From: an uncultured Acidimicrobiaceae bacterium
Lineage (GTDB): Bacteria; Actinomycetota; Acidimicrobiia; Acidimicrobiales; RAAP-2
Direction: 5' to 3'
Length of the DNA stretch: 64,000 nucleotides
Assembly (NCBI GenBank): GCA_963791455.1
Contig: CAWBSM010000003.1
Span: 575,068 to 639,067, forward strand
Of the stretch, positions 1-64,000 are shown in pieces. How positions within the stretch are numbered: the stretch's first letter is position 1; the number at the start of each line of letters is the position of its first letter. Position numbers and translations under genes: made by a program. Under the pieces are notes generated by a model, which did not search any database, was not told the origin of the DNA, and saw nothing but the letters and a program-made list of their open reading frames with translations.

Positions 1-1033
1 GGAGGTAGTTGTCCCAGGCCAACAAGCTCGCCAGGACCGGGAGCCCCCCGAAGGACGTGTTGGCCGCGAGAGCCAGCACGATGGTGATCGTGATGGACAC
101 GATGTAGTACGCCCAGCTCCGTCCGACGGCCATGGCCATGATCTGGCTGAGCACGGTCTGGCCGGTGCGGGGCCCGATGTGCCAACGCTTGGCCAAGACG
201 GCCAGGCCGAGGAGCATGGCTCCGAGGAGGACGCCGAGGAGCATCTCGGTTTGCTTGGCCCGGACCGTGCGGGGTTCGCGAAAGAGCGGGACACCGTTGG
301 CGATGGCTTCCACACCGGTGAGCGCGCTGCAGCCCGCCGAGAAGGCCTTCAGGATCAAGAGGAACGTCACCGCCTTGAGGCCACTCGTGGGGAGCTGCGA
401 CCTGCCGAGTTGCGATTCGTTCAGGCCCAGGGGATGGACGAGCCCCACGGCGATGATGGCCAGGAGTCCGACGATGAACACCATGGTGGGCAGCAGGAAG
501 GCCCGCGCCGTCTCCCCCAGGCCGCGCAGGTTGAGCAGGGTGATGAAGACAAGGATGCCCAAGCAGAGGGGCACCGTCGCTCCGTCCAGTGAGGGAAAGG
601 CGGACTGGAGCGAGGCCACGCCGGCCGCGATGGAGACCGCGACGGTGAGCGTGTAGTCGACGACCAATGCCGCGGCGGCGACGAGGCTCGTGTGCGCCCC
701 CAGGTTGGCGCGGGACACGGCGTAGGCCCCGCCGCCCATCGGATAGGCGTCGATGACCTGGCGGTAGGAGAAGACGAGGATCGCCAGGAGGGCCACGATG
801 GCGATCGTGATGGGCAGGACCAGGTGGAGCGCCCCGGCCCCCGCGACCGCCAGCACCAAGATGATGGCCTCCGGGCCGTAGGCAACCGACGTCAGCGCAT
901 CGAGCGAGAGCGCCGAGAGACCCTCGACGGGGGTGATCCGATCCTTTCCGGTCCCGCCCCGCGCCGCCTTCCGGGGTGGCCCCACCAACCTGCGCCAGAC
1001 GGCCGAGGCACGGCCGGTGCCGGGGTCTGCCAT
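1..1033 (-). CDS. APC-superfamily amino acid permease, N-terminal part (gene runs off the left edge)
   Basis: Hand translation of the minus strand from ATG at 1033..1031 gives MADPGTGRASAVWRRLVGPP...GLSALSLDALTSVAYGPEAIILVLAVAG...AYPMGGGAYAVSRANLG...VDYTLTVAVSIAAG...LTGVEAIANGVPLFREP. It is open to base 1 with no stop in the window, which explains its absence from the ORF track. It has many hydrophobic helices. Confidence 0.8.
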   Translation of the reverse strand, partial: MADPGTGRASAVWRRLVGPPRKAARGGTGKDRITPVEGLSALSLDALTSVAYGPEAIILVLAVAGAGALHLVLPITIAIVALLAILVFSYRQVIDAYPMGGGAYAVSRANLGAHTSLVAAAALVVDYTLTVAVSIAAGVASLQSAFPSLDGATVPLCLGILVFITLLNLRGLGETARAFLLPTMVFIVGLLAIIAVGLVHPLGLNESQLGRSQLPTSGLKAVTFLLILKAFSAGCSALTGVEAIANGVPLFREPRTVRAKQTEMLLGVLLGAMLLGLAVLAKRWHIGPRTGQTVLSQIMAMAVGRSWAYYIVSITITIVLALAANTSFGGLPVLASLLAWDNYL

Positions 1034-1203
1034 GGAGGCACTCTAGATACGCCCGGGCCCCGAACCGCGGGACGGGGCGCCGTGTGACGTGCTCGACGAG
1101 GAAGGGGCAAATCCGTCGTGGATTAGTGTGCGTCTCTCGTTCGGGCCGATCATTCGCGGGAAAGGCCGGACGAAGGGCAGCAGGGCCTGAGAGGGAGGAC
1201 CGC

Positions 1204-1998
1204 ATGGAGCTGGACACGCTGACGTACGAGGAATCGGAGGGCGTCGCCGTCGTCACGCTCAATCGGCCCGAGGTGCACAACGCCTTCAACGAGACGATGC
1301 AACGAGAGCTTCGAGAGACGTGGCGGTCCCTCCGGACGAACGATGCGGTCAGTGCGGTGGTCCTCACCGCGTCGGGGGAGCGGGCCTTCTGCACCGGGAT
1401 CGACCGGAGCGAGGTGCCCGTCACGGAGTCCGACTACACGTTCAGTCCGTACACCTACGAGGACCCGGGTCGTGACATAGGGCCGCGCAGTCAGGAGTTG
1501 TGGAAGCCGGTCATCGCCGCGGTGAACGGGATGGCGGGTGGCGGCGCCTTCTACCTGCTCGGCGAGTCGGACTTCATCATCGCGTCCGAGAACGCCACGT
1601 TCTTCGACCCCCACGTGACGTACGGCATGCCGGCGGTCTTCGAGCCGACCCTGATGGCCTCGCGCATGCCCTTTGGCGAGCTGATGCGGATGACCCTGAT
1701 GGGCACCCACGAACGGATCTCGGCGCGGCGGGCCGAGATGATGGGCCTGGTCACGCAGGTGGTGCCGCCCGGCGAGCTCTTGGCGGTGGCCCGCGGCGTG
1801 GCGAGCACGATTGCCTCCCAACCCCCGGCCGCGGTGCAGGCGTCTCTGCGGACGTTGTGGGCCACCAGGGATGTGCCCCCCGGACTGGTCACGGAGTTGG
1901 GCAACGTCTTCTTGAACCTTTCGATGAGCGCCCAAGCCCTGCGGGACGGTCAGGAGGTCTTTCTGAAGCGGCGGTCGGAACCACCCACGATCCGGTAG
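1204..1998 (+). CDS. enoyl-CoA hydratase/isomerase (crotonase) family protein
   Basis: Track ORF 976..1998. The conserved crotonase N-terminus begins at internal ATG 1204 (MELDTLTYEESEGVAVVTLNRPEVHNAFN...AAVNGMAGGGAF) behind a gagggagga SD. The upstream part is Arg/Gly-rich read-through. Confidence 0.9.
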   Translation: MELDTLTYEESEGVAVVTLNRPEVHNAFNETMQRELRETWRSLRTNDAVSAVVLTASGERAFCTGIDRSEVPVTESDYTFSPYTYEDPGRDIGPRSQELWKPVIAAVNGMAGGGAFYLLGESDFIIASENATFFDPHVTYGMPAVFEPTLMASRMPFGELMRMTLMGTHERISARRAEMMGLVTQVVPPGELLAVARGVASTIASQPPAAVQASLRTLWATRDVPPGLVTELGNVFLNLSMSAQALRDGQEVFLKRRSEPPTIR

Positions 1999-2072
1999 CA
2001 CGGGGGCTCTCGGCAGCCCCCGGCAGCCCTCGGCCGTACCATCGTCGGTCTGAGCGAGAGGACGGGACTGGA

Positions 2073-2537
2073 ATGGAACTCTGGGAGCTCGCCGCCCGCG
2101 AGGCGTGCCGCGACACGCTGGCGCAGTACAACCACGCCGGTGACCGGTACCTGCTCGAGGAGTTCGCGGCGGCCTTCTGCGAGGACGGTGTCCTCGAGAT
2201 CCGTGGCGAGAAACCGTTACACGGTCGCGCCGCAATCATGGAGCGTTTCGGCGGCGCGGGCGCGGCGACGCAAGCTCGTCAAGCGGCGGCCCGGACCACG
2301 AGCGCAGGGGGTGAGCGGCGCGTCGTCCGCCACAGCGTGACGAACATCCGGTTCGAGTCCGTGACGCCGACCGAGGCCACCGTCGCCAGCTACTTCACCG
2401 TCTTCACCGAGATCGGGCTCGACCACATGGGCCGCTATCGGGACCGCCTCGTGCCCGTGGGCGAGCGGTGGCTGATCGCGCGTCGCTTCGTGTCGACCGA
2501 TTGGCGTTCGCCCGGCACCACCTTCGGGGGAAGGTAG
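2073..2537 (+). CDS. SnoaL-like / NTF2-family protein
   Basis: This is the last 154 codons of track ORF 1500..2537, from ATG 2073 (MELWELAAREACRDTLAQYNHAGDRYLLEEFAAAFCEDGVLEI...RWLIARRFV). The upstream part of that ORF overlaps the crotonase gene out of frame. Confidence 0.8.
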   Translation: MELWELAAREACRDTLAQYNHAGDRYLLEEFAAAFCEDGVLEIRGEKPLHGRAAIMERFGGAGAATQARQAAARTTSAGGERRVVRHSVTNIRFESVTPTEATVASYFTVFTEIGLDHMGRYRDRLVPVGERWLIARRFVSTDWRSPGTTFGGR

Positions 2538-2543
2538 ATGCGC

Positions 2544-4700
2544 TCAGTTGATGAGCGGATCGCGCGGCAGGCCGAGGATACGTTCGCCGATCTGGTTGCG
2601 CTTGATCTCCGAGGTCCCGCCGGCGATCGACATGCCCCGATGCATCAGGACCATCAGCGCAGTCATAGCGCTCTCACCGTCCGCGTAGGCGGTCTCGGGA
2701 CCGCGCACGGCGGCCATGATGGCGGCCGCCTCGTGCCCGATCTCAGAGAGCACGAGCTTGGTGACGTTGCCCTCCGGCCCTGGTCCGCTGCCTTCGACGG
2801 CACGGTGGGCGCTGCGCAGGTTGAGGACCGCCATGGCCTCGCTGCGTGCGAGGTGGCGGCCGATCCGCCCCGCCCCGCCGGACAGGCGCGTGGGGTTGGC
2901 GTCGAAGGGTGCGATGACCATCTCGGCCGGCCTCGTCATGCCGCCTTGGCCGCCGCCGATGGACACGCTCTCGTTGCCGAGCGTGGCCCGGGCGACGGTC
3001 CAGCCCCCGTTCACCGGACCCACCACGTCGTCGTCGGGCACGAAGACGTCGTTGAAGAAGACCTCGTTGAACTCGGACTGGCCGGTGACCATCTTGAGCG
3101 GGCGCACCTCGACGCCCGGCGCGTGCAGGTCGATGACCATGGTCGTGATGCCCTGGTGCTTGGGGACGTCCAGGTCCGTCCGGATGGTGGCGAGCCCGAA
3201 GCCGGCGTAGTGCGCGCCGCTCGTCCACACCTTTTGCCCGTTGACCAGCCAGCCGCCCTCGACGCGAGTGCCCCGGGTCTTGACCCCGGCCGCGTCGCTG
3301 CCGGCGTCGGGCTCGCTGAAGAGCTGGCACCAGATGACCTCCTGGTGCAGGGCGGGCATGACCCAGCGAGCGACCTGGTCCTCGGTGGCGTGCTGGATCA
3401 GGGTCAGGATCACCCAGCTCGTGATGCCGTACTGGGGCCGCGTGATGGCAGCCGCCTTGAACTCCTGCTCGATCACCAGCTGCTCGACCGCCCCGGCGGC
3501 GCGACCCCACGGCGCGGGCCAGTGGGGCATCACGTAGCCCGTCTCGATCATGGCGTCGCGCTGGGCGGCCGCATCGAGGCCGTGCACCCGCCGCGCGAAG
3601 GCGCGCACCTCGTCACGCATCGGCTCGGCTTCGGGCGGCAGGTCGATGGTCCGCGACCGCCGCACGCCCCCGCGCACGAGGTCGGTCACCTCGCGGGCGG
3701 CGTCCTCGGCGTCGACGAGCGCCTCGAGCGCGGTGGCCCGGCGAAGATACAGATGGGCGTCGTGCTCCCAGGTGAAGCCGATGCCGCCGTGCACCTGGAT
3801 GTTGAGCTGCGCGCACTCGTCGCCGGCGGCCAGGGCGAGCGCGGCCGCCATGGCCGCGGTGTAGGTGAGCTGGTCGCCTCCCTCCTCGGCGGCGCGGGCG
3901 GCGTCCCACACGGCCGCGGTGGCCAGCTCGGAGGCGACCAGCATGTTGGCGCAGTGGTGCTTGACGGCCTGGAACATGGCGATGGGCCGGCCGAATTGCA
4001 CGCGCACCTTGGCGTAAGCCGCGGCTTGCTCGGTGCACTCGGTGGCCACGCCCGTGGCCTCGGCGGCGACCAGGAGGCGCGCCAGGTCGACGAGCACCCG
4101 GCGTCCGCCGGGGATCACCTCGACCGGCGCGTCGGCGAGCGTCACTCGGGCAAAGCGGCGCGTCGGGTCGAGGTTGGCCGGCACCGCGACCGTGACGCCG
4201 TCGGCGCCCGGGTCGACCACGACGACGTCCTCCCCCGCCGGCAGCACGAGCACGGTGGCCAGGCCGCCGCCCAGGACCGCCGGCGCCGTCCCGGCGGCCC
4301 GCCCGTCGCGCACCGTGATGTCGGACGTGACGCCCACACCGCCGAGTACGGATCCGTCGGCCAGTCCGGGCAACAGTCGCGCGGACAGGTCATCGGATCC
4401 GACCTCGTTGATGACCGCGCCGGCGATGACCGTCGGCACGAAGGGCCCGGGCGTCACCGCCCGGCCCAGTTCCTCGACGACGACCACCAGTTCGGGGAGG
4501 CCGAAGCCAGAGCCGCCCCGCGCCTCGGGGAGGTGCAGGCCGAGCCAGCCGAGCGACGCCAGGTCGCCCCAGAAGGTCGGGAGGGTCTCGGTCTGGGTTT
4601 CGAGCAGGACCCGGGCGGCCCCTCGGGAATCGTGTTTGGCGAGGAAATCCGAGGCGGTTTGCCCAAGGGCACGATGGTCTTCGGTGATGGCGATGGACAT
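2544..4700 (-). CDS. fused two-domain acyl-CoA dehydrogenase (beta-like N half + catalytic alpha-like C half)
   Basis: 718-aa ORF. The C half has PHWPAPWG, LFSEPDAGSD, GQKVWTSGA and the catalytic-base segment GGTSEIKRNQI. The N half ends GGIGFTWEHDAHLYLRRA without such a segment. There is no SD, and TACTAT lies 6 nt upstream of the ATG. Confidence 0.92.
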   Translation of the reverse strand: MSIAITEDHRALGQTASDFLAKHDSRGAARVLLETQTETLPTFWGDLASLGWLGLHLPEARGGSGFGLPELVVVVEELGRAVTPGPFVPTVIAGAVINEVGSDDLSARLLPGLADGSVLGGVGVTSDITVRDGRAAGTAPAVLGGGLATVLVLPAGEDVVVVDPGADGVTVAVPANLDPTRRFARVTLADAPVEVIPGGRRVLVDLARLLVAAEATGVATECTEQAAAYAKVRVQFGRPIAMFQAVKHHCANMLVASELATAAVWDAARAAEEGGDQLTYTAAMAAALALAAGDECAQLNIQVHGGIGFTWEHDAHLYLRRATALEALVDAEDAAREVTDLVRGGVRRSRTIDLPPEAEPMRDEVRAFARRVHGLDAAAQRDAMIETGYVMPHWPAPWGRAAGAVEQLVIEQEFKAAAITRPQYGITSWVILTLIQHATEDQVARWVMPALHQEVIWCQLFSEPDAGSDAAGVKTRGTRVEGGWLVNGQKVWTSGAHYAGFGLATIRTDLDVPKHQGITTMVIDLHAPGVEVRPLKMVTGQSEFNEVFFNDVFVPDDDVVGPVNGGWTVARATLGNESVSIGGGQGGMTRPAEMVIAPFDANPTRLSGGAGRIGRHLARSEAMAVLNLRSAHRAVEGSGPGPEGNVTKLVLSEIGHEAAAIMAAVRGPETAYADGESAMTALMVLMHRGMSIAGGTSEIKRNQIGERILGLPRDPLIN

Positions 4701-4706
4701 GGCTAA

Positions 4707-4718
4707 ATAGTATCCTCT
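4707..4718. promoter_or_regulatory. AT-rich palindromic box (ATAGTATCCTCT), instance a, in the divergent ACAD/LLM promoter region
   Basis: The sequence aaATAGTATCCTCTatt sits in a 44-bp intergenic region. It gives TATCCT on the plus strand and TACTAT on the minus strand (both TANNNT). The same core recurs at 9809, 12032, 13577, 40471, 46496, 49371 and 54761. Confidence 0.5.
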
Positions 4719-4744
4719 ATTGTTCCGACCGGGAGGAACCGACG

Positions 4745-5779
4745 TTGAAGCTGGGCACCACGGTGAGCATGCGCGATGACCCCGATGCCTTCGCCGCCCA
4801 CGTCCAGCGGTTGGAGGATATCGGGGTCGAGTGCCTCTGGACGGGCGAGGCCTACAGCGCGGACGCGGTCTCCACCATGGGCTTTCTGGCCGCGGTGACG
4901 AGGAAGGCGCAGATCGGATCGAGCATCCTGCCCCTCTACTCGCGCACCCCGACGCTCCTGGCCATGACGGCGGTGGGCCTCGACAAACTGTCCCGGGGAC
5001 GTTGCGTCCTTGGGTTGGGGGCTTCGGGCCCCCAGGTCATCGAGGGTTTCCACGGCGTGCCGTACGACGCGCCGCTGGTGCGGACCAGAGAGATCATCGA
5101 AATCTGCCGCTCGGTGTGGCGGCGCGACCGCTTGGTGTACGAAGGAACCAGCTACCAGGTGCCGCTGCCCGAGGGGCAGGGCACGGGGCTCGGCAAGGCA
5201 CTCAAGATCATGGACCACCCCGTGCGGGCGCGCATTCCCATCTACGTGGCTTCGCTCGGGCCGAAGAACGTCGAGTTGACGGCCGAGCTGGCCGACGGGT
5301 GGCTGCCGCTGCACTACTGGCCGGAGCGGGCTGACGAGGTATGGGGCTCGTCGCTCGCGGCGGGCCGGGCGAAGCGCTGGGAGGACCCGACCCTGGGTCC
5401 GCTCGAGATCGTGGCGGGCGGGTCGCTCGCCATCGGCGACGACGTGGTCGGGCTCCGCGACCGGGATCGCCCCATGCTCGCGTTGTACTTCGGGGGCATG
5501 GGCGCCAAGGGCAAGAACTTCTACAACGACCTGCTGCGGCGCTACGGGTACGAGAAGGAGGCGGAACGGATCCAGGACCTCTACCTGGGTGGCGACCGCA
5601 AGGCGGCGGCGGCGCATGTGCCGTCCGAACTCGTGGCCGGCCTGTCCCTCATCGGCGACGCCGCGTACGTGAAGGACCGCGTCGCCGCCTACCGGGACTC
5701 GGGGGTCACCATCCTCAACGTGCAGCCGGTGGGGCCGAACGGGCTGCGCGACATCGAGACGATCGCCAGCTGGATGTGA
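4745..5779 (+). CDS. LLM-class (luciferase-like), probably F420-dependent oxidoreductase
   Basis: 344-aa ORF with a TTG start behind gggagga. Sequence: MKLGTTVSMRDDPDAFAAHVQRLEDIGVECLWTGEAYSADAVSTMGFLAA...LGLGASGPQVIEGFHG. Confidence 0.9.
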   Translation: MKLGTTVSMRDDPDAFAAHVQRLEDIGVECLWTGEAYSADAVSTMGFLAAVTRKAQIGSSILPLYSRTPTLLAMTAVGLDKLSRGRCVLGLGASGPQVIEGFHGVPYDAPLVRTREIIEICRSVWRRDRLVYEGTSYQVPLPEGQGTGLGKALKIMDHPVRARIPIYVASLGPKNVELTAELADGWLPLHYWPERADEVWGSSLAAGRAKRWEDPTLGPLEIVAGGSLAIGDDVVGLRDRDRPMLALYFGGMGAKGKNFYNDLLRRYGYEKEAERIQDLYLGGDRKAAAAHVPSELVAGLSLIGDAAYVKDRVAAYRDSGVTILNVQPVGPNGLRDIETIASWM

Positions 5780-5949
5780 CGACGGTCACGCCGATTCTCG
5801 CTCGTCCCCTCGTCGACGTGCGCCCCACGCTCGTGAACGGAGCGGCCGGCGTGGTCATCACGATGGGGGGAAGGATCATCGAGATCGACGCCATCGCCGA
5901 TCCCGACCGGATCCCCGCCATTGCGGCCGCGGTCTTCGCCGACGATTGA
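5776..5949 (+). pseudogene. 57-codon ORF resembling only the C-terminal tail of SigJ/ECF41-type sigma factors (remnant or small stand-alone protein)
   Basis: GTG at 5776 overlaps the LLM stop (GTGA). It reads VTTVTPILARPLVDVRPTLVNGAAGVVITMGGRIIEIDAIADPDRIPAIAAAVFADD. The xLVNGAxGVV...GRIxEIDxIADPDR pattern is the end of the SnoaL-like domain of ECF41 sigmas, and no sigma regions are present upstream. Confidence 0.3.
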
Positions 5950-5968
5950 CCAACGTCGCGTGCCGGGT

Positions 5969-5990
5969 GGGGACGGGTGGACCCGTCCCC
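5969..5990. terminator. bidirectional terminator hairpin between convergent genes
   Basis: GGGGACGGG-tgga-CCCGTCCCC forms a 9-bp GC stem directly between the stop at 5949 (+) and the tesB stop at 5992 (-). Confidence 0.6.
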
Positions 5991-5991
5991 A

Positions 5992-6900
5992 TTAGCGGCC
6001 CGCGGGGTGCTCCCGCCCGGCGCGCCGGAGCTCTGCGAGGCCGCGCGGCTCGCGCCCGGCGTTGGTCGTCTGCTCGGCCTCCCGGTTCAGCACCTCCTCG
6101 GCCACTCCCGCCATCGAACCGGGCAAGAGGAGCTGCTCCTGGTACACGGTGGCCCCGAGCACGCCGTGGCGGTCCCGCAACGAGCCGTGGTACGACCCGC
6201 GCGCGCTGCGCGCCTTCACCGGCCGCAGGTCGACGAGCACCCAGTCGTCGGCCCGGACGTCCTCTTGGAACCACAGGGAGTGGTCGATGCTCGGGCCGCC
6301 CCGGCCGATGAGCGACTTGTGTTGCTGGCCGAAGCCGGTGCCGAGGTCCGAGAGGAAGGTCAGCCCGGCCCGGTGCATCAGCGGGTCCGCGCCGAGTGAC
6401 GCCGTGGATCGTACCCACACGCAGTCGGTGAACACGCCTTTGAGGAAGTCGGTCGGCGTGACCTCGCGCACTTCGAGCAACGTGATCCACCCACCCCGGG
6501 GTGTGTCCTCGGGCTCGGGAGTCGTCCGCCTGGGCGCGTCGTCGAAGTGGCCACCGTCGCTCTCGGTGTGGAACGAGGTGATCATGGAAAAGATGACCTC
6601 GCCCTCCTGGACGGCGACCACATGGCGGGCCGAGAACGAACGCCCGTCGCGGTCACGGTCGACCTCGAGGATGACCGGTACGTCACTGCGCCCGGCACGC
6701 AGGAAGTAGCCGTGGAGGGAGTGGGGCAGGCGTCCCGGCTCGACCGTGGCCGCGGCCGCCAGGAGGCACTGCGCCGCGACCTGGCCGCCGTACAGGGTCT
6801 GGCGTGGTCCGAAGTTGGCGTTGCGGCCGCGGAAGAGGTCACGGTCCACCCGCTCGAGGGTCAGCAGGGAAGGTAGGTCCTCGGCGAGGTCGAGCTCCAT
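5992..6900 (-). CDS. tesB: acyl-CoA thioesterase II
   Basis: Track ORF 5992..6969. The conserved part starts at ATG 6900: MELDLAEDLPSLLTLERVDRDLFRGRNANFGPRQTLYGGQVAAQCLLAAAATV...HSLHGYFLRAG...RDGRSFSARHVVAVQEGEVIFSMITSFH. Confidence 0.9.
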   Translation of the reverse strand: MELDLAEDLPSLLTLERVDRDLFRGRNANFGPRQTLYGGQVAAQCLLAAAATVEPGRLPHSLHGYFLRAGRSDVPVILEVDRDRDGRSFSARHVVAVQEGEVIFSMITSFHTESDGGHFDDAPRRTTPEPEDTPRGGWITLLEVREVTPTDFLKGVFTDCVWVRSTASLGADPLMHRAGLTFLSDLGTGFGQQHKSLIGRGGPSIDHSLWFQEDVRADDWVLVDLRPVKARSARGSYHGSLRDRHGVLGATVYQEQLLLPGSMAGVAEEVLNREAEQTTNAGREPRGLAELRRAGREHPAGR

Positions 6901-7036
6901 CAGTCCCGGACCCGTCCGGCCCGTCTGCGGGATCGGGCCTGGTCGTGCATGCGTCCCATTCTCGACCATTTGCCCGCGGGTTGCGCCGCCCAGGTCAGAA
7001 CAAGAGGAGACGTCTCCCGCCGGACGAAGAGCGAGG

Positions 7037-7840
7037 TCACGGGGTCTCCGCGTGCGCTCGCACCTGCCCCGCCAGGAAGGCCTCGTGGTCGGCGGCCCGC
7101 TCGGCCAGGATCCCGAAGACTTCTGCGTGGGTCGGGACCAAGAAAATGTCGTTCCGGATGGCGTCGAGGACCCGGACCGCGACCTCTTCGGGCTCGAGAA
7201 CCGCCAGGGGTGGCGTGTGAATCGGTCCGATCGGACCGAAGACCTGGACCTGCTCGGCGATGTTCGTCTTCACCGGCCCCGGACAGAGGCAGGTCACCCC
7301 CACGCCCCGGGGCCGGGCGTAGATCGCCAACGACTCCGAGAGCGCGATCACCGCCGCTTTGCTCGAGGCGTAGGGGATCCGGTCCGGTGAGTAACCCCAC
7401 AGGCCTGCGGTGGACGCCGTGTTGACGATGTGGCCCCGTCCCCGTTCGAGCATCTCGGGCAGGAAGGCGTGGATGCTCCGGGCGACGGAGAGCACGTTGA
7501 CGTTGAACGTGCGCTCCCACGCCGCGAGCGGGATGTTCTCGGGAGCGCCCAGCATCAGGATCCCGACGTTGTTCATCACAATGTCCACCGCCCCGAACGT
7601 TTCCACTGCGGCAGCGCGCAGCGCAGCAACGTCGTCGTCGGAGGCCACGTCGCAGCGGCAGCCGATGGCCCGACCTCCGCCGGCCGTGATCTCGTCGCAC
7701 GCGGACCGCATGCGCTCGTCATGGATGTCGGCGATCACCACGGCGGCCCCCGCCGCGGCCAGCGCCCGTGCGGTGCTCAGACCGATGCCACTCGCTCCGC
7801 CGGTGACTACGGCGACGCAGCCGTTCAGGTCCTCGATCAC
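7037..7840 (-). CDS. SDR-family oxidoreductase
   Basis: Has VAVVTGGASGIGLSTARAL (TGxxxGxG), NNVGI and YASSKAAV (YxxxK). Confidence 0.92.
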   Translation of the reverse strand: MIEDLNGCVAVVTGGASGIGLSTARALAAAGAAVVIADIHDERMRSACDEITAGGGRAIGCRCDVASDDDVAALRAAAVETFGAVDIVMNNVGILMLGAPENIPLAAWERTFNVNVLSVARSIHAFLPEMLERGRGHIVNTASTAGLWGYSPDRIPYASSKAAVIALSESLAIYARPRGVGVTCLCPGPVKTNIAEQVQVFGPIGPIHTPPLAVLEPEEVAVRVLDAIRNDIFLVPTHAEVFGILAERAADHEAFLAGQVRAHAETP

Positions 7841-7862
7841 CGCCGCGCTCTTTCGGAGAGCG

Positions 7863-8885
7863 TCATCGGCCCCGCGCCACCCGTACCCAGTCGCTCCAGG
7901 TCTCGATACGCCGCCACATCAGCTCCCGGGTCCCCGCGAAGTTGTGCATGTGCGCCATCCGAGGGCAAATGAAGAGGTCCACGCTGCGGGACGACAGGTA
8001 CGCCCGCGGCTCGCCCCGAGGGTCGACCAGCACGTCGCGTTCGCCGGCAGCGACGAGAACCGGGCAGCGAATGGCGGCCGCCTCCGGCTGGACCCCACCA
8101 GGGATCACGCACCAGAGGGCGACCGTCATCGGGACCGTCGCCGAGCCCCACGGGGGGACGTCTCCCTTACGGTTCGGGAAGTCCTCCAGGTCGCGCGCGA
8201 CGATCTCGGGATCGACGTCGTCGTAGTGGAAGCCCCAGGCCATGGCCGCCGCAGCCGGACTGTCCGCCGGGTCGAGCTCGGCCAGCGCCAACCCGTTGGT
8301 GATGACGCCGTCGGAGGGCATGGTGTCGCGGGGCATCCAGGGCATGGCGATGGGCGGTGTGCCGGGTGCGGTCGGTGGATGCGTGTGCACCGCGCTGCAC
8401 CCGAGCACCCCGATGCCGTCGTACCCGTGGTAGCGGCCCTGCTGCACGACGAGCAGAGCGCCGCCCATCGACTGGCCGATGCCGATCGTCACCGGTCGCT
8501 CGACCCTGGGGTAGCCGTCGATGAGGGTGCCTGCCGCCAGCTTCTGCAACACTTCGGTCTCGGCGGCCTGACTCGCCGCCACCACCGGGGTGTAGCTCAG
8601 TCGCTCCGGGTCGTGCTGCGAGCTTTCGCCCACGCCGAGATGGTCCACCGAGACGAAGATCCAGCCGCGCTCCGCGTGCCAAGCCGCCTGGGCACCGGAG
8701 CCCGGGCCCGGTAGGTCCTCGGTGAAGTAGCCCCGGGCGTACCCGCCGCCGGGCTTGGCGAAGCAGACAAGCGGATCGATCCCGAGCTCGTCGGGGACGG
8801 TCACGGTGAGTGCGACGTGTGCGGGCTCGCCGAGGCCCGCCGCCTCGGTGACGTCGACCTGGAGCTGCACGTCCATCGATGACAC
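7863..8885 (-). CDS. alpha/beta hydrolase
   Basis: 340-aa ORF with the nucleophile elbow GIGQSMGG. It is tightly spaced with the flanking SDR genes (same-strand operon 9658->5992). Confidence 0.85.
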   Translation of the reverse strand: MSSMDVQLQVDVTEAAGLGEPAHVALTVTVPDELGIDPLVCFAKPGGGYARGYFTEDLPGPGSGAQAAWHAERGWIFVSVDHLGVGESSQHDPERLSYTPVVAASQAAETEVLQKLAAGTLIDGYPRVERPVTIGIGQSMGGALLVVQQGRYHGYDGIGVLGCSAVHTHPPTAPGTPPIAMPWMPRDTMPSDGVITNGLALAELDPADSPAAAAMAWGFHYDDVDPEIVARDLEDFPNRKGDVPPWGSATVPMTVALWCVIPGGVQPEAAAIRCPVLVAAGERDVLVDPRGEPRAYLSSRSVDLFICPRMAHMHNFAGTRELMWRRIETWSDWVRVARGR

Positions 8886-8899
8886 CGTGGCGTCGTGCT

Positions 8900-9658
8900 C
8901 TACTTGGGTGCGAAGCGTTGCCCCGCGTCCAGACGGATACAGCAGCCGTTCAGCATTGGGTTCTCGACGATGGCCACGGCGAGCTTGGCGTATTCCTCGG
9001 GGCGTCCCATCCGCTTGGGGAAGGCGGCGTCCTTGGTCAGGACCTCGGCGAACTCATCTGGGATTCCTTTGGTGATACCGGTGCTGAACAGGCTGGGTGC
9101 GATGGCCAGCACCCGGATGCCGAGGCTGCCGAGATCCCGGGCCATCGTAAGGGTCATGCCGGCGATCCCGGCCTTGGCCGCGGTGTAAGCCACCTGTCCG
9201 ATCTGTCCCTCGAAGGCCGCGATGGATGCAGTGTCGATGATGACTCCGCGTTCCCCGTCCTCGGGCTCGTTGGTCGACATGTGGAAGGCCTGCAGCCGGT
9301 TGAGGTTGAACGTGCCGATCAGGTTCAAGTCGATCATGCGGCGGAACTCGTCGATCGGGAGGGGTCCGTCCTTGGACAACGTCCGCTTGGCGGTGCCGCC
9401 GCCGGCGGTGTTGACCGCGATGTGCAGGCCGCCGAGCGCAGCCACGGCGTCGGACAGCGCGGTCTCGACCTGCTGGTCGTGGAGCACGTTGACTTCGTGG
9501 AACGTGCCGCCAAGCTCCTTGGCCACCTCGGCACCCGCCGTGTTCGGTAGGTCGAGGATGGCGATCTCTGCGCCCTTCTGCCGCAGCAGCTCGGCGGTCG
9601 CCTTGGCCATGCCGGAGGCGCCGCCGGCGATCACGGCCTTCTTCCCCTGGATCTCCAC
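8900..9658 (-). CDS. SDR, 3-hydroxyacyl-CoA dehydrogenase type-2-like
   Basis: Track ORF 8900..9796. I prefer GTG 9658 (VEIQGKKAVIAGGASGMAKATAELL...) behind an aaggaa SD. It has YTAAKAGIAGMT (YxxxK), and the 46-codon upstream extension is Arg/Gly-rich. Confidence 0.88.
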   Translation of the reverse strand: MEIQGKKAVIAGGASGMAKATAELLRQKGAEIAILDLPNTAGAEVAKELGGTFHEVNVLHDQQVETALSDAVAALGGLHIAVNTAGGGTAKRTLSKDGPLPIDEFRRMIDLNLIGTFNLNRLQAFHMSTNEPEDGERGVIIDTASIAAFEGQIGQVAYTAAKAGIAGMTLTMARDLGSLGIRVLAIAPSLFSTGITKGIPDEFAEVLTKDAAFPKRMGRPEEYAKLAVAIVENPMLNGCCIRLDAGQRFAPK

Positions 9659-9808
9659 GGCGTGTTCCTTTCTCTGTTCTCTGTCTGTTGCCCTGGTGTC
9701 CGTCGTCGCTTCCGGTGCAGAAGCGTCGACGCCGATGTTGACCCCGCCGATGTGGCACGCGCCAGTTCTGGCGCGGCCCGGTCGGTGAGAGGCCATCGCG
9801 GGCGATAA

Positions 9809-9820
9809 AGAGTATCCTAT
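9809..9820. promoter_or_regulatory. AT-rich palindromic box (AGAGTATCCTAT), instance b
   Basis: The sequence taaAGAGTATCCTATttg lies about 150 nt upstream of the SDR start (minus strand), just after a GGACGG..CCGTCC hairpin that follows the LLM gene. Confidence 0.45.
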
Positions 9821-9876
9821 TTGCGGAGGACGGACCCGGCGACGCCCGTCCGGCGGTCCTTGGGATCCTTCGCGCG

Positions 9877-10821
9877 CTACGAGACCGCCGCCGCTGCTTC
9901 GAGATACGGCCAGGCAAGGTCACGCGGGAGTCCGCCGACGAGGGGCTGCAGGCCCAGCGGGTGGCCCATGCGCACGAGCTCGCCGGCTTCCGCAGGCGTG
10001 ATGATCTGGTAGGCGCCTTTCTCGGCCGCCAGATCGGCGACGGTCGGCGCCCGGGAGATCGAGACCGTGCCTTCCCGGTGGGCGTTCCACTGTGAGTAGC
10101 TGACCGCGTCACGAAGCATGTACTCGCCGATCTCGGCCCAGGCGCGCTCGGGATCGTCGGCCACGAAGACGGTGTTGGGCACTCCGACGGGCGCGAAGAA
10201 GCAACCGGGTGCGGCGTCGCCGCCTCCGGCGCGATACGCGTCCTCCAGTGTGGTGTCGTGCGACTCGGCCATGAACATGAGGCCGAGGCGACCGGCGCGC
10301 CTGGCCGCCGCCTCGGTGCCCCCGCCATAGGCCAGCGGCGGGCCGCCGGGCGTGAAGGGCAGTGGTGTCACTCGGACCGGGCGTCCGTCGAGTTCAAGGT
10401 GGTCGCCCGACCACAGGCGCCGCAGCAGCCCGATGCGGTCCTCGACGAGCTGTCCCCGGCCGCGACGGTCCAGGCCGAACATGGCGAACTCCTCCTCGCG
10501 GTAGCCGATGCCCACGACATAGGAGACCCGGCCGCGGCTGATCAGGTCGACGACAGCAAGATCCTCGGCCAGCTTCACGGGTTCGTACAACGCGAGGAGC
10601 AGTGCGGCGACCGTGATCGGCAGCCGAGTCGTCCTGGCGGCGATGGCGGCCGCCAGCGGAATCGGCGACGGGAGATAGCCGTCGTCCACGCCGTGATGCT
10701 GGCTGAGGACGGCCGCCAGCGCACCGTGGTCCTCCGCCCAGGCACACATGTCGATGGTCGCGGCGTAGAGGTCGGCGCGGGCGACCGGGTCCTCGGCGGC
10801 CGACCGCATGGAGAAGCGCAT
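9877..10821 (-). CDS. LLM-class flavin/F420-dependent oxidoreductase
   Basis: Track ORF 9877..11190. The real part begins MRFSMRSAAEDPVARADLYAATIDMCAWAEDHGALAAVLSQHHG... at ATG 10821 (GTG 10830 is an alternative). The upstream part overlaps the hydrolase gene. Confidence 0.85.
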   Translation of the reverse strand: MRFSMRSAAEDPVARADLYAATIDMCAWAEDHGALAAVLSQHHGVDDGYLPSPIPLAAAIAARTTRLPITVAALLLALYEPVKLAEDLAVVDLISRGRVSYVVGIGYREEEFAMFGLDRRGRGQLVEDRIGLLRRLWSGDHLELDGRPVRVTPLPFTPGGPPLAYGGGTEAAARRAGRLGLMFMAESHDTTLEDAYRAGGGDAAPGCFFAPVGVPNTVFVADDPERAWAEIGEYMLRDAVSYSQWNAHREGTVSISRAPTVADLAAEKGAYQIITPAEAGELVRMGHPLGLQPLVGGLPRDLAWPYLEAAAAVS

Positions 10822-10900
10822 GGTGAACACCGGTGATGCGTAGCACGGGCCTGCCAGTGTCTCAAGCGCGTCACGCGACCGGGTACGGCCGGCCGGTCCG

Positions 10901-11839
10901 TCACCCGGCGAAGGAGCGGATGAGGTCGGCGAGCACGAGCGGCCGGTCACTCTGCACCGCATGACCGGCGTGCTCGACGAGCACCACCTCGAGCGAGGGA
11001 AGGCGTCGCTGCATCTCGGCGGCGTCCTCGTCGCGTACGAAAGGGGAAAGCGCGCCGCGCACGAGGAGCGCCGGCACGGTGATGGCGCTGACGTCCTCCC
11101 ACAGCGGCGTGAAGTCGACCCAGTGCGAGATCGTCCCGCCCGTGGAGGGCCCGAACAAGTCGTAGCGCCACGTCCAGCGGCCGTCGTCAAGCCGCCGTGC
11201 GTTGTGGCGCACGCCCCGGCGGACGCCCGCAGCGGACCGATTCGGGCTCAGCGCGACGGCGGCGTCGGCCATCTCCTCGAAGGTGTCGTAGACGGGTGGG
11301 CCCGCGATCAGCGAGACGGTCCCCCGCTCGGCCGTGCTCAGCTCCCGGGAGGGGTCGTTGACCTGGGGCGTAACATCGACGAAGACGGCCCGGCGACACA
11401 GATCAGGCCTGCGCGCGGCCAGGCGGATGGTCGTGGCTCCCCCGAGCGACATGCCGACGACGCACCGGGCGGTGGGCACCACCGCTTCCATCAACGCGGC
11501 GACCGCCTCGGCGTTCTGCCACGGCCCGTAGTCGCGGTCGGGGCGCCGATCCGAGTGCCCGTGCCCGGGGAGATCCACCGCCACCGCCGGCCGGGCGAGC
11601 GCCAGCAGCAAGGTGTCCCACGTGTGGGCGTTCTGGGCGCCGCCGTGGAGGAAGACGAGCTCCGGCTCGTCCACGCCCCAGCGCAGGTAGGACACGGATT
11701 GGGCGTTGGGCAGCATGAAGGTCTGTCGGGACACGACGGGGGGCCGGTCGAAGGGGACGTCCCATTCGGCCGCGTTCTCGTGGAGGAGCCCGAACTCGTC
11801 GTAATCGTCGGGGCCGATGGTGTCGTGCAGCGACGTCAT
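10901..11839 (-). CDS. alpha/beta hydrolase
   Basis: Has LVFLHGGAQNAHTWD, the GMSLGG elbow and EHAGHAVQSD. A gggagg SD lies upstream. Confidence 0.9.
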   Translation of the reverse strand: MTSLHDTIGPDDYDEFGLLHENAAEWDVPFDRPPVVSRQTFMLPNAQSVSYLRWGVDEPELVFLHGGAQNAHTWDTLLLALARPAVAVDLPGHGHSDRRPDRDYGPWQNAEAVAALMEAVVPTARCVVGMSLGGATTIRLAARRPDLCRRAVFVDVTPQVNDPSRELSTAERGTVSLIAGPPVYDTFEEMADAAVALSPNRSAAGVRRGVRHNARRLDDGRWTWRYDLFGPSTGGTISHWVDFTPLWEDVSAITVPALLVRGALSPFVRDEDAAEMQRRLPSLEVVLVEHAGHAVQSDRPLVLADLIRSFAG

Positions 11840-12031
11840 TCCGCCTCCCAGGACCCTCGGCCTCTTGCCTTTCGATGATCACGGCCGGGCCTCGGACAGC
11901 GCCCGCCGTGCCGACCATGCCGGATCCCCGCGGCACCCATGATCCAAGCCTCGTCCACGTCGTATCCTCCATCCTCGTCACGCGAGTGCGGCCGGAACCC
12001 ATGCTGCCGACGGCTCCGTGCGCAGCACTAA

Positions 12032-12043
12032 AGAGTATCCCTA
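12032..12043. promoter_or_regulatory. AT-rich box (AGAGTATCCCTA), instance c, in a divergent intergenic region
   Basis: The sequence ctaaAGAGTATCCCTAatagag lies between the starts at 11839 (-) and 12094 (+). A weaker half-copy (gtcgTATCCTCC) is at 11959..11970. Confidence 0.4.
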
Positions 12044-12093
12044 ATAGAGCAGAGCGAGTCGGGCCGGTCCTCCGTCCCGTTGGGAGGGTGACG

Positions 12094-13527
12094 ATGGCCA
12101 CGACACGAAGCCTGTCGTTTTCGGAGATGCCGGGTGCGGCGCCGGACATCATGCGGGACTACGACCTCGCCACGCTCGGGTACTCCGAGACCGAGTACTT
12201 GACTGCGGGGACGGCGACCTCGTACGAGTTGCAGGGCGAGCGGGGTGTGGACGGTCGCTGGACGGTGACCCCGGGGGACGAGGCGTCGTTCCGGACGCGG
12301 ATCGTGGTGCGCCGGCCCTCGGACCCGGCGCGGTTCAGCGGCGTCGTCATAGTGGAATGGCACAACGTCTCGGCCGGCATCGACGCCGCTCCGGACTGGG
12401 GCTTCTTCCACCGACAGATCGCGGCGCACGGCCATGGCTGGGTCGGAGTGTCGGCGCAGAAGGTTGGCATCGACGGCGGAGGGTTCGTCGAAGGCATCCA
12501 CCTGAAGCTGTTGGCACCCGAGCGGTACGCCGACCTGGTGCATCCTGGCGATGCGTGGTCGTTCGACATGTTCACCCAGGTCGGCGAGCTGCTGCGCCTG
12601 CCGGCCGACGAGAACCCGCTGGGCAGTGGCCTGGTCGCGGAACATGTGCTCGCGGCGGGCGAGTCCCAGTCGGCCGCGTGCCTGGTGACCTACATCAACG
12701 CGATCGACCCGCACGCGCAGGTGTTCGACGGCTTCTTCGTACACGGCCGGCCGGGGGTGGGCGTCTCCATCGACGGCGTCTTCATCCCCTCGGCGCGAGG
12801 GGAGGGCCTCGAGGCGACCACCCGCCTCATCTCGGCCAGAGGCGAGCGCATCCGCGACGACGTCCGGGTCCCGGTCCTCGTCCTGCAGAGCGAGACGGAC
12901 GTGATCCTTCTCGGGGGCGGGCTCGCCCAGCAGCCCGACTCGCACCACGTGCGCGTCTGGGAAATGGCCGGTGCCGCGCACGCCGACACGTACACGGTGA
13001 GTGCCGGGCGCCACGACGACGGGACGCTGTCGGGGGAGCGCCTGGCCGAGCTCATGCGCCCCACGACGAACCTGATGATCGGGAAGACGAACTCGCCGAT
13101 CAACGCCGGTCCCCAGCAGCACTACGTGGCCCAGGCTGCCGTGGCGCGCTTGGTGCGCTGGGCGTCCGACGCGGTCGCGCCACCGGAGGCGCCTCGGCTC
13201 GTCCTCGACGACACGGGCACCGGCTACCGCCTCGACCACCACGGCAACGCGCTCGGCGGGATCCGCACGCCCTGGGTCGAGGTACCGACCGCGTCCCTGT
13301 CGGGCCTGGGCCAGAGCGGGGAATCCTTCGCTATGCTGTTCGGAAAGACGGAGCCCTTCGACGCGGCCGCGTTGGCCGCGCTCTACCCCGGGGGCAAGGC
13401 AGAGTACCTGGAGCGCTTCGAAGCGTCCCTCGACGCGACGATCGCGTCGGGCTTCCTCCTGGCGGACGACCGTCGGGAGATTCTCGAGGTGGCCTCGGCC
13501 TCCTACCCATTGCAGCTCGCCGACTAG
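12094..13527 (+). CDS. hypothetical protein with alpha/beta-hydrolase-like core
   Basis: Track ORF 11875..13527. ATG 12094 sits behind gggaggg. Sequence: MATTRSLSFSEMPGAAPDIMRDYDL...VIVEWHNVSAGIDAAPDW...AAGESQSAACL (GxSxS elbow)...VLVLQSETD. Confidence 0.85.
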   Translation: MATTRSLSFSEMPGAAPDIMRDYDLATLGYSETEYLTAGTATSYELQGERGVDGRWTVTPGDEASFRTRIVVRRPSDPARFSGVVIVEWHNVSAGIDAAPDWGFFHRQIAAHGHGWVGVSAQKVGIDGGGFVEGIHLKLLAPERYADLVHPGDAWSFDMFTQVGELLRLPADENPLGSGLVAEHVLAAGESQSAACLVTYINAIDPHAQVFDGFFVHGRPGVGVSIDGVFIPSARGEGLEATTRLISARGERIRDDVRVPVLVLQSETDVILLGGGLAQQPDSHHVRVWEMAGAAHADTYTVSAGRHDDGTLSGERLAELMRPTTNLMIGKTNSPINAGPQQHYVAQAAVARLVRWASDAVAPPEAPRLVLDDTGTGYRLDHHGNALGGIRTPWVEVPTASLSGLGQSGESFAMLFGKTEPFDAAALAALYPGGKAEYLERFEASLDATIASGFLLADDRREILEVASASYPLQLAD

Positions 13528-13573
13528 CTCGGTCGTCGACGTTTCACGTCACGGCCGTTCTGCTACTGTGCAA

Positions 13574-13591
13574 AAAAGAGGATCCTCTTTT
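13574..13591. promoter_or_regulatory. perfect 18-bp palindrome AAAAGAGGATCCTCTTTT (best copy of the recurrent box, instance d)
   Basis: Read directly from the sequence, 30 nt upstream of the ABC ATPase start. It is flanked by CGTCAC ... GTGACG inverted repeats. Confidence 0.55.
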
Positions 13592-13620
13592 CGCTGTGAC
13601 GTTTTCCCTGGGGAGGGCGC

Positions 13621-14595
13621 ATGCAACAGGCGGTCGGGGACGCCAGGGTGGGGGCGCCGGAGTCGGATCAGCCGCCGATGTTGATCTGTCAGGGCCTCCG
13701 CAAGCGCTACGGAGACCGGCTGGCCGTCGACGGGGTTTCCTTCTTCATCGCGCCGCGTGAGTGTTACGGCCTCCTCGGCCCCAACGGCGCCGGGAAGACG
13801 ACGACCATCTCCATGCTGTGCGGGCTGACCCTGCCCGACGAGGGCGATGTCAGCGTCGACGGTTGCGCGGGTGGCACGTTGGAGGCCAAGGCCGCCATCG
13901 GCTACGTCCCTCAGGACCTCGCCCTGTACCCCGACCTGTCCGCGATCGAGAACCTCACCTTCTTCGGCCAGCTCTACGGGCTGGCGGGCAAGGAGCTCCA
14001 GGGCCGCATCGGGGAGACGCTCGAGCTGGTCGGTCTGGCGGACCGCGGCAAGGATCGCATCGGCACCTACTCGGGCGGCATGAAGCGACGGGCCAACATG
14101 GCGGCGGGGCTGCTCCACCGGCCGAAGCTGCTCGTGCTCGACGAACCCACCGTCGGTGTCGACCCTCAGAGCCGTAACGCCATCCTCGAGACGGTCGGAC
14201 GGCTCGGGATCGCCGTGCTCTACACGACCCACTACATGGAGGAGGCGGCGAAATTGTGCGACCGCATCGGCATCATCGATGACGGCCACCTCATCGCCGA
14301 GGGCACGGCCGACGCGCTGATCGCCGCCCACGGCGGGCGCGACAAGGTGCACCTGGCCTGTGATGGCGCCTCGCTCGACGAGCTGGCCAGAGCCTGCCGG
14401 GAGATCGAGGAGATCCGCGAGGTGCACGAGGTGGACGGCAACCTCGAGCTGACGACGGACCGCGGCCCCGCGGTCCTCCCCGCGGTGGTCGCCCTGGCCA
14501 CCCGTCACGGCGTGGACCTCACCGCCGTCGAAGTGCGTTCGCCCAACCTCGAAGACGTCTTCTTGGACCTCACCGGAAAAGAGCTCCGGGATTGA
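13621..14595 (+). CDS. ABC transporter ATP-binding protein (ABC-2/DrrA-like)
   Basis: Has [12 protein letters not shown] (Walker A), YSGGMKRR (signature) and [12 protein letters not shown] (Walker B). Confidence 0.92.
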
Positions 14596-15716
14596 TCCGC
14601 ATTATTGCGGCGAACGAGCTCCGCCGCCGTCTGCGGGATCGCTCGATCATCATCGGATGCCTGGCGGCCCCGCTCCTCATGTCTGCCGTCCTCGGGCTGT
14701 CGTTCGCCGCCGGCAGCTCGGACGCGACGGTCCGCATCGGCGTCTCGGGCGCTTCCTCCGAGCTCGTGACGGCCGCCGTCAAGGCAAGCCAGCTTCCCCA
14801 CGGCGTCACCGTGATCAGCATGTCCAGCGAGCAGGCCGTGAAGTCACAAGTCGCGTCCGGCGACCTCGATGGTGGCGTGGCCGTGCTGCCGGGACAAATG
14901 CGCCTTTCAACGCTGCTCATTCCCATCGTCGACCCGGGCGCCACCCACACCCCGGGATTCGACGTCGTGACGAGGGGCACCTCGCAGCTCGGCCAAGAGG
15001 ACGCGGAATCCGTCGCCGCGGGGATGTCGAGCGTGCTCTACGCGGACAGGTTGCCCCGTCTCAGCGCGGACCCGACCACGGTCGCCATCACGACGCAGAA
15101 CGTCGGTCACGGCGGCAAGGTGAACCTCAACTTCTTTGCACCAAACATCGCAGTGGTCTTCCTTTTCATCGGGAGCGGACTCGGCATGCGCTCGCTGCTG
15201 ATGGAACGGTCGGCCGGCACGCTGGCGCGTGTCACTGCGGCTCCCCTGCGACCGATCCAGATCGTGATGGGCAAACTTCTCGCCATCTTCGTGACCGGGC
15301 TGGCCACGATCTTCGTGATCTGGGCCGTGACCACCCTGGCCTTCGGCGCCGACTGGGGGGACCCGCTCGGGGTCCTTCTCATGAGCGTAGGAGCGACCGC
15401 CGCCATGTGCGGCATCGGCGTCTTCCTCACGTCGCTGGCCAAGACGGAGCAACAAGCCTTCGGCATCACCTTGCTCGTGGGCCTGGGCCTCGCGCTGTTG
15501 GGCGGCAACCTCCTTCCTTCGGGCTCGCTGCCCAACCTCTTCCAGGTCCTCGCCCTGGGCACGCCGAACGGGTGGGCGCTGGTCGGTTTCGGCCGGCTCG
15601 ACCAGCTACGTGAGCCGGCCTCCAGCGTGATCGGGCCCTTCCTGGTGTTGCTGGTGATCGCGGCGGTGGCGGGCGGACTGGCGATGACCCGTGTCCGCAA
15701 GATGGTCGAACCGTGA
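14592..15716 (+). CDS. ABC-2 type transporter permease
   Basis: 374-aa ORF whose start overlaps the upstream stop (TTGA). It has an N-terminal TM helix, a large extracytoplasmic loop and 5 C-terminal TM segments. Confidence 0.85.
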   Translation: MIRIIAANELRRRLRDRSIIIGCLAAPLLMSAVLGLSFAAGSSDATVRIGVSGASSELVTAAVKASQLPHGVTVISMSSEQAVKSQVASGDLDGGVAVLPGQMRLSTLLIPIVDPGATHTPGFDVVTRGTSQLGQEDAESVAAGMSSVLYADRLPRLSADPTTVAITTQNVGHGGKVNLNFFAPNIAVVFLFIGSGLGMRSLLMERSAGTLARVTAAPLRPIQIVMGKLLAIFVTGLATIFVIWAVTTLAFGADWGDPLGVLLMSVGATAAMCGIGVFLTSLAKTEQQAFGITLLVGLGLALLGGNLLPSGSLPNLFQVLALGTPNGWALVGFGRLDQLREPASSVIGPFLVLLVIAAVAGGLAMTRVRKMVEP

Positions 15717-16756
15717 TCGCGGTCATCTGGGTGAACCTGCGCCGCGCCATGGGCGACCGTCGCCTGCTCATCGTCGGGACGTTGGTGCCCGTCGTCATCA
15801 TCCTCATCACGGGCCTGCTGGAAGGCAGCCCCCGGGAGCCGATCGGGCTGCTGCACCCGTCGCCGCGCCTGCTCCACCTGGCCCAGACGACGGACGGCGT
15901 CAAGGTGCGGGTGGAGGCCAACCGCACCGACCTGACCGACGACATCCTGCGGGGCCGGGTGGTGGCCGGCATCGTCCAGCTCCCGTCGTCGTCCAACGCA
16001 GTGAGGGCCGATTTCCTGATCGAATCGGCGACCACCGACGCGACGCAAGCCCGGACCGACGTGGTCGCCCTCCTTGATCTGATGGCAGCCGAAGGGGGGA
16101 ACACGAAGTTCACCGACGCCACGCTCAAGGCCACCCAGTCCGAAGCGCCCCTCAGCCCCTTCTGGTACGTGGCCCCGGCCAACCTGGTCCTGTTTATGGG
16201 CATCGCCGTGCTGGTGCTCGCGGCCGGCATGGTCGAGACGCGTCGCCTCGGCGTGCTGCAACGTCTGTCGGCGGCACCCGTGCACAAGCGGGCCATCGTG
16301 CTCGGCCAGATGGCGTCCATGATGGTCACCGCCATCACCATGGCGGTGGGGCTCGTCTTCGTGGGTTTCGTTCTCTTCGACGTCCACTGGGGCAATCCGC
16401 TCAGCGTGATGCTCGTCGTCGTCCTGCTCGGGATCAGCGTCGCCGCCCTGGCGGTCATCATCGGGACGTGGTCCCGGTCGCAGGAGCAGGCCATCGCGAC
16501 CGCGGTGATCGTGGCCATCATCGCCGGCATGCTCGGCGGCTGTGTCTATCAGCTCGATACGGTGAGCACGACGGTGAAGAACGTCGGGCACATCGTGCCG
16601 CAGGCGTGGGCCATGGATGCGTTCATCAAGTTGATCTCGGACCACGCCACCTTCACCGACACGCTCCCCCAGATCGGCGCCCTCGCGGTCTTCGCGGTGC
16701 TGCTGAGCCTCTTCGCCATCTGGTACTACTCCCGCAAGGTATTCTCGACCACGTGA
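15713..16756 (+). CDS. ABC-2 type transporter permease (second subunit)
   Basis: 347-aa ORF with a GTGA overlap with the previous gene and the same topology. Confidence 0.85.
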   Translation: MIAVIWVNLRRAMGDRRLLIVGTLVPVVIILITGLLEGSPREPIGLLHPSPRLLHLAQTTDGVKVRVEANRTDLTDDILRGRVVAGIVQLPSSSNAVRADFLIESATTDATQARTDVVALLDLMAAEGGNTKFTDATLKATQSEAPLSPFWYVAPANLVLFMGIAVLVLAAGMVETRRLGVLQRLSAAPVHKRAIVLGQMASMMVTAITMAVGLVFVGFVLFDVHWGNPLSVMLVVVLLGISVAALAVIIGTWSRSQEQAIATAVIVAIIAGMLGGCVYQLDTVSTTVKNVGHIVPQAWAMDAFIKLISDHATFTDTLPQIGALAVFAVLLSLFAIWYYSRKVFSTT

Positions 16757-16780
16757 GCCGCCTGCCGGGGGCCGCGACCG

Positions 16781-17070
16781 GTGATCGACCCGGGACTGGG
16801 TGAGCCGACCGATCTGGCGGATCCGGTCATGTTCACGGATGCTTGGCCGCGCGGCGTGGAGTTGCGACGCCACCCCCGGTCTCGAGGGCCTACTCCAAGC
16901 AGCTCCTCGGGGTGCGGGATCCATGCTCACCCGCTACGAGCACGTCCTGTTGCTCTACAGTCGTCCGCCGCTTCCCCGACATGCGCCTGGCCGTCCCCCG
17001 CGACGAGCTTGTCTACAAGCCGGTGCATGCGCTGCGGGGATTCCGCAACCTGCCGCTCACGTTGCGATAG
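16781..17070 (+). pseudogene. cytochrome P450 remnant (N-terminal ~60 codons with frameshifts fused to the last ~33 codons; heme core deleted)
   Basis: Three frames carry pieces: IDPGLGEPTDLADPVMFTDAWPRGVELRRHP, then PPVSR..., then GAGSMLTRYEHVLLLY, then VVRRFPDMRLAVPRDELVYKPVHALRGFRNLPLTLR*. These match P450 N-terminal (DP..F.D..P...LR..PV...W.lTRyEdV) and C-terminal (RFPd.rLa....l......rG...LPv) patterns. Compare the intact P450 at 39222. Confidence 0.5.
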
Positions 17071-17109
17071 TCCGTCACTCTGTCCTCGGGCGCCGACCGT
17101 TCCTCTCCG

Positions 17110-18228
17110 ATGACTGAAACGGCAACGCAGACCCCGGTCGCCAACTTGCGTACCGAGGACATCATGGAGCAGGCCGCCGAGTCGTCCCGCCAGCTCGCCT
17201 CCCTGGCGGGACGCATCGTTCTGCTCCTCGGCGAGCTCGGCCGACGCGAGGGGTGGCGAGCCGAGGGCGCCACGTCATTGGAAAACTGGATCGTGGAGCG
17301 CTGCGGTGTCTCGGTCCCGACCGCCCGGGCCTGGGCCCATGTGGCCGAGCGGCTCTTCGACCTCCCTCACCTGGCCGCCGGGCTTTGCGAGGGTGAGGTG
17401 ACGTTCGACAAGGTCCGTGCCGTCGTCGACGGTACGACCCCGGAAACGGACCAGGAGATGAAGGAGCGGGCCCGGTCCTGCTCGGTACGCGAACTGGCGC
17501 AACTGGGCCGCTCGGCCAAGGGGGCGCCGGCGATCTCCGGGCAGACCGACTACGAGATGCGCTCGGTGCGCTTCAACGACACCTTCCGTACCGTGACCGC
17601 CCAACTCCCTTCGGAGTCCTACGCCGAAGTACGCGCCTCCCTCGAGGCACGCGCGCGCCGGCTCCCCTCGGATGGCGAGACCCGCTGGGACCAACGCCTC
17701 TGTGACGGTTTTTTGGCGCTGGTCCGAGGAGGAGGCGCGGCCAGGAAGGGGTCGTATGCGGTGGTCGCCCACGTCCCACTCGCTTCGTTGCTCGATGAGG
17801 CCTCGGAGCTGGCGGGCGAGCTCGAGCGCGGCGAGCTGATCAGCGGTGAGACGGTGCGCCGGATCGCTTGCGATGCGACCATCGTCGTTGCCGTGGACGA
17901 CGACGTCGGCCACACGATGTACGAGGGCCGGGCCCGCCGCGACCCCACCGAGGCGCAACGCCGGGAGATCATGCGACGGGACCGGCATTGCCGTTTCCCC
18001 GGCTGTACCAACGTGACCTTCACCAACGTGCACCACATCAAACCGTGGAAACCCGACGGTCGCACGGACCTGCCCAATCTCGTATTGCTCTGCGACCACC
18101 ACCATCGCCGCGTGCACAGCCGGGAATGGACCACGTCGGGCAATGCGGACGAGGAGCTGACGTTCGTTGGTCCGACCGGCCGGGTCATGTCGTCGCGACC
18201 CTCGCCGCTCTGGTCGATTCCGCGCTGA
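17110..18228 (+). CDS. DUF222 + HNH endonuclease protein (REP13E12-like)
   Basis: Has a DUF222-like N-terminal region (...ATSLENWIVERCGVSVPTARAWAHVAERL...) and a C-terminal HNH (RDRHCRFPGCTNVTFTNVHHIKPWKPDGRTDLPNLVLLCDHHHRRVH). Confidence 0.9.
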   Translation: MTETATQTPVANLRTEDIMEQAAESSRQLASLAGRIVLLLGELGRREGWRAEGATSLENWIVERCGVSVPTARAWAHVAERLFDLPHLAAGLCEGEVTFDKVRAVVDGTTPETDQEMKERARSCSVRELAQLGRSAKGAPAISGQTDYEMRSVRFNDTFRTVTAQLPSESYAEVRASLEARARRLPSDGETRWDQRLCDGFLALVRGGGAARKGSYAVVAHVPLASLLDEASELAGELERGELISGETVRRIACDATIVVAVDDDVGHTMYEGRARRDPTEAQRREIMRRDRHCRFPGCTNVTFTNVHHIKPWKPDGRTDLPNLVLLCDHHHRRVHSREWTTSGNADEELTFVGPTGRVMSSRPSPLWSIPR

Positions 18229-18255
18229 GCGTCGTCCGGAACCCCGGCTATGAAA

Positions 18256-18283
18256 CCCCGCAGAGTCCGGCTAAACTGCGGGG
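18256..18283 (+). terminator. hairpin after the HNH gene
   Basis: CCCCGCAG-12 nt-CTGCGGGG forms an 8-bp stem 28 nt after the stop. No U-tract follows. Confidence 0.5.
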
Positions 18284-18318
18284 GACGGCCACATTGCACA
18301 GCTGAAAGGAGGGCGGTC

Positions 18319-18387
18319 ATGAGCTCAGAACCTCATAGTTGCCAGCCCCCACAGCCGTGCCCCGGCGTCGTTACCCGCCTGTTCTAG
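18319..18387 (+). CDS. 22-codon micro-ORF with a near-perfect SD (possible leader peptide)
   Basis: gAAAGGAGGgcggtcATG, then MSSEPHSCQPPQPCPGVVTRLF*, with the SD 6 nt from the ATG. There is no homology evidence. Confidence 0.3.
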   Translation: MSSEPHSCQPPQPCPGVVTRLF

Positions 18388-18617
18388 CCGCCACCGTTCT
18401 GGCCTAGGTCAGCCGCCCGACGTCGGGGATCCGCAGGTGCGTCCCACCTGTGTTGCCTGCCTTTCCGCAGGTCCTTTCGCCATATTCGACGCACCCCGTC
18501 GGTGCGTCGGTTCCGCTCGACCTTCCCGCATCGAAACGGAGAACCCTTCCCCGGCCGTCTGCTGACTTCGTCCGACGGTCGAAGAAGCGTTCTCCTCGCC
18601 ATTTCCAGGAGACCGTC
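18388..18617 (+). promoter_or_regulatory. structured 5' leader of the NRAMP-related gene (candidate riboswitch/attenuator, class unknown)
   Basis: Hairpins: CCCGACGTCGGG, CAGGTG..CACCTG (with a second competing CCGCAGGT copy), and GACGCACC-ccgtc-GGTGCGTC. CCGTC..GACGG and CTTCG..CGAAG are mutually exclusive. GGAGAAC (18538) pairs with GTTCTCC (18589), whose CTCCT can instead pair with the SD AGGAG (18607). Confidence 0.4.
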
Positions 18618-20267
18618 ATGGAGAACTTCACCCACCTCGCACCACCCGGCCGGGACGTCGCCGTCCTCGACGACGCCCATGTCGGTCACATCAATGGGGC
18701 CCTGGGCACGATCAAGTACGGCGACACCGCAGCTCGCCCGAAGATGTCGCTCAAGTTCAAGACGTTGCTCGCCATCGTCGGGCCGGGGCTCATCGTCATG
18801 GTCGGCGACAACGACGCCGGCGCATTCTCGACTTACGGCCAGGCCGGCCAGAATTTCGGCACGCACCTCATGTGGACGCTCGGCCTCCTCATCCCGGTGC
18901 TCTACGTCTGCCAGGACATGGTGCTGCGCCTCGGTGCCGTCACCGGCGTGGGCCACGCCCGACTGATCCTCGAGCGCTTTGGGAAGTTCTGGGGTGCGTT
19001 CAGCGTCATCGACTTGTTCCTGCTGAACGCGCTGACCATCGTGACAGAGTTCATAGGGATCTCCTTGGCGGTCTCCTACCTGGGGCTGCCCAAGGTCCCC
19101 GCGGTGATCGTCGCTGCCGTGGCCATCGTCGGTGCCGTCAGCACCGGGAGCTTCCGGCGTTTCGAGCGGCTCTGTCTGATGCTCGTCGCCGGATCACTCT
19201 TACTCATTCCCATCGCCCTCATGGTGCATCCGCCGATCGGTCAGGTCGCCCACGACTTCGTCGTGCCGCGCATCCCCCACGGAGCAGCCCTGTCCTCGGT
19301 CATGCTGCTGGTCATCGGCATCGTCGGCACCACGGTCGCGCCCTGGCAGCTGTTCTTCCAGCAGTCCTACATCATCGACAAGCGGATCACTCCCCGCTGG
19401 ATCAATTACGAGCGCGTCGACCTCGTGATCGGGATCGCTTTGGTGATCATCGGTGGGGTGGCGATCATGGGCTTCACTTCGGCCGCCTTCACCCACACGC
19501 CCGGCTTCGGAAACTTCACCGACGCCGGAGGGGTCGCTCGGGGCCTGGCCACGTACGTGTCGCGCACCGTTGGTGACCTGTTCGCTATCGCCCTGATCGA
19601 CGCCGCCATTATCGGTGCGGCCGCTGCGGGACTCGCGACGGCGTATGCCACCAGTGACGTGATGAACCAGAAGCACTCGTTGCACCGCCCCGTGACTCAG
19701 GCCAAGGGGTTCTACGCCTGTTACGCCGCCCTCATCGGACTGGCCGCCACCCTCGTATTGATTCCCCAGGTGCCGCTCGGTCTGCTCACCCTCGGCGTGC
19801 AGGTCCTGGCCGGCGTCCTCTTGCCCAGCGCCGTGGTCTTCTTGGCGATCCTGTGCAACGACAAGGCCGTACTCGGGCCGTGGGTCAACGGCAAGAAGCT
19901 GAACATTGTGACCGGGGTGATCATCTGGGTCCTCGTGATCCTGTCCGTCATCCTCACCGCCAGCGTCCTGTTCCCCGCCATCACGGGTTCGCAGATCCTC
20001 GCCGTCATGGCCGTCGGAACGGTCGGCGGCCTGGTCCTTGGCGCCTACATGCTGATCCAGGCCCGTCGACACCGCCACGACGTCACGGTGGACGACGTGC
20101 TCGCCGAGACCATGAATCGTGACACCTGGCGGATGCCGCCCCTCGCCCGCCTCGAGCGTCCGGTGATGTCCCGGCAGCGCAAGATCGGGCTCATGGCGTT
20201 GCGCGGCTACCTGGTCGTTGCGCTGATCCTCGTCATCGTGAAGATCGTCGAAGTCGCGATCAAGTAA
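18618..20267 (+). CDS. NRAMP-family transporter with non-canonical metal-binding motifs (NRMT-like)
   Basis: Track ORF 18450..20267. ATG 18618 sits behind aggag. TM1 reads VGDNDAGAF where the canonical motif is DPGN. TM6 reads GTTVAPWQ where the canonical motif is GA(T)xMPHN. It has about 11 to 12 TM segments plus an extra C-terminal helix. Confidence 0.88.
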   Translation: MENFTHLAPPGRDVAVLDDAHVGHINGALGTIKYGDTAARPKMSLKFKTLLAIVGPGLIVMVGDNDAGAFSTYGQAGQNFGTHLMWTLGLLIPVLYVCQDMVLRLGAVTGVGHARLILERFGKFWGAFSVIDLFLLNALTIVTEFIGISLAVSYLGLPKVPAVIVAAVAIVGAVSTGSFRRFERLCLMLVAGSLLLIPIALMVHPPIGQVAHDFVVPRIPHGAALSSVMLLVIGIVGTTVAPWQLFFQQSYIIDKRITPRWINYERVDLVIGIALVIIGGVAIMGFTSAAFTHTPGFGNFTDAGGVARGLATYVSRTVGDLFAIALIDAAIIGAAAAGLATAYATSDVMNQKHSLHRPVTQAKGFYACYAALIGLAATLVLIPQVPLGLLTLGVQVLAGVLLPSAVVFLAILCNDKAVLGPWVNGKKLNIVTGVIIWVLVILSVILTASVLFPAITGSQILAVMAVGTVGGLVLGAYMLIQARRHRHDVTVDDVLAETMNRDTWRMPPLARLERPVMSRQRKIGLMALRGYLVVALILVIVKIVEVAIK

Positions 20268-20273
20268 TGGGTC

Positions 20274-21317
20274 TCACCCATCTGCCTCGCGGCGCGCATC
20301 GCCGGCCCGCCGCCGGTTGGCCTCCCATTGTCCTCGGGTGAAATAGCTCTGGTCCTCGCCCCAGCCTTCGACCCCGTCGTTCCAGCGCCAGTGGACCAAC
20401 GAGTCCCCGCCGTTCCCACGCCAATGTCGGCTCACCGCCTCGCCGCGCACCGACAAGCGGCGGCCGAACTCGTCCACCGCCTCGATCGCGAAGGTCAGCG
20501 GCCAGCCGGTGGCCGGATCGAAAGTGAGCCTGCGCTCCCCGGCCAGGATGTGCCCGTACTCGCCGCCGCGAAGCAGGAACCCGCACGTCACCGGTTCAAC
20601 GTCTGGACGAGGGACGGCGTAGGCCAGCCAGGCCTCGCCCGGCCCCGACGCACAGAAGGAGTAGCCCACGCCGCCGAGGTTGCTCGGTCCGGAACCACTC
20701 TCGCTCGGCCGACGCTTCGGGCGACCCTGAGGCCTTGGTCCCCACGAGCGGTCGCGCACAGAGAAGCAGTCGATCACGACCTCCTCGCCGCGCAGCACCA
20801 TCGTTCCGGTGACGCGGCCCGCCTGGTCGAAATGGGCACCCTTCAGGAAGGGCACGACCCCGGTCGGGTGCGGGTTGGGCGCCATGATCGCCTCGAACTC
20901 GAGTTCCAATTCGAGGCCACCGGGATCTGAATACGTCACGACGTAGCGCGCCAGCGGCTCGAGCACACGCACATGTACGCCGTTCGGCCACTCGAAGTCA
21001 CGCATGTCGCGCTCGAGGCGCGGTGGGAGCTGGAGCCCCGAGTACTCGGCGCGGTACGGCAGCTCCCACTGATAGGACGCGCCGTCATCCCATACCCACG
21101 CCCCGCCGTTGCAGAGGTGCGCGTTGGGCCGGGCTTGACAGTACGTCCAGCCACCGAGCTTGCGCTCGGGCACGTTCCAGGAGAACCAACACGTCTCGGT
21201 CTCCCACCAGCGGTCCGACATCTCTTCGTCGTGGAAGTCATCATCCTCGGGGTGGATGTCCCGGTAGGCGCGCTCGGCCCGACGGAGGTCGAGGTCGACC
21301 CCGAAGAGCTGGCTCAT
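20274..21317 (-). CDS. uncharacterised protein, CrtC/AttH-like (paralog of 32634..33605)
   Basis: Track ORF 20274..21398. ATG 21317 overlaps the kinase stop (ATGA). Sequence: MSQLFGVDLD...RWWETETCWFSWNVPERKLGGW...FSVRDRSWGPR. It is alignable by eye with the product of 32634. Confidence 0.8.
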   Translation of the reverse strand: MSQLFGVDLDLRRAERAYRDIHPEDDDFHDEEMSDRWWETETCWFSWNVPERKLGGWTYCQARPNAHLCNGGAWVWDDGASYQWELPYRAEYSGLQLPPRLERDMRDFEWPNGVHVRVLEPLARYVVTYSDPGGLELELEFEAIMAPNPHPTGVVPFLKGAHFDQAGRVTGTMVLRGEEVVIDCFSVRDRSWGPRPQGRPKRRPSESGSGPSNLGGVGYSFCASGPGEAWLAYAVPRPDVEPVTCGFLLRGGEYGHILAGERRLTFDPATGWPLTFAIEAVDEFGRRLSVRGEAVSRHWRGNGGDSLVHWRWNDGVEGWGEDQSYFTRGQWEANRRRAGDARREADG

Positions 21318-22708
21318 CGCAGGTCCGGCCAGTGCCGGTCCGCTAGCGCCCCCATCGATGGACGGGCCAGCTCCGTCTCTCGGGCGGCGCGACGCCACAG
21401 CGTGCGCAGGTAGTCGTCGTCGCTCACGGTGCCATCCGCGACCCCGGCCGCAACGTCCGCCCTCCCGACGCTGAGCGATTCGGGCCGCCGACCCAACAGC
21501 GCTTCCAGGTCGTCGAGCTCACAGGCATCGTAGAAGGCCCCGTACGTGTCGACCCGCGCCAGGTATTTGACGATGCGAGCGATCCCTTTGCCACGCGCCT
21601 GGGCCAAGGGGTCCGGCGTGCTTGGCACGATGACCTCCCGCAGCTGGGCCAATACGGCCTCGTACATCCAGTCGTGGTCGTACCGGTCGCGGGCCCGAAG
21701 GTCCTCGGCCGGAGTCAGTTCCAGGCCGGAGCCTCGAGCCAGAGCCTCGAGCCAGAGCCGGCGGTGCAGAAGCTGGTAGATGAAGGCATTGCCCAGGTCG
21801 CGTCCGCCGGGGTCTCCGTTGGCGTCGGCCTCGAGCGCGTCGCCCTCGTCCCCGCCACGCCGGTGGGTCATCACCTGGAGCTTCGTCTCGGCCATCACTT
21901 GGTAGTAGTGCACCCGCGCCTCGTCGATGGCGTTGCCCGACAGCTCCTCGTACTCGCGCAGCCGGGTCGGGAAGTCGGGAAACGGCTCCTGGGTCGCCCG
22001 CAGTGACAGCCACGCGATGTCGTCCATGGGGTCACCCAAGTGGGCCAGTTCCCAGTCAACGACGGCAGTGACCCGACCGCCCGAGTACATGAAGTTTCCC
22101 GGCCCGGTGTCGCCCTGCACCAACACGGGCGGCCCGTCGTAAGGAGGAATGTGGCGGCGCAGCCAGCGGAGGGAGAACGCGAGGGCTGGGTCCGGCGTAC
22201 CGCCCCGGTCGGCGAGTACCCGGTCCCACTCGTCGAGCTCCGCGTGCACGGCGTCGGCCACGGTCGTGACCGAAGGGAATGCGGGCAGGCACAACGTAGA
22301 CGCGTGGAGTCCGTGTAGTGCTGCCAACTTCGTCATGAAGTCGCGTGCCGTCGCCTCCCGCTCGGCCGCGTTCGAGATGCGGGAGAACCAGTTCCCCCCG
22401 CCTATCCGTTCGGACAGCATCGCCTGGTGTACCGGGTGCACGCCGAGCACGCGGGGTACCGGAACGGGGCCGTCCTGCAGCGCCAAGTACACCGTGGCCT
22501 CGCGATGCAGTGTCCAGGGGTCCTTCGTCCGAGACGGGTCGGAGCGGTCGTAGCGCAAGAAGCACTGCGACACGGTCCCGTCGGGCCGTTCGAGGTCGAC
22601 GTACCAGGCCTCTTTACGGGCGCCACCGGGCTGGCGGTCGGCCAGCGTTATGCGGCCGCCGCCCACCTCTTCGACCCACGACATGACGTCATCGGGCAGG
22701 GTACTCAC
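21314..22708 (-). CDS. phosphotransferase (APH/choline-kinase fold) with a ~160-aa helical C-terminal extension
   Basis: Has VLVQGDTGPGNFMYSGGRVTAVVDWELAHLGDPMDDIAWL (HxDxxxxN-type loop plus DWE). I prefer GTG 22708 behind ggag. ATG 22684 and the track start 22786 are alternatives. Confidence 0.85.
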   Translation of the reverse strand: MSTLPDDVMSWVEEVGGGRITLADRQPGGARKEAWYVDLERPDGTVSQCFLRYDRSDPSRTKDPWTLHREATVYLALQDGPVPVPRVLGVHPVHQAMLSERIGGGNWFSRISNAAEREATARDFMTKLAALHGLHASTLCLPAFPSVTTVADAVHAELDEWDRVLADRGGTPDPALAFSLRWLRRHIPPYDGPPVLVQGDTGPGNFMYSGGRVTAVVDWELAHLGDPMDDIAWLSLRATQEPFPDFPTRLREYEELSGNAIDEARVHYYQVMAETKLQVMTHRRGGDEGDALEADANGDPGGRDLGNAFIYQLLHRRLWLEALARGSGLELTPAEDLRARDRYDHDWMYEAVLAQLREVIVPSTPDPLAQARGKGIARIVKYLARVDTYGAFYDACELDDLEALLGRRPESLSVGRADVAAGVADGTVSDDDYLRTLWRRAARETELARPSMGALADRHWPDLR

Positions 22709-22736
22709 CCCAACTCCACGGTCCCAAACGACCACG

Positions 22737-24290
22737 TCACACGATGCGCGTCGAGTGGTCGGCCCAGTACTGCTCTCGGAGGACACCCTTGTAGAGCTTC
22801 CCTGTGGGCAAGCGCGGAAGCTCGTCGACGAAATCCACCGTGCGGGGGCACTTGAAGTGGGCGAGATGCTCGCGGCAGAACGCGATGAGCTGACGCTCGA
22901 GGTCCTCGTCGCCCGTCACCCCCTCCACGGGCTGCACGACGGCCTTGACCTCCTCGCCCAGGTCGTCGTTGGGCACGCCGATGACGGCCGCATCGAGGAC
23001 GGCGGGGTGCGTCACCAACAGGTTCTCGGTCTCCTGGGGGTAGATGTTCACCCCGCCCGAGATGATCATGTGCGCCTTGCGGTCGGTCAAAAAGAGATAG
23101 CCGTCCGAGTCCAAGTATCCGACATCGCCGACCGTGCTGGTCTTGCCACCGTCCCGCCTGGAGCTCGCGGTCTTCTCGGGATCACCGAAGTACTCGAAGT
23201 CGGTGGCGCCGGCGAACCAGACCGTCCCGGGAGTGCCGACCGGACACGGGTGACCGTCGTCGTCGAGGATGCGCACCTCGCTGAGGACTCCTCGGCCGAC
23301 GGAGCCCTTGTGCGCCAGCCAGTCCTCGGAGGTGATGAAGGTGGCGCCATTGCCCTCGGTCGCCGCGTAGTACTCCAGCAGGATGGGGCCGAACCACTCG
23401 ATCATCTGTTCCTTCACCGGCACAGGGCACGGCGCGGCGGCGTGGATGATGACCTCCAACGACGACACGTCCGCCGCCGTTCTGACCTCAAGTGGCAGCT
23501 TCAACATGCGGGTGAACATGGTCGGGACGACCTGGGAATGCGTGACCCGGTAGCGGTCCACGAGCTCGAGATACAGCTCCGGGTCGAAGTGCTCCATCAC
23601 GATCACCGTCGACTTCATCCGCAGCGCAATGGCGACGCTGACCTGCGGGGCCGTGTGGTAGAGCGGCGCCGGCGACAGGTACACCATGTTGTCCCGGAAG
23701 CGCCACAACATCGCGACGCCCACGATCCCCATGCTGTTCTCCGCGGGGTGGATGTCGAACATGGGGCGGAGAATGCCTTTGGGTCGCCCCGTCGTCCCCG
23801 ACGAATACATCATGGGGGCACCCAACTGTTCATCCGCCACATGATCCGTTGGCTGTCCTCCGACGACCTCTTCGAACGCTTCGAACGGGCCGCCGGGATC
23901 TCCGTCGGTGTTCGTCATGATCCAGCGTTCCACCTTGGGGCACAGCGCCGGGAGCTGTTGGGCCACCTCCGCCTTGGCCGACGACGTCACGACCACCCGA
24001 GACCGGGAGTCGTTGACGACGTAGGCCACCTCCTCGGCCGAGAGGTACGAGTTGACCGGGGTGAAGTACAACCCCGTACGTTCCGCCCCCGCCTCGGTGA
24101 CCAGCATGGCGGGGTCGTTCTCCATGAAGATCGCCATGTGGTCGTTGCCGCGTAAGCCGGTCTCCCGGACGAGGTGGGCCACCTGGTTGGCCGCCGCCTC
24201 GTACTGGGCGAACGTCAGGACCCGTCCCGAGGGCGCCATGACGATTGCCGGCTGGTCCGGATGCTGCGCCGCGTTTTCAGCTGCGTACAT
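22737..24290 (-). CDS. acyl-CoA synthetase (AMP-binding, FadD-like)
   Basis: Has MMYSSGTTGRPKGI (AMP-binding motif), GDVGYLDSDGYLFLTDRK and PTGKLYK. Confidence 0.93.
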   Translation of the reverse strand: MYAAENAAQHPDQPAIVMAPSGRVLTFAQYEAAANQVAHLVRETGLRGNDHMAIFMENDPAMLVTEAGAERTGLYFTPVNSYLSAEEVAYVVNDSRSRVVVTSSAKAEVAQQLPALCPKVERWIMTNTDGDPGGPFEAFEEVVGGQPTDHVADEQLGAPMMYSSGTTGRPKGILRPMFDIHPAENSMGIVGVAMLWRFRDNMVYLSPAPLYHTAPQVSVAIALRMKSTVIVMEHFDPELYLELVDRYRVTHSQVVPTMFTRMLKLPLEVRTAADVSSLEVIIHAAAPCPVPVKEQMIEWFGPILLEYYAATEGNGATFITSEDWLAHKGSVGRGVLSEVRILDDDGHPCPVGTPGTVWFAGATDFEYFGDPEKTASSRRDGGKTSTVGDVGYLDSDGYLFLTDRKAHMIISGGVNIYPQETENLLVTHPAVLDAAVIGVPNDDLGEEVKAVVQPVEGVTGDEDLERQLIAFCREHLAHFKCPRTVDFVDELPRLPTGKLYKGVLREQYWADHSTRIV

Positions 24291-24299
24291 CGTCGCCCC

Positions 24300-25532
24300 C
24301 TATCTGCGCGCGCCCAAGCACGAGTAGAGCACGTCCACCAGGGAGGCGCCCATGAGCGGGAGCGCCTGGTCCTCCAGGTGATTTCGTACGAAGCCGCAGG
24401 CGACGCGGGCCGCGGGATCGGCGAAGCCGATCTGGCCCCCGGCCCCCAAGTGCCCGAAGGCTCCCTCGTTCGGCCCGTGCATGGGGGGCACACCGGGGAC
24501 GAGCGCCGGCGGTTCGAGCGAGTAGCCGACGGCCCACCGGGTGGGCACGCCCATGACCGCGTCGCGCCCGCACACCTGCTCCGTCCGGAATCGCTCCACG
24601 GAGGCCCGCGACACGAGCTCCTCCCCGGCGGCCAGCGAGGCGTAGACCCGGGCCAGCGCGCGCGCCGTGCCGGTGGCGCCCAAGGCGCCGATCTCGGCGC
24701 CGAGCACGGCGGGGGTATTCATGAAGGTGGCGAAGCGGGGACGGCCCGCCTCGTCGGCGAAGAGGCTCCCGTGCGCCCCGGCCAGGACCGAGCGCCCGGA
24801 CTTCGACGCGGAGTCGATGGCCCCGAGCGCGCTCTCCTTTCCGGGTCGGACCGGGAAGTCCATGACCGTCGCCACGCTCGGGAGCACCGGCGCCGGCGTC
24901 CCGATGGAGCAGGCCACCTCCAACGGCAGCGCGACTTCGGCCTCGAAGAACGAGCCGAGACTCGTGCCACTGATCCGCCGCACCAGCTCCCCCACGAGCC
25001 AGCCGAAGGTCACGCCGTGGTAGCCGTGCCGTGTCCCCGGCTCCCAGGCGGGCGCCGCCGTGGCCAGCACCTCCGCAATGGCCACGGTGTCGTCCCAACC
25101 GCGGCCGTCCCACGACAACAGCTCGTCGGACCCCGGCAGGCCAATGGCACCCGACTGGTGGCTCAGCAACTGGCGCACGGTGGTGTGCTCCTTGCCCGCG
25201 CACCCGAACTCGGGCCAGTAGCGCACGACGGGCGCATCGAGGTCGAGCTCGCCCCTGTCCTCGAGGAGGTGCGCACAGAGCGTCGTGAGCCCCTTGGTCG
25301 ACGACATCACGACCGCCCGGGTGTCCTGGGACCACGTTCGGCCCGAACCGGCCGACCCGGCCCACACGTCGACCACACACTCGCCGTCGACGAAGGCACA
25401 GAACGCGCCACCCCCATCGCCAAGATCGGCACGACGTTCCCGCTCGCCGACCACGATCGACGCCCCGTGCCCCAGCGTCTCGGCCACCCTTTCGAAGCCC
25501 GGCGCAGCGAAACCGCGCACGACCGGGCTCAC
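24300..25532 (-). CDS. serine hydrolase (class C beta-lactamase/EstB-like esterase family)
   Basis: Has VVMSSTKGLTTL (SxxK). The GTG 25532 start overlaps the upstream stop (GTGA). Track ORF is 24300..25583. Confidence 0.88.
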   Translation of the reverse strand: MSPVVRGFAAPGFERVAETLGHGASIVVGERERRADLGDGGGAFCAFVDGECVVDVWAGSAGSGRTWSQDTRAVVMSSTKGLTTLCAHLLEDRGELDLDAPVVRYWPEFGCAGKEHTTVRQLLSHQSGAIGLPGSDELLSWDGRGWDDTVAIAEVLATAAPAWEPGTRHGYHGVTFGWLVGELVRRISGTSLGSFFEAEVALPLEVACSIGTPAPVLPSVATVMDFPVRPGKESALGAIDSASKSGRSVLAGAHGSLFADEAGRPRFATFMNTPAVLGAEIGALGATGTARALARVYASLAAGEELVSRASVERFRTEQVCGRDAVMGVPTRWAVGYSLEPPALVPGVPPMHGPNEGAFGHLGAGGQIGFADPAARVACGFVRNHLEDQALPLMGASLVDVLYSCLGARR

Positions 25533-26539
25533 AAGGCGCGTAGCTCCTGCTCCACCTCGGGCCACCACTCCTTGCGCCACCACGAGACGTTGATCCGGTC
25601 GACCAGCCCGCCGTAACGGGTACGGACCTCACCGGCCAGCCGGTCGGGCGGGCACACGATGGTAAGGGTGTCGAGCACCTCGTCGTCGACGAGGTGCGCC
25701 ATCTCCTCCCAGCGCCCGCTCTTCGAACATGCGTAGAGGTCGCGCTGCAGGTCGCCCCAGCCGTGGAGGTCGAGGACGGGACGGTAGGCGGGGGTCGAGG
25801 CGTAGTAGCCGACCTGGCGGCGCATGGCGTCGCGTGCCTTCTCCGTCTTCGACTCGTCCTCGACCACCGAGATGAAGCCCGGGCACGTCACCTGGACCGC
25901 TCCCCGTTGGCGCCCGGACGTCGCCAGCCCCCGTTCCTGGGCGGGGACGATTACCTCGCGCAGGTAGCGCGCCGAGCAGATGCCGTGTGTGATGACGCCG
26001 TCCGCCACCTCGCCGGCCACCTCGTTCATGCGAGGACCGACGGCGGCCAGGAAGACCCGGGGCGGCCCGAAGGCGTGTGGTCGCGGTGCGAACACCGGGG
26101 TCATCAGCGTGTGGGTGTAGAACTCGCCCTCGAAGTCCGGACCCGCCGCACCGTCGGCGTCGTTCCACGAGGACCAGATGGCACGGAGCGCCAACACGAA
26201 CTCCCGCATCCGCGCCGCGGGGTGCGACCACGTCGAGCTGAAGCGCCGCTCGATGTGCCGTCGCACCTGCGAGCCCATCCCGAGCACCAGCCGACCGCCC
26301 GAGTACTCCTGCAGCTGGTTGGTCGTGTACGCCAGGCTCATCGGGTTCCGGGCGAACGCGATGGCGACGCCGGTGGCGAGCGACACCGAGGACGAGTGCT
26401 CCGCCGCCAGCGTCAGAGACAGGAACGGGTCGTTGGTCGTCTCCGCCACCCACACGCAGTCCAGCCGGGCCGACTCGGCGGCCCCCACCCGGTCGGCCAC
26501 CGACGTGAGCTCGGCCCCGAGGCCGGTATCGATCTTCAC
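25529..26539 (-). CDS. LLM-class, probably F420-dependent oxidoreductase
   Basis: MKIDTGLGAELTSVADRVGAAESARLDCVWVAETTNDPFLSLTLAAEHS...LGMGSQVRRHIERRF. It is a paralog of 49631..50668. Confidence 0.9.
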   Translation of the reverse strand: MKIDTGLGAELTSVADRVGAAESARLDCVWVAETTNDPFLSLTLAAEHSSSVSLATGVAIAFARNPMSLAYTTNQLQEYSGGRLVLGMGSQVRRHIERRFSSTWSHPAARMREFVLALRAIWSSWNDADGAAGPDFEGEFYTHTLMTPVFAPRPHAFGPPRVFLAAVGPRMNEVAGEVADGVITHGICSARYLREVIVPAQERGLATSGRQRGAVQVTCPGFISVVEDESKTEKARDAMRRQVGYYASTPAYRPVLDLHGWGDLQRDLYACSKSGRWEEMAHLVDDEVLDTLTIVCPPDRLAGEVRTRYGGLVDRINVSWWRKEWWPEVEQELRAL

Positions 26540-26549
26540 GGTCTCCCCC

Positions 26550-28712
26550 TCATCGGACCGCCCGCACCCGGCGGCGTACCGGCGCCGGCGTGGGCGCCGG
26601 GCCCTTGACCGCCGGCGCGTCCACCGACAGCGTCAGCGGGATGCCCACCTGTACGAAGCGCCCCGCCGCGGCGTGGTGGTAGCGCCGCAACAGCGCGCGC
26701 GCCACCACCTGGGGATCGTCGGGCACGACGGAGGGATGCAGGCTCACGGCGGCGGGAACGTCCGCTGCCCGCAGTCGCTCCAGCACCGCGTCGACCGCGA
26801 GCGAGCCGACCGCCTCCGCCACTCGCTCCACCGACAGCGACGGACCGACGTCAAGAGCCTGCGCCAGCGCCGCCCGCTGCTCGTCCGTCACGCAGCACAC
26901 CGTCACCCACCCGTCCTTGGCTCGATACAGACGGCATCCCACGGACGGACCGCCCAGATCCGCACCCACCCGGTCGGGCACCGTGCCCGTCGCCGCCAAT
27001 GCCGCCACGTCCTCGGACTGGAACAGCGTCGCCGTCAAGGCCAACGAGGCGTCCACCCCGGTCACCGCCACGCCACGGGCTCGCCCCAACAGCGCCATCA
27101 CGATCCCGGCCGCCAACAGCAACCCGGTGCCGTAGTCGTTGGCCGTGAAGTTGACCGGCACCGCCCGCCGCCCGCCGCCCTGGGTCATCTCCATACCCGT
27201 GGCCGCCTGCACGACGTAGTCGAAGGAGGGCCGGGCCGCCAGCGGCCCCGTCACGCCGAAGCCCTTGGCCCGGGCGTACACCAACGCCGGGTTGACCGCC
27301 CGCAACTGCGCCTCGTCGAGCCCCAGCCGCTCCCACGCACCCGCCAGCGCGTTCTCGACGACGACGTCGGACGCCGCCACGAGGTCGAGCAACCGGGCCC
27401 GGTCCTCGGCCGTCTTGAGGTCGTAGACGAGGCCACGCTTGGAGCGGTTGGCATCGACGTAGATGTTGGGCAGCACCGGCATCAGCTGGAACGAGCCCTC
27501 GCCCCCGGGCGGCTCCACCTTGACGACGTCGGCGCCGAGCTCGGCCAGCAGGCGCGCCGCCAGGGGTCCGGCCCAGAAGCTGGAGAGGTCGACGATGCGG
27601 TGACCGCCGAGCGCGCCCTGCTCCGCCCCGTGCCGGCGGCCGGGCCGCCGTTCGCCGGACGTGGCCTCGACCCGCACCGTTGGACCGACCAACGGGACCC
27701 GCCCGAGCGCGGGGTCCTCCACCTCAACCAGGAGCGCTTCGACACGCGCCTGCTCGTGCGCCAGCCACTCGGCCAGCGTGTTGCACTTGGCGACGGCGGC
27801 GGGCCGTTCGACCAATGCCGCCTCCCATTCGTCGGCCGTCTTGCTCCCGAAGGCGTCGATGAAGCGGGCCAGCATCGTCTTGTTCCACTCGCGGTCCGTC
27901 AACTTCGACAGTCCCTCCGGGCTGGAGTAGTCGAGACCGCCGTCGTCCACGCCGAGCAGGCGGCACAGCTCGCGCCAACGCTCGGTGCCGCTCATGTTCA
28001 CCATCACGGCGCGCCCGTCCGCCGTGTCGAAGACGCGCAAGATGGGCGACTTGGTGTGGCGGACGATGCGGGGCCGGTGACCCTCGCGATGGAAGATCGG
28101 TGCTGCGTTGAGGAAGAGCAGCCCGTCGAGCAGCGACGTCTCGACGTGCTGCCCGAAGCCGGTCGCCTCGCGCTTGACCAGCGCGGCGCCGGCGCCGAGC
28201 ACCGCCAGGAGCGCCGCCGCCACGCTGGCCATGGGAAAGGGAAGCCAGATCGGGTCGTCGCCCGTGAAAAGGCCCTGCTGCGCACCGGCCCGTGCGTGCA
28301 CGAGCGGTTCCCACCCCGGCTCGTCGCGTGAGGGTCCGGTGCTGCCCCAGGCGGAAATGGAGCAGGTGACCAGCCGGGGACGTGTGCTGCGAAGGCCGCC
28401 CGGCCCGGTGCCGAGGCCCAGGCGGTCGAGCGCGCCCGCGCGGAGGTTCTCCACCAACAGGTCGGCCTCGTCGAGGAGGGCGAGTGCCTCCTCGCGGCCC
28501 TCGTCGGCGCGCAGGTCGAGCTCGACCGTCCGCTTGCCCCGGTTCCAGGCGGCGAAGCGGGCGCGGTCAGCCCGCAGCGGGTCCCCACCCGGCCGTTCGA
28601 TCTTGACCACCTCCGCGCCCAGGTCGGCGAGGATCGTCGCGGCCAGAGGTGCGGCGACGTACTGGCCGATCTCCACCACCCGCAGACCCCGCAGCACCGG
28701 CTCAGTGGCCAC
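26550..28712 (-). CDS. tandem-fused family III (CaiB/BaiF) CoA-transferase, two complete domains
   Basis: Domain 1 has LRVVEIGQYVAAPLAATILADLGAEVVKIERPGGDP. Domain 2 has HRIVDLSSFWAGPLAARLLAELGADVVKVEPPGGEG. The start is uncertain: GTG 28712, GTG 28697 or the track start 28769. Confidence 0.9.
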   Translation of the reverse strand: MATEPVLRGLRVVEIGQYVAAPLAATILADLGAEVVKIERPGGDPLRADRARFAAWNRGKRTVELDLRADEGREEALALLDEADLLVENLRAGALDRLGLGTGPGGLRSTRPRLVTCSISAWGSTGPSRDEPGWEPLVHARAGAQQGLFTGDDPIWLPFPMASVAAALLAVLGAGAALVKREATGFGQHVETSLLDGLLFLNAAPIFHREGHRPRIVRHTKSPILRVFDTADGRAVMVNMSGTERWRELCRLLGVDDGGLDYSSPEGLSKLTDREWNKTMLARFIDAFGSKTADEWEAALVERPAAVAKCNTLAEWLAHEQARVEALLVEVEDPALGRVPLVGPTVRVEATSGERRPGRRHGAEQGALGGHRIVDLSSFWAGPLAARLLAELGADVVKVEPPGGEGSFQLMPVLPNIYVDANRSKRGLVYDLKTAEDRARLLDLVAASDVVVENALAGAWERLGLDEAQLRAVNPALVYARAKGFGVTGPLAARPSFDYVVQAATGMEMTQGGGRRAVPVNFTANDYGTGLLLAAGIVMALLGRARGVAVTGVDASLALTATLFQSEDVAALAATGTVPDRVGADLGGPSVGCRLYRAKDGWVTVCCVTDEQRAALAQALDVGPSLSVERVAEAVGSLAVDAVLERLRAADVPAAVSLHPSVVPDDPQVVARALLRRYHHAAAGRFVQVGIPLTLSVDAPAVKGPAPTPAPVRRRVRAVR

Positions 28713-29922
28713 CGGTGACTCCAGCGCTTCGCGTGCGGGCTTCCCCGAGATCGCCCGGCATGAGATCACCTTCTTGGTCGCGGGGGAGGCCGAGGACCCG
28801 CTCCGCGATGACGTTGCGCACGATCTCGTTGGTGCCGCCCCCGAGGGAGGCCGAGCGCGAGCTCAGCAGCTGGTTCGACCACCGTTCGCCTTCGGGGTCG
28901 GCGGGGTCCCACGCCGTGGCGTGCATGCCCGCCACCTCGACCGCGACCAGGGCCGACTCCTGGACCAGTTGCGCCATGGCCAGCTTGAGCAGCGCGGCCG
29001 CTGCGCTGTCCCCGCCGCGCACCTGCACCTGGAGGTAGCCCGTGAGGTGGCGCAGCACCATCTGACGGATGCGCAGGCGCACGAGACGGTCGCGCGTCGC
29101 GGGGCGGTGCGACAGGTCGCGTCGGCGTGCCTCGGCCGCCAGCGCGGCGAAGCCACCCTTGCCGCCGCCTCCCGAGCCCAGGGCACCCAGCGCCTGGCGT
29201 TCGAAGGCCAACATGGTGCGGGCCACGCGCCAGCCGTCGTTGACCTCGCCCACGACGTTGGCCACCGGGACGCGGACGCTGTCGAGAAAGACCTCGTTGA
29301 AGTGGGATTCACCGGTGATCTGGCGCAGCGGCCGCACCGTGATGCCCGGGGCGTGCATGTCGACGATGAGCATGGTGATGCCCTCTCGCTTGGGGCGTGC
29401 CGGGTCGCTGCGCGTGAGGCAGGCGGCGTAGTCGCTGTACTGGGCGCTCGAGGTCCAGACCTTCTGCCCGTCGACCACGAACTCGCTGCCGTCGAGTCGG
29501 GCCCGCGCCTGGACGCTCGAGAGGTCTGATCCCGCTCCCGGCTCGCTGAAGAGCTCGCACCAGACGTGCTCCCCGCGCAGCAGCGGCGGGATGAACTGTT
29601 GCTTCTGCTCCTCGCTGGCGTGGACGAGCAGCGTGGGTCCGCACATGCCGAGGCCGATCTCGAGCGCGCGGGGCGGCACCCGGAACGCCTTTGCCTCGCG
29701 GTCGTAGATGCGCTGGTAGCCCCCGGGCAGCCCGCGCCCGCCGTACTCGACCGGCCAGGTGATCCCGGCCAGACCCGCCTCGGCCAGCTGGCGCTGGTAG
29801 GCGACGCTGCGGGCGATCGCGACACCCCCGATCTCGGGCGCCGCGTTCCGGGGCGGCAGCGTGGCCCGCAGGAAGGTCAGGACCTCTTGTCGGAAGGCCT
29901 CCTCGTCGGGCGCGTCGCTCAT
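28702..29922 (-). CDS. acyl-CoA dehydrogenase
   Basis: Track ORF 28702..30126. ATG 29922 overlaps the TetR stop (ATGA). Sequence: MSDAPDEEAFRQEVLTFL...WCELFSEPGAGSD...GQKVWTSSAQY...GGGTNEIVRNVIAE. Confidence 0.92.
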   Translation of the reverse strand: MSDAPDEEAFRQEVLTFLRATLPPRNAAPEIGGVAIARSVAYQRQLAEAGLAGITWPVEYGGRGLPGGYQRIYDREAKAFRVPPRALEIGLGMCGPTLLVHASEEQKQQFIPPLLRGEHVWCELFSEPGAGSDLSSVQARARLDGSEFVVDGQKVWTSSAQYSDYAACLTRSDPARPKREGITMLIVDMHAPGITVRPLRQITGESHFNEVFLDSVRVPVANVVGEVNDGWRVARTMLAFERQALGALGSGGGGKGGFAALAAEARRRDLSHRPATRDRLVRLRIRQMVLRHLTGYLQVQVRGGDSAAAALLKLAMAQLVQESALVAVEVAGMHATAWDPADPEGERWSNQLLSSRSASLGGGTNEIVRNVIAERVLGLPRDQEGDLMPGDLGEARTRSAGVTGGH

Positions 29923-30602
29923 GCGGGGACCATCGCGGCGGGGCGGGGCAGGCCCACCGACTGCAAGCCGCCGAGGACCATGTCCTTCATCACGCGGGCC
30001 AACTGCTCCTGGTCCATGGCCGGGAGCGAGGTGATGGAGCGCAGCATCCCGTCGATCATGGTGACGGCCGCCCGAGCCTCCGCGTCGCTCAAGCCGGGAC
30101 GGACCTCGCAGAGGAGGTGCACCCACTCCGCCATGCGCACCCGCTCGATGCGAGCCACCCGCCGGCGGGCATCGTCATCGAGCGATCGGTACTCCTTGAC
30201 GAAGACGTCGCGCAGGTTGCCGTTCTTGAGCTGCAGCACGATGGCCGCGTCGATCAACCGTTCGAGCGTGACCGGCGGCGGCGTGTCCTCGTTGAGGACG
30301 TCGTCCACCGTCTCGCGCCATGTGATGGCCGCCTCTTCGATCAGGATCGAGAGCAGCTCGCCCTTGCTCTTGAAGTAGCGGTAGATGGCCGGACCACTCA
30401 CACCGGCCGCCGCGCCGATGTCGCCCAGGCTCGTCTCGCGAAAGCCGCGCTCGCGGAACAGGTCGGTGGCGGCGGCCATGATGGCCTGGCGAGTGCGCTC
30501 GCCCTTGGTGCGGCGCGACGTGGCGGCCGCCGGAACCGTTCTGTCGCGGAGAGAGGCGGCGGCCTGCCCGTCGGGGCTCATACGAGCACGGATGTTAGCC
30601 AT
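29919..30602 (-). CDS. TetR/AcrR family transcriptional regulator
   Basis: RTRQAIMAAATDLFRERGFRETSLGDIGAAAGVSGPAIYRYFKSKGEL (TetR HTH). It is the first gene of the minus-strand operon. Confidence 0.92.
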   Translation of the reverse strand: MANIRARMSPDGQAAASLRDRTVPAAATSRRTKGERTRQAIMAAATDLFRERGFRETSLGDIGAAAGVSGPAIYRYFKSKGELLSILIEEAAITWRETVDDVLNEDTPPPVTLERLIDAAIVLQLKNGNLRDVFVKEYRSLDDDARRRVARIERVRMAEWVHLLCEVRPGLSDAEARAAVTMIDGMLRSITSLPAMDQEQLARVMKDMVLGGLQSVGLPRPAAMVPA

Positions 30603-30659
30603 CCGTCACAAAACTGCCCCCGGATCACGTTGACTCAGGGACGCACCCATGTTTAGATT

Positions 30660-30673
30660 TTAATGCTCATTAA
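30660..30673. promoter_or_regulatory. perfect palindrome TTAATGctCATTAA, candidate TetR operator in a divergent promoter region
   Basis: It lies in the 102-bp AT-rich spacer between the TetR start (30602, -) and the LLM start (30705, +). It is flanked by the -10-like hexamers TAGATT (plus strand) and TAAAAT (minus strand). Confidence 0.5.
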
Positions 30674-30704
30674 CAAAAGTGCAAGGGTTCCGGGGAGGAA
30701 GGGC

Positions 30705-31820
30705 ATGGAGTTCGGCTTGTTCATGGAGCTGTCGGTGCCCCGTCCGTGGACGGCCGACTCGGAGCGCACGGTGTACGAGAACGCGCTCGAGCAGGTGCGC
30801 CTGGCCGACGAGCTCGGCTTCGACTACGTGTGGGCCGTCGAGCACCATTTCTTGGAGGAGTACTCGCACTGCTCGGGTCCCGACGTCTTCTTGGCCGCGT
30901 GCGCGGCGCAGACGTCGCGCATCCGGGTGGGGCACGGCGTCGTGGCGTGCGTGCCGCAGTACCAGAGCCCCATTCGGGTGGCCGAGCGGGCGGCGGTGCT
31001 GGACATCATCTCGGGCGGGCGATTGGAGCTCGGGACCGGGCGGTCCGCCACGTGGCCCGAGCTGAGCGGCTTCGGGGCCAATCCCGACGAGACCAAGAAG
31101 ACCTGGGACGAGTTCGTGCGGGTGATCCCCAAGATGTGGATGCAGGAGCGGTTCTCGTGGGAGGGCCGCATGTTCTCGATGCCCGAGCGTGCCGTGTTGC
31201 CCAAGCCGTTGCAGAAGCCGCATCCGCCGATGTGGGTTGCGGTGACTTCGCCCGGTACGGAGGTGGACGCGGCGGACCGGGGGCTGGGCTGCCTGGGTCT
31301 TTCGCCGGGAGGCTTCTCCGATTCGGAGAAGAAGGTGGCGAACTATCGGCGGCGTATCGAGGTGTGCGACCCCGTGGGTGCCTTCGTCAACGACAAGGTC
31401 TTGACGGTCAATTTCCTGTCCTGTTGCGAGGACGGCTCGCTCGGGCGCCGCAACGGGCTGAAGGTGGCTTCCATGTTCTCCTACATGGCGGCACAGCTCT
31501 TGTCGGCCAAGGAGGTGTTGCCGACGCACTCCTACCCGTCGGAGGGACTGCTGCCGGCTCTGCGGCGCGAGTCGGGGAGCCCAGGCGACGCGGCCAAGGC
31601 TTTCAAGGGCGTGACGATGGGCACGCCGGACGACGTGGCGGAGGCGGTGGCCGCGTGGGAGAACGTCGGCTTCGACGGGATCAACTTCATCCACCAGTTC
31701 ATGGAGGTGGTCCCCCAGCGGTACGTGCTCGACTCGATGCGGCTGTTCGCCGAGGAGGTGATGCCCCGCTTCAAGACGGGGTCCGGGCGGCCAGCCGACG
31801 CGGTGGCGGGGGTGGCCTGA
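30705..31820 (+). CDS. LLM-class flavin-dependent oxidoreductase/monooxygenase
   Basis: Track ORF 30663..31820. ATG 30705 sits behind ggggaggaagg. Sequence: MEFGLFMELSVPRPWTADSERTVYENALEQVRLADELGFDYVWAVEHHFLEEYSH. Confidence 0.9.
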   Translation: MEFGLFMELSVPRPWTADSERTVYENALEQVRLADELGFDYVWAVEHHFLEEYSHCSGPDVFLAACAAQTSRIRVGHGVVACVPQYQSPIRVAERAAVLDIISGGRLELGTGRSATWPELSGFGANPDETKKTWDEFVRVIPKMWMQERFSWEGRMFSMPERAVLPKPLQKPHPPMWVAVTSPGTEVDAADRGLGCLGLSPGGFSDSEKKVANYRRRIEVCDPVGAFVNDKVLTVNFLSCCEDGSLGRRNGLKVASMFSYMAAQLLSAKEVLPTHSYPSEGLLPALRRESGSPGDAAKAFKGVTMGTPDDVAEAVAAWENVGFDGINFIHQFMEVVPQRYVLDSMRLFAEEVMPRFKTGSGRPADAVAGVA

Positions 31821-32578
31821 TGCCGCTCGCTGGGTCGCTCGACATCCGCCCGCTCGTCGAGGGTGCGCCCGAGGTCGTGCTCGAAGACCGCGAGCTGCGG
31901 TTCGACGACGTCGACATCCTCCAGGTGTTGTACGAGGTCCGGGTGGCGGACCGGGAGGCGCTGGTGCCGCCCGCGCTCAACCCGACCATCCCGCCGGTGA
32001 TCAGCTTCCTGGTCTACCGGGCGAAGGACAGCGACTTCGGACCGTTCGCCCTGGCCCAGCTGCGCTTGACGGCGCGCTCCGGTGTCCGGCCGCGGGCGTA
32101 CCTGATCTCGGCTCGTTGCGACAACCCGGCGCTTTCGGAGGTGCTGTCGGGCACGTGGGGGTTCCGCATCGCCCCCGGTGCGATCACCCTGCGGCGCTAC
32201 CACGACCGGGTGGAGTGTGGCGTGCGTGATGGCGACGGGTCGACGATCCTCGACGTGTCACTGGTGGACCCGGTGCCCGTCACGGGGCACGACGTCCAGT
32301 ACCCGCCTGGGATGCATCTGGCACGGATCAGGCGAGCCGGCGTGCTGAAGCCGCGCATCGTGCAGGTCGACTCCGAGTACGAGTTCCGCCGAGCGGACCG
32401 GGGGCGGCCCTCGCTGTCCGTGTTCGATGCCGAGGCCTGGGGCGACGCCCGGTTGCTGCCCTACCTTCCCGTCTCGGCCAGCCTGGCGGCCTGCGACATG
32501 ACGATCGCCAACGTCCGTTACATCTGCAATCCCGACATCCCGGCCGCCGAAGGGACCGAGAAGGTCAGCGACAAGTGA
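31820..32578 (+). CDS. acetoacetate decarboxylase (ADC)-like family protein
   Basis: This is the last 252 codons of track ORF 30746..32578. ATG 31820 overlaps the upstream TGA (TGATG). Sequence: MPLAGSLDIRPLVEG...ALVPPALNPTIPPVISFLVYRAKDSDFGPF...GTWGFRIAPGAITL. The family assignment is from memory of the ADC-like pattern. Confidence 0.65.
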   Translation: MPLAGSLDIRPLVEGAPEVVLEDRELRFDDVDILQVLYEVRVADREALVPPALNPTIPPVISFLVYRAKDSDFGPFALAQLRLTARSGVRPRAYLISARCDNPALSEVLSGTWGFRIAPGAITLRRYHDRVECGVRDGDGSTILDVSLVDPVPVTGHDVQYPPGMHLARIRRAGVLKPRIVQVDSEYEFRRADRGRPSLSVFDAEAWGDARLLPYLPVSASLAACDMTIANVRYICNPDIPAAEGTEKVSDK

Positions 32579-32633
32579 GCCCGGGCCGTCGGTACGCGGG
32601 GCCGCCGCGTTCCGGCTCCGTATCCTGAGCGCG

Positions 32634-33605
32634 GTGCCGGTGCACGACGTCGCCGACGAGGGGCTGCACCCGGCCGGGGACGACCCCGACTGGCAGGAGA
32701 GCGCCTACCTTGCTTGGCGCGACCCGGCCAGCGGTCTCGGAGGGAACCACCGCATCGGCAACGAGCTCAACCGCAGCACCGCCAACCTGTGGTGCGGCGT
32801 CTACCACGACGGGGGAACCCGTTTCCGCTGCAACGACGAGGCGTTGCCGCTCGTGCGCCTCAGCGAGGCCGCCGGGCTCTGTGCGGGACCGCAAAAGATC
32901 TTTCACGACGGCGCGCGGCTGCGCTTCGTGCTCGACGGCGACGGCTGCCGCCTGGATCTCGAGGTCGTCGACGAGGGCGAGCGTTCGTACGCCAACGCGC
33001 AGACGTTCAGCGGGACGGGCGGGACGGCGGGCACGATCTTCTCCGACAACTTCCACGTCTTCTGCCGCGTGCGGGGGTCGGTCGAGTTCGACGGCCTCGG
33101 GGCGGAGATCGACGCACCGGCCTGGCGGGACCACTCGTGGGGCGTGCGCCGCTGGGACAGCTTCGTCTCGAGTCGCAGCTTCGGTGGGTCGCACGGCACC
33201 GGTGAGGAGACGCTGCGGTTTCGCTTCGGGTCCATGGTCGGGGTCAACGGCAGCTTCTTCCGGCGCGGCTCGCTGGAGCGTGATGGCCATCCGCTGCCGG
33301 TGGCCGAGGCCGCCATGGTGGTTCACGTGGACGACGACTCCGTGCGTTGTCCGGCGGCAGAGGTCCGCTACGTCCTGGAGGACGGTACGACCACCACCGT
33401 CCGCATCGACACCACCGGCGGGATGATGGGTGTCACGGCCCAGCGCTACGGCTGGGAGTCGGTGGGCGACGTCAGCGTCGACGGCCGGCCCGGTGGCTGG
33501 GGCTTTCTCGAGTCCAACCTCAACGCGCGCAACGGCACCAGTCCGCCCGCCTTCGTCCTGGCCGATGCGCTGACCAACGGCGTCATCCGGCCGGGGGCGT
33601 CGTGA
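32634..33605 (+). CDS. uncharacterised protein, CrtC/AttH-like (paralog of 20274..21317)
   Basis: GTG start with TATCCT 7 nt upstream and no SD (leaderless candidate). Has DWQESAYLAWRDPASGLGGNH and APAWRDHSWGVRRW. Confidence 0.8.
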   Translation: MPVHDVADEGLHPAGDDPDWQESAYLAWRDPASGLGGNHRIGNELNRSTANLWCGVYHDGGTRFRCNDEALPLVRLSEAAGLCAGPQKIFHDGARLRFVLDGDGCRLDLEVVDEGERSYANAQTFSGTGGTAGTIFSDNFHVFCRVRGSVEFDGLGAEIDAPAWRDHSWGVRRWDSFVSSRSFGGSHGTGEETLRFRFGSMVGVNGSFFRRGSLERDGHPLPVAEAAMVVHVDDDSVRCPAAEVRYVLEDGTTTTVRIDTTGGMMGVTAQRYGWESVGDVSVDGRPGGWGFLESNLNARNGTSPPAFVLADALTNGVIRPGAS

Positions 33606-33642
33606 CGGACAGGGCTGCGGAAGCCGACGCTCCTTCGCGACG

Positions 33643-35112
33643 GTGAGACAGTCCCCCGAGGACCGGGCGCAGTACTACCGCCAGCTGCGCGCCACGGTAT
33701 CGACCGAGTTCCTCCCGGAGCTGACCAGCGCCACCGCCGTCGATGCCGCGGCGCTGGTCGACCGTATCTTGGCCGAGTTCATCGTCGAGGAGGAATGGGC
33801 CGAGGCGGTCAGCAACGAGTACGGGTCTGAGTTCGCTGCGCTGCTCGACGGCGGGAGCGACGAGGGCGGCGTCACGCCCGGCCGGTTCGTCGAGCTCCGC
33901 CAGCAGGCGGCGGACCTGGTCGCGGCGACCTCGGGCAGCGGCGATCCGGCGGCGCGCCAGCTGTGCCGGGACCTGGTGGACGTCGAGCGACGTTTCCTTG
34001 AACGAGTGGACGCGCTCCGTCGCGTGACGCTGGCCGAGGGGCCCGAGCCGGACGCCGCGGCGTCCCCGACCGAGTGCTCGGTGTCGGCCGAGCAGCTGAC
34101 GTCGTACTTCCGGCACAAGTTCCCTGCCTCGCCCGACCTGACGGTGACGGCGGTGGAGGCGGTCCCGGGCGGGCGGTCCAAGGAGACGATTTTGGTCTCG
34201 CTCGAGGGCACCACGGAGCTCCCGCCCGGCGTGATCGTACGCAAGGACCGGCCGATTGGACTGCTCCCCACCAGGGCGGCGGACGAGTTCGCGGTGCTCC
34301 GGGCTGTCTACGAGCACGGGGGCGTCCCCGTGCCGCGCCCATTCTTCGCTGACGAGGTGAAGAACGGGTTGGACGACGCCGACGGCGACGCCGACGGCAC
34401 CTTGCTGGTCATGGAGCGGGTGGCCGGCGGCAAGGCCGGTGAGTACTTCCCCGACCTCGCCGCCCCGACCGAGCACCGACGAGCGCTCGGTGACCAGTTG
34501 GCCGCGGCACTGGGCTGCCTCCACTCCATGCCGCTGGCCGCTTTCAGCGAGACGAACATCGACGTCGTCGCCGCGGTGACGCCGGAGAGCGTGGTTGCGG
34601 CGGTGGAGGGGATGACGGCGCGCATCGGCGAGCTCAGCGGACCGCCCATCGCAGCCGTTTCCCTGGCACGACGGTGGCTGCTCGACCATGTGGCCGACGT
34701 GGCCCCGACCGACAAGCGCTGTCTCCTCTGGGGGGACGTCGGGCTGCACAACATCCTCGTGGACGGGTACCGCATCAGCGCGCTGGTCGACTGGGAGGCC
34801 GCCACGGTCGGTCCCCCGGCGCGCGAGCTCGCCGCGGTGTGGCCCGCGGCCACTGCGCTCATGGAATGGGAGGAGTTCATCGACGCCTACCGTGCGGCTG
34901 GGGGGCCGGCGGAAGCCACCGATCCGTCCGCCGTTGCCTTCTACCGGGTCTTCTTCTGCCTCGGCGCTTGCATGACCAGTCGGACGGGGGGGCACCTCTT
35001 CCGCACCGGGGCCAAACGCGATCTCCTGACGGCGCACTCCGGGCTCGACTCGCAGTTCCGGGCCCAACGCAACCTGGTGCGCGCGTTGCGGGACGTGACG
35101 ACCGACGATTGA
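33643..35112 (+). CDS. phosphotransferase (APH fold) with a ~130-aa helical N-terminal extension
   Basis: Has CLLWGDVGLHNILVDGYRISALVDWEAATVGPPARELA in the C-terminal part and VPGGRSKETILVSL in the N-lobe. GTG start. Confidence 0.85.
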   Translation: MRQSPEDRAQYYRQLRATVSTEFLPELTSATAVDAAALVDRILAEFIVEEEWAEAVSNEYGSEFAALLDGGSDEGGVTPGRFVELRQQAADLVAATSGSGDPAARQLCRDLVDVERRFLERVDALRRVTLAEGPEPDAAASPTECSVSAEQLTSYFRHKFPASPDLTVTAVEAVPGGRSKETILVSLEGTTELPPGVIVRKDRPIGLLPTRAADEFAVLRAVYEHGGVPVPRPFFADEVKNGLDDADGDADGTLLVMERVAGGKAGEYFPDLAAPTEHRRALGDQLAAALGCLHSMPLAAFSETNIDVVAAVTPESVVAAVEGMTARIGELSGPPIAAVSLARRWLLDHVADVAPTDKRCLLWGDVGLHNILVDGYRISALVDWEAATVGPPARELAAVWPAATALMEWEEFIDAYRAAGGPAEATDPSAVAFYRVFFCLGACMTSRTGGHLFRTGAKRDLLTAHSGLDSQFRAQRNLVRALRDVTTDD

Positions 35113-35198
35113 CCCTGGCTGGGTGGATCCCGGTTGCGCCGGGCCTGCCCGTTGGTCTCTCCGGCCCTCGATGATGGCAGCGTGCGACAATCGCTCCC

Positions 35199-35840
35199 GT
35201 GACCGTCACCGAGTCAGGCTGGGCGCGGCGCCGTCACCTGCTCCTGACCACGTACGAGCGGGTCGCCTGGGAGCTGTTCGCGGCTCGTGGCTTCCCGGGC
35301 GTCACGGTGGACGAGATCGCCGAGGCGGCCGGCGTGTCGACCCGCACCCTCTTCCGCTACTTCCCCACCAAGGAGGACCTCCTGCTCGGCTACCCCCGGC
35401 GGGGTGTGGCGGGCTTCGTCGAGATGGTCGCCCAGCTCGAGCCCTGTTCGACGCCCCTCGAAAGGGGATGGCAGCAGGTACGCGACTACTACCTGCAGTT
35501 CCCGCTCGACCCGAAGGTCTTACAACTGTGGCGGCGGGCGGCGGCCGAGGCCCCCGAGGTCCACGCGCGGGTCCGGGGCGAGCGGGCGCACGCCCTGACC
35601 GAGGCCTTCACCGCGTACTGCGCCGCTTGCCTGGGCCTCGATCCCCGTGACGATGTGCGCCCCCGCGTGCTGGCCGGGGTGATCGTCGGAATGGAGTCGT
35701 CGGTCGTCGAACTCTGGGGGAGGTCCCACGTCCCCCTCCGGGAGATTCTCGACGCAGCCGAGCAGTCGGTTCCCGGGCTTCGGAGCGGAGCCGGGGAAGC
35801 GTCAGATGACGCGGGTGCGGCTCTTGCATTTCGTGAGTAG
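35199..35840 (+). CDS. TetR family transcriptional regulator
   Basis: LLLTTYERVAWELFAARGFPGVTVDEIAEAAGVSTRTLFRYFPTKEDL. GTG start with GACAAT 7 nt upstream and no SD. Confidence 0.9.
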   Translation: MTVTESGWARRRHLLLTTYERVAWELFAARGFPGVTVDEIAEAAGVSTRTLFRYFPTKEDLLLGYPRRGVAGFVEMVAQLEPCSTPLERGWQQVRDYYLQFPLDPKVLQLWRRAAAEAPEVHARVRGERAHALTEAFTAYCAACLGLDPRDDVRPRVLAGVIVGMESSVVELWGRSHVPLREILDAAEQSVPGLRSGAGEASDDAGAALAFRE

Positions 35841-35897
35841 GCAAGTAGATTGTCATGAGGTGACGATTTTCTGAGCTGAGCATCGAGGGGTTTCGGC

Positions 35898-37040
35898 ATG
35901 CTGCAAGAAGACGTCCAACTCATTTCGGTCGACGACCACGTGATCGAGCACGAACGGGTCTGGACCGACCGCCTGCCGGCACAATTCAAAGAGGCCGGAC
36001 CTCGTGTCGTCGAGCTCGACGGCGGGAACCAGGCGTGGTCCTTTGAAGGACGGATCGTCCCCACCATCGGGCTCAACGCGGTGGCGGGCAAGGACCCCAA
36101 GGACTTCGGGCTCGACCCGGTCCGCTTCGAGGACATGCTGCCCGGCTGCTACGACGTCAACGCCCGCCTGGTGGACATGGATGTCGACGGCATTTGGGCG
36201 CAGCTGTGCTTTCCGTCGTTTCCGGGCTTCGCCGGCGGCACGCTCTTCGGGGCGGAGGACAAGGAACTGGCCACCGCCTGCGTCCTCGCCTGGAACGACT
36301 TCATCCTCGACGAGTGGACCGCGGCGGCGCCCGAGCGGTTCATCCCGATGGTCCTCGTCCCGTTCTGGGACGTGGCGGCGTCGGTCGCCGAGGTGCAGCG
36401 GACCGCGGCCAAGGGGGCCAAGGCGATCACCTTCAGCGAGGCCCCGCACCGGCTCGGCCTCCCCTCCTTCCACAGCGACCATTGGGATCCCTTCCTGGCC
36501 GCGGCGCAGGACGCCGACATGCCTCTGTGCCTGCACTTCGGCAGCGGTGGCGCCCCCGAGGTCGCGGCGGACGCCAATTTCGCCGTCTCCATCGCGCTGT
36601 TCGGGATGAACTCACAGGCGACCACCATCGACCTGCTCTACTCGCCGGTGTTCCACAAGTTCCCCCGGCTGCGCGTCGCACTGTCCGAGGGCGGGATCGG
36701 CTGGATCCCCTACGTGCTCGAGCGGGCCGACTACACCTGGGAGCGGCACCGCTGGTACACGGGCATCAACACCGAGGTGCGCCCGTCCGATCTCTTCCGG
36801 GACCACGTCTTCGGCTGCTTCATCGCGGACAACGCGGGCATCGAGGAGCGCTCTCTGATCGGCGTAGACAACATCATGTTCGAGGGCGACTATCCCCACA
36901 GCGACAGCAACTTCCCGGCGTCGCGGGCAAAGTTGGCCGGCGTGCTCTCCGGCGTGCCCGACGACGAGGCCCGCAAGATCGCCGAGGACAACGCGCGACG
37001 CGTTTTCAACTTCCCCCGCGTTCGGGGGCGTTCGGGGTGA
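35898..37040 (+). CDS. amidohydrolase-2 (ACMSD-like metal-dependent hydrolase/decarboxylase) family protein
   Basis: Has [38 protein letters not shown] and EGDYPHSDS. Confidence 0.88.
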
Positions 37041-38242
37041 TGCTGCCCTTCTCCGGTGTCCGGGTGCTGGAGGTGGCGGCGTGGACCTTTGTCCCCGCCG
37101 CCGGGGCGGCGATGGCCGATCTGGGGGCCGACGTCATCAAGGTTGAGCCGCCCGCCGGTGATCCCCAGCGCGGGCTCATGAACATGCTCGCCCTCGCCGG
37201 CGGCCCGCCCGTCAACCCCTTCGTAGAGATCCCGAACCGGGGGAAACGAGGCATCACGATCGATCTCTCCACGAGCGGTGGGCGAGCGCTCCTGCTCGAG
37301 ATTGCCGCCACGGCCGACGTCTTCCTGACCAGCTATCTCCCGGCGTCCCGCAAGAGGCTCGGGATCGAGCTGGCCGACCTCCGTGCGGCGAACCCGCAGA
37401 TCATCTACGCGTGCGGGCACGGGTGGGGCGCGAAGGGACCGATGGCCGACACCGGCGGCTTCGACCTCGCCTCGGGGTGGGCATCGGCCTCCATGGCATT
37501 CAAGATGTCGCGCGGTACGGACGAGCCGATGTTCCAACCAGCGGCCTTCTTCGACCTCCAAGGGGCCAACACGATCGCGGGCGCCATCGGCACCGCGCTG
37601 TTCCAGCGAGAGCGCAGCGGCGCCCCGACCGAGATCGACGTCTCCCTCTTGGGCGTCGGCATGTGGACCCTCAGCCCCGACCTTATGGCGGCCCCCTACA
37701 TCGGGTCGATCCGTGCCCCAAATCGGACCGCTGTCCCCAATCCGATCGTCAACTCGTACCCGACGGCGGACGATCGTTGGCTGTACCTGGTCTGCTTGCA
37801 GGCGGACCGCTTCTGGGGTGAGCTGTGCGAGGTGATCGGTCGCCCGGACCTCACAAAGGATGAGCGGTTCGCCGACATGTCGGCGCGGGCACAGAACGCC
37901 GAGACGTGCGTGGCCGAGCTCGAGGCGACGTTCCGCACGAAGACCCTCGCGCAGTGGAGGGAACAGCTGGACTCGTTCAGCGGTGTGTGGGCGCCTGTGC
38001 TGCACCCGGCCGAGGTGCACGACCAGGTGCAGGTCGCGGCCAACGGGTACCTCCCCGAGGTGACGTCAAACGATGGCACGGTCTTCCGCCTCCCGGCGCC
38101 CCCCATGCAATTCGGCGGGGTGGCCCCGGTCCCGCGCGGTCCCGCACCTGAGCACGGACAGCACACCGAGGAGATCTTGCTCGAGCTGGGCCGAGATTGG
38201 GAGGCCATCGGGGAGCTCCGGGCCTCCGGGGCCCTCGGCTAG
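37040..38242 (+). CDS. family III (CaiB/BaiF) CoA-transferase
   Basis: This is the last 400 codons of track ORF 36194..38242. ATG 37040 overlaps the upstream TGA. Sequence: [45 protein letters not shown]. Confidence 0.9.
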
Positions 38243-38282
38243 GAAGGGCGAGGACACCCGTCGCGCCTCGACGAATGGACGA

Positions 38283-38423
38283 ATGGGAGACGACATGATC
38301 GAGACGGGGCAGCTGGGGTCGGCCCGTCCCTCGGAGGAACAGGGTCCCGGCTGGGGCAACCCCTTCGACGGGATCGGTCGGCCGGACGCGTTCGGCGGAA
38401 ACAAGCGAGAGAGTGGGAGCTGA
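38283..38423 (+). CDS. possible 46-codon small ORF between the CoA-transferase and the SDR
   Basis: MGDDMIETGQLGSARPSEEQGPGWGNPFDGIGRPDAFGGNKRESGS. About 80% of third codon positions are G/C. It stops 3 nt before the SDR start. There is no homology evidence. Confidence 0.2.
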   Translation: MGDDMIETGQLGSARPSEEQGPGWGNPFDGIGRPDAFGGNKRESGS

Positions 38424-38426
38424 CCG

Positions 38427-39137
38427 ATGGGGCTTCTCGAGGGGAAGGTGGCGGTCGTCTCCGGTGCGTCGGCCGGGTCCGGGCTCGGCGTCGTCAGGCG
38501 ATTTCTCGACGAGGGCGCCAACGTGGTCATGCTGGCGCGCAACAAGGAGCGTTTGGAAGAGGTCGCGGGGGGATTGGGTGAACGCGCCATCCCCGTCGCC
38601 ACCGATGTCGGCGACTCCGAGAGCGTGCGCGCCGCTTTTGAAGAGGTGACGCGGCGGTTCGGCAAGCTCGACGTGTTGGTCAATCACGCCGCGGTCTACC
38701 GCCCGTGTGCGGTCGAGCATCTCAGCGACGACGACATCCAACGGCAGCTCGCCACCAATTTGCTCGGCCCGGTGTACATGTCGCGGGCCGCCATCCCGTT
38801 GCTGCGGGCGGCCGGCGGCGGCGACATCATCAACACGTCGAGCGAGTCGACACTGCACCCGTTTCCCATGCTCTCGATGTACGTGGCCAGCAAGGCCGCA
38901 CTCGAGGCGTTCGGTGTCGTCCTGGCCCAAGAGGTGCGCGACGACGACATCAGGGTCACCACCGTTGTCCAGGGGACAGCCCAAGGGGCCGGGGTCGGAT
39001 CGACCGACTGGGAGTGGGACCCGGACCACGCCGCCGCAGCCCTGCAGCGCTGGACCGAGCTCGGACTGATGAACCACGCCATGGGGCGCTACGGAGACAG
39101 GAGGTGGAGGCCATCGGCGACGTCCACCTCTTCATAG
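38427..39137 (+). CDS. SDR-family oxidoreductase, apparently frameshifted near its 3' end (intact reading would end at 39190)
   Basis: Has KVAVVSGASAGSGLG and YVASKAALEAF. After ...LMNHAMG the frame decays, while the -1 frame reads ALRRQEVEAIGDVHLFIVTRPRTQKLDVVYCRSF*, a typical SDR C-terminus. The switch is at the G4 run 39083..39086. Confidence 0.8.
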   Translation: MGLLEGKVAVVSGASAGSGLGVVRRFLDEGANVVMLARNKERLEEVAGGLGERAIPVATDVGDSESVRAAFEEVTRRFGKLDVLVNHAAVYRPCAVEHLSDDDIQRQLATNLLGPVYMSRAAIPLLRAAGGGDIINTSSESTLHPFPMLSMYVASKAALEAFGVVLAQEVRDDDIRVTTVVQGTAQGAGVGSTDWEWDPDHAAAALQRWTELGLMNHAMGRYGDRRWRPSATSTSS

Positions 39138-39221
39138 TCACCCGCCCGCGGACTCAGAAGTTGGACGTCGTGTACTGCCGTAGCTTTTGACCGAAGAGAA
39201 CGACCCGAACGAGAGGAGCGT

Positions 39222-40430
39222 ATGACCTCGACCCCGGCGGGCACCGACCTGTACTACGACCCCTACGATTTCGACATCGACGACGACCCGTACCCGGTTT
39301 GGAAGAGACTGCGTGACGAGGCGCCGCTCTATTACAACGAGCAGCACGACTTCTGGGCCCTCAGCCGGTTCGAGGACGTCCGGCGCGGCCTGGCCGACTG
39401 GAAGACCTACATCTCGGGGAAGGGGTCTGTCCTCGAGCTGATCAAGAGCGGGATGGAGATCCCGCCGGGCTCCATTCTCTTCGAGGACCCGCCCGCCCAC
39501 GACGAGCACCGGAGCCTCCTGAGCCGGGTCTTCACGCCGAGGGCGATGAACGCGATCGAGCCCGAGGTGCGTCGCTTCTGCGCCCGGACGCTCGACCCCC
39601 TGGTCGGCACCGGACACTTCGACTTCATCCACGACTTGGCCGCCGAGATGCCCATGCGCGTCATCGGCATGCTCTTGGGCATCCCCGAGGAGGACCAAGA
39701 GGCGATCCGGGACCGCCTCGACGCCACCTTGCGCCTCGAGGAAGGGAGCGCGCCCAACCAGCCCCAGGAGGGCCTCGGAGCCGTCGGTGGCGAGGGGTTC
39801 GCCGAGTACATCGAGTGGCGGGCCGAGCACCCATCCAACGACCTGATGACGAAGCTGATCCACGCGGAGTTCGTCGACACGACGGGCACTACCCGGACCC
39901 TGACCCGCGAGGAGATACTGGGCTACGTGGGCCTGCTGGCGGGAGCCGGCAACGAGACAACGACGCGGCTCATCGGCTGGGCCGGCAAGCTCCTGGCCGA
40001 GCACCCCGACCAGCGCCGCGAGCTCGCTGAGGACTCGAGCCTGATTCCCAGTGCCATCGAGGAGCTCCTGCGTTATGAGGCGCCCTCACCGGTCCAGGCG
40101 AGGTTCGTGACCAAGGACGTCGAGCATCACGGCCAGACCGTGCCGGCGGGGAGCGTGCTGGTGCTCATGAACGGCGCCGCCAACCGGGACGAGCGCACGT
40201 TCCCCGAACCGGACCGCTTCGACATCCACCGGACGTTCGACCAGCACCTCTCGTTCGGCTACGGCATCCACTTCTGTCTGGGCAGCCACCTGGCCCGCCT
40301 CGAAGGCCGCATCGCCCTCGAGGAGGTCCTGCAGCGGTTCCCCACCTGGGAGGTGGACTGGGACCATGCGGTCCAGGCCCACACGTCGACGGTGCGGGGA
40401 TGGGAGCGCCTGCCCGTCTCGGTGCCCTGA
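39222..40430 (+). CDS. cytochrome P450
   Basis: Has FGYGIHFCLGSHLAR (heme Cys loop), AGNETT (I-helix) and EELLRYE (ExxR). Confidence 0.95.
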   Translation: MTSTPAGTDLYYDPYDFDIDDDPYPVWKRLRDEAPLYYNEQHDFWALSRFEDVRRGLADWKTYISGKGSVLELIKSGMEIPPGSILFEDPPAHDEHRSLLSRVFTPRAMNAIEPEVRRFCARTLDPLVGTGHFDFIHDLAAEMPMRVIGMLLGIPEEDQEAIRDRLDATLRLEEGSAPNQPQEGLGAVGGEGFAEYIEWRAEHPSNDLMTKLIHAEFVDTTGTTRTLTREEILGYVGLLAGAGNETTTRLIGWAGKLLAEHPDQRRELAEDSSLIPSAIEELLRYEAPSPVQARFVTKDVEHHGQTVPAGSVLVLMNGAANRDERTFPEPDRFDIHRTFDQHLSFGYGIHFCLGSHLARLEGRIALEEVLQRFPTWEVDWDHAVQAHTSTVRGWERLPVSVP

Positions 40431-40470
40431 GCGATGGGAGTCGACGAAGGCCCTGCGCCGGCTGGGGAGA

Positions 40471-40482
40471 AGAGTTTCCTCT
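40471..40482. promoter_or_regulatory. AT-rich palindromic box (AGAGTTTCCTCT), instance h, followed by a second palindrome GAGAATTGTCTC (40501..40512)
   Basis: Read directly from the sequence, upstream of the promoter-like element of the solute-binding protein gene. Confidence 0.4.
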
Positions 40483-40548
40483 ATCTGTTGTCGAACCAGT
40501 GAGAATTGTCTCTGCCCTGCCAGCCCTTTCCCGAAATGTTGCGATATG

Positions 40549-40578
40549 TTGACGGTGGAAAGGAGCAAACGGTATACT
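40549..40578 (+). promoter_or_regulatory. sigma70/SigA-like promoter TTGACG-N18-TATACT
   Basis: Hexamers at 40549..40554 and 40573..40578, about 80 nt upstream of GTG 40659. The -10 is embedded in acggTATACTCTttt, which matches the recurrent box on the minus strand. Confidence 0.45.
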
Positions 40579-40658
40579 CTTTTCTGCCGCAGCCTCCGGG
40601 GGGCCTGCTGTGGCTGGACGAGCACATTCGCCGCCCCCTGAATCCCCGAGGAGGAAAA

Positions 40659-41939
40659 GTGCTGGTCAAGACAGGTGCGATGTGGCGGTCGGGGCGCGGG
40701 GTCGGGCGGACACTCTTGGCGGCAGGTGTCATGGCAACGGCCTCCCTGTCGGTGGCCGCAGTCGTCGGTGTCGGCGTCGGCGCCGCCGGGGCCAGTGGGC
40801 TCGGCAAGGCGCATCCGGCCACCTTGCCCGCAGTGACGATCGGCCTCATCAGCGACGGCGGTGGAGGCAGCTCCATCGGCACTGCGGCACTCGTCGAGCA
40901 GGGCGCCAAGGCGGCCGTCGCCTACCAGAACGAGTATGGCGGCGGCCTCGAGGGCCACAAGATCGACCTGTACGTCTGTGAGAACCAGTCGACGCCGGCC
41001 GGCGGTCAGACCTGTGCCAACGACATGGTCCAGAAGGGCGTCGTCGCCGTCGTCGAACCCTTCACCGGGCAGGGCCAGACCGAGGTGCCGACCATCACCG
41101 CCGCTGGCATCCCCTACATCACGATCAGCGGCGCGTCGACCGCCGAGCTCACCACGCCCGGTTCCTTCGCCATCGACGGCGGCTTCCCGGCCTATCTAGG
41201 TGCAGAAGCGCTGAGCGCCAAGCAGCACGGCTACACCAAGGTCGGGGTCCTGGTCGACAACGTGCCGGCGGCGATCCAGGGCGCAGAGGCGCTCGGCGGC
41301 ATCGTCTTCAAGGCGGCCGGGGTCGGCTTTCAGGTGGTCCCGGTGAACTCGGGAACCGCCGACATGAGCCCGCAGCTGCAGTCGGTCGTGTCGGGCGGCG
41401 CGGACGCGGTGGGCATGGTCGGCGACGTGACCTTCTGCAGCTCGTTCCTTCAGGCCTACAACACGCTCGGCCTCAAGTTGCCACGGTACGTGCTCTCGAC
41501 GTGCCAGGACCCGAGCATCCTCGACTCGGCCACGCTGGACAAGGCGCTCGCCGGCTCCTACATCACGACGACCACGCAGGCGTCAAAGGCCGAACTGGCG
41601 CTCTACGCGGCCCTCATCAAGAAGTACGACCCGAAGGCGAGCCCGAACCCCAACGTCAGCAGCAACCAGGCATCGGGCGTGACCCCGGTCCTCACCCTGG
41701 CGGCCATCATGAAGGGTTCGACGGAGCCGGTCACGGCCGCCGGGATCAAGACGCAGACCGAGACGGCGAAGAACGTGGTCGTCCCGCTCTCGGGCGGCCT
41801 CACCTTCACCTGCAACGGGACGGCCATCCCGCTGCTCAAGTCCGTGTGCTCGTCATCCGCCGCACTCGGCGTCATCCAGGCTGGCAAGGCCGGCAAGGTC
41901 ACCGCCATCAAGGTCTACAACCCGACACCGCTGTTCTAG
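40659..41939 (+). CDS. ABC transporter substrate-binding protein (LivJ/Peripla_BP_6-like)
   Basis: Track ORF 40506..41939. GTG 40659 sits behind gaggaggaaaa. It has a signal/TM segment LLAAGVMATASLSVAAVVGVGVG, then VTIGLISDGGG...VAVVEPFTGQG. Confidence 0.85.
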   Translation: MLVKTGAMWRSGRGVGRTLLAAGVMATASLSVAAVVGVGVGAAGASGLGKAHPATLPAVTIGLISDGGGGSSIGTAALVEQGAKAAVAYQNEYGGGLEGHKIDLYVCENQSTPAGGQTCANDMVQKGVVAVVEPFTGQGQTEVPTITAAGIPYITISGASTAELTTPGSFAIDGGFPAYLGAEALSAKQHGYTKVGVLVDNVPAAIQGAEALGGIVFKAAGVGFQVVPVNSGTADMSPQLQSVVSGGADAVGMVGDVTFCSSFLQAYNTLGLKLPRYVLSTCQDPSILDSATLDKALAGSYITTTTQASKAELALYAALIKKYDPKASPNPNVSSNQASGVTPVLTLAAIMKGSTEPVTAAGIKTQTETAKNVVVPLSGGLTFTCNGTAIPLLKSVCSSSAALGVIQAGKAGKVTAIKVYNPTPLF

Positions 41940-41953
41940 GGGGCGGGACGTTT

Positions 41954-41970
41954 GTCAGGCCGGCCCTGAC
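41954..41970 (+). terminator. hairpin after the substrate-binding protein gene
   Basis: GTCAGG-ccggc-CCTGAC, 15 nt after the stop. Confidence 0.4.
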
Positions 41971-42001
41971 GGAGTAAGGTACGTCGGGGAGGCCTTCGCC
42001 T

Positions 42002-42373
42002 GTGCCCACGCAAGAGCAGGACGTCATCGCCTGCTGCTCCTTCTGCCTCAAGCCCAACACCGAGGTGAAGGCGCTGGTGGCCGGGCCCGCCGTCTTCGTC
42101 TGTGACGGATGCGTCGACCTGTGCCGCCAGATCATCAGCGAGCTTCCCGAGGACCGGGCCGAACCGCGGCTGTTGCCCTGGGAGCAGACCGCATCGCTCG
42201 AGGCCGCCCTGGCCAACCTCCCGAACGTCGCCCGCGCCCAGGCCCAGGTCGAAGAGAGCCTGCTCGGCTGGGTGCGCCGGGCCCGCATGCTCGGGGCCAC
42301 CTGGGCCCAGGTCGGCGAGGCGCTGGGCATCACGCGCCAGTCGGCCTGGGAGCGTTTCGCCGCCGAGGAGTAG
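42002..42373 (+). CDS. stand-alone ClpX-type C4 zinc-finger protein with C-terminal HTH-like segment
   Basis: CSFC...[16 protein letters not shown] (the CxxC...CxxC ClpX zinc-binding pattern). The C-terminus is [26 protein letters not shown] start behind ggggagg. Confidence 0.8.
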
Positions 42374-42386
42374 CCGGAGCGTGCGG

Positions 42387-42848
42387 ATGACGACGGATGA
42401 CTGCTGGCGCGCCGTGCGCGCCGCGGATCACGGGGTCTTGTGCACGTCGAATCCGCGGCGGGTGATCGACGCCGTGCCGGTCTGCTTCGCGGTCGCCTCC
42501 CAGCTGATTGCGACCCCGGTGGACCGGGTGAAACCGAAGAGCACGACCGGGCTTCAACGGCTGCGGAACCTCGATCACGACGCCACTGCCACCCTTCTCT
42601 GCGAGCGCTGGGACCCCGACGACTGGTCCCGCCTGTGGTGGGTGCGGGCGCACCTGGTGCGCCGGCCGGACCACCACGTCACCGAGCGTCAGCGCGAGGA
42701 GGGTGCGCGGGCGCTACGTGAGAAGTACCCGCAGTACACCGACGCGGAGTTCGCCGACGTCGTATACCTCGACGTCAAGGCGCTCGTCGGGTGGTCCGCC
42801 GCGGCCGACCCCGGGGCAGAACCGGGCGGTGGCGTCAGCCTGAGGTGA
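42387..42848 (+). CDS. PPOX-class (pyridoxamine 5'-phosphate oxidase-like), probably F420-dependent protein
   Basis: This is the last 153 codons of track ORF 42102..42848. Sequence: MTTDDCWRAVRAADHGVLCTSNPRRVIDAVPVCFAV...SRLWWVRAHL. GTG 42381 is an alternative start. Confidence 0.7.
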   Translation: MTTDDCWRAVRAADHGVLCTSNPRRVIDAVPVCFAVASQLIATPVDRVKPKSTTGLQRLRNLDHDATATLLCERWDPDDWSRLWWVRAHLVRRPDHHVTERQREEGARALREKYPQYTDAEFADVVYLDVKALVGWSAAADPGAEPGGGVSLR

Positions 42849-43599
42849 CCGAGCCGCTCATGTAGGCCGACTCCACCTGCGAGGTGTCGGCCCGGAGCTC
42901 CTCGGCCGAGCCGGAGAGCACGATGCTGCCGTGGACAAGCACGAGGGCGTGGTCGGCCACCTCGAGCGCCAGCTGGATGTGCTGCTCCACCATGATCACC
43001 GACGCGCCGTGCTCGTCGGCCACCCGGCGGATGACGGGCATGAGGGCTTCGACGGCCACCGGGGCGAGCCCCAGGGACATCTCGTCGATGAGCAGCAGCT
43101 TGGGCGACTGCACGAGGGCGCGTGCGATGGCCAGCATCTGTTGCTCGCCGCCCGAGAGGTCGGCGACGCGCAGCTTCTGGCGGCGCGCCAGGGCGGGAAA
43201 CAGGTCGAGGACCGGACCGAGGTCGGCGCCGCGGGCCGCAGCCAGCTTGAGGTTCTGAACCGGCGTGAGTTCGGTGAACAGCGCGCGGGAGTCGGGGACG
43301 AGCACCATTCCGGACTGGTTCATGCGTCGGGGGGAGGAGCCCTTGACGGGTCGTCCGTTGACGGCGACCGTGCCGGCGCGGGGTGGCAGGAACCCCGCCA
43401 ACGTCATGAGCAGCGTCGTCTTGCCGGCGCCGTTGGGTCCCAGGATGGTGAGGACCTTTTTGGGAGCGAGGGTGAAGGTGATGTCGCGGGCCACGGTCAG
43501 CTTGCCGTAGCCGACGTCGAGGCCTTGGCACTCGAGGACCGGAGTGTCGCCCCCCGGCGCGTCGTCCGCCGGCGGCGCGCCGATGACGGCGTCGGTCAC
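42835..43599 (-). CDS. branched-chain amino acid ABC transporter ATP-binding protein (LivF-like)
   Basis: Track ORF 42835..43725. GTG 43599 overlaps the upstream stop (GTGA). Has [20 protein letters not shown] and LLLIDEMSLGLAP. Confidence 0.9.
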   Translation of the reverse strand: MTDAVIGAPPADDAPGGDTPVLECQGLDVGYGKLTVARDITFTLAPKKVLTILGPNGAGKTTLLMTLAGFLPPRAGTVAVNGRPVKGSSPRRMNQSGMVLVPDSRALFTELTPVQNLKLAAARGADLGPVLDLFPALARRQKLRVADLSGGEQQMLAIARALVQSPKLLLIDEMSLGLAPVAVEALMPVIRRVADEHGASVIMVEQHIQLALEVADHALVLVHGSIVLSGSAEELRADTSQVESAYMSGSVTSG

Positions 43600-46427
43600 G
43601 ATGCCACCAACCGTTGGTGGGTGGCGCCCAGGTAGGCCGTCGACACCTCCTCGTTGGTCCGGATCTCGTCGGGCGTTCCGGTTGCGATGAGCGCGCCGAA
43701 GTCGAGCACGTCGATGGTGTCGCACAGGTTCAACACCAGGCTCATGTCGTGGTCGACCAGCAGGATGGTCACCCCGGTGTCGCGCACGGCGCGCAGGCGG
43801 TCCGCCAGCCAGAGGCTCTCGGTGCTGTCGAGCCCGGCCGCCGGCTCGTCGAGGAGCAGGAGGCGGGGCTCACCCGCCAGGGCGCGGGCCACCGACACCA
43901 GTTGGCGCTGGCCCTGCGAGAGCATCGACACCTGCAGGTCGCGCATCTCGACCAGGCCCAGCTCGTCGAGGATCCGCGTCAGTGCGTCGGGGTCGTGAGC
44001 CGTCGCCCGGTGCTGACCGACCTGGACGTTCTCCTCGACGGTCAGGTCGTCGGCCACCCCGGCGAGCTGGAAGGTGCGGGCGAGGCCCAGGCCGGCGCGG
44101 CGGTGAGGGGGGAATCCAGCCACGTCCTGCTCCGACAGCGCGACGGTGCCCTCGTAGCCGTGGAACCCGCACAGCGCATCGATCGTGGTGGTCTTGCCCG
44201 CACCGTTGGGACCGATCAGACCGACGATCTGTCCCTCCTCGACGCGGAATGTGACGTCGTCCACCGCGACCACGCCGCCGTAGCGGACGGTGAGCTTCGA
44301 GACCTCGAGCAGGGGACCGGACCCGTCCGGCCTCGTGTGGCCGTTGGTCCCGACGCCCGCTCCGGTGCCGACCAGCTCGCCCGGCTCGGCGGCGACCGGC
44401 GCCAGCGGCCGCGTGGACCCGTGGGTCCCCGACCCGGCCGCCGCCCGCAACGACGGCACCAGGGCCCCTTCGGGCCGGGCCATGACACCGCGCACCCGCC
44501 GCTGTTCCAAGAAGAGGTGGGTCGGCCCGACGATGCCGTCGGGGTTGAAGATCACGGTCAGGATCACGCCGATGCCGGCCACGACGCCGTACCAGTTGTC
44601 GACGCTTCCGCTGCCGACGCCCGACGAGATCAACGCCACCAGGATGCCCCCGGCGGAGATGATCCCGGCCAGGATGCCGCCACTCACCGACGTGATGCCG
44701 GCCACGACCACGATAGAGAACGCCACCAGACCCAGGTACGCGTCGAAGTCCTGGAAGGTCACGTTCCCCAGCTGGTACGCCAGCAAGGACCCCCCCAACC
44801 CCGCGATGAAGGCGGAGATGGCGAAGGCAACGAGCTTGATCTTGACCACGTTGATCCCCGCCGCCGCCGCCGACCGTTCGTCCGACCGCACCGCCAGCAT
44901 CGCCGTGCCCAGTCGGCTGGTGCGCAGCCAGCTCACGCCGAACGCCACCAGGACCAGGACGACGAGACACAGGATGCCGAAGGCCGGACGAGGGAAGTCC
45001 TTGCCCGACCCGATGCCGAGGTCCATGCCGAACAGCCGAGGCGTCGGGATGGCCAGGCCGCCCGCCCCGCCGTCGATCGAGTTGTTGTTGAACCAGATGG
45101 CCTCTACCCCGGCTGCGAAGGTGAGGGTGACCACCCCCAGCATGAGGCCGCGCACCCGCAAGGCGGGAATCCCGATCACCACGCCGGCCGCCGCCGCCAC
45201 CAGCGCGGCCAGGATCGGTGCGATGGGGAAGGGGATGCCCCACGAATTGGCGAAGGTGCTCAGGATGTAGGCGGAGACACCCGCGAAGGTGAGCTGCGCC
45301 AGCGAGATCTGCCCCGTGTACCCCGTCACCACCACCAGCGACAACGAGATCACGCCGAGGATGAAGCTCGAGTACAACGCAGCCCGGTCGTTGCCGGTGA
45401 AGAGGTAGATGGCAGCGAGGCCGGCTGCGGTGCCGATCACCGTCGTCGCCAGGCGCCAGTGCGGACGGGGCGCCCGGCCCAACGTGACCTGGAGGAGGGT
45501 GCCCCGGCTCGGCATGGTCTGGCCGCGGACGGCCAGCACGACCAGCACCAACACCAACGGGATGAGCTCACCGGCGCCGGCGGGGAACCCCGGATGGACG
45601 CCGTTGAGGTACACCGAGAGCGACTCGAGCGCGCCGATCCCCAACCCCGCCGTGATGGCCCACCCGAGTGAATGGAAGCGTCCGACCACCGCCGCGGCGA
45701 GCGCCGGCACGATGAACAACGTGTAGGTGCCGGGGACCAACGGGACCAGGGGGGCGATCAGGATCCCCGCCACGCCGCACACCACGAAGCTGATGATCCA
45801 GTTGACCAGCGCGATGCGATCGGGCGAGAGCCCGCTCACCAGCGCGCCCACCTCGGTCTCGGCCGAGGCGCGGGTGGCCAGGCCGAAGCGGGTGAAGCGG
45901 AAGAGGATGGTCAGCACGATCCCGAGACCGATGATGGTGGCCGCCAGCCACAGCCGGTCGACCGAGATGTCGACGCCGAGGAAGCTCAGGTGGCTCTGAG
46001 GGAAGATCGGGTTCACCAAGATCTCCGAAGTGGTCCCCACCTGGTAGCTCACGATTGCGGTCAGCAGTCCCATGAGCCCTATGGACGCCACCGCCTTGGC
46101 CACGGGCCGGTGGTTGCGCAGCGGGCGGAAGATCAGCAGGTAGGCCGCCGCGCCCAGCACCGCCTGGATGCCCAGCGTGATCAGCAGCGCCGGCCAGAAC
46201 GAGAGGTTGGTCCCGATGCCGATGGTCGGGGTCAGCCCCGGGATGGGTTGGAGCAGCTGGCCGTTGCGCAGCAGCGAGTAGGTGTAGGCGGCGTAGAGCG
46301 CCTGGGCGCCGGTGGCGAAATTGAGGACGCCCGAGGAGCGGTAGGTGACGACCAGCGCCATGGCCAGGGCGGCGAAGACGCCGCCGTTCCCGAGGCCGAG
46401 GAGGAGGAACTCGACGTACGTGCTCAC
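43596..46427 (-). CDS. triple fusion: LivH-like permease + LivM-like permease + LivG-like ATPase in one 943-aa polypeptide
   Basis: Residues 1 to ~300 are LivH-like (MSTYVEFLLLGLGNGGVFAALAMALVVTY...). Residues ~310 to 640 are LivM-like (GYTGQISLAQLTFAGVSAY...). A Gly/Ala/Pro linker follows, then the ATPase ([30 protein letters not shown]). Confidence 0.9.
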   Translation of the reverse strand: MSTYVEFLLLGLGNGGVFAALAMALVVTYRSSGVLNFATGAQALYAAYTYSLLRNGQLLQPIPGLTPTIGIGTNLSFWPALLITLGIQAVLGAAAYLLIFRPLRNHRPVAKAVASIGLMGLLTAIVSYQVGTTSEILVNPIFPQSHLSFLGVDISVDRLWLAATIIGLGIVLTILFRFTRFGLATRASAETEVGALVSGLSPDRIALVNWIISFVVCGVAGILIAPLVPLVPGTYTLFIVPALAAAVVGRFHSLGWAITAGLGIGALESLSVYLNGVHPGFPAGAGELIPLVLVLVVLAVRGQTMPSRGTLLQVTLGRAPRPHWRLATTVIGTAAGLAAIYLFTGNDRAALYSSFILGVISLSLVVVTGYTGQISLAQLTFAGVSAYILSTFANSWGIPFPIAPILAALVAAAAGVVIGIPALRVRGLMLGVVTLTFAAGVEAIWFNNNSIDGGAGGLAIPTPRLFGMDLGIGSGKDFPRPAFGILCLVVLVLVAFGVSWLRTSRLGTAMLAVRSDERSAAAAGINVVKIKLVAFAISAFIAGLGGSLLAYQLGNVTFQDFDAYLGLVAFSIVVVAGITSVSGGILAGIISAGGILVALISSGVGSGSVDNWYGVVAGIGVILTVIFNPDGIVGPTHLFLEQRRVRGVMARPEGALVPSLRAAAGSGTHGSTRPLAPVAAEPGELVGTGAGVGTNGHTRPDGSGPLLEVSKLTVRYGGVVAVDDVTFRVEEGQIVGLIGPNGAGKTTTIDALCGFHGYEGTVALSEQDVAGFPPHRRAGLGLARTFQLAGVADDLTVEENVQVGQHRATAHDPDALTRILDELGLVEMRDLQVSMLSQGQRQLVSVARALAGEPRLLLLDEPAAGLDSTESLWLADRLRAVRDTGVTILLVDHDMSLVLNLCDTIDVLDFGALIATGTPDEIRTNEEVSTAYLGATHQRLVAS

Positions 46428-46495
46428 CGCACGGATCCCCTGGCCCTCAGGCCGGGACGCCCGTCAGGCACCTCCCCCCGGGAGAAGATCACGGA

Positions 46496-46507
46496 TTTAG
46501 GATACTC
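46496..46507. promoter_or_regulatory. AT-rich box (minus-strand AGAGTATCCTAA), instance e, within cGGATttaGGATActctaaTATCCg
   Basis: It lies in the divergent region between the liv fusion gene start (46427, -) and the metallophosphoesterase start (46600, +). It contains the GGATA-N6-TATCC inverted repeat. Confidence 0.45.
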
Positions 46508-46599
46508 TAATATCCGGCGCGACGCATGTGCTCCCCGTGACGGATGGGCAGTCCCTCCGGTTCCCCGACCGGCCCAGTGGGCCTGGTTAGCCTGACCGC

Positions 46600-47442
46600 G
46601 TGGCCGGCCCGACAGTGGTGGTGGTGGTCTCGGACAGCCACCTCTCGGGGCGGGCGCCCGAGGCGGAGCGCAACTGGTCGGCGGTGGTCGACCACGTCCG
46701 ACGCAGCAGGCCCGAACTGGTCGTCCACGTCGGCGACCTCTCCATGGACGGCGCCCACGACGACAGCGACCTCGTCTACGCGCGGGCCCAACTCGAGCGG
46801 CTCGCACCGACGCCCTGGGTGGCGGTGCCCGGCAATCACGACATCGGGGACCAGCCGATACCGGGCACGGATCCCACCGACGTCGTGACCGAGGAGAACA
46901 TGGAGCGCTGGACCCGGTCGGTGGGCCCCCACTGGTGGGTGACAGACGTCGGCGACTGGCGGTTCGTCGGCGTCAATGCTCAGGTGTTCGGGTCCGGCCT
47001 GCCGGCGGAGGACGAGCAGTGGGCCTGGCTCGAGGACCTCGTCGACGCGACGGCAACTCGTGCGCGCCCGCTGGCGCTGGTCTCGCACAAGCCGCTGCAG
47101 GCGAGCCACGACGAGCTGGCGACGGCGCCCCTCAGCCGGTTCGTCCCGGCGCCGGCGCGTGACCGCCTGCGTGGTCTTCTCGACGACGTCCCGGTCAATC
47201 CGTTGGTCGTGAGCGGCCACGTGCACCAGTTCCGCTCGTTGGAGTTCGACGGCAGGTCACACGTGTGGGCGCCGACCACGTGGGCGATCCTTCCCGACTC
47301 GTGGCAGAGGACGATCGGGACCAAGCGCTGCGGGGTGGTGCACTTCGAACTGTCCGACACGGTTACGCATCGCTTGGTGGAGCCCGACGGCCTGCGCCAG
47401 CTCGTCATCGGCGAGGACACGCCGCTGTACTACCCGCACTGA
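46600..47442 (+). CDS. metallophosphoesterase
   Basis: Has VVVVSDSHLS, HVGDLSMDG, VPGNHD and SGHVH (calcineurin-like motifs). GTG start with TAGCCT 6 nt upstream and no SD. Confidence 0.88.
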   Translation: MAGPTVVVVVSDSHLSGRAPEAERNWSAVVDHVRRSRPELVVHVGDLSMDGAHDDSDLVYARAQLERLAPTPWVAVPGNHDIGDQPIPGTDPTDVVTEENMERWTRSVGPHWWVTDVGDWRFVGVNAQVFGSGLPAEDEQWAWLEDLVDATATRARPLALVSHKPLQASHDELATAPLSRFVPAPARDRLRGLLDDVPVNPLVVSGHVHQFRSLEFDGRSHVWAPTTWAILPDSWQRTIGTKRCGVVHFELSDTVTHRLVEPDGLRQLVIGEDTPLYYPH

Positions 47443-47450
47443 GGCGCCAC

Positions 47451-47487
47451 CAGGGCACCGGGCCACAGGGCACCAGGGCACCAGGGT
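47451..47487. repeat. short tandem repeat of the 8-mer CAGGGCAC
   Basis: Copies are at 47451..47458, 47466..47473 and 47474..47481, with a partial copy at 47482..47487. They sit in the 45-bp gap between convergent genes. Confidence 0.6.
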
Positions 47488-48999
47488 CTACGTCGGCCCA
47501 CCCGCCTCCGCCAACTCGTCCCGTAGCACCCGGCGCAACAGCTTCCCCGTCGGTGAGTAGGGCAGTTCGCCCCGGAACTCCACCACCACCGGCGTCTTGG
47601 TCGAGCGCAGGCGCCCGCGGACCCAGTCCTGCACGTCGCCCTCGGTCATCTCCGGCGCGCCGGGGCGCGGCACCACCACGGCCGCCACCGCCTCGCCCCA
47701 CTCGGCGTCGGGGATGCCGATCACGGCGGCGTCGGCCACGGCCGGGTGTGCCAGGAGCACCTCTTCGATCTCGCCGGGCGAGATGTTCTCCGCTCCCCGG
47801 ACGATCACGTCGTCCAACCGCCCCTCGACGTACAAGAACCCGTCCGCGTCGAACCACCCGGCGTCCCGGGTGCGGAACCACCCCTCCGCGTCGAGGACGC
47901 TGCGCCCGACGTACTCGCCGGCCACCTGCTCGCCGCGCACCCAGATCTCGCCCTTCTCTCCCGCCGGGAGGACCGCCTCGTGCGGAGGCGGGCCCCGCAC
48001 CTCCACCTCGAGGGAGGGCAACGGACGTCCGACCGACCCCAGGCGCGCCCGCACCGTGGGGTCAGCGCTCGCGAAGGCCTCCCGGTGGTCGTCCGGCGTC
48101 AGCATGGCGATCGTCGACGAGGTCTCGGTCAGCCCGTAGGCGTTCACGAGGTCGACGTGGGGCATGTCCTGCAACGTCCGCTCGACCAGCTCCAAGGGCA
48201 TGCGCCCGCCGCCGTAGGAGAGGTGGCGCAGCGCCGGCGGCTCCACCCCGGACTCCTCGACCGCCGCCAAGATACGCCCGAGCATGGTCGGCACCACCAT
48301 CGCATGGGTGATCCGCTCCGACGACGCCAGCTGCACCCACGCCGAGGCGTCGAAGGCCGGCAGGTACATGATGCGACGGCCCGCGTACAAGGAGGACAAC
48401 ACCGCCGCGATCCCCGCGATGTGGTACGGCGGCACGCAGATCAGCTGCGCCTCGTCAGCGGAGCAACCCAAGAACTCGACGCTCGAGATGATGTACGAGA
48501 CAAGATGACGGTGTCGCAGCACCGCGGCCTTCGGCTCCGACGTCGTCCCGCTGGTGAACAGCAGGACGCCCACCTCCTCGGGGTCGACGAAGGGGTGTTC
48601 CCCCGTCACGGGCTCGGCGATGGCCGCCGCGAACTCGTCCTTCGTCACGACGCGGTCAGCCCCGCAGGCCCGCAGCCGCTCCACCTCGTCGTCGTCGGCG
48701 ATCATCACGCCCCCGGAGACGCGGCCGAGGATCCCGTGCAGCTGCTCGTCGGGGGCCCGGTAGTTGATCGGGGAGAACGGCACGCCCGCCAGCGCCGCGC
48801 CGAACAAGGCGACGGGCAACGCGTCGGAGTTGAGTCCGAAGTAGCCGACGACGTCGGCTCCGGACTTCTCGAAGTAGACGGCGGCTCGCCTCGCCCGCTC
48901 CAGGAGCCCGGCCGCGCTGAGGCCACCGTCGTGCGGACCGAGGACGATACGGTCCGGGTCGCCCTCGGCCGCCATCTCGAGCAGCATGGCGATGTTCAC
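47488..48999 (-). CDS. acyl-CoA synthetase (AMP-binding, FadD-like)
   Basis: Has LLFTSGTTSEPKAA, TRDAGWFDADGFLYVEGR and PTGKLLRR. Confidence 0.93.
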   Translation of the reverse strand: MNIAMLLEMAAEGDPDRIVLGPHDGGLSAAGLLERARRAAVYFEKSGADVVGYFGLNSDALPVALFGAALAGVPFSPINYRAPDEQLHGILGRVSGGVMIADDDEVERLRACGADRVVTKDEFAAAIAEPVTGEHPFVDPEEVGVLLFTSGTTSEPKAAVLRHRHLVSYIISSVEFLGCSADEAQLICVPPYHIAGIAAVLSSLYAGRRIMYLPAFDASAWVQLASSERITHAMVVPTMLGRILAAVEESGVEPPALRHLSYGGGRMPLELVERTLQDMPHVDLVNAYGLTETSSTIAMLTPDDHREAFASADPTVRARLGSVGRPLPSLEVEVRGPPPHEAVLPAGEKGEIWVRGEQVAGEYVGRSVLDAEGWFRTRDAGWFDADGFLYVEGRLDDVIVRGAENISPGEIEEVLLAHPAVADAAVIGIPDAEWGEAVAAVVVPRPGAPEMTEGDVQDWVRGRLRSTKTPVVVEFRGELPYSPTGKLLRRVLRDELAEAGGPT

Positions 49000-49015
49000 G
49001 GCACTGCCCGCGCGT

Positions 49016-49321
49016 TCAGTCCGAGGCGGGCAGCGGCTTGGCGCCCTTTACCTCGAGCGGCGCGTCGCCCACCGAGAGCGAGCCCTCACCCGCCTTGGTG
49101 CACAGGACCTCGAGGCCCAGCTCCTCGTCGGCGTAGCGCTTGCCGAGCTGCGTGCCCTGGTCGAACCCCGCCTCGATGCTCTCCGACGGCCCCTCGGCAT
49201 CCATCGCCAGCAGGGCGTGCCCCCCGCAGCGCACGTCGACCGGCTCGGCCGGCGCCTTCACCACTACGACCTCGCAGGCGTCGGTCGCGCTCCGCAGCCT
49301 CATCCCTGCCTTCAGTTGCAT
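49016..49321 (-). CDS. small conserved hypothetical protein co-transcribed with fadD-like gene
   Basis: 101-aa ORF, MQLKAGMRLRSATDACEVVVVKAPAEPVDVRCGGHALL..., 16 nt upstream of the synthetase gene. aaggaagga SD. Confidence 0.7.
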   Translation of the reverse strand: MQLKAGMRLRSATDACEVVVVKAPAEPVDVRCGGHALLAMDAEGPSESIEAGFDQGTQLGKRYADEELGLEVLCTKAGEGSLSVGDAPLEVKGAKPLPASD

Positions 49322-49370
49322 CCCACCGCACGTCCTTCCTTGCTCTCGGGCGTTCGTCCCGAAGAGGAAT

Positions 49371-49382
49371 TCAGGATCCTAT
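49371..49382. promoter_or_regulatory. AT-rich box (minus-strand ATAGGATCCTGA), instance f
   Basis: The sequence gaattcAGGATCCTattc lies 50 nt upstream of the 49321 start. TAGGAT on the minus strand is a TANNNT hexamer. Confidence 0.45.
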
Positions 49383-49630
49383 TCGGCCGCCCCGTTCCGC
49401 CCTCGCCACGCAGGCGGACCTCCATTTCTACCGCCTGGCCCCGGACCACCGCTACATAGGACCGAGATCAGCGCTCAAGGCGGGCCGGGTCGGGCCGATA
49501 GCAATTCCGTAGGGGAGGCAGCGAGGCGTACAGGATCGCTGGCCACGGGGAGGCCTGAGGCGGAGGCGCCCGGTGGACAGATCTCGACCGCGCCCGCTGC
49601 GCCCCTCGACCGCGGTGACGTGGGACGGCG

Positions 49631-50668
49631 CTACGACGCGGCCGTGACTCGGCGAGCCACGTCACCCCAGCGCTCGAGGGCGCCGGGGTCTCGCACGACG
49701 TCGGACCCGGTGAAGTAGCTGACGACCCGGGTGGCGATCCCGTCGTACTTGTCCACGATCGCCTCGTCGATGTCGTTCCAGCTTCCCTCGGTGATGAAGT
49801 GCTTGAGGATGTCGTCGTCGACGATCGCCGCCATGCCCGGGACGTCGCCGGCGCGCTGGCGCTCCCGGATCCGCTCGGTCGTTCCCTCCCGGTCGAGCTG
49901 CTCGAAGATGAAGGCGTAGTTGGGCGTCGACCCGTAGAACGCCACCTGCATCCGCGCCATCTCGCGCCAGCTCCGGCGTTCCGCCTCGGTGTCACCGACG
50001 ACCAGGAAGGCGGGGACGATGATCTCGAGATCCTCCACCGTGCGGCCGGATCGGGCCGTGCCCTGCTCGAGGTAGGGCAGCACGGTCTCGCCCAGGTACG
50101 TCGGCGTGTTCAGCGGATGGATGTGCACGCCGTCGCCCACCTCCGCCGCCATGCGGAGCATCCAGGGATTGACCGCCGCGATGTCGACGGGTGGATCGGG
50201 GCAGTCGATGGCGCCCGGTGACCACAGGGGCGGCAACAGCGAGAGGTTGTAGTACTCGCCTTCCACCGCCAACGGGGCGCCGTGGCGGAAGGACTGGAAG
50301 ATCGTCTTCAGAGCGACGACGTACTCGCGCAGCCGCGGCCCCGGGTGGTCGAACTCCGAGCCGTAGCGGCGCTCGACGTGGGCCCGCACCTGCGCGCCGA
50401 GACCGAGGCGGAACCGGCCACCGCTCGCCTCGGCCAGCTCCCACGCCGTGGCCGCCGTCACCATGGGGCTGCGCGGGAAGGCCACGGCGACGCCCGTGAG
50501 GACGTCGATGTCGGCCGCTACCACCAGCGCGCCGCAGGTGAGGTAGGCCGTGCGGCCCGCCTCGGTGACCACCAGTCCGGAGAGACCCGCGTCGGCGGCA
50601 CGGCGTCCGAGATCGGCCGCCCGGCGCAAAGGCTGCGCCGGCAGCATGGCGTCGAACTTCAGCGACAT
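49631..50668 (-). CDS. LLM-class, probably F420-dependent oxidoreductase
   Basis: MSLKFDAMLPAQPLRRAADLGRRAADAGLSGLVVTEAGRTAYLTCGALV...LGLGAQVRAHVERRYG. It is a paralog of 25529..26539. Confidence 0.9.
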   Translation of the reverse strand: MSLKFDAMLPAQPLRRAADLGRRAADAGLSGLVVTEAGRTAYLTCGALVVAADIDVLTGVAVAFPRSPMVTAATAWELAEASGGRFRLGLGAQVRAHVERRYGSEFDHPGPRLREYVVALKTIFQSFRHGAPLAVEGEYYNLSLLPPLWSPGAIDCPDPPVDIAAVNPWMLRMAAEVGDGVHIHPLNTPTYLGETVLPYLEQGTARSGRTVEDLEIIVPAFLVVGDTEAERRSWREMARMQVAFYGSTPNYAFIFEQLDREGTTERIRERQRAGDVPGMAAIVDDDILKHFITEGSWNDIDEAIVDKYDGIATRVVSYFTGSDVVRDPGALERWGDVARRVTAAS

Positions 50669-50669
50669 G

Positions 50670-51443
50670 TCACGCGGCGACGCGTCGCGCCGGCACCCAG
50701 TCGTTCACGCTGGGGAAGTACTCGTCGGTGTGGTCGACCGTCCCTGTAGCGGCGTAGTGGTACACCATGGCGGCGCGGATGCCGTCGGACTCGTTGTCCG
50801 TCGAGCAGTGCATCAAGTGGCTGTCGAAGACCAACAGGTCGCCCGGGTCCATGAGCACCGGCTCGGCGGCTCGCATGTCGTGGTCGACGATCTCGAAGTA
50901 GCCGTAGTTGGCGCCGGGCCGGCGGTCCGGGACGTGGCGATGCACCGGTTCGGCGTGCGACCCCGGGAGGACGTGCAGGCAGCCGTTGCGCAGCGTGGCC
51001 GCCGTGACGGCCAGCCAGACGCCCACGACCGGGCGCGCCGGCTCGAACGGGAAGTACAAGGAGTCCTGGTGCCAGGGCTGGCCCCAGGCGCCGGCCGTCT
51101 TGAAGATGAACTGGGACAAGAACACGTCGATGTCGGGTGCGATGAGCTCGGAGACCGGGTCCACCACCTCCGCCGCCCGCGCGAAGTCAGCGAAGACCGT
51201 GTCGCGGTGCAGTTTGAAGATCTTGGAGACCCCGTCCTCGGGCTGGGCCTGCTCCAGGCCGGCCTTGTTGTTCTCTGGCACCACCTTGACCCCGAGCTCG
51301 GCGGCGAGGTCGGGTTCCCGCACGACGCGGGTGACCCGGGCCAACATGGCCTGGCAGGTCTCGGGCGCGGCGAAGGCGGGGATGCGGAAGAACCCCTTCT
51401 CCGTCCACGACGTGCGTTGCCCGTCGTTCAGCGCGCCGCTCAT
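50670..51443 (-). CDS. phytanoyl-CoA dioxygenase (PhyH) family Fe(II)/2-oxoglutarate oxygenase
   Basis: Has QPWHQDSLYF (HxD), CLHVLPGSH and FDSHLMHCS. ATGA overlap with the upstream paralog. Confidence 0.88.
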   Translation of the reverse strand: MSGALNDGQRTSWTEKGFFRIPAFAAPETCQAMLARVTRVVREPDLAAELGVKVVPENNKAGLEQAQPEDGVSKIFKLHRDTVFADFARAAEVVDPVSELIAPDIDVFLSQFIFKTAGAWGQPWHQDSLYFPFEPARPVVGVWLAVTAATLRNGCLHVLPGSHAEPVHRHVPDRRPGANYGYFEIVDHDMRAAEPVLMDPGDLLVFDSHLMHCSTDNESDGIRAAMVYHYAATGTVDHTDEYFPSVNDWVPARRVAA

Positions 51444-52267
51444 CCGATCGGCTCCGCGGGCGGCGGGGGCAGGTCGCCCCCGGGACGCGGCCAGGCGATC
51501 GGCGTGACGTCGCTGGCGATCACCGCTCCCATGGCGATCCCCGCCCGCTCGACCGACGGGTGGGGGAAGCGCCCCTCGCCCCTGGTGGACCCGTCGGCGA
51601 AGTAGATCGCGGTGTGCACCCGACGGACCGTACCGGTCGAGTTCGGCTTCGCCAAGTGGAAGGTGAGGCCGTGGTGGAAGGCGACGGAGCCGGGCGCGAC
51701 CTCGACGAACTGCGGCGCTATCCCGGCCAGCTCCTGTCGGGTCAGCGGGTCCTCGCCGCGGCCGGTGAAGATGTCAACGAACTCGCGCACGCCGGAGCGG
51801 TGGCTGCCCGGCAGGTACCCCATGGCCCCGCTCTCCAGCGTCGAGCCGTCGAAGGGGATCCACGCGGTGATGGTGTCGGTCTCGACGATGGGCCAGTAGG
51901 GCTGGTCCTGGTGCGGGTCGGTCTCGCGTCCGCCCGCTTCTTTGTAGAGCGCCTGGTCGTGCCAGAGGCGGACGGCCTCGACGCCGAGCAAACGTGCCGC
52001 CGTCTCGGCTATCGACGGGTGGAAGGTCAGCGGGCGGACCGCGGGGCAGTCCTCCCAGAGGTTCTGGCACTGGATGAAGCTCTGCTCGTAGCGCGACTTC
52101 GAGCCGAGCGGCCGGGTGTCGTGCCGGCTGCGCCGGGCGACGGCCTCGTCGACCGCCGCGCCGAAGCCCACCAGCTCGTCGGCGCGCAGCAGGTCCGGCA
52201 CCACGACGAAGCCGTCGCGCCGGAAGTCCTCGACGAGCTGCGGCGTGAGCGTGGTGACCGCGTTCAT
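51440..52267 (-). CDS. phytanoyl-CoA dioxygenase (PhyH) family oxygenase (second copy)
   Basis: This is the last 275 codons of track ORF 51440..53074, from ATG 52267. Sequence: MNAVTTLTPQLVEDFRRDGFVVVPDLL...DPHQDQPYW...MGYLPGSH...FHHGLTFH. Confidence 0.88.
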   Translation of the reverse strand: MNAVTTLTPQLVEDFRRDGFVVVPDLLRADELVGFGAAVDEAVARRSRHDTRPLGSKSRYEQSFIQCQNLWEDCPAVRPLTFHPSIAETAARLLGVEAVRLWHDQALYKEAGGRETDPHQDQPYWPIVETDTITAWIPFDGSTLESGAMGYLPGSHRSGVREFVDIFTGRGEDPLTRQELAGIAPQFVEVAPGSVAFHHGLTFHLAKPNSTGTVRRVHTAIYFADGSTRGEGRFPHPSVERAGIAMGAVIASDVTPIAWPRPGGDLPPPPAEPIG

Positions 52268-53074
52268 GGTGCCGGCTCTTCGCGCACCTCGCGGATGTAG
52301 CCCACCAATTCGTGCACGCTCGGCGAATCGAGCCAGGCCGTGAGGTCGACGTCGTACATGGTCGTCGGCTCGGGTCCCTGGTCCAGGAAGTGGGGCTCGG
52401 ACGCCATGAACCGGCCGTCCATCAGGCGCACCTCGGTCAGCACCTCCGCGTAGGGAAGGCTGCTGGCCGCCGGGGAGCCGAAGCCGAAGACACGTTCGGA
52501 ACCGAGCACCGCGTTCGCGCTGGCCCGGCCCGTCAGATACGGCCGGTAGTCGTTCCGCTCGAGCTCCCCGGCGTAGGCCTCGAGGATGTGCAGGGCGCGC
52601 TCGAGGATCTTGTGGTCGAAGCCGTAGAAGACGTTGGGGGCGGGGAGGTCGCCCCACACGCCCCACAGCCACCAGCGCACCGAGGGAGGCAGCGTCGTCA
52701 TGGCGCGTTGGACGCCCCGGCCGACGGTCTCGTGGCCGTGGTGCACGTCGTGGGGCGACGGGGAGGCCACGATCGAAGCGTCGTGTTCTCGCACGATCCC
52801 CGGGAGCTCGGCGGCGATGCGCCGGGCGGCCAGGGCCAGGTCCGCGTCGAGGTCGAGGTTGAGTGGCGGGTCCAAGAAGACGGGGACGAAGCCGGACCCG
52901 GCGCGCCGCCTCCTCGGCCTCGGCCCGGCGGCGGTCCCACTGCCCCGCGAACCCGAGGCTGGCGACGACGCTGACCACGGTCCAGCCCCGGTCCAACAGA
53001 TGGAGGAGTGCGGCGGGGCAGCCCACGGCCTCGTCGTCGGGATGCGGAGCGACGTGGACGACGGTGGGGGCCAC
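52264..53074 (-). pseudogene. PIG-L/LmbE-family deacetylase interrupted by a 1-nt frameshift
   Basis: From GTG 53074 the N-terminal frame reads VAPTVVHVAPHPDDEAVGCPAALLHLLDRGWTVVSVVASLG...RRAEAEEAARR and then decays. The continuation ...AGSGFVPVFLDPPLNLDLDADLALAARRIAAELPGIVREHDASIVASPSPHDVHHGHE... is in the frame of track ORF 52264..52875. The switch is at about 52895..52912. Confidence 0.6.
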
Positions 53075-53112
53075 GACGATGCAGGTTACGCGCCCGGTGG
53101 CACTATTTGGTC

Positions 53113-54000
53113 ATGCGACGGTTGGTTCCCTGGGCCTTGCTGGGGCTCGTCGTTCTGGGGGCGGGACTGGCCGCGGCCCTGGGCGCCCTGTCGCCCGGCG
53201 CACCTCGCCCCCCGGGCGCGACGCCGTCGCAGTGGGTGGCCGATCTGTTGGCGCGAACCGCCGCGTCCGGATCGGCCCGCTTCAGCTACACGCACGTCTC
53301 GACGAGCACGAGCGTGGCCTACTCGGGTCGGATCGCCGGCAACGGCGAGATCGATTTCCGGTCCGGGTCGGTCGAGGCCACCGAGCTCGACCACCAGACG
53401 GAGTTCACGTCGAGCGCGGGCGGGCCGACCCACCCGGAGCGGACGGCGACCCGGGCCGAGTTCATCGGGATCGGCACGACTCTGTACCAGTCGTTCGCGC
53501 CGGCGGGGCTCGACGTGTTTCCGTGGACCAAGATGTCGTGGCACCGCGATCCGCGCCAGCAGCTCGGCCTGACCTTCGTGGGCGACGCCGCCGTGGCCCT
53601 GGGTGAGCTCGCAGGGTCACGGCACGTGGTCGGCGTGCGCGCGTTGGGTGCGGCGACCGTTGGGGGCGTGGCGACGACCCGCTACGAATTGTCGACGGCT
53701 CCCGTGTGCAAGCCCGTCCATCCCTCCCCGCTGGTGGAGACGGAGGGCCCGACCTTCGTGTGGGTCGACGCCCAAGGCCGCCTGGTGCAGATCACGGGTT
53801 CCCTACGTCTCAGCGGCCATCTCCCCCCGGCGGCGCAGAGCACGTTTCGTGCGCTCGGACCGGTGGCCCCGGTGACCACCACCGACACGCTCCGTCTCTC
53901 GGCCTTCGGCGTGCCCGTTCACATCGAGGCCCCGACGAACCTGCTCACCCACCAAGCCTCCGGCGGCGTGATCATCGCCCGCCTCAGCTGCCAGTCATAG
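53113..54000 (+). CDS. secreted/membrane-anchored hypothetical protein
   Basis: Track ORF 53008..54000. ATG 53113 gives MRRLVPWALLGLVVLGAGLAAALGALS (signal/TM). CACTAT lies 6 nt upstream and there is no SD. Confidence 0.75.
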   Translation: MRRLVPWALLGLVVLGAGLAAALGALSPGAPRPPGATPSQWVADLLARTAASGSARFSYTHVSTSTSVAYSGRIAGNGEIDFRSGSVEATELDHQTEFTSSAGGPTHPERTATRAEFIGIGTTLYQSFAPAGLDVFPWTKMSWHRDPRQQLGLTFVGDAAVALGELAGSRHVVGVRALGAATVGGVATTRYELSTAPVCKPVHPSPLVETEGPTFVWVDAQGRLVQITGSLRLSGHLPPAAQSTFRALGPVAPVTTTDTLRLSAFGVPVHIEAPTNLLTHQASGGVIIARLSCQS

Positions 54001-54004
54001 CCGA

Positions 54005-54667
54005 TCAGAGATGCCGGACGGCCAGCACGGCGAGGGCCGGACCGAGCCGACCCTCGCCGTGCTCGATGCGTGCGTCGGTGAACCCCGCCTCGCGGCAGAC
54101 GGCAGCGAAGGCCGCTGCTTCCTCGTCGTTCCATCCGCGCCGACCGTGGCCGTGTCCCTGGCCCGGGCCCTGGCCCGGGGGGCCGGGCTCCACACCGGCC
54201 ACTTGGTGCTCGAGGATCAACAGGCGGCCCCCGGGTCGCAGCACGCGGCGCAGCTCGGCCAGCGCCTGCTCGACGTCGGCCCAGTGGTGGGCCGTCGCCA
54301 GCGACCAGGCCACCGAGGCCGATCCGTCCTCGAGGGGCAGCGCCTCGGCCGTGCCCTCGACGTAGGTGATGGCGCGTCCCGACACCAGGCGACCCAGGCG
54401 GAGCATCGGCGGGGCCGGGTCCACCCCCGTACAGGTCGCCCCGCGGCGGCGTGCCTCCCGCAGCGCCACGCCGGGACCGCAGCCCACGTCGACGACGTCA
54501 TCGCCGGCACCGATCCCGGTGAGGTCACAGGCCAGGCGGGCGTTCTTCTTTCCGGCCAACAGAAACTCCAGCCCCAGGACGAAGCCGCTGAACCCGTGAA
54601 AGGACTGGTCACCGCCGTCGTGGCGGTGGCGGTGGTGGTCGTGGCCGGACGTCTCGCTGGTGTCCAT
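54005..54667 (-). CDS. class I SAM-dependent methyltransferase with His-rich N-terminus
   Basis: Has VVDVGCGPGVAL (motif I) and LRPGGRLLILE. The N-terminus is MDTSETSGHDHHRHRHDGGD. Confidence 0.88.
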   Translation of the reverse strand: MDTSETSGHDHHRHRHDGGDQSFHGFSGFVLGLEFLLAGKKNARLACDLTGIGAGDDVVDVGCGPGVALREARRRGATCTGVDPAPPMLRLGRLVSGRAITYVEGTAEALPLEDGSASVAWSLATAHHWADVEQALAELRRVLRPGGRLLILEHQVAGVEPGPPGQGPGQGHGHGRRGWNDEEAAAFAAVCREAGFTDARIEHGEGRLGPALAVLAVRHL

Positions 54668-54760
54668 GGGTCCTCGCGACGAGCCTCGCAGACCGCGTCC
54701 GCCACCGCCCCTCCCTGCGTCACGACCGATTCCTAGAACATTCTTTACAGATTACTCTGA

Positions 54761-54772
54761 ATAGAATACTAT
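54761..54772. promoter_or_regulatory. AT-rich palindromic box (ATAGAATACTAT), instance g, at the PadR gene start
   Basis: It contains TAGAAT and TACTAT. TACTAT is 7 nt upstream of ATG 54780. An AGAAcaTTCT palindrome is at 54735..54744. Confidence 0.45.
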
Positions 54773-55421
54773 GCATCGTATGCCTAGATGGTCCCGCTCG
54801 AACCCATTGGCCCTGGCGGTGCTCGTCTGCCTGTACGAGAAGCCGATGCACCCCTACGAGGTGGCGCAGACCCTGCGGCAGAGGGCCAAGCAGGAGAGCG
54901 TCCGTCTCAATTACGGCTCTCTCTACGCGGTGGTCGAGGTGCTGGAGAAGAAGGGCCTCATCAAGGCCACCGGCACCGTGCAGGAGGGGAAGCGCCCCCA
55001 ACGCACCGTGTACGAGATCACCGAGGACGGCACCCGGGAGATGGACGACTGGATGACCGAGCTCATCGGCGTGCCGGCCAAGGAGTATCCGGCCTTCATG
55101 GCCGGCCTCTCCTTCATCCCCTCCCTCGACCCCGACGACGCCCTCGTGGCACTGCGTTCACGCGCCGACGCGCTCAAGATGAAGTTGGTCGGCCTCCGGA
55201 GCGCCATGGCGGCGGCCCACGAGGGGGGATTGCCGAGACTGTTCGAGCTGGAGACCGAGTACGAAGAGGGTCAGCTCGTCGCCGAGCTGAAGTTCGTCAA
55301 CGGGATCATCGAGGACATGGCGGCGGGCACGCTCGAGGGCTTGGACATGTGGCGGATGTTCCACACCGAGGGATTCGACTCCGAGGAGGTGCAGTTCAAC
55401 TTCGACCTCAGCCCTGAATGA
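54771..55421 (+). CDS. PadR family transcriptional regulator
   Basis: NPLALAVLVCLYEKPMHPYEVAQTLRQRAKQESVRLNYGSLYAVVEVLEKKGLI (PadR winged helix). ATG 54780 is an equally good, probably leaderless, start. Confidence 0.9.
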   Translation: MHRMPRWSRSNPLALAVLVCLYEKPMHPYEVAQTLRQRAKQESVRLNYGSLYAVVEVLEKKGLIKATGTVQEGKRPQRTVYEITEDGTREMDDWMTELIGVPAKEYPAFMAGLSFIPSLDPDDALVALRSRADALKMKLVGLRSAMAAAHEGGLPRLFELETEYEEGQLVAELKFVNGIIEDMAAGTLEGLDMWRMFHTEGFDSEEVQFNFDLSPE

Positions 55422-55425
55422 CCCA

Positions 55426-55451
55426 GGGCCGCGTGTTGCACCACGCGGCCC
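55426..55451 (+). terminator. strong hairpin (terminator/attenuator) between padR and the ABC ATPase gene
   Basis: GGGCCGCGTG-ttgcac-CACGCGGCCC forms a 10-bp GC stem 5 nt after the padR stop. Confidence 0.55.
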
Positions 55452-55564
55452 CGAGCCCACACGACCACGAGCCCGACCCACGAGGGGCCCTCGCCCGAGG
55501 CAGCACTCCACAGCGTAGGCGACCTCCTTGCGACGGGCTCGAAACGACGAAAGGAGGCGCGCCC

Positions 55565-56527
55565 ATGGACGCGCTCATCGAGGCCGACGGCCTCAGCAAG
55601 AAATTCGGGAAGGTCCAGGCCCTCTCCGATCTGACCCTGATGCTGCCGAGCGGCCGGCCCGTGGCCATCCTCGGTCCCAACGGCGCCGGCAAGACCACCT
55701 TTATCCGCATGGTGGCGACGTTGCTCCAGCCCGACCGCGGCACGCTGCGCGTCTGCGGCCACGACGTGGTGCGCGAGCCGATGGCGGTGCGCCGCATGAT
55801 CGGGCTGGCCGGCCAGTCCGCCGCGGTCGAGGAGATGATGACCGGGCGGGAGAACGTGGTGATGGTGGCCCGTCTCTACGGGCAGTCGGCCCGCGCGGCC
55901 AAGCAGAACGCCGAACGGATCCTCGAAATGATGGACCTGACCGACGCGGCCGACCGGCTGGTGCGCACGTACTCGGGGGGCATGCGGCGGCGGCTCGACC
56001 TCGGGGCGAGCCTGGTCGGCTCGCCGCGTGTGCTGCTGCTCGACGAGCCGACCACCGGCCTCGATCCCGGCAGCCGCAACGAGGTGTGGGACGGCATCCG
56101 TGAGATGAGTTGGGCCGGGACCGACATCGTGCTGACGACGCAGTATCTCGACGAGGCCGATCACCTGGCCGCCTCCATCGTGATCATCGACCAAGGCCGC
56201 GTCATCGCGCAAGGAACGCCCGACGAGCTCAAGCGGCGGGTCGGCGCCGACATGATCGAGTTGCACACGGTCGACGTGCCGACCATGCAGCGCGCCGCCG
56301 AGGTGCTCGGCTCGCTCGGCTTGGCCGAACCGGCTACCGACCCCGCCACGCGGCGCTGCTCCCTCGCCGCCCCGGACGGCCCGCGGCTCCTGCCCGTCGT
56401 CGTGCGCGCCCTCGACGACGCCGCCGTGCCGGTGGAGGACATTGCGCTCCGCCGGCCCACCCTCGACGAGGTGTTCCTCGCCCTGACCGGGCACTCCACC
56501 ACCACTCCGAAGGAGGACGCAGCATGA
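55565..56527 (+). CDS. ABC transporter ATP-binding protein (DrrA-like)
   Basis: Track ORF 55418..56527. ATG 55565 sits behind aaaggagg. Has [20 protein letters not shown] and LLLDEPTTGLD. Confidence 0.92.
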   Translation: MDALIEADGLSKKFGKVQALSDLTLMLPSGRPVAILGPNGAGKTTFIRMVATLLQPDRGTLRVCGHDVVREPMAVRRMIGLAGQSAAVEEMMTGRENVVMVARLYGQSARAAKQNAERILEMMDLTDAADRLVRTYSGGMRRRLDLGASLVGSPRVLLLDEPTTGLDPGSRNEVWDGIREMSWAGTDIVLTTQYLDEADHLAASIVIIDQGRVIAQGTPDELKRRVGADMIELHTVDVPTMQRAAEVLGSLGLAEPATDPATRRCSLAAPDGPRLLPVVVRALDDAAVPVEDIALRRPTLDEVFLALTGHSTTTPKEDAA

Positions 56528-57372
56528 CCATGGACCTCACCCTCGACCCGCCCCGCCAGGCCCGGGGCCCCGTCGCCGAGGCGACCAACCAGGGGGCGTC
56601 GTATCTCGTCGCTTCCGGCCAGGTGGCCGCCCGGACGCTCAAGAAGTTCGTCCGCTCCCCGGCGCTGATCGTCGCCGGGACCGCCCAGGGCGTGCTCTTC
56701 CTCCTCATCTTCCGTTACGTCTTTGGCGGGGCGATCGCCCACACCGGAGCCCTCGACTACGTGGATTTCCTGGTGCCGGGGTTCGTCGTGACCGGCGTGC
56801 TCTTCCAGGGCATGAGCGCGGCCAGCGGCGTGGCCGACGACCAGGCGGGTGGGCTCTTCGACCGGCTGCGCTCGCTGCCCATCCGGTTGTTGTCCATCGT
56901 CACGGGCCGCGTGGGCGCCGACTCCGCGCTCGTGGCCTGGGGGGTGATCGTCATGACTGCGGTGGGCTTCGCGGTCGGCTTCCGCGTCGGCGGCTCCGCG
57001 GCCGACGCGCTGGCGGCCTTCGGACTCACGATCCTCTACGGCTTCGCCTTCGTGTGGATGTTCATCTTCATGGGTCTGGCGGCGGGAAGCCCACAGGCGG
57101 CCCAGGGCCTGTCGTTCCTGGTCTTCCCCTTGAGCTTCGTCTCGTCGGCCTATGTGCCGATCGCGACCATGCCCGGCTGGATGCAGGCCTTTGCCGCCAA
57201 CCAGCCCATGACGCAGATGATCAACACCGTGCGCCTGTTGACGGGCGGCCCGGCGGCGCAGCAGCTGCTCGGCCACCCGCTCTCGTACTACCTGGTGCGC
57301 TCGCTCTTGTGGACGGCGGGGCTCGTGCTGGTGTTCGCGCCGCTGGCCGTGCGCAGGCTGCGGACGACCTGA
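56524..57372 (+). CDS. ABC-2 type transporter permease (DrrB-like)
   Basis: This is the last 282 codons of track ORF 56110..57372, with an ATGA overlap with the ATPase gene. It has six hydrophobic segments. Confidence 0.88.
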   Translation: MTMDLTLDPPRQARGPVAEATNQGASYLVASGQVAARTLKKFVRSPALIVAGTAQGVLFLLIFRYVFGGAIAHTGALDYVDFLVPGFVVTGVLFQGMSAASGVADDQAGGLFDRLRSLPIRLLSIVTGRVGADSALVAWGVIVMTAVGFAVGFRVGGSAADALAAFGLTILYGFAFVWMFIFMGLAAGSPQAAQGLSFLVFPLSFVSSAYVPIATMPGWMQAFAANQPMTQMINTVRLLTGGPAAQQLLGHPLSYYLVRSLLWTAGLVLVFAPLAVRRLRTT

Positions 57373-57373
57373 C

Positions 57374-58882
57374 CTATCGGCGTCCGAACGGCTCGTCCGG
57401 CGGTTCGCCGTTCTGCAGGACGGCGTTGACGGCGGCGCGGAGGCGCTCTTGCGAGTCGATCATCCAATCGATGTAGAAGGCGTAGTCCTCGACCGTGGTG
57501 ACGTCACCCTCGCTGTAGTCGGCGACGCGGTAGGCGCCACGGTCGGGAAGACGTTCCCACGAGAGTGGGCCGCCGTAGACCGACTCGACGAAGGCCTGCT
57601 GGGACTGGAGCACCTCGAACTGCGCCGCACTCGCCTCGGCCGAGCCGAGGTCGACGTAGAAGTCCGAACGCAGCCGACCGCCGGCGGCGAAGGCGAGCCC
57701 GTAATGAGTGCCCTTGACGGGGGAGGGCAGGGTGATGAAGTTCTGTGCCGGCAGCGTGGACATCTGGGTCCAGTCACTGTGGCGTTGGCGCACTCTGTCC
57801 AACCAGCGCGACCAATACTCGCGGTAGAGCGAGCCCTTGCCTCCGTTGAGCGGGCCGGCGAGTTCGAGGAGGGTCCAGCCGGTGCGGTCGCGCCACCACT
57901 GGGTGCCGAACCAGTCGCGGCTGACGCCGGTGGCTTGTTCGATGATGTGCCGCACGAGAGCAGCCGGTGTGTAGGCCGCCTTGTCGACGTCCCACACCAA
58001 CGGCGCGTTGATGTTGTTCTGCCAGTGCGCGGTTCGCCGGGCCGGGTCCTCGTGCAGCCACTCCTCGAGCTGGCTGCGCATGTCGAAGCTGAGGTCGCTG
58101 CGGGGGCTGAAGGTGAAGATGGTGCCGTCGGCCACGGTCTCGGCGGTGACGAGCCGACGCACGTTGCTGGCGTCCTGGACGCGGCGGCGTGATTCTGCGA
58201 TTTGCTTTGCCAGCTGCCGCTCGGGGCTGATGGTGAACTCCTCGACCTCGCGCAGGGGATACACCTGGTTGACCGAGATCATGGGGACGTTGGCACTGCC
58301 CATTTGCCCGTAGACGTAGGAACGGAACGCACTGATCTGCACGAGAGAGATGTCGAGGCCCATCTCGCTCAGCCAGACGACGCTGGCGGTGAGGACGGGC
58401 GAGAAGTCCCGGGCGAGGAGCGCGATGCGGGGACGGCGAAGCGACTCCTGGGACAGGTTGGGGGCGTGGGCCTGCAGGTCGGCCAGCGCCTCGTCAGCCG
58501 TCATGGGCACCTGGCGCCGGGACTGGAACCGGGCGTATTGGTCGGCCAGGGTCTCGGGCAGGGTCCGACTGGCCATCGCCGCGTACTTGATCGCGGAGAC
58601 CTCGGTGTCGGGCGTGCGGGCCGCCTTCAGCTCGGCGACGACCAAGCGACCGTCCGCGCCGAGGCCGAGCACCGTGATGCGGTCACGACTGGGGACTGCT
58701 GACGCCGGGATCCCCTCGAACTCGAAGGTGATCACCTTGACGGCCGGACCCAGCACGGCGGGGTTCGAGAGCACCCACTCCTGGAGATCGGCGCGCTCCT
58801 CGAGACCCGCCTCTTGAAGGGAGATCATTTGCGCCGGCATCGCGACGGATCCGGCAACGGTGAAGAGCATCTCTTCTGCCAT
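57374..58882 (-). CDS. orphan PD-(D/E)xK (NucS/DUF91-like) nuclease domain protein with DUF4357-like middle and DUF4268-like C-terminal regions
   Basis: Track ORF 57374..58930, with ATG 58882 preferred. The N-terminus has ERADLQEWVLSNPAVLG...DRITVLGLGADGRLVVAELKAAR (D...ExK). The middle has YTPAALVRHIIEQATG...WWRDRTGWTLLEL. The C-terminus has YWSRWLDRV...GTHYGLAFAAGGRLRSDFYVDLGS...GPLSWERLP. Domain names are from memory. Confidence 0.8.
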   Translation of the reverse strand: MAEEMLFTVAGSVAMPAQMISLQEAGLEERADLQEWVLSNPAVLGPAVKVITFEFEGIPASAVPSRDRITVLGLGADGRLVVAELKAARTPDTEVSAIKYAAMASRTLPETLADQYARFQSRRQVPMTADEALADLQAHAPNLSQESLRRPRIALLARDFSPVLTASVVWLSEMGLDISLVQISAFRSYVYGQMGSANVPMISVNQVYPLREVEEFTISPERQLAKQIAESRRRVQDASNVRRLVTAETVADGTIFTFSPRSDLSFDMRSQLEEWLHEDPARRTAHWQNNINAPLVWDVDKAAYTPAALVRHIIEQATGVSRDWFGTQWWRDRTGWTLLELAGPLNGGKGSLYREYWSRWLDRVRQRHSDWTQMSTLPAQNFITLPSPVKGTHYGLAFAAGGRLRSDFYVDLGSAEASAAQFEVLQSQQAFVESVYGGPLSWERLPDRGAYRVADYSEGDVTTVEDYAFYIDWMIDSQERLRAAVNAVLQNGEPPDEPFGRR

Positions 58883-59065
58883 TGGCCCTGGACAGGGTAT
58901 GACAAACGGTGATTGGAGCGCTTGAACCAAAAGTCACAGAAACGCTCAACGGACACCCAAAACTCGTGGTGAGACGCAATGTCATTGCGGCCCAGTTGTC
59001 ACTGACCCGAATTCATGACGGGCCAGAAGTTGCGGCCCGAATCACTCGTCGCGGTGGTCGGCGAC

Positions 59066-60478
59066 TCAGAACGGTGCGCCGGGAGCCACCAGCGGCCACG
59101 GACGTTCGACCTCGACGACGCGCGCCAAGTCCAACAGCAACGGCTCGGCGTGGCGGCGCCCGATGATCTGCATGGAGACCGGGAGCCCGTCGACCAGCCC
59201 GACGGGAACCGCGACGGCTGGGTGTCCCGTCGTGTTGGCGGGAATGGTCAAAGCGCCGTTGTTGCCGAGCGCCGCTTCGAACCCGAACTCGGTCACGAGG
59301 TCGACCCCGTCGACCGTGGTCGGCATCGGCCCCTGCGCGCCGAAGGCGACGTCGGGATTGGTGGCACAGACGATGAAGTCGACCTGCTCGAAGGTCTGCG
59401 CCATCTGCACGATCGTCGTGCGGCGGAACGTCTCGATGTCCTTGGCGGTCTCGAGATTGTAGTGATTGGTCGCGATGTTGGCGGCCAGCATGATCTCGGG
59501 CGTGAGCTCGGATTCGCAGGCGGGGTAGCGGTCACCGAGCCCGACGAGCAGGCTGGACGTTCCGGCCAGCGCCCACTCCAAGCCGCCCCGCGGGAGGTCG
59601 ATGTCCACGTCGACCCGTTGCAGCCCGGCGTCCTTGATCAACAGGTCCGCGGCCTCCTCCACCTTCTCCCGCACCGCCCGCGCCACGAACGCAGCACCCA
59701 GGTCGATCGAGACGGCGACGCGCTTCCCCCGAACGTCTTGCTGCCCGAGCCCTGCTTCCCAACCACCGACCCGGGGCAGCGAGAACGGGTCGTACTCGTC
59801 GTACCCGTTGCACGCATCGAACCACCGGGCCGTGTCGCGCACCGAACGCGAGACGCACCCGAGGACGGCCGTGAGCGGCTCGATCTCGGTCTTCGGTCCC
59901 TTCGGGATGCGCCCGAACGTCGCCTTCAGACCGAACAGCCCGGTGAAGCCGGCCGGGATCCGGATCGACCCGCCGCCGTCACCGCCGGTGCACAGAGGCA
60001 ACAGCCCGCCGGCGACCGATGCCGCCGAGCCCCCGGAGGAGCCGCCGGGCGTACGTTCGAGGTCGTAAGGGTTCGAAGTGGCCCCGTGCAGGCGGGTGTA
60101 GGTGACGTTGATGCCACCGAATTCCGACGCCGTCGTCTGGCCGACGAGGACGGCGCCCGCTGCCCTCAACCGTGAGGTCATGGTGCCGTCGTAGTCCGAG
60201 ATGCGGTCCTTGAAGACCAACGACGCCTCGGTCTGGGGCCAGCCCCGTACCGGATCGAGCTCCTTCACGCCGACGGGTACCCCTCCAAAGGGGAGGGCGA
60301 CGTCGGCATTGGACGCCGTCTCCCTGGCCTGCTCCTCGTCGACGAAGCACACCGCGTTGAGTTTCGACTCCGCAATCGCGGCGAGGGAGGCCTCGAGCGC
60401 CTCGGTGGGCGAGATGGAGCCTGACCTGAAGGCGTCGACGAGGGAGCAGGCGTCTCCGGTCCATGGTTCTGCCGTCAT
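59066..60478 (-). CDS. amidase (amidase-signature family)
   Basis: Has GGSSGGSAASVAGGLLPLCTGGDGGGSIRIPA (AS signature with Ser-cisSer-Lys elements). Confidence 0.93.
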   Translation of the reverse strand: MTAEPWTGDACSLVDAFRSGSISPTEALEASLAAIAESKLNAVCFVDEEQARETASNADVALPFGGVPVGVKELDPVRGWPQTEASLVFKDRISDYDGTMTSRLRAAGAVLVGQTTASEFGGINVTYTRLHGATSNPYDLERTPGGSSGGSAASVAGGLLPLCTGGDGGGSIRIPAGFTGLFGLKATFGRIPKGPKTEIEPLTAVLGCVSRSVRDTARWFDACNGYDEYDPFSLPRVGGWEAGLGQQDVRGKRVAVSIDLGAAFVARAVREKVEEAADLLIKDAGLQRVDVDIDLPRGGLEWALAGTSSLLVGLGDRYPACESELTPEIMLAANIATNHYNLETAKDIETFRRTTIVQMAQTFEQVDFIVCATNPDVAFGAQGPMPTTVDGVDLVTEFGFEAALGNNGALTIPANTTGHPAVAVPVGLVDGLPVSMQIIGRRHAEPLLLDLARVVEVERPWPLVAPGAPF

Positions 60479-60556
60479 GATGCGCAGGCTACCGAACGGC
60501 GCTCTCGGCCAAACCGGGACCTCCCCACCCCTCCGGACGGCGGGAACCGGACGGCG

Positions 60557-61414
60557 CTATTCCGTCGTCCGCTTCTTGAAGTAGTGCGCCGCCAACGGAG
60601 CGGCCACCGCGAGGATCCCGACCGACCAGATCAGCGCCGACTCGACCGGGTGTTGCATCGGCCAGGCATGGATCGTCCCGGATGGGTTCGGGTTGTCCCA
60701 CAGGACACGAGCGCCCGCGATCACCGAGCTGACCGGGTTCCACGTCGCGATGGCCTGGAGCCACCCCGGCATGTGCTGGGTCGGCACGAAGGCGTTGGAG
60801 ACGAATGTCATCGGGAACAGCACGATGAAACCGAACGAGGCTGCCGACTCGGGACTCTTCGAGTTCAGCCCCACACAGGCGGAGACCCACGACACCCCGT
60901 AGGCGAAGAACAGCAAGAGGGCGAAGCCGCCCACGATCGAGATGTAGTTCGCGCCGGGGCGCCACCCGACGACGAGCCCGGTCAGCGCCACGATCAGCGC
61001 GCACAACACGGACGTCAACAGGTCGGCGACGGAGCGCCCGACCAGGACGGCGGAGCGCCACATCGGCAAAGTACGGAAGCGGTCGATCATCCCCTCATGA
61101 AGGTCGGTGCTCAATCCGACTGCCGTACCCATCGACGACGTGACCAGGTTCAGCGCCAAGATGCCCGCCAAGAGGTAGTCCACGTAGCTCCCGCCGCCCG
61201 GGATCGGGATGGCGCCGCCGAAGATGTAGACGAACAGCACCGTGAAGAGCAGGGGCTGGACCGTCACGTCCGAGAGTTGCATCGGCTCCCGCGAGATATG
61301 CACCAGGTTGCGCCGGGTCATGGCCCAGATGTCGCGCAGCGCACCGAGCACCTTCCCCGAAGGGTGCGGCAGGTCGAATCCGGCCGCGGGCCGCGTCAAC
61401 GCGGTCGTCGTCAT
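60557..61414 (-). CDS. ABC-2 type transporter permease (DrrB-like)
   Basis: 285-aa ORF with an ATGA overlap with the ATPase gene and six TM segments. It is a paralog of 56524..57372 (FGGAI, RFRTLPM/RLRSLPI, MPGW(L/M)QA). Confidence 0.9.
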   Translation of the reverse strand: MTTTALTRPAAGFDLPHPSGKVLGALRDIWAMTRRNLVHISREPMQLSDVTVQPLLFTVLFVYIFGGAIPIPGGGSYVDYLLAGILALNLVTSSMGTAVGLSTDLHEGMIDRFRTLPMWRSAVLVGRSVADLLTSVLCALIVALTGLVVGWRPGANYISIVGGFALLLFFAYGVSWVSACVGLNSKSPESAASFGFIVLFPMTFVSNAFVPTQHMPGWLQAIATWNPVSSVIAGARVLWDNPNPSGTIHAWPMQHPVESALIWSVGILAVAAPLAAHYFKKRTTE

Positions 61415-62457
61415 GCGCGTACTCCCTCCAGCTCGTGACGGCCGGTGCCAGTCGCCCCGCGTTCCTCACCCGCGCCGGGACCACCGTCGCCCGACCCGTC
61501 CGCGTCGCCCGGCTCGTCGATGTGTCCGCCCGTGAGCGAGAAGAAGACGTCGTCCAACGACGGCTGGCGCACCTCGATGTTGTCCACCAGCACCCCCGCC
61601 CCGTCGAGCGCTCGCACGACCGCGGTCGCCAACCCGCTCGACGCGTCGACGCCCGCATTGAGCCGCCGGCCGTCCTCGCTCACGTAGACCTGCCCGGACA
61701 CCAGCGACGCAATGGCTCCGACCGCCGACGGGTGCGGCTCCGTCAATGTCACTTCGAGACGGGCGCTGCGGCTCGCCTCCTTGAGCTCTTGCGGCGTCCC
61801 CTCGGCGATGACCCGACCGTGGTCCACCACGACGATGCGGTTGGCCAATGCGTCGGCCTCCTCGAGGTACTGCGTCGTCAGCAGCACGGTGACGCCCTCC
61901 CGGAGCAGCTCCCGGATGGCCTCCCACACCCGCTGGCGGCTCGTCGGGTCGAGCCCGGTCGTCGGTTCGTCCAGGAACAAGACGGGCGGTCGCGTGATCA
62001 GCGCGCCGGCCAGATCCAGTCGTCGGCGCATGCCTCCCGAGTAGCCCTTGACGACCCGGTCGGCGGCGTCGGTCAGCTCGAACAACGACAGCAGCTCGGC
62101 CGCCCGGGACCGGGAGGCGGCCCGGCCCATGTCGGACAACTCGCCGATCAACACGAGGTTCTGGCGACCGGTCAACAGCGGATCGAGCGTCGCGTCCTGG
62201 GCGGCCACCCCGATGTGCCGCCGCACCTCACCGGGCTGCTTCACCACGTCGATGCCGGCTACCGAGCCCCGGCCCGCATCGGGCAGCGCCAAGGTCGTCA
62301 GGATCCGCACGGCGGTCGTCTTCCCCGCACCGTTCGGGCCGAGCAGCCCGAGGATGGTGCCCGCAGGGACCGAGAAGGAGACGCCGGCCAGGGCCTGGGT
62401 CTCGCCGTAGCGCTTCGTCAGGCCCTCGGCTTCGATCATCACCTCAGCACTACCCAT
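61411..62457 (-). CDS. ABC transporter ATP-binding protein (DrrA-like)
   Basis: Has [20 protein letters not shown] and LFLDEPTTGLD, plus a Gly/Asp-rich C-terminal tail. Confidence 0.92.
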   Translation of the reverse strand: MGSAEVMIEAEGLTKRYGETQALAGVSFSVPAGTILGLLGPNGAGKTTAVRILTTLALPDAGRGSVAGIDVVKQPGEVRRHIGVAAQDATLDPLLTGRQNLVLIGELSDMGRAASRSRAAELLSLFELTDAADRVVKGYSGGMRRRLDLAGALITRPPVLFLDEPTTGLDPTSRQRVWEAIRELLREGVTVLLTTQYLEEADALANRIVVVDHGRVIAEGTPQELKEASRSARLEVTLTEPHPSAVGAIASLVSGQVYVSEDGRRLNAGVDASSGLATAVVRALDGAGVLVDNIEVRQPSLDDVFFSLTGGHIDEPGDADGSGDGGPGAGEERGATGTGRHELEGVRA

Positions 62458-62463
62458 GGTTTC

Positions 62464-62533
62464 CTTACCTGTCGGTCAGTAGACTTACCCGTCAGAAGCA
62501 TCGTACGAGCGTACTTACCTGTCGTCAAGTAGA
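62464..62533. promoter_or_regulatory. three direct repeats CTTACC(T/C)GTC in the divergent ABC/TetR promoter region (candidate operator array)
   Basis: R1 is 62464 CTTACCTGTCGGTCAGTAGA. R2 is 62484 CTTACCCGTCAG. R3 is 62514 CTTACCTGTCGTCAAGTAGA. A TACGagCGTA palindrome lies between R2 and R3. Confidence 0.5.
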
Positions 62534-62544
62534 GTCGAGAAAGA

Positions 62545-63192
62545 ATGTCCCAGACAGCACCCACTCACGCAGACAGCGAACACGCACCAGAACCGACTCT
62601 TGTCGACGCCGTCCCCGTCATCGACGCCGTCCCCGACCCGATCCCCGACACCCGCCAGCGCATCCTCGATGTGGCGCTCGACCTCTTCACCGAGCAAGGG
62701 TTCGACGGCACCAGCCTGCGGCAGATCGCCGAGCAGCTCGGCGTTACCAAGGCGGCCCTCTATTACCACTTCGAGTCGAAGGACGACATCCTCATGGCGC
62801 TGCACCTGCGCTTGCACGAGTTCGGCAAGGACTCGCTCAAGCAGATGGGGGAGGGCCCGGTCACCCTGGAGCTGTGGGGTGAGCTCCTCGACCAGATCGT
62901 CGACCAAATGCTGGCCCAGCGGAAGATCTTCCTCATGCACGAGCGGAACCAGGCCGCCCTCGAGAAGCTGCACCGCAAGGACCACGAGGCCGAGCACGAA
63001 GATCTCCAGAACCAGTTCCGCGTGGTGCTGGCCGACACGCGGGTGCCCTTGGAGGACCGGGTGCGCATGGCCGCTTCCTTCGGCGTCGTGTTCTCGAGTC
63101 TCTTCCTCTCCGGCGACGCCTTCTCTTCGACGACCAACGACGAATTGGCGGGCATGCTCCGCAACGTGATCCACAACGTCCTGCGAGGATGA
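62545..63192 (+). CDS. TetR family transcriptional regulator
   Basis: TRQRILDVALDLFTEQGFDGTSLRQIAEQLGVTKAALYYHFESKDDIL. Confidence 0.92.
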   Translation: MSQTAPTHADSEHAPEPTLVDAVPVIDAVPDPIPDTRQRILDVALDLFTEQGFDGTSLRQIAEQLGVTKAALYYHFESKDDILMALHLRLHEFGKDSLKQMGEGPVTLELWGELLDQIVDQMLAQRKIFLMHERNQAALEKLHRKDHEAEHEDLQNQFRVVLADTRVPLEDRVRMAASFGVVFSSLFLSGDAFSSTTNDELAGMLRNVIHNVLRG

Positions 63193-64000
63193 CGGGGCCG
63201 GTTCCGCCGGAATCGAATCAACCCAACCTGGCTAGAGTTCCAGCAGTGACGGAGACCTCCACGAGCTCGACGCACGACCACCCGCTCACGCTCTCCTTCG
63301 ACATCGGCGGCACCGGGTTGAAGGCCGACATCTTGGACAAGGATGGCGAGTTCGCGGCTGAGCGGGTGAGGGTCCCCACCACCTACCCGATGCCGCCCGA
63401 CACGTTGGTGGTCACTCTGACGCAGCTGGCGGCGAAGCTTCCGACGGCCGACCGCATCTCCGCCGGCTTTCCGGGCATGGTGCGCGGCGGCCACGTGCTC
63501 AGCGCGCCCCACTTCGTGACCGAGAAGGGCCCCGGAACCAAGGTCGTCCCGGAGCTGGTGAAGGCGTGGGCCGATTTCGATCTGGCCCATGCCCTGGCGC
63601 ACTCCATCGGGAAGCCGTGTCGCGTGGCCAACGACGCCGACGTCCAGGGCGCCGCCGTGGTGGGTGGCTGGGGCTTCGAGGCCGTGGTCACCCTCGGCAC
63701 CGGCGTGGGCACGGCCTTCTTCATGAACGGCGGGCTGATGCCCCACCTGGAGTTCTCCCACGTCGAGTTTCGCAAGGGGGAGACCTTCAACGAGCAGCTC
63801 GGCGAACCGGCGCGCAAGAAGATCGGCGACAAGAAGTGGAACGATCGGGTGCGCAAGATGATCGCCTATCTCGACACGCTGACCTTCTTCGACCACCTGT
63901 ACATCGGTGGCGGCAACGCGCCCCGCATCAACCGGCGCGACTTGGGCCAGGTGCTCGAGCGCATCACGGTGGTGGACAACAAAGCCGGCATCCTTGGCGG
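63189..64000 (+). CDS. ppgK: ROK-family polyphosphate glucokinase-like protein, N-terminal part (runs off the right edge)
   Basis: Hand translation gives ...LTLSFDIGGTGLKADILDKDGEF...ISAGFPGMVRGGHVLSAPHF...PCRVANDADVQGAAVV...VTLGTGVGTAFFMNGGLMPHLEFSH...YIGGGNA, open to base 64000 and not in the ORF track. ATG 63189 overlaps the TetR stop (ATGA). GTG 63246 is an alternative start. Confidence 0.8.
   Translation, partial: MTGPVPPESNQPNLARVPAVTETSTSSTHDHPLTLSFDIGGTGLKADILDKDGEFAAERVRVPTTYPMPPDTLVVTLTQLAAKLPTADRISAGFPGMVRGGHVLSAPHFVTEKGPGTKVVPELVKAWADFDLAHALAHSIGKPCRVANDADVQGAAVVGGWGFEAVVTLGTGVGTAFFMNGGLMPHLEFSHVEFRKGETFNEQLGEPARKKIGDKKWNDRVRKMIAYLDTLTFFDHLYIGGGNAPRINRRDLGQVLERITVVDNKAGILG

Follow-up and report, generated by a model that had tools for sequence, protein, structure and literature searches.

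Two operons lie back-to-back in the genome of an uncultured soil Acidimicrobiaceae bacterium, and each carries a gene for an APH-fold kinase next to a gene for a CrtC/AttH-like protein. This arrangement raises the question of what chemistry the paired proteins carry out and on what kind of substrate. A first-pass annotation of the window (the whole stretch of 64,000 nucleotides analysed) had proposed that a hydroxyl is phosphorylated and phosphate is then eliminated, in partly mirrored operons whose chemistry looked undescribed and had LvaAB/LvaC or ACAD10/11 as its nearest precedent.

Two operons diverge from a conserved control region

Gene calling based on GC3, combined with Pfam and NCBIfam searches, reproduced the gene list of both arms, comprising 17 genes (Table 1). 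The gene set, the ATGA/GTGA overlaps and the 102-bp spacer of the first-pass annotation all proved to be in place. Minus-arm genes overlap at 29919-22 (ATGA), 25529-32 (GTGA) and 21314-17 (ATGA), and 9, 10 and 28 nt separate the others; how M2 joins M3 depends on the start codon chosen for M3, which is uncertain (28769, 28712 or 28697). In the plus arm, the start of P2 overlaps the stop of P1 (TGATG). M4 exceeded the cut-off of NCBIfam TIGR03617 (424 against 278 bits). Matches of M2 to pimC_large (222 bits), M5 to EstBLacLipLMycb (200 bits) and M6 to ligase_FadD4 (619 bits; cut-off 850) were under the respective cut-offs, and no NCBIfam CoA-transferase model scored above cut-off for M3. P2 matched Pfam ADC with 33.8 bits (cut-off 29.8) and had no relative by NCBIfam or PDB sequence search.

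Table 1 Features of the two arms and their control region (positions in the window)
Feature	Position	Strand	Evidence
M8, DUF7065/DUF7064 protein, predicted 25-PSL-like phosphate-eliminating lyase	20274..21317	-	Pfam DUF7065 + DUF7064
M8 RDRSWGPR motif (R188-R195), aligned to 25-PSL RDRSWGVR	20733..20756	-	translation, alignment
M7, APH-fold kinase, predicted alcohol kinase	21314..22708	-	Pfam APH
M7 catalytic segment GDTGPGN...DWE	22049..22114	-	intact
M6, FadD4-like acyl-CoA synthetase	22737..24290	-	Pfam AMP-binding + AMP-binding_C
M5, beta-lactamase-fold serine esterase (LipL/EstB-like)	24300..25532	-	Pfam Beta-lactamase
M4, F420-dependent LLM-class oxidoreductase	25529..26539	-	TIGR03617
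M3, fused tandem family III CoA-transferase	26550..28769	-	Pfam CoA_transf_3 x2
M2, acyl-CoA dehydrogenase (ACAD), PimC-large-like	28702..29922	-	Pfam ACAD N, M, C domains
M1, TetR-family regulator, first gene of minus arm	29919..30602	-	Pfam TetR_N
Control region common to both arms, 102 bp	30603..30704		footprint across 42 species
Promoter-like site for plus arm: TTGACT, 18 nt, TAGATT	30630..30659	+	consensus + footprint
Palindrome TTAATG-CT-CATTAA, immediately 3' of -10; candidate M1 operator	30660..30673		
P1, FMN-type luciferase-like monooxygenase (LLM)	30705..31820	+	Pfam Bac_luciferase
P2, acetoacetate-decarboxylase-like (ADC-like) protein	31820..32578	+	Pfam ADC
P3, second DUF7065/DUF7064 protein, predicted phosphate lyase	32634..33605	+	Pfam
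P3 RDHSWGVR motif	33126..33149	+	
P4, APH-fold kinase	33643..35112	+	Pfam APH
P4 catalytic segment GDVGLHN...DWE	about 34732..34797	+	intact
P5, second TetR regulator, opens accessory cassette P5-P9	35199..35840	+	Pfam TetR_N
P6, Amidohydro_2-family metal hydrolase or decarboxylase	35898..37040	+	Pfam
P7, family III CoA-transferase	37040..38242	+	Pfam CoA_transf_3, NCBIfam
Aldehyde dehydrogenase (ALDH) 3'-end remnant	38298..38408	+	tblastn
P8, short-chain dehydrogenase/reductase (SDR)	38427..39137	+	Pfam adh_short
P9, cytochrome P450, CYP107-like	39222..40430	+	Pfam p450
Terminator-like hairpin 3' of P9	40464..40481	+	consensus match only

The spacer has a GC content of 52%, compared with 69.6% for the region, and its promoter-like site is unique within 30400-30900, where 0.0 such sites are expected. 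In a phylogenetic footprint of 42 species, the GTTGA core of the -35 element is invariant, the -10 element is conserved and the palindrome is kept as TTAAT-N4-ATTAAC-AAA. The palindrome is also kept in genomes in which the TetR/LLM/ADC unit is separated from the kinase–lyase pairs. It is therefore a genuine regulatory spacer, shared by both arms. Acting through the palindrome, M1 probably represses both its own arm and the conserved promoter of the plus arm, and this repression would be lifted once the substrate or an intermediate binds M1.

The kinase and DUF7065/DUF7064 genes are conserved as a pair

Profile searches with Pfam identified both CrtC-like proteins, M8 and P3, as DUF7065/DUF7064 proteins. 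In 58 of the 72 genome loci that have an M8 orthologue, the gene immediately upstream encodes a kinase. This holds for 40 of the 43 with at least 70% identity to M8 and 18 of the 21 at 58-70%, but for none of the 8 M8-like genes below about 58%. The P3-P4 pair stays together in 15 of 16 loci. The pairs persist in changed contexts, which include ACAD, ECH, MaoC-like, P450, ALDH and thiolase/DUF35 genes, and this synteny bears out the earlier view of a conserved, functional pair. Genes for an acyl-CoA ligase, a P450 and a LivK-type ABC importer are found repeatedly next to family members. All eight minus-arm genes are colinear in at least 31 of the 57 species-level genomes with enough flank, and the divergent P1 adjoins M1 wherever the flank of a related locus extends that far; the layout is conserved beyond chance. 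Mycobacterium tuberculosis has the same trio, with the TetR gene Rv3167c beside Rv3168-Rv3169, an operon of an APH gene and a DUF relative that is documented as repressed (PMC5340868). By contrast, the kinase and lyase genes of Sterolibacterium are unlinked (PMC8449060).

The two arms are mirrored in that both carry the pair, but not in its arrangement or recent history. The order is kinase then lyase in the minus arm and lyase then kinase in the plus arm, and an extension of the kinase is C-terminal and helical in M7 (~175 aa) but N-terminal in P4 (~170-175 aa). Because M8 and P3 share only ~23% identity (BLASTP E = 0.027) and the kinases 27-29%, the pairs are ancient paralogues rather than products of a recent mirror duplication.

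M8 and P3 resemble a phosphate-eliminating lyase

Sterolibacterium denitrificans dehydrates a tertiary alcohol at the expense of ATP by using a kinase, 25-hydroxysteroid kinase (25-HSK), and a separate C-O lyase (PMC8449060, PMC7411048, PMC11061730). 25-HSK belongs to a phosphotransferase family and phosphorylates tertiary C25 alcohols; Actinobacteria have homologues with up to 46% identity (PMC8449060, PMC11061730). When the AF2 model of M8 (pLDDT 92, pTM 0.90) was searched with Foldseek, the top five matches were all 25-phosphosteroid lyase (25-PSL; E 2.6e-14 to 3.9e-13, TM about 0.65), including 9g4c, 9fzn and 9g2i, although M8 is only about 15% identical to that enzyme. AttH (2e-8), kievitone hydratase (1e-7) and fungal pericyclases ranked below. 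A profile of both subfamilies also had 25-PSL as its sole significant sequence match in the PDB (E 1.6e-5, spanning about 90 residues) through a common RDRSWGxRP motif, with lsvRDrsWGpRplG of the family profile aligned to LGSRDRSWGVRPVG of 25-PSL. R188, D189, W192, G193 and R195 (M8 numbering) are invariant in both subfamilies, and the strict motif pattern is matched by only 60 of 104 full-length family representatives. The recently determined 9g4c structure, which contains lyase, phosphate and product, carries RNRSWG, a D-to-N change that by itself suggests a catalytic role for the motif Asp.

The only Pfam match of the 25-PSL fragment is DUF7065, and P3 scores 73.5 bits against DUF7065 and 30.3 bits against DUF7064. 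Both M8 and P3 match the NCBIfam 'Rv3169 family', M8 weakly. The P3 family alone aligns with the 25-PSL fragment in register, at a non-significant 11.5 bits. M8 is thus a predicted lyase on the basis of its fold and motif, which it has in common with 25-PSL, an enzyme of anaerobic cholesterol degradation; for P3, the shared Pfam family and motif suggest the same activity more weakly. As 25-PSL works with 25-HSK, the kinase's partner is most simply seen as the eliminating enzyme.

The M8 fold is common to hydratases (CrtC, kievitone hydratase) and pericyclases, so M8 and P3 may catalyse a different reaction. They could be ATP-independent hydratases or cyclases, with the kinases serving salvage, regulation or detoxification, given that AttH, kievitone hydratase and fungal [4+2] cyclases have the same fold and that more distant family members have no nearby kinase. 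However, these folds matched at least six orders of magnitude worse than 25-PSL, Pfam CrtC had no match in either arm and the 25-PSL motif is conserved. Kinase adjacency is also kept in two independent subfamilies, and M7 and M8 overlap by 4 nt. We therefore regard this possibility as very unlikely.

The kinases group with ACAD11 and Rv3168

The kinase family profile matched the ACAD11 kinase domain best in the PDB (1.2e-17), followed for M7 by 3dxp (1.2e-15), 9fsg (2.1e-15) and Rv3168 (3ats; 2.3e-15); antibiotic kinases reached 1e-8 or weaker. For P4, the best matches were Rv3168 (3ats; 6.1e-10) and then ACAD11, and single-sequence searches returned Rv3168 (3ats/3att) first for both kinases. 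The kinase structure model was poor (pLDDT 70). A 464-aa protein identical to M7 is present in the database. By sequence, M7 and P4 group with ACAD11, Rv3168, 3DXP and 9FSG rather than with antibiotic kinases, in line with the ACAD10/11-type placement suggested at first.

It is extremely unlikely that M7 and P4 are aminoglycoside- or macrolide-type phosphotransferases for antibiotic or xenobiotic resistance that just happen to lie in a region of lipid metabolism. They belong to the Pfam APH family, and Rv3168 was originally called a putative aminoglycoside resistance enzyme (PMC3691515), but NCBIfam resistance-kinase models scored 20-41 bits against cut-offs of 205-550, antibiotic kinases in the PDB trailed the ACAD11/Rv3168 group by at least seven orders of magnitude, and translational coupling ties the kinase genes into catabolic operons.

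A less remote alternative is that the kinases act on 4-hydroxyacyl-CoAs as LvaA and ACAD10/11 do, with M2 eliminating the phosphate and the DUF7065/DUF7064 protein, for example, hydrating or isomerising a double bond. CoA esters are substrates of ACAD10/11 and LvaA (PMC12440821), ACAD11 is the top profile match, the CoA ligase M6 is immediately upstream of M7 in an operon that includes an ACAD, and in other genomes the pair often has an ACAD gene nearby. However, the kinase's constant neighbour is the DUF protein and not an ACAD: M2, which resembles PimC-type dehydrogenases, is five genes from M7, and the plus-arm core P1-P4 contains no ACAD. Moreover, it is the DUF protein that comes closest to a bona fide phosphate lyase, whose motif it retains, and no LvaB-like small partner was seen. 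ACAD11, 3dxp, 9fsg and Rv3168 also score almost alike, so the grouping of the kinases gives the Lva type no advantage. We consider this explanation unlikely.

The plus arm combines a core with an accessory cassette

The closest PDB relative of P1 is RslO1 (7bip; 4.4e-38), followed by LuxA-type alkanal monooxygenases (PMC8093152). P1 is the most conserved gene at the locus, with 92-98% identity across species compared with 72-90% for its neighbours. P5-P9 are present in the related loci L085 and L086 but absent from L001 and L087. Thus, the divergent promoter is accompanied across genomes by P1-P4 (LLM-ADC-lyase-kinase) only. P5-P9 form an accessory cassette, which makes the plus arm a composite rather than the single co-evolving ten-gene operon first envisaged. 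The 'micro-ORF' noted between P7 and P8 is a pseudogene remnant of a deleted aldehyde dehydrogenase gene, as judged from sequence alignment: residues 447-483 of the intact 507-aa ALDH of L085 match it by tblastn (57% identity, E 1.5e-6), and the flanking DNA aligns with L085 on both sides of a ~1.4-kb gap.

P9 matched 5vws (3.4e-66), vitamin D3 25-hydroxylase (3a4g; 1.6e-62) and many other structures similarly. Another conceivable reading is that the pairs are true 25-HSK/25-PSL orthologues that degrade sterol or secosteroid side chains with a tertiary C25 hydroxyl, P9 replacing the molybdenum C25 hydroxylase. 25-PSL is indeed the top structural and sequence relative, P9 is similar to the vitamin D3 enzyme, and the L003 and L004 pairs lie amid P450, ALDH, CoA ligase, an ACAD pair, MaoC-like hydratase and thiolase/DUF35 genes, a set resembling sterol side-chain logic. 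This explanation is nonetheless very unlikely, as 25-PSL identity is only about 15%, many CYP107-like enzymes match P9 equally well and P9 belongs to the cassette missing from relatives. A scan of 54 ORFs, out of about 55 likely genes in the window, revealed no steroid-ring genes, Mce-type sterol transporter or molybdenum hydroxylase, and the transporter that does recur is of the LivK ABC type, which suits small soluble acids.

A putative ATP-dependent dehydration pathway

Taken together, the locus probably encodes two ATP-dependent dehydratase modules, each made up of a kinase and a phosphate lyase. They would serve a pathway under TetR control for a CoA-handled, hydroxylated carboxylic acid. 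The acyl-CoA synthetase, ACAD, family III CoA-transferases, two LLM proteins, esterase, ADC-like protein and P450/SDR/(lost ALDH) point to such an acid as a CoA thioester, probably branched or terpenoid-like. In the order of steps that we infer, M7 or P4 would phosphorylate a hydroxyl, on either the free acid or its CoA ester, that ordinary oxidation or beta-oxidation cannot remove, most likely that of a tertiary alcohol. The adjoining M8 or P3, predicted AttH/CrtC-type double beta-barrels with an RD(R/H)SWGxR motif, would then eliminate the phosphate and so create a C=C bond, as 25-HSK and 25-PSL do in S. denitrificans. The locus would be a TetR-controlled catabolic island.

Phosphorylation of a hydroxyl followed by phosphate elimination therefore remains the best-supported chemistry, but the view that it is undescribed is not supported, and its nearest precedent appears to be 25-HSK with 25-PSL rather than LvaAB/LvaC or ACAD10/11. 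These data suggest that the pair is a variant of a known phosphorylate-and-eliminate trick, for which a system of a kinase and a separate lyase is already known.

Gene organization of the locus

Genes in this GC-rich sequence (~70% GC across the window) were called by third-position GC (GC3), translated and then scanned with Pfam and NCBIfam. The calls agreed gene for gene with those of the first-pass annotation, whose ATGA, GTGA and ATGA overlaps were also correct; the remaining short gaps measure 9, 10 and 28 nt. That annotation had described two divergent, partly mirrored CoA-thioester operons, here the minus arm (M1–M8) and the plus arm (P1–P9), each with an APH-type kinase and a CrtC/AttH-like unknown. 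The spacer that they share is, as it had said, 102 bp long, with 52% GC compared with 69.6% for the region. Both arms do contain the same pair, an APH-fold kinase (M7, P4; predicted alcohol kinases) and a DUF7065/DUF7064 protein (M8, P3; predicted phosphate lyases), but the mirror is ancient: the two DUF proteins share ~23% identity and the kinases 27–29%, the order of the pair is inverted, and the extra ~175 residues of the two kinases are at opposite ends.

Features of the locus and its surroundings (window coordinates)
Feature	Position	Strand	Description
ACAD-domain gene	2544–4700		718-aa protein, ACAD domain order N, C, M
Overlapping ORF 1	9877–11190	minus	High GC3
Overlapping ORF 2	10901–11839	minus	High GC3; alpha/beta hydrolase
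HNH gene	17110–18228		HNH endonuclease/DUF222
Nramp gene	18450–20267		Nramp transporter
M8	20274–21317	minus	DUF7065/DUF7064 protein
M7	21314–22708	minus	APH-fold kinase
M7 extension	21314–22190	minus	C-terminal helical domain, ~175 aa
M6		minus	FadD4-like ligase
M5		minus	Beta-lactamase-fold esterase
M4		minus	F420-type luciferase-like oxidoreductase (TIGR03617 above its cut-off)
M3		minus	Fused tandem family III CoA-transferase
M2		minus	ACAD
M1	29919–30602	minus	TetR
Palindrome	30660–30673		Candidate operator
P1	30705–31820	plus	LLM
P2		plus	ADC-like
P3		plus	DUF7065/DUF7064 protein
P4		plus	APH kinase
P4 extension	33643–34170	plus	N-terminal helical domain, ~170 aa
Cassette	35199–40430	plus	P5–P9
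P5		plus	TetR
P6		plus	Amidohydro_2
P7		plus	CoA-transferase
P7–P8 gap	38243–38426	plus	184 nt
ALDH remnant	38298–38408	plus	Matches residues 447–483 of a 507-aa ALDH
P8		plus	SDR
P9		plus	P450
ABC importer	40506–46427		Peripla_BP_6, fused permease-ATPase of ~940 aa, ATPase
Lipid-gene group	47488–51443	minus	CoA ligase, 101-aa ORF, LLM oxidoreductase, PhyH-family gene

Conservation was assessed in 80 species-representative genome loci with an M8 orthologue; close homologues come from uncultured Acidimicrobiaceae/Acidimicrobiales MAGs from soil and peat. Of these loci, 57 had an upstream flank long enough to judge the minus arm, and at least 31 of the 57 keep M1–M8 complete and colinear; P1 lay divergently beside M1 in every locus whose flank reaches that far, and the whole divergent arrangement was seen in four loci (L001, L085, L086 and L087). 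No gene of the locus is more conserved than P1, which encodes a luciferase-like (LLM) oxygenase: its identity between species is 92–98%, compared with 72–90% for its neighbours, an unusually strong constraint. The nearest relatives of P1 are FMN-dependent LLM oxygenases, RslO1 (7bip; PMC8093152) being the best match, followed by LuxA-type proteins.

The DUF7065/DUF7064 proteins resemble 25-phosphosteroid lyase

Single-sequence searches of the PDB with M8 and P3 returned nothing significant. Structure prediction and Foldseek, which the first-pass annotation had suggested for its two unknowns, were applied to M8. The AlphaFold2 model of M8, built from an alignment of 85 sequences of both subfamilies, reached a pLDDT of 92 and a pTM of 0.90. 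The first five PDB chains that it retrieved were all 25-phosphosteroid lyase (25-PSL) of Sterolibacterium denitrificans (9g4c, 9fzn and 9g2i), with E values of 2.6e-14 to 3.9e-13 and TM scores of 0.62–0.65. AttH, kievitone hydratase and fungal [4+2] cyclases ranked next, at 2e-8 to 1e-4. CrtC, AttH, kievitone hydratase and the fungal pericyclases share the double lipocalin-like beta-barrel and act on hydrophobic substrates, but need no ATP or kinase partner. A CrtC/kievitone-hydratase-type assignment of M8 and P3 is not supported: in the search with the M8 model, kievitone hydratase and AttH fall at least six orders of magnitude behind 25-PSL, and Pfam scans of the two proteins gave no CrtC or Lipocalin_9 match, only DUF7065 and DUF7064.

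Sequence profiles led to the same protein. With a profile of both subfamilies, 25-PSL was the sole significant sequence match in the PDB (E = 1.6e-5), and the alignment runs through a block that ends in RDRSWGxRP. The corresponding motifs, RDRSWGPR in M8 and RDHSWGVR in P3, are both in register with 25-PSL, and the R, D, W, G and R residues are invariant in both subfamilies. In entry 9g4c, which bears the title 'lyase + phosphate + desmost-1,4-diene-3-one', the wild-type Asp of exactly this motif has become Asn; we infer this to be a catalytic-residue variant made by the depositors. A Pfam scan of the 25-PSL fragment returned DUF7065 only. The profile of the M8 subfamily alone detected this fragment (19.7 bits), and that of the P3 subfamily alone aligned in register at 11.5 bits, below significance, so P3 is assigned by family membership and motif: it has DUF7065 and DUF7064 like M8 and is part of the alignment behind the M8 model.

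At a 50% identity threshold, the predicted lyase family falls into about 1,900 clusters. No kinase–lyase fusion was found among 150 family representatives; two of the long hits (P0374 and P0437) are frameshifted ORFs. Another hit, P0474, is a 5,799-aa serine/aspartate-rich repeat protein with a cadherin/adhesin-type look, in which the lyase profile matched 41 stretches; the match appears spurious. A literature search on DUF7065/DUF7064 or 25-PSL yielded nothing beyond three Boll-group papers.

The kinases group with ACAD11 and Rv3168

The catalytic GDxxxxN and DWE segments are intact in M7 and P4. By single sequence, the best PDB match of both kinases was Mycobacterium tuberculosis Rv3168 (3ATS/3ATT; PMC3691515), followed by 9fsg for M7 and ACAD11 for P4. 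A kinase family profile placed a group consisting of ACAD11, 3dxp, 9fsg and Rv3168 at 1e-15 to 1e-17, whereas macrolide, hygromycin and aminoglycoside kinases begin at 1e-8. The match to ACAD11 (8v3v), at 1.2e-17, brings the catalytic Asp into register; the kinase-dead variant of ACAD11 (8v3u) carries a D-to-A change (PMC12440821). Entry 9fsg, deposited as an 'aminoglycoside phosphotransferase-like protein', was matched at 2.1e-15 with ~29% identity over 130 residues. As to whether it is the 25-hydroxysteroid kinase (25-HSK) of S. denitrificans, we found no paper citing the entry, and the supplement of PMC8449060 holds no peptide sequences.

The first-pass annotation had named clustering with antibiotic kinases as a sign against its proposal. 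Such an assignment was not borne out: the ACAD11/Rv3168/9fsg group is far ahead, and the NCBIfam resistance models score far below their cut-offs (APH_3p, 40.6 and 20.4 bits versus 205; MphA, 21 versus 550; Cph, 19 versus 390). A role of M7 and P4 as antibiotic phosphotransferases is therefore very unlikely. An AlphaFold2 model of M7 from a shallow alignment had a pLDDT of 70, with the catalytic region below 50, and Foldseek returned generic APH and protein-kinase matches among which 9fsg was not listed; the structure is thus uninformative on the kinase subfamily and on the C-terminal extension. In both kinases the extra helical domain is encoded on the side that faces the lyase gene. Comparison of the two extensions was suggestive, not significant (BLAST, E = 0.068; hhalign, E = 0.025, probability 2%).

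The kinase–lyase pair is conserved across genomes

M8 orthologues have a kinase directly upstream in 58 of 72 loci. This arrangement is found in 40 of the 43 loci at 70% identity or more and in 18 of the 21 at 58–70%; M8-like genes below ~58% identity have an adjacent kinase in none of eight. P3 and P4 are adjacent in 15 of 16 loci, the sixteenth failing the distance threshold only. The surroundings of the pair vary. In one locus (L003), its neighbours are two ACADs, a MaoC-like hydratase, two ECHs, a CoA ligase, a P450 and an aldehyde dehydrogenase; in another (L004), which holds a second pair as well, it adjoins thiolase/DUF35 genes. In L043–L050, both pairs lie on the same strand ~7 kb apart, with the TetR/LLM/ADC unit 8–10 kb off. 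A 637-aa 'LLM' in L004 (1–1848) that resembled an LLM–ADC fusion is an assembly frameshift with its middle translated out of frame.

The synteny of the pair, which the first-pass annotation had proposed to check, is therefore conserved: adjacency is kept while the other neighbours change. Because subfamilies that have diverged to about 23% (lyases) and 28% (kinases) identity each keep this partnership, these data provide strong evidence for functional coupling of the kinase and the lyase. The pairing is not universal, as the M8-like genes below ~58% identity have no adjacent kinase and the kinase and lyase genes of Sterolibacterium are unlinked (PMC8449060).

A conserved palindrome in the shared spacer

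We aligned the M1–P1 spacer from 42 species and found three conserved blocks: a −35 element, CGTTGAC, with an invariant GTTGA core; a −10 element, TAGATT or TAAAGT; and, directly after the −10 element, the palindrome TTAATGCTCATTAA (TTAATG-CT-CATTAA), with the consensus TTAAT-N4-ATTAAC-AAA. A promoter scan gave no other consensus match around the spacer (expected number, 0.0) and three in 20 kb, this one included. An inverted-repeat tool reported nothing in the spacer at its length threshold; the 6+2+6 palindrome was spotted by eye and confirmed by its conservation. It overlaps the expected plus-arm transcription start and is kept even where the TetR/LLM/ADC unit sits apart from the kinase–lyase pairs. 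We infer that the palindrome is the obvious candidate operator for the TetR protein M1.

The plus arm is composite

The plus arm had been described as one unit. We found instead that P5–P9 form an accessory cassette with its own TetR, because the block is absent in L001 and L087, in which P4 is directly followed by a Peripla_BP_6 gene (the window copy starts at 40506), and inserted in the closer relatives L085 and L086 as a TetR–Amidohydro_2–CoA-transferase–ALDH–SDR–P450 block. In the window, the cassette separates the kinase gene P4 from the Peripla_BP_6 gene, and it is absent in relatives at 76–79% identity. A 'micro-ORF' noted between P7 and P8 is not a gene but what remains of an aldehyde dehydrogenase (ALDH) gene, namely its 3′ end. 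The ALDH gene is intact in L085 (15643–17166), a relative at 88% identity, and the flanks align on either side of a ~1.4-kb gap; therefore, ~1.4 kb has been deleted in the window. A terminator-like hairpin lies 3′ of the P450 gene.

Relation to known systems

Among described systems, 25-HSK/25-PSL, which dehydrates a tertiary alcohol at the expense of ATP (PMC7411048, PMC8449060 and PMC11061730), comes closest. The two systems share a two-enzyme logic, in which a kinase of the phosphotransferase family (here of non-antibiotic APH type) is combined with a separate C–O lyase; the fold of that lyase, with an RDRSWGxRP motif whose Asp the depositors mutated; and a link to CoA ligase, alcohol/aldehyde oxidation and beta-oxidation genes. 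They differ in several respects. Identity to 25-PSL is about 15%, the pair genes are adjacent here, with two divergent pairs in one locus, and these kinases carry extra ~170–175-aa helical domains. The host is an aerobic-type Acidimicrobiaceae bacterium, and a smaller molecule, a carboxylic acid or CoA ester, is the probable substrate. Sterolibacterium uses a molybdenum C25/C26 hydroxylase, whereas no molybdopterin oxidoreductase, steroid-ring or Mce-type transporter genes were present in the 54 window ORFs scanned of roughly 55. We accordingly downgraded a steroid pathway; the absence of these genes speaks against a shared pathway but leaves a shared mechanism untouched.

In M. tuberculosis, the TetR protein Rv3167c represses the adjacent Rv3168–Rv3169 operon, which is strongly derepressed in a hyper-virulent Rv3167c mutant (PMC5340868). 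As here, a TetR gene thus lies by an operon of an APH-fold kinase and a DUF7065/DUF7064-related protein. M8 and P3 score 52 and 34.7 bits against the NCBIfam Rv3169 family (NF053593; cut-off 150), and are therefore relatives, not members, of that family; together with the gene order, these matches indicate that the same trio exists in mycobacteria. By contrast, the M. tuberculosis operon is a bare two-gene unit without CoA-thioester genes, and its kinase is annotated as a putative aminoglycoside kinase.

LvaA/LvaB/LvaC of Pseudomonas putida and mammalian ACAD10/ACAD11 also have an APH-fold kinase that is close at the profile level, convert a hydroxyl into a double bond by phosphorylation and then elimination, and resemble the locus in having a CoA ligase and an SDR nearby. 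They eliminate with a flavoprotein of the ACAD family, either as a fusion or as a co-encoded protein (PMC12440821), whereas the constant partner here is a 25-PSL-like beta-barrel protein. An ACAD (M2) is co-encoded five genes from M7 and the P1–P4 core has none; the neighbour that is conserved when the pair moves is the DUF protein. No LvaB-like protein was seen, and no kinase–ACAD fusion at the locus.

The first-pass annotation had considered the chemistry undescribed. Its pair is real and its phosphorylate-and-eliminate chemistry is plausible, but that chemistry as such is not new: the system is a variant of the described 25-HSK/25-PSL type.

Substrate and genomic surroundings

Acyl-CoA and lipid genes abound in the remainder of the window (ECH, fused ACAD, thioesterase, SDRs and hydrolases), which also has further LLMs, PhyH, CoA ligases and an ABC importer of LivK type. 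A FadD-type ligase, a P450 and a LivK-type transporter recur by family members, kinase-less ones included. Taken together with the relatives of P1 and the lipid-gene context, this recurrence suggests as substrate not a sterol but a soluble carboxylic acid with a hydroxyl group, probably branched or terpenoid-like, that is processed in CoA-ester form. P9 had seemed to be vitamin D3 25-hydroxylase-like, but we discarded it as substrate evidence: dozens of CYP107-like proteins score alike, and P9 belongs to the accessory cassette. In one proposed route, the P1 oxygenase and the M5 esterase would act on a ketone, lactone or ester, whose opening would leave a hydroxyl that resists oxidation, and M6 would form the CoA ester. 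The kinase and lyase would then turn the alcohol into an alkene, which M4, M2 and M3 would pass to beta-oxidation.

The LivK-type importer is also found beside DUF7065-family genes in L001, L087 and L074, including a distant kinase-less locus; it is possibly the substrate uptake system. At the other end of the locus, the HNH/DUF222 and Nramp genes adjoin the end of the minus arm. Most relatives have a P450 there (within 5.5 kb downstream of M8 in 50 of 66 loci), which suggests a local rearrangement near a mobile-type gene. Elsewhere in the window, the 47488–51443 genes form a branched-lipid-flavoured group that includes a phytanoyl-CoA dioxygenase-like (PhyH-family) gene, the domain order of the 718-aa protein suggests a fused two-subunit acyl-CoA dehydrogenase, and two high-GC3 ORFs overlap by ~290 nt.

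Implications

Tertiary and other 'dead-end' alcohols are a classic obstacle to the breakdown of terpenoids, sterols and branched lipids. To our knowledge, the kinase-plus-lyase solution has so far been shown in one anaerobic betaproteobacterium only, for sterols. Here, members of a predicted lyase family recur in Actinomycetota in tight partnership with kinases of ACAD11/Rv3168 type, inside acyl-CoA catabolic operons. A broader reading, to which we assign a rather low probability, is that kinase and DUF7065/DUF7064 protein constitute a widespread mobile actinobacterial 'ATP-dependent dehydratase cassette' that includes Rv3168–Rv3169, and that the two cassettes of this locus are specialised, acting on hydroxyacyl-CoA thioesters and not on free sterols. 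The hydroxyls could then be those of tertiary alcohols, freed as a ketone or lactone of terpenoid or branched-chain type is opened by an LLM oxygenase of Baeyer–Villiger or epoxidase type and the serine esterase. If true, this would be an undescribed aerobic route that combines ACAD10/11-type handling of CoA esters with 25-PSL-type elimination.

Rv3168–Rv3169 has long been annotated as a putative aminoglycoside kinase and a hypothetical protein. Our analysis supplies a testable function for this M. tuberculosis pair and for Pfam DUF7065/DUF7064. The predicted kinase–lyase dehydratase cassettes are common in Actinomycetota, and these results point to abundant soil Acidimicrobiaceae as users of kinase–lyase chemistry.
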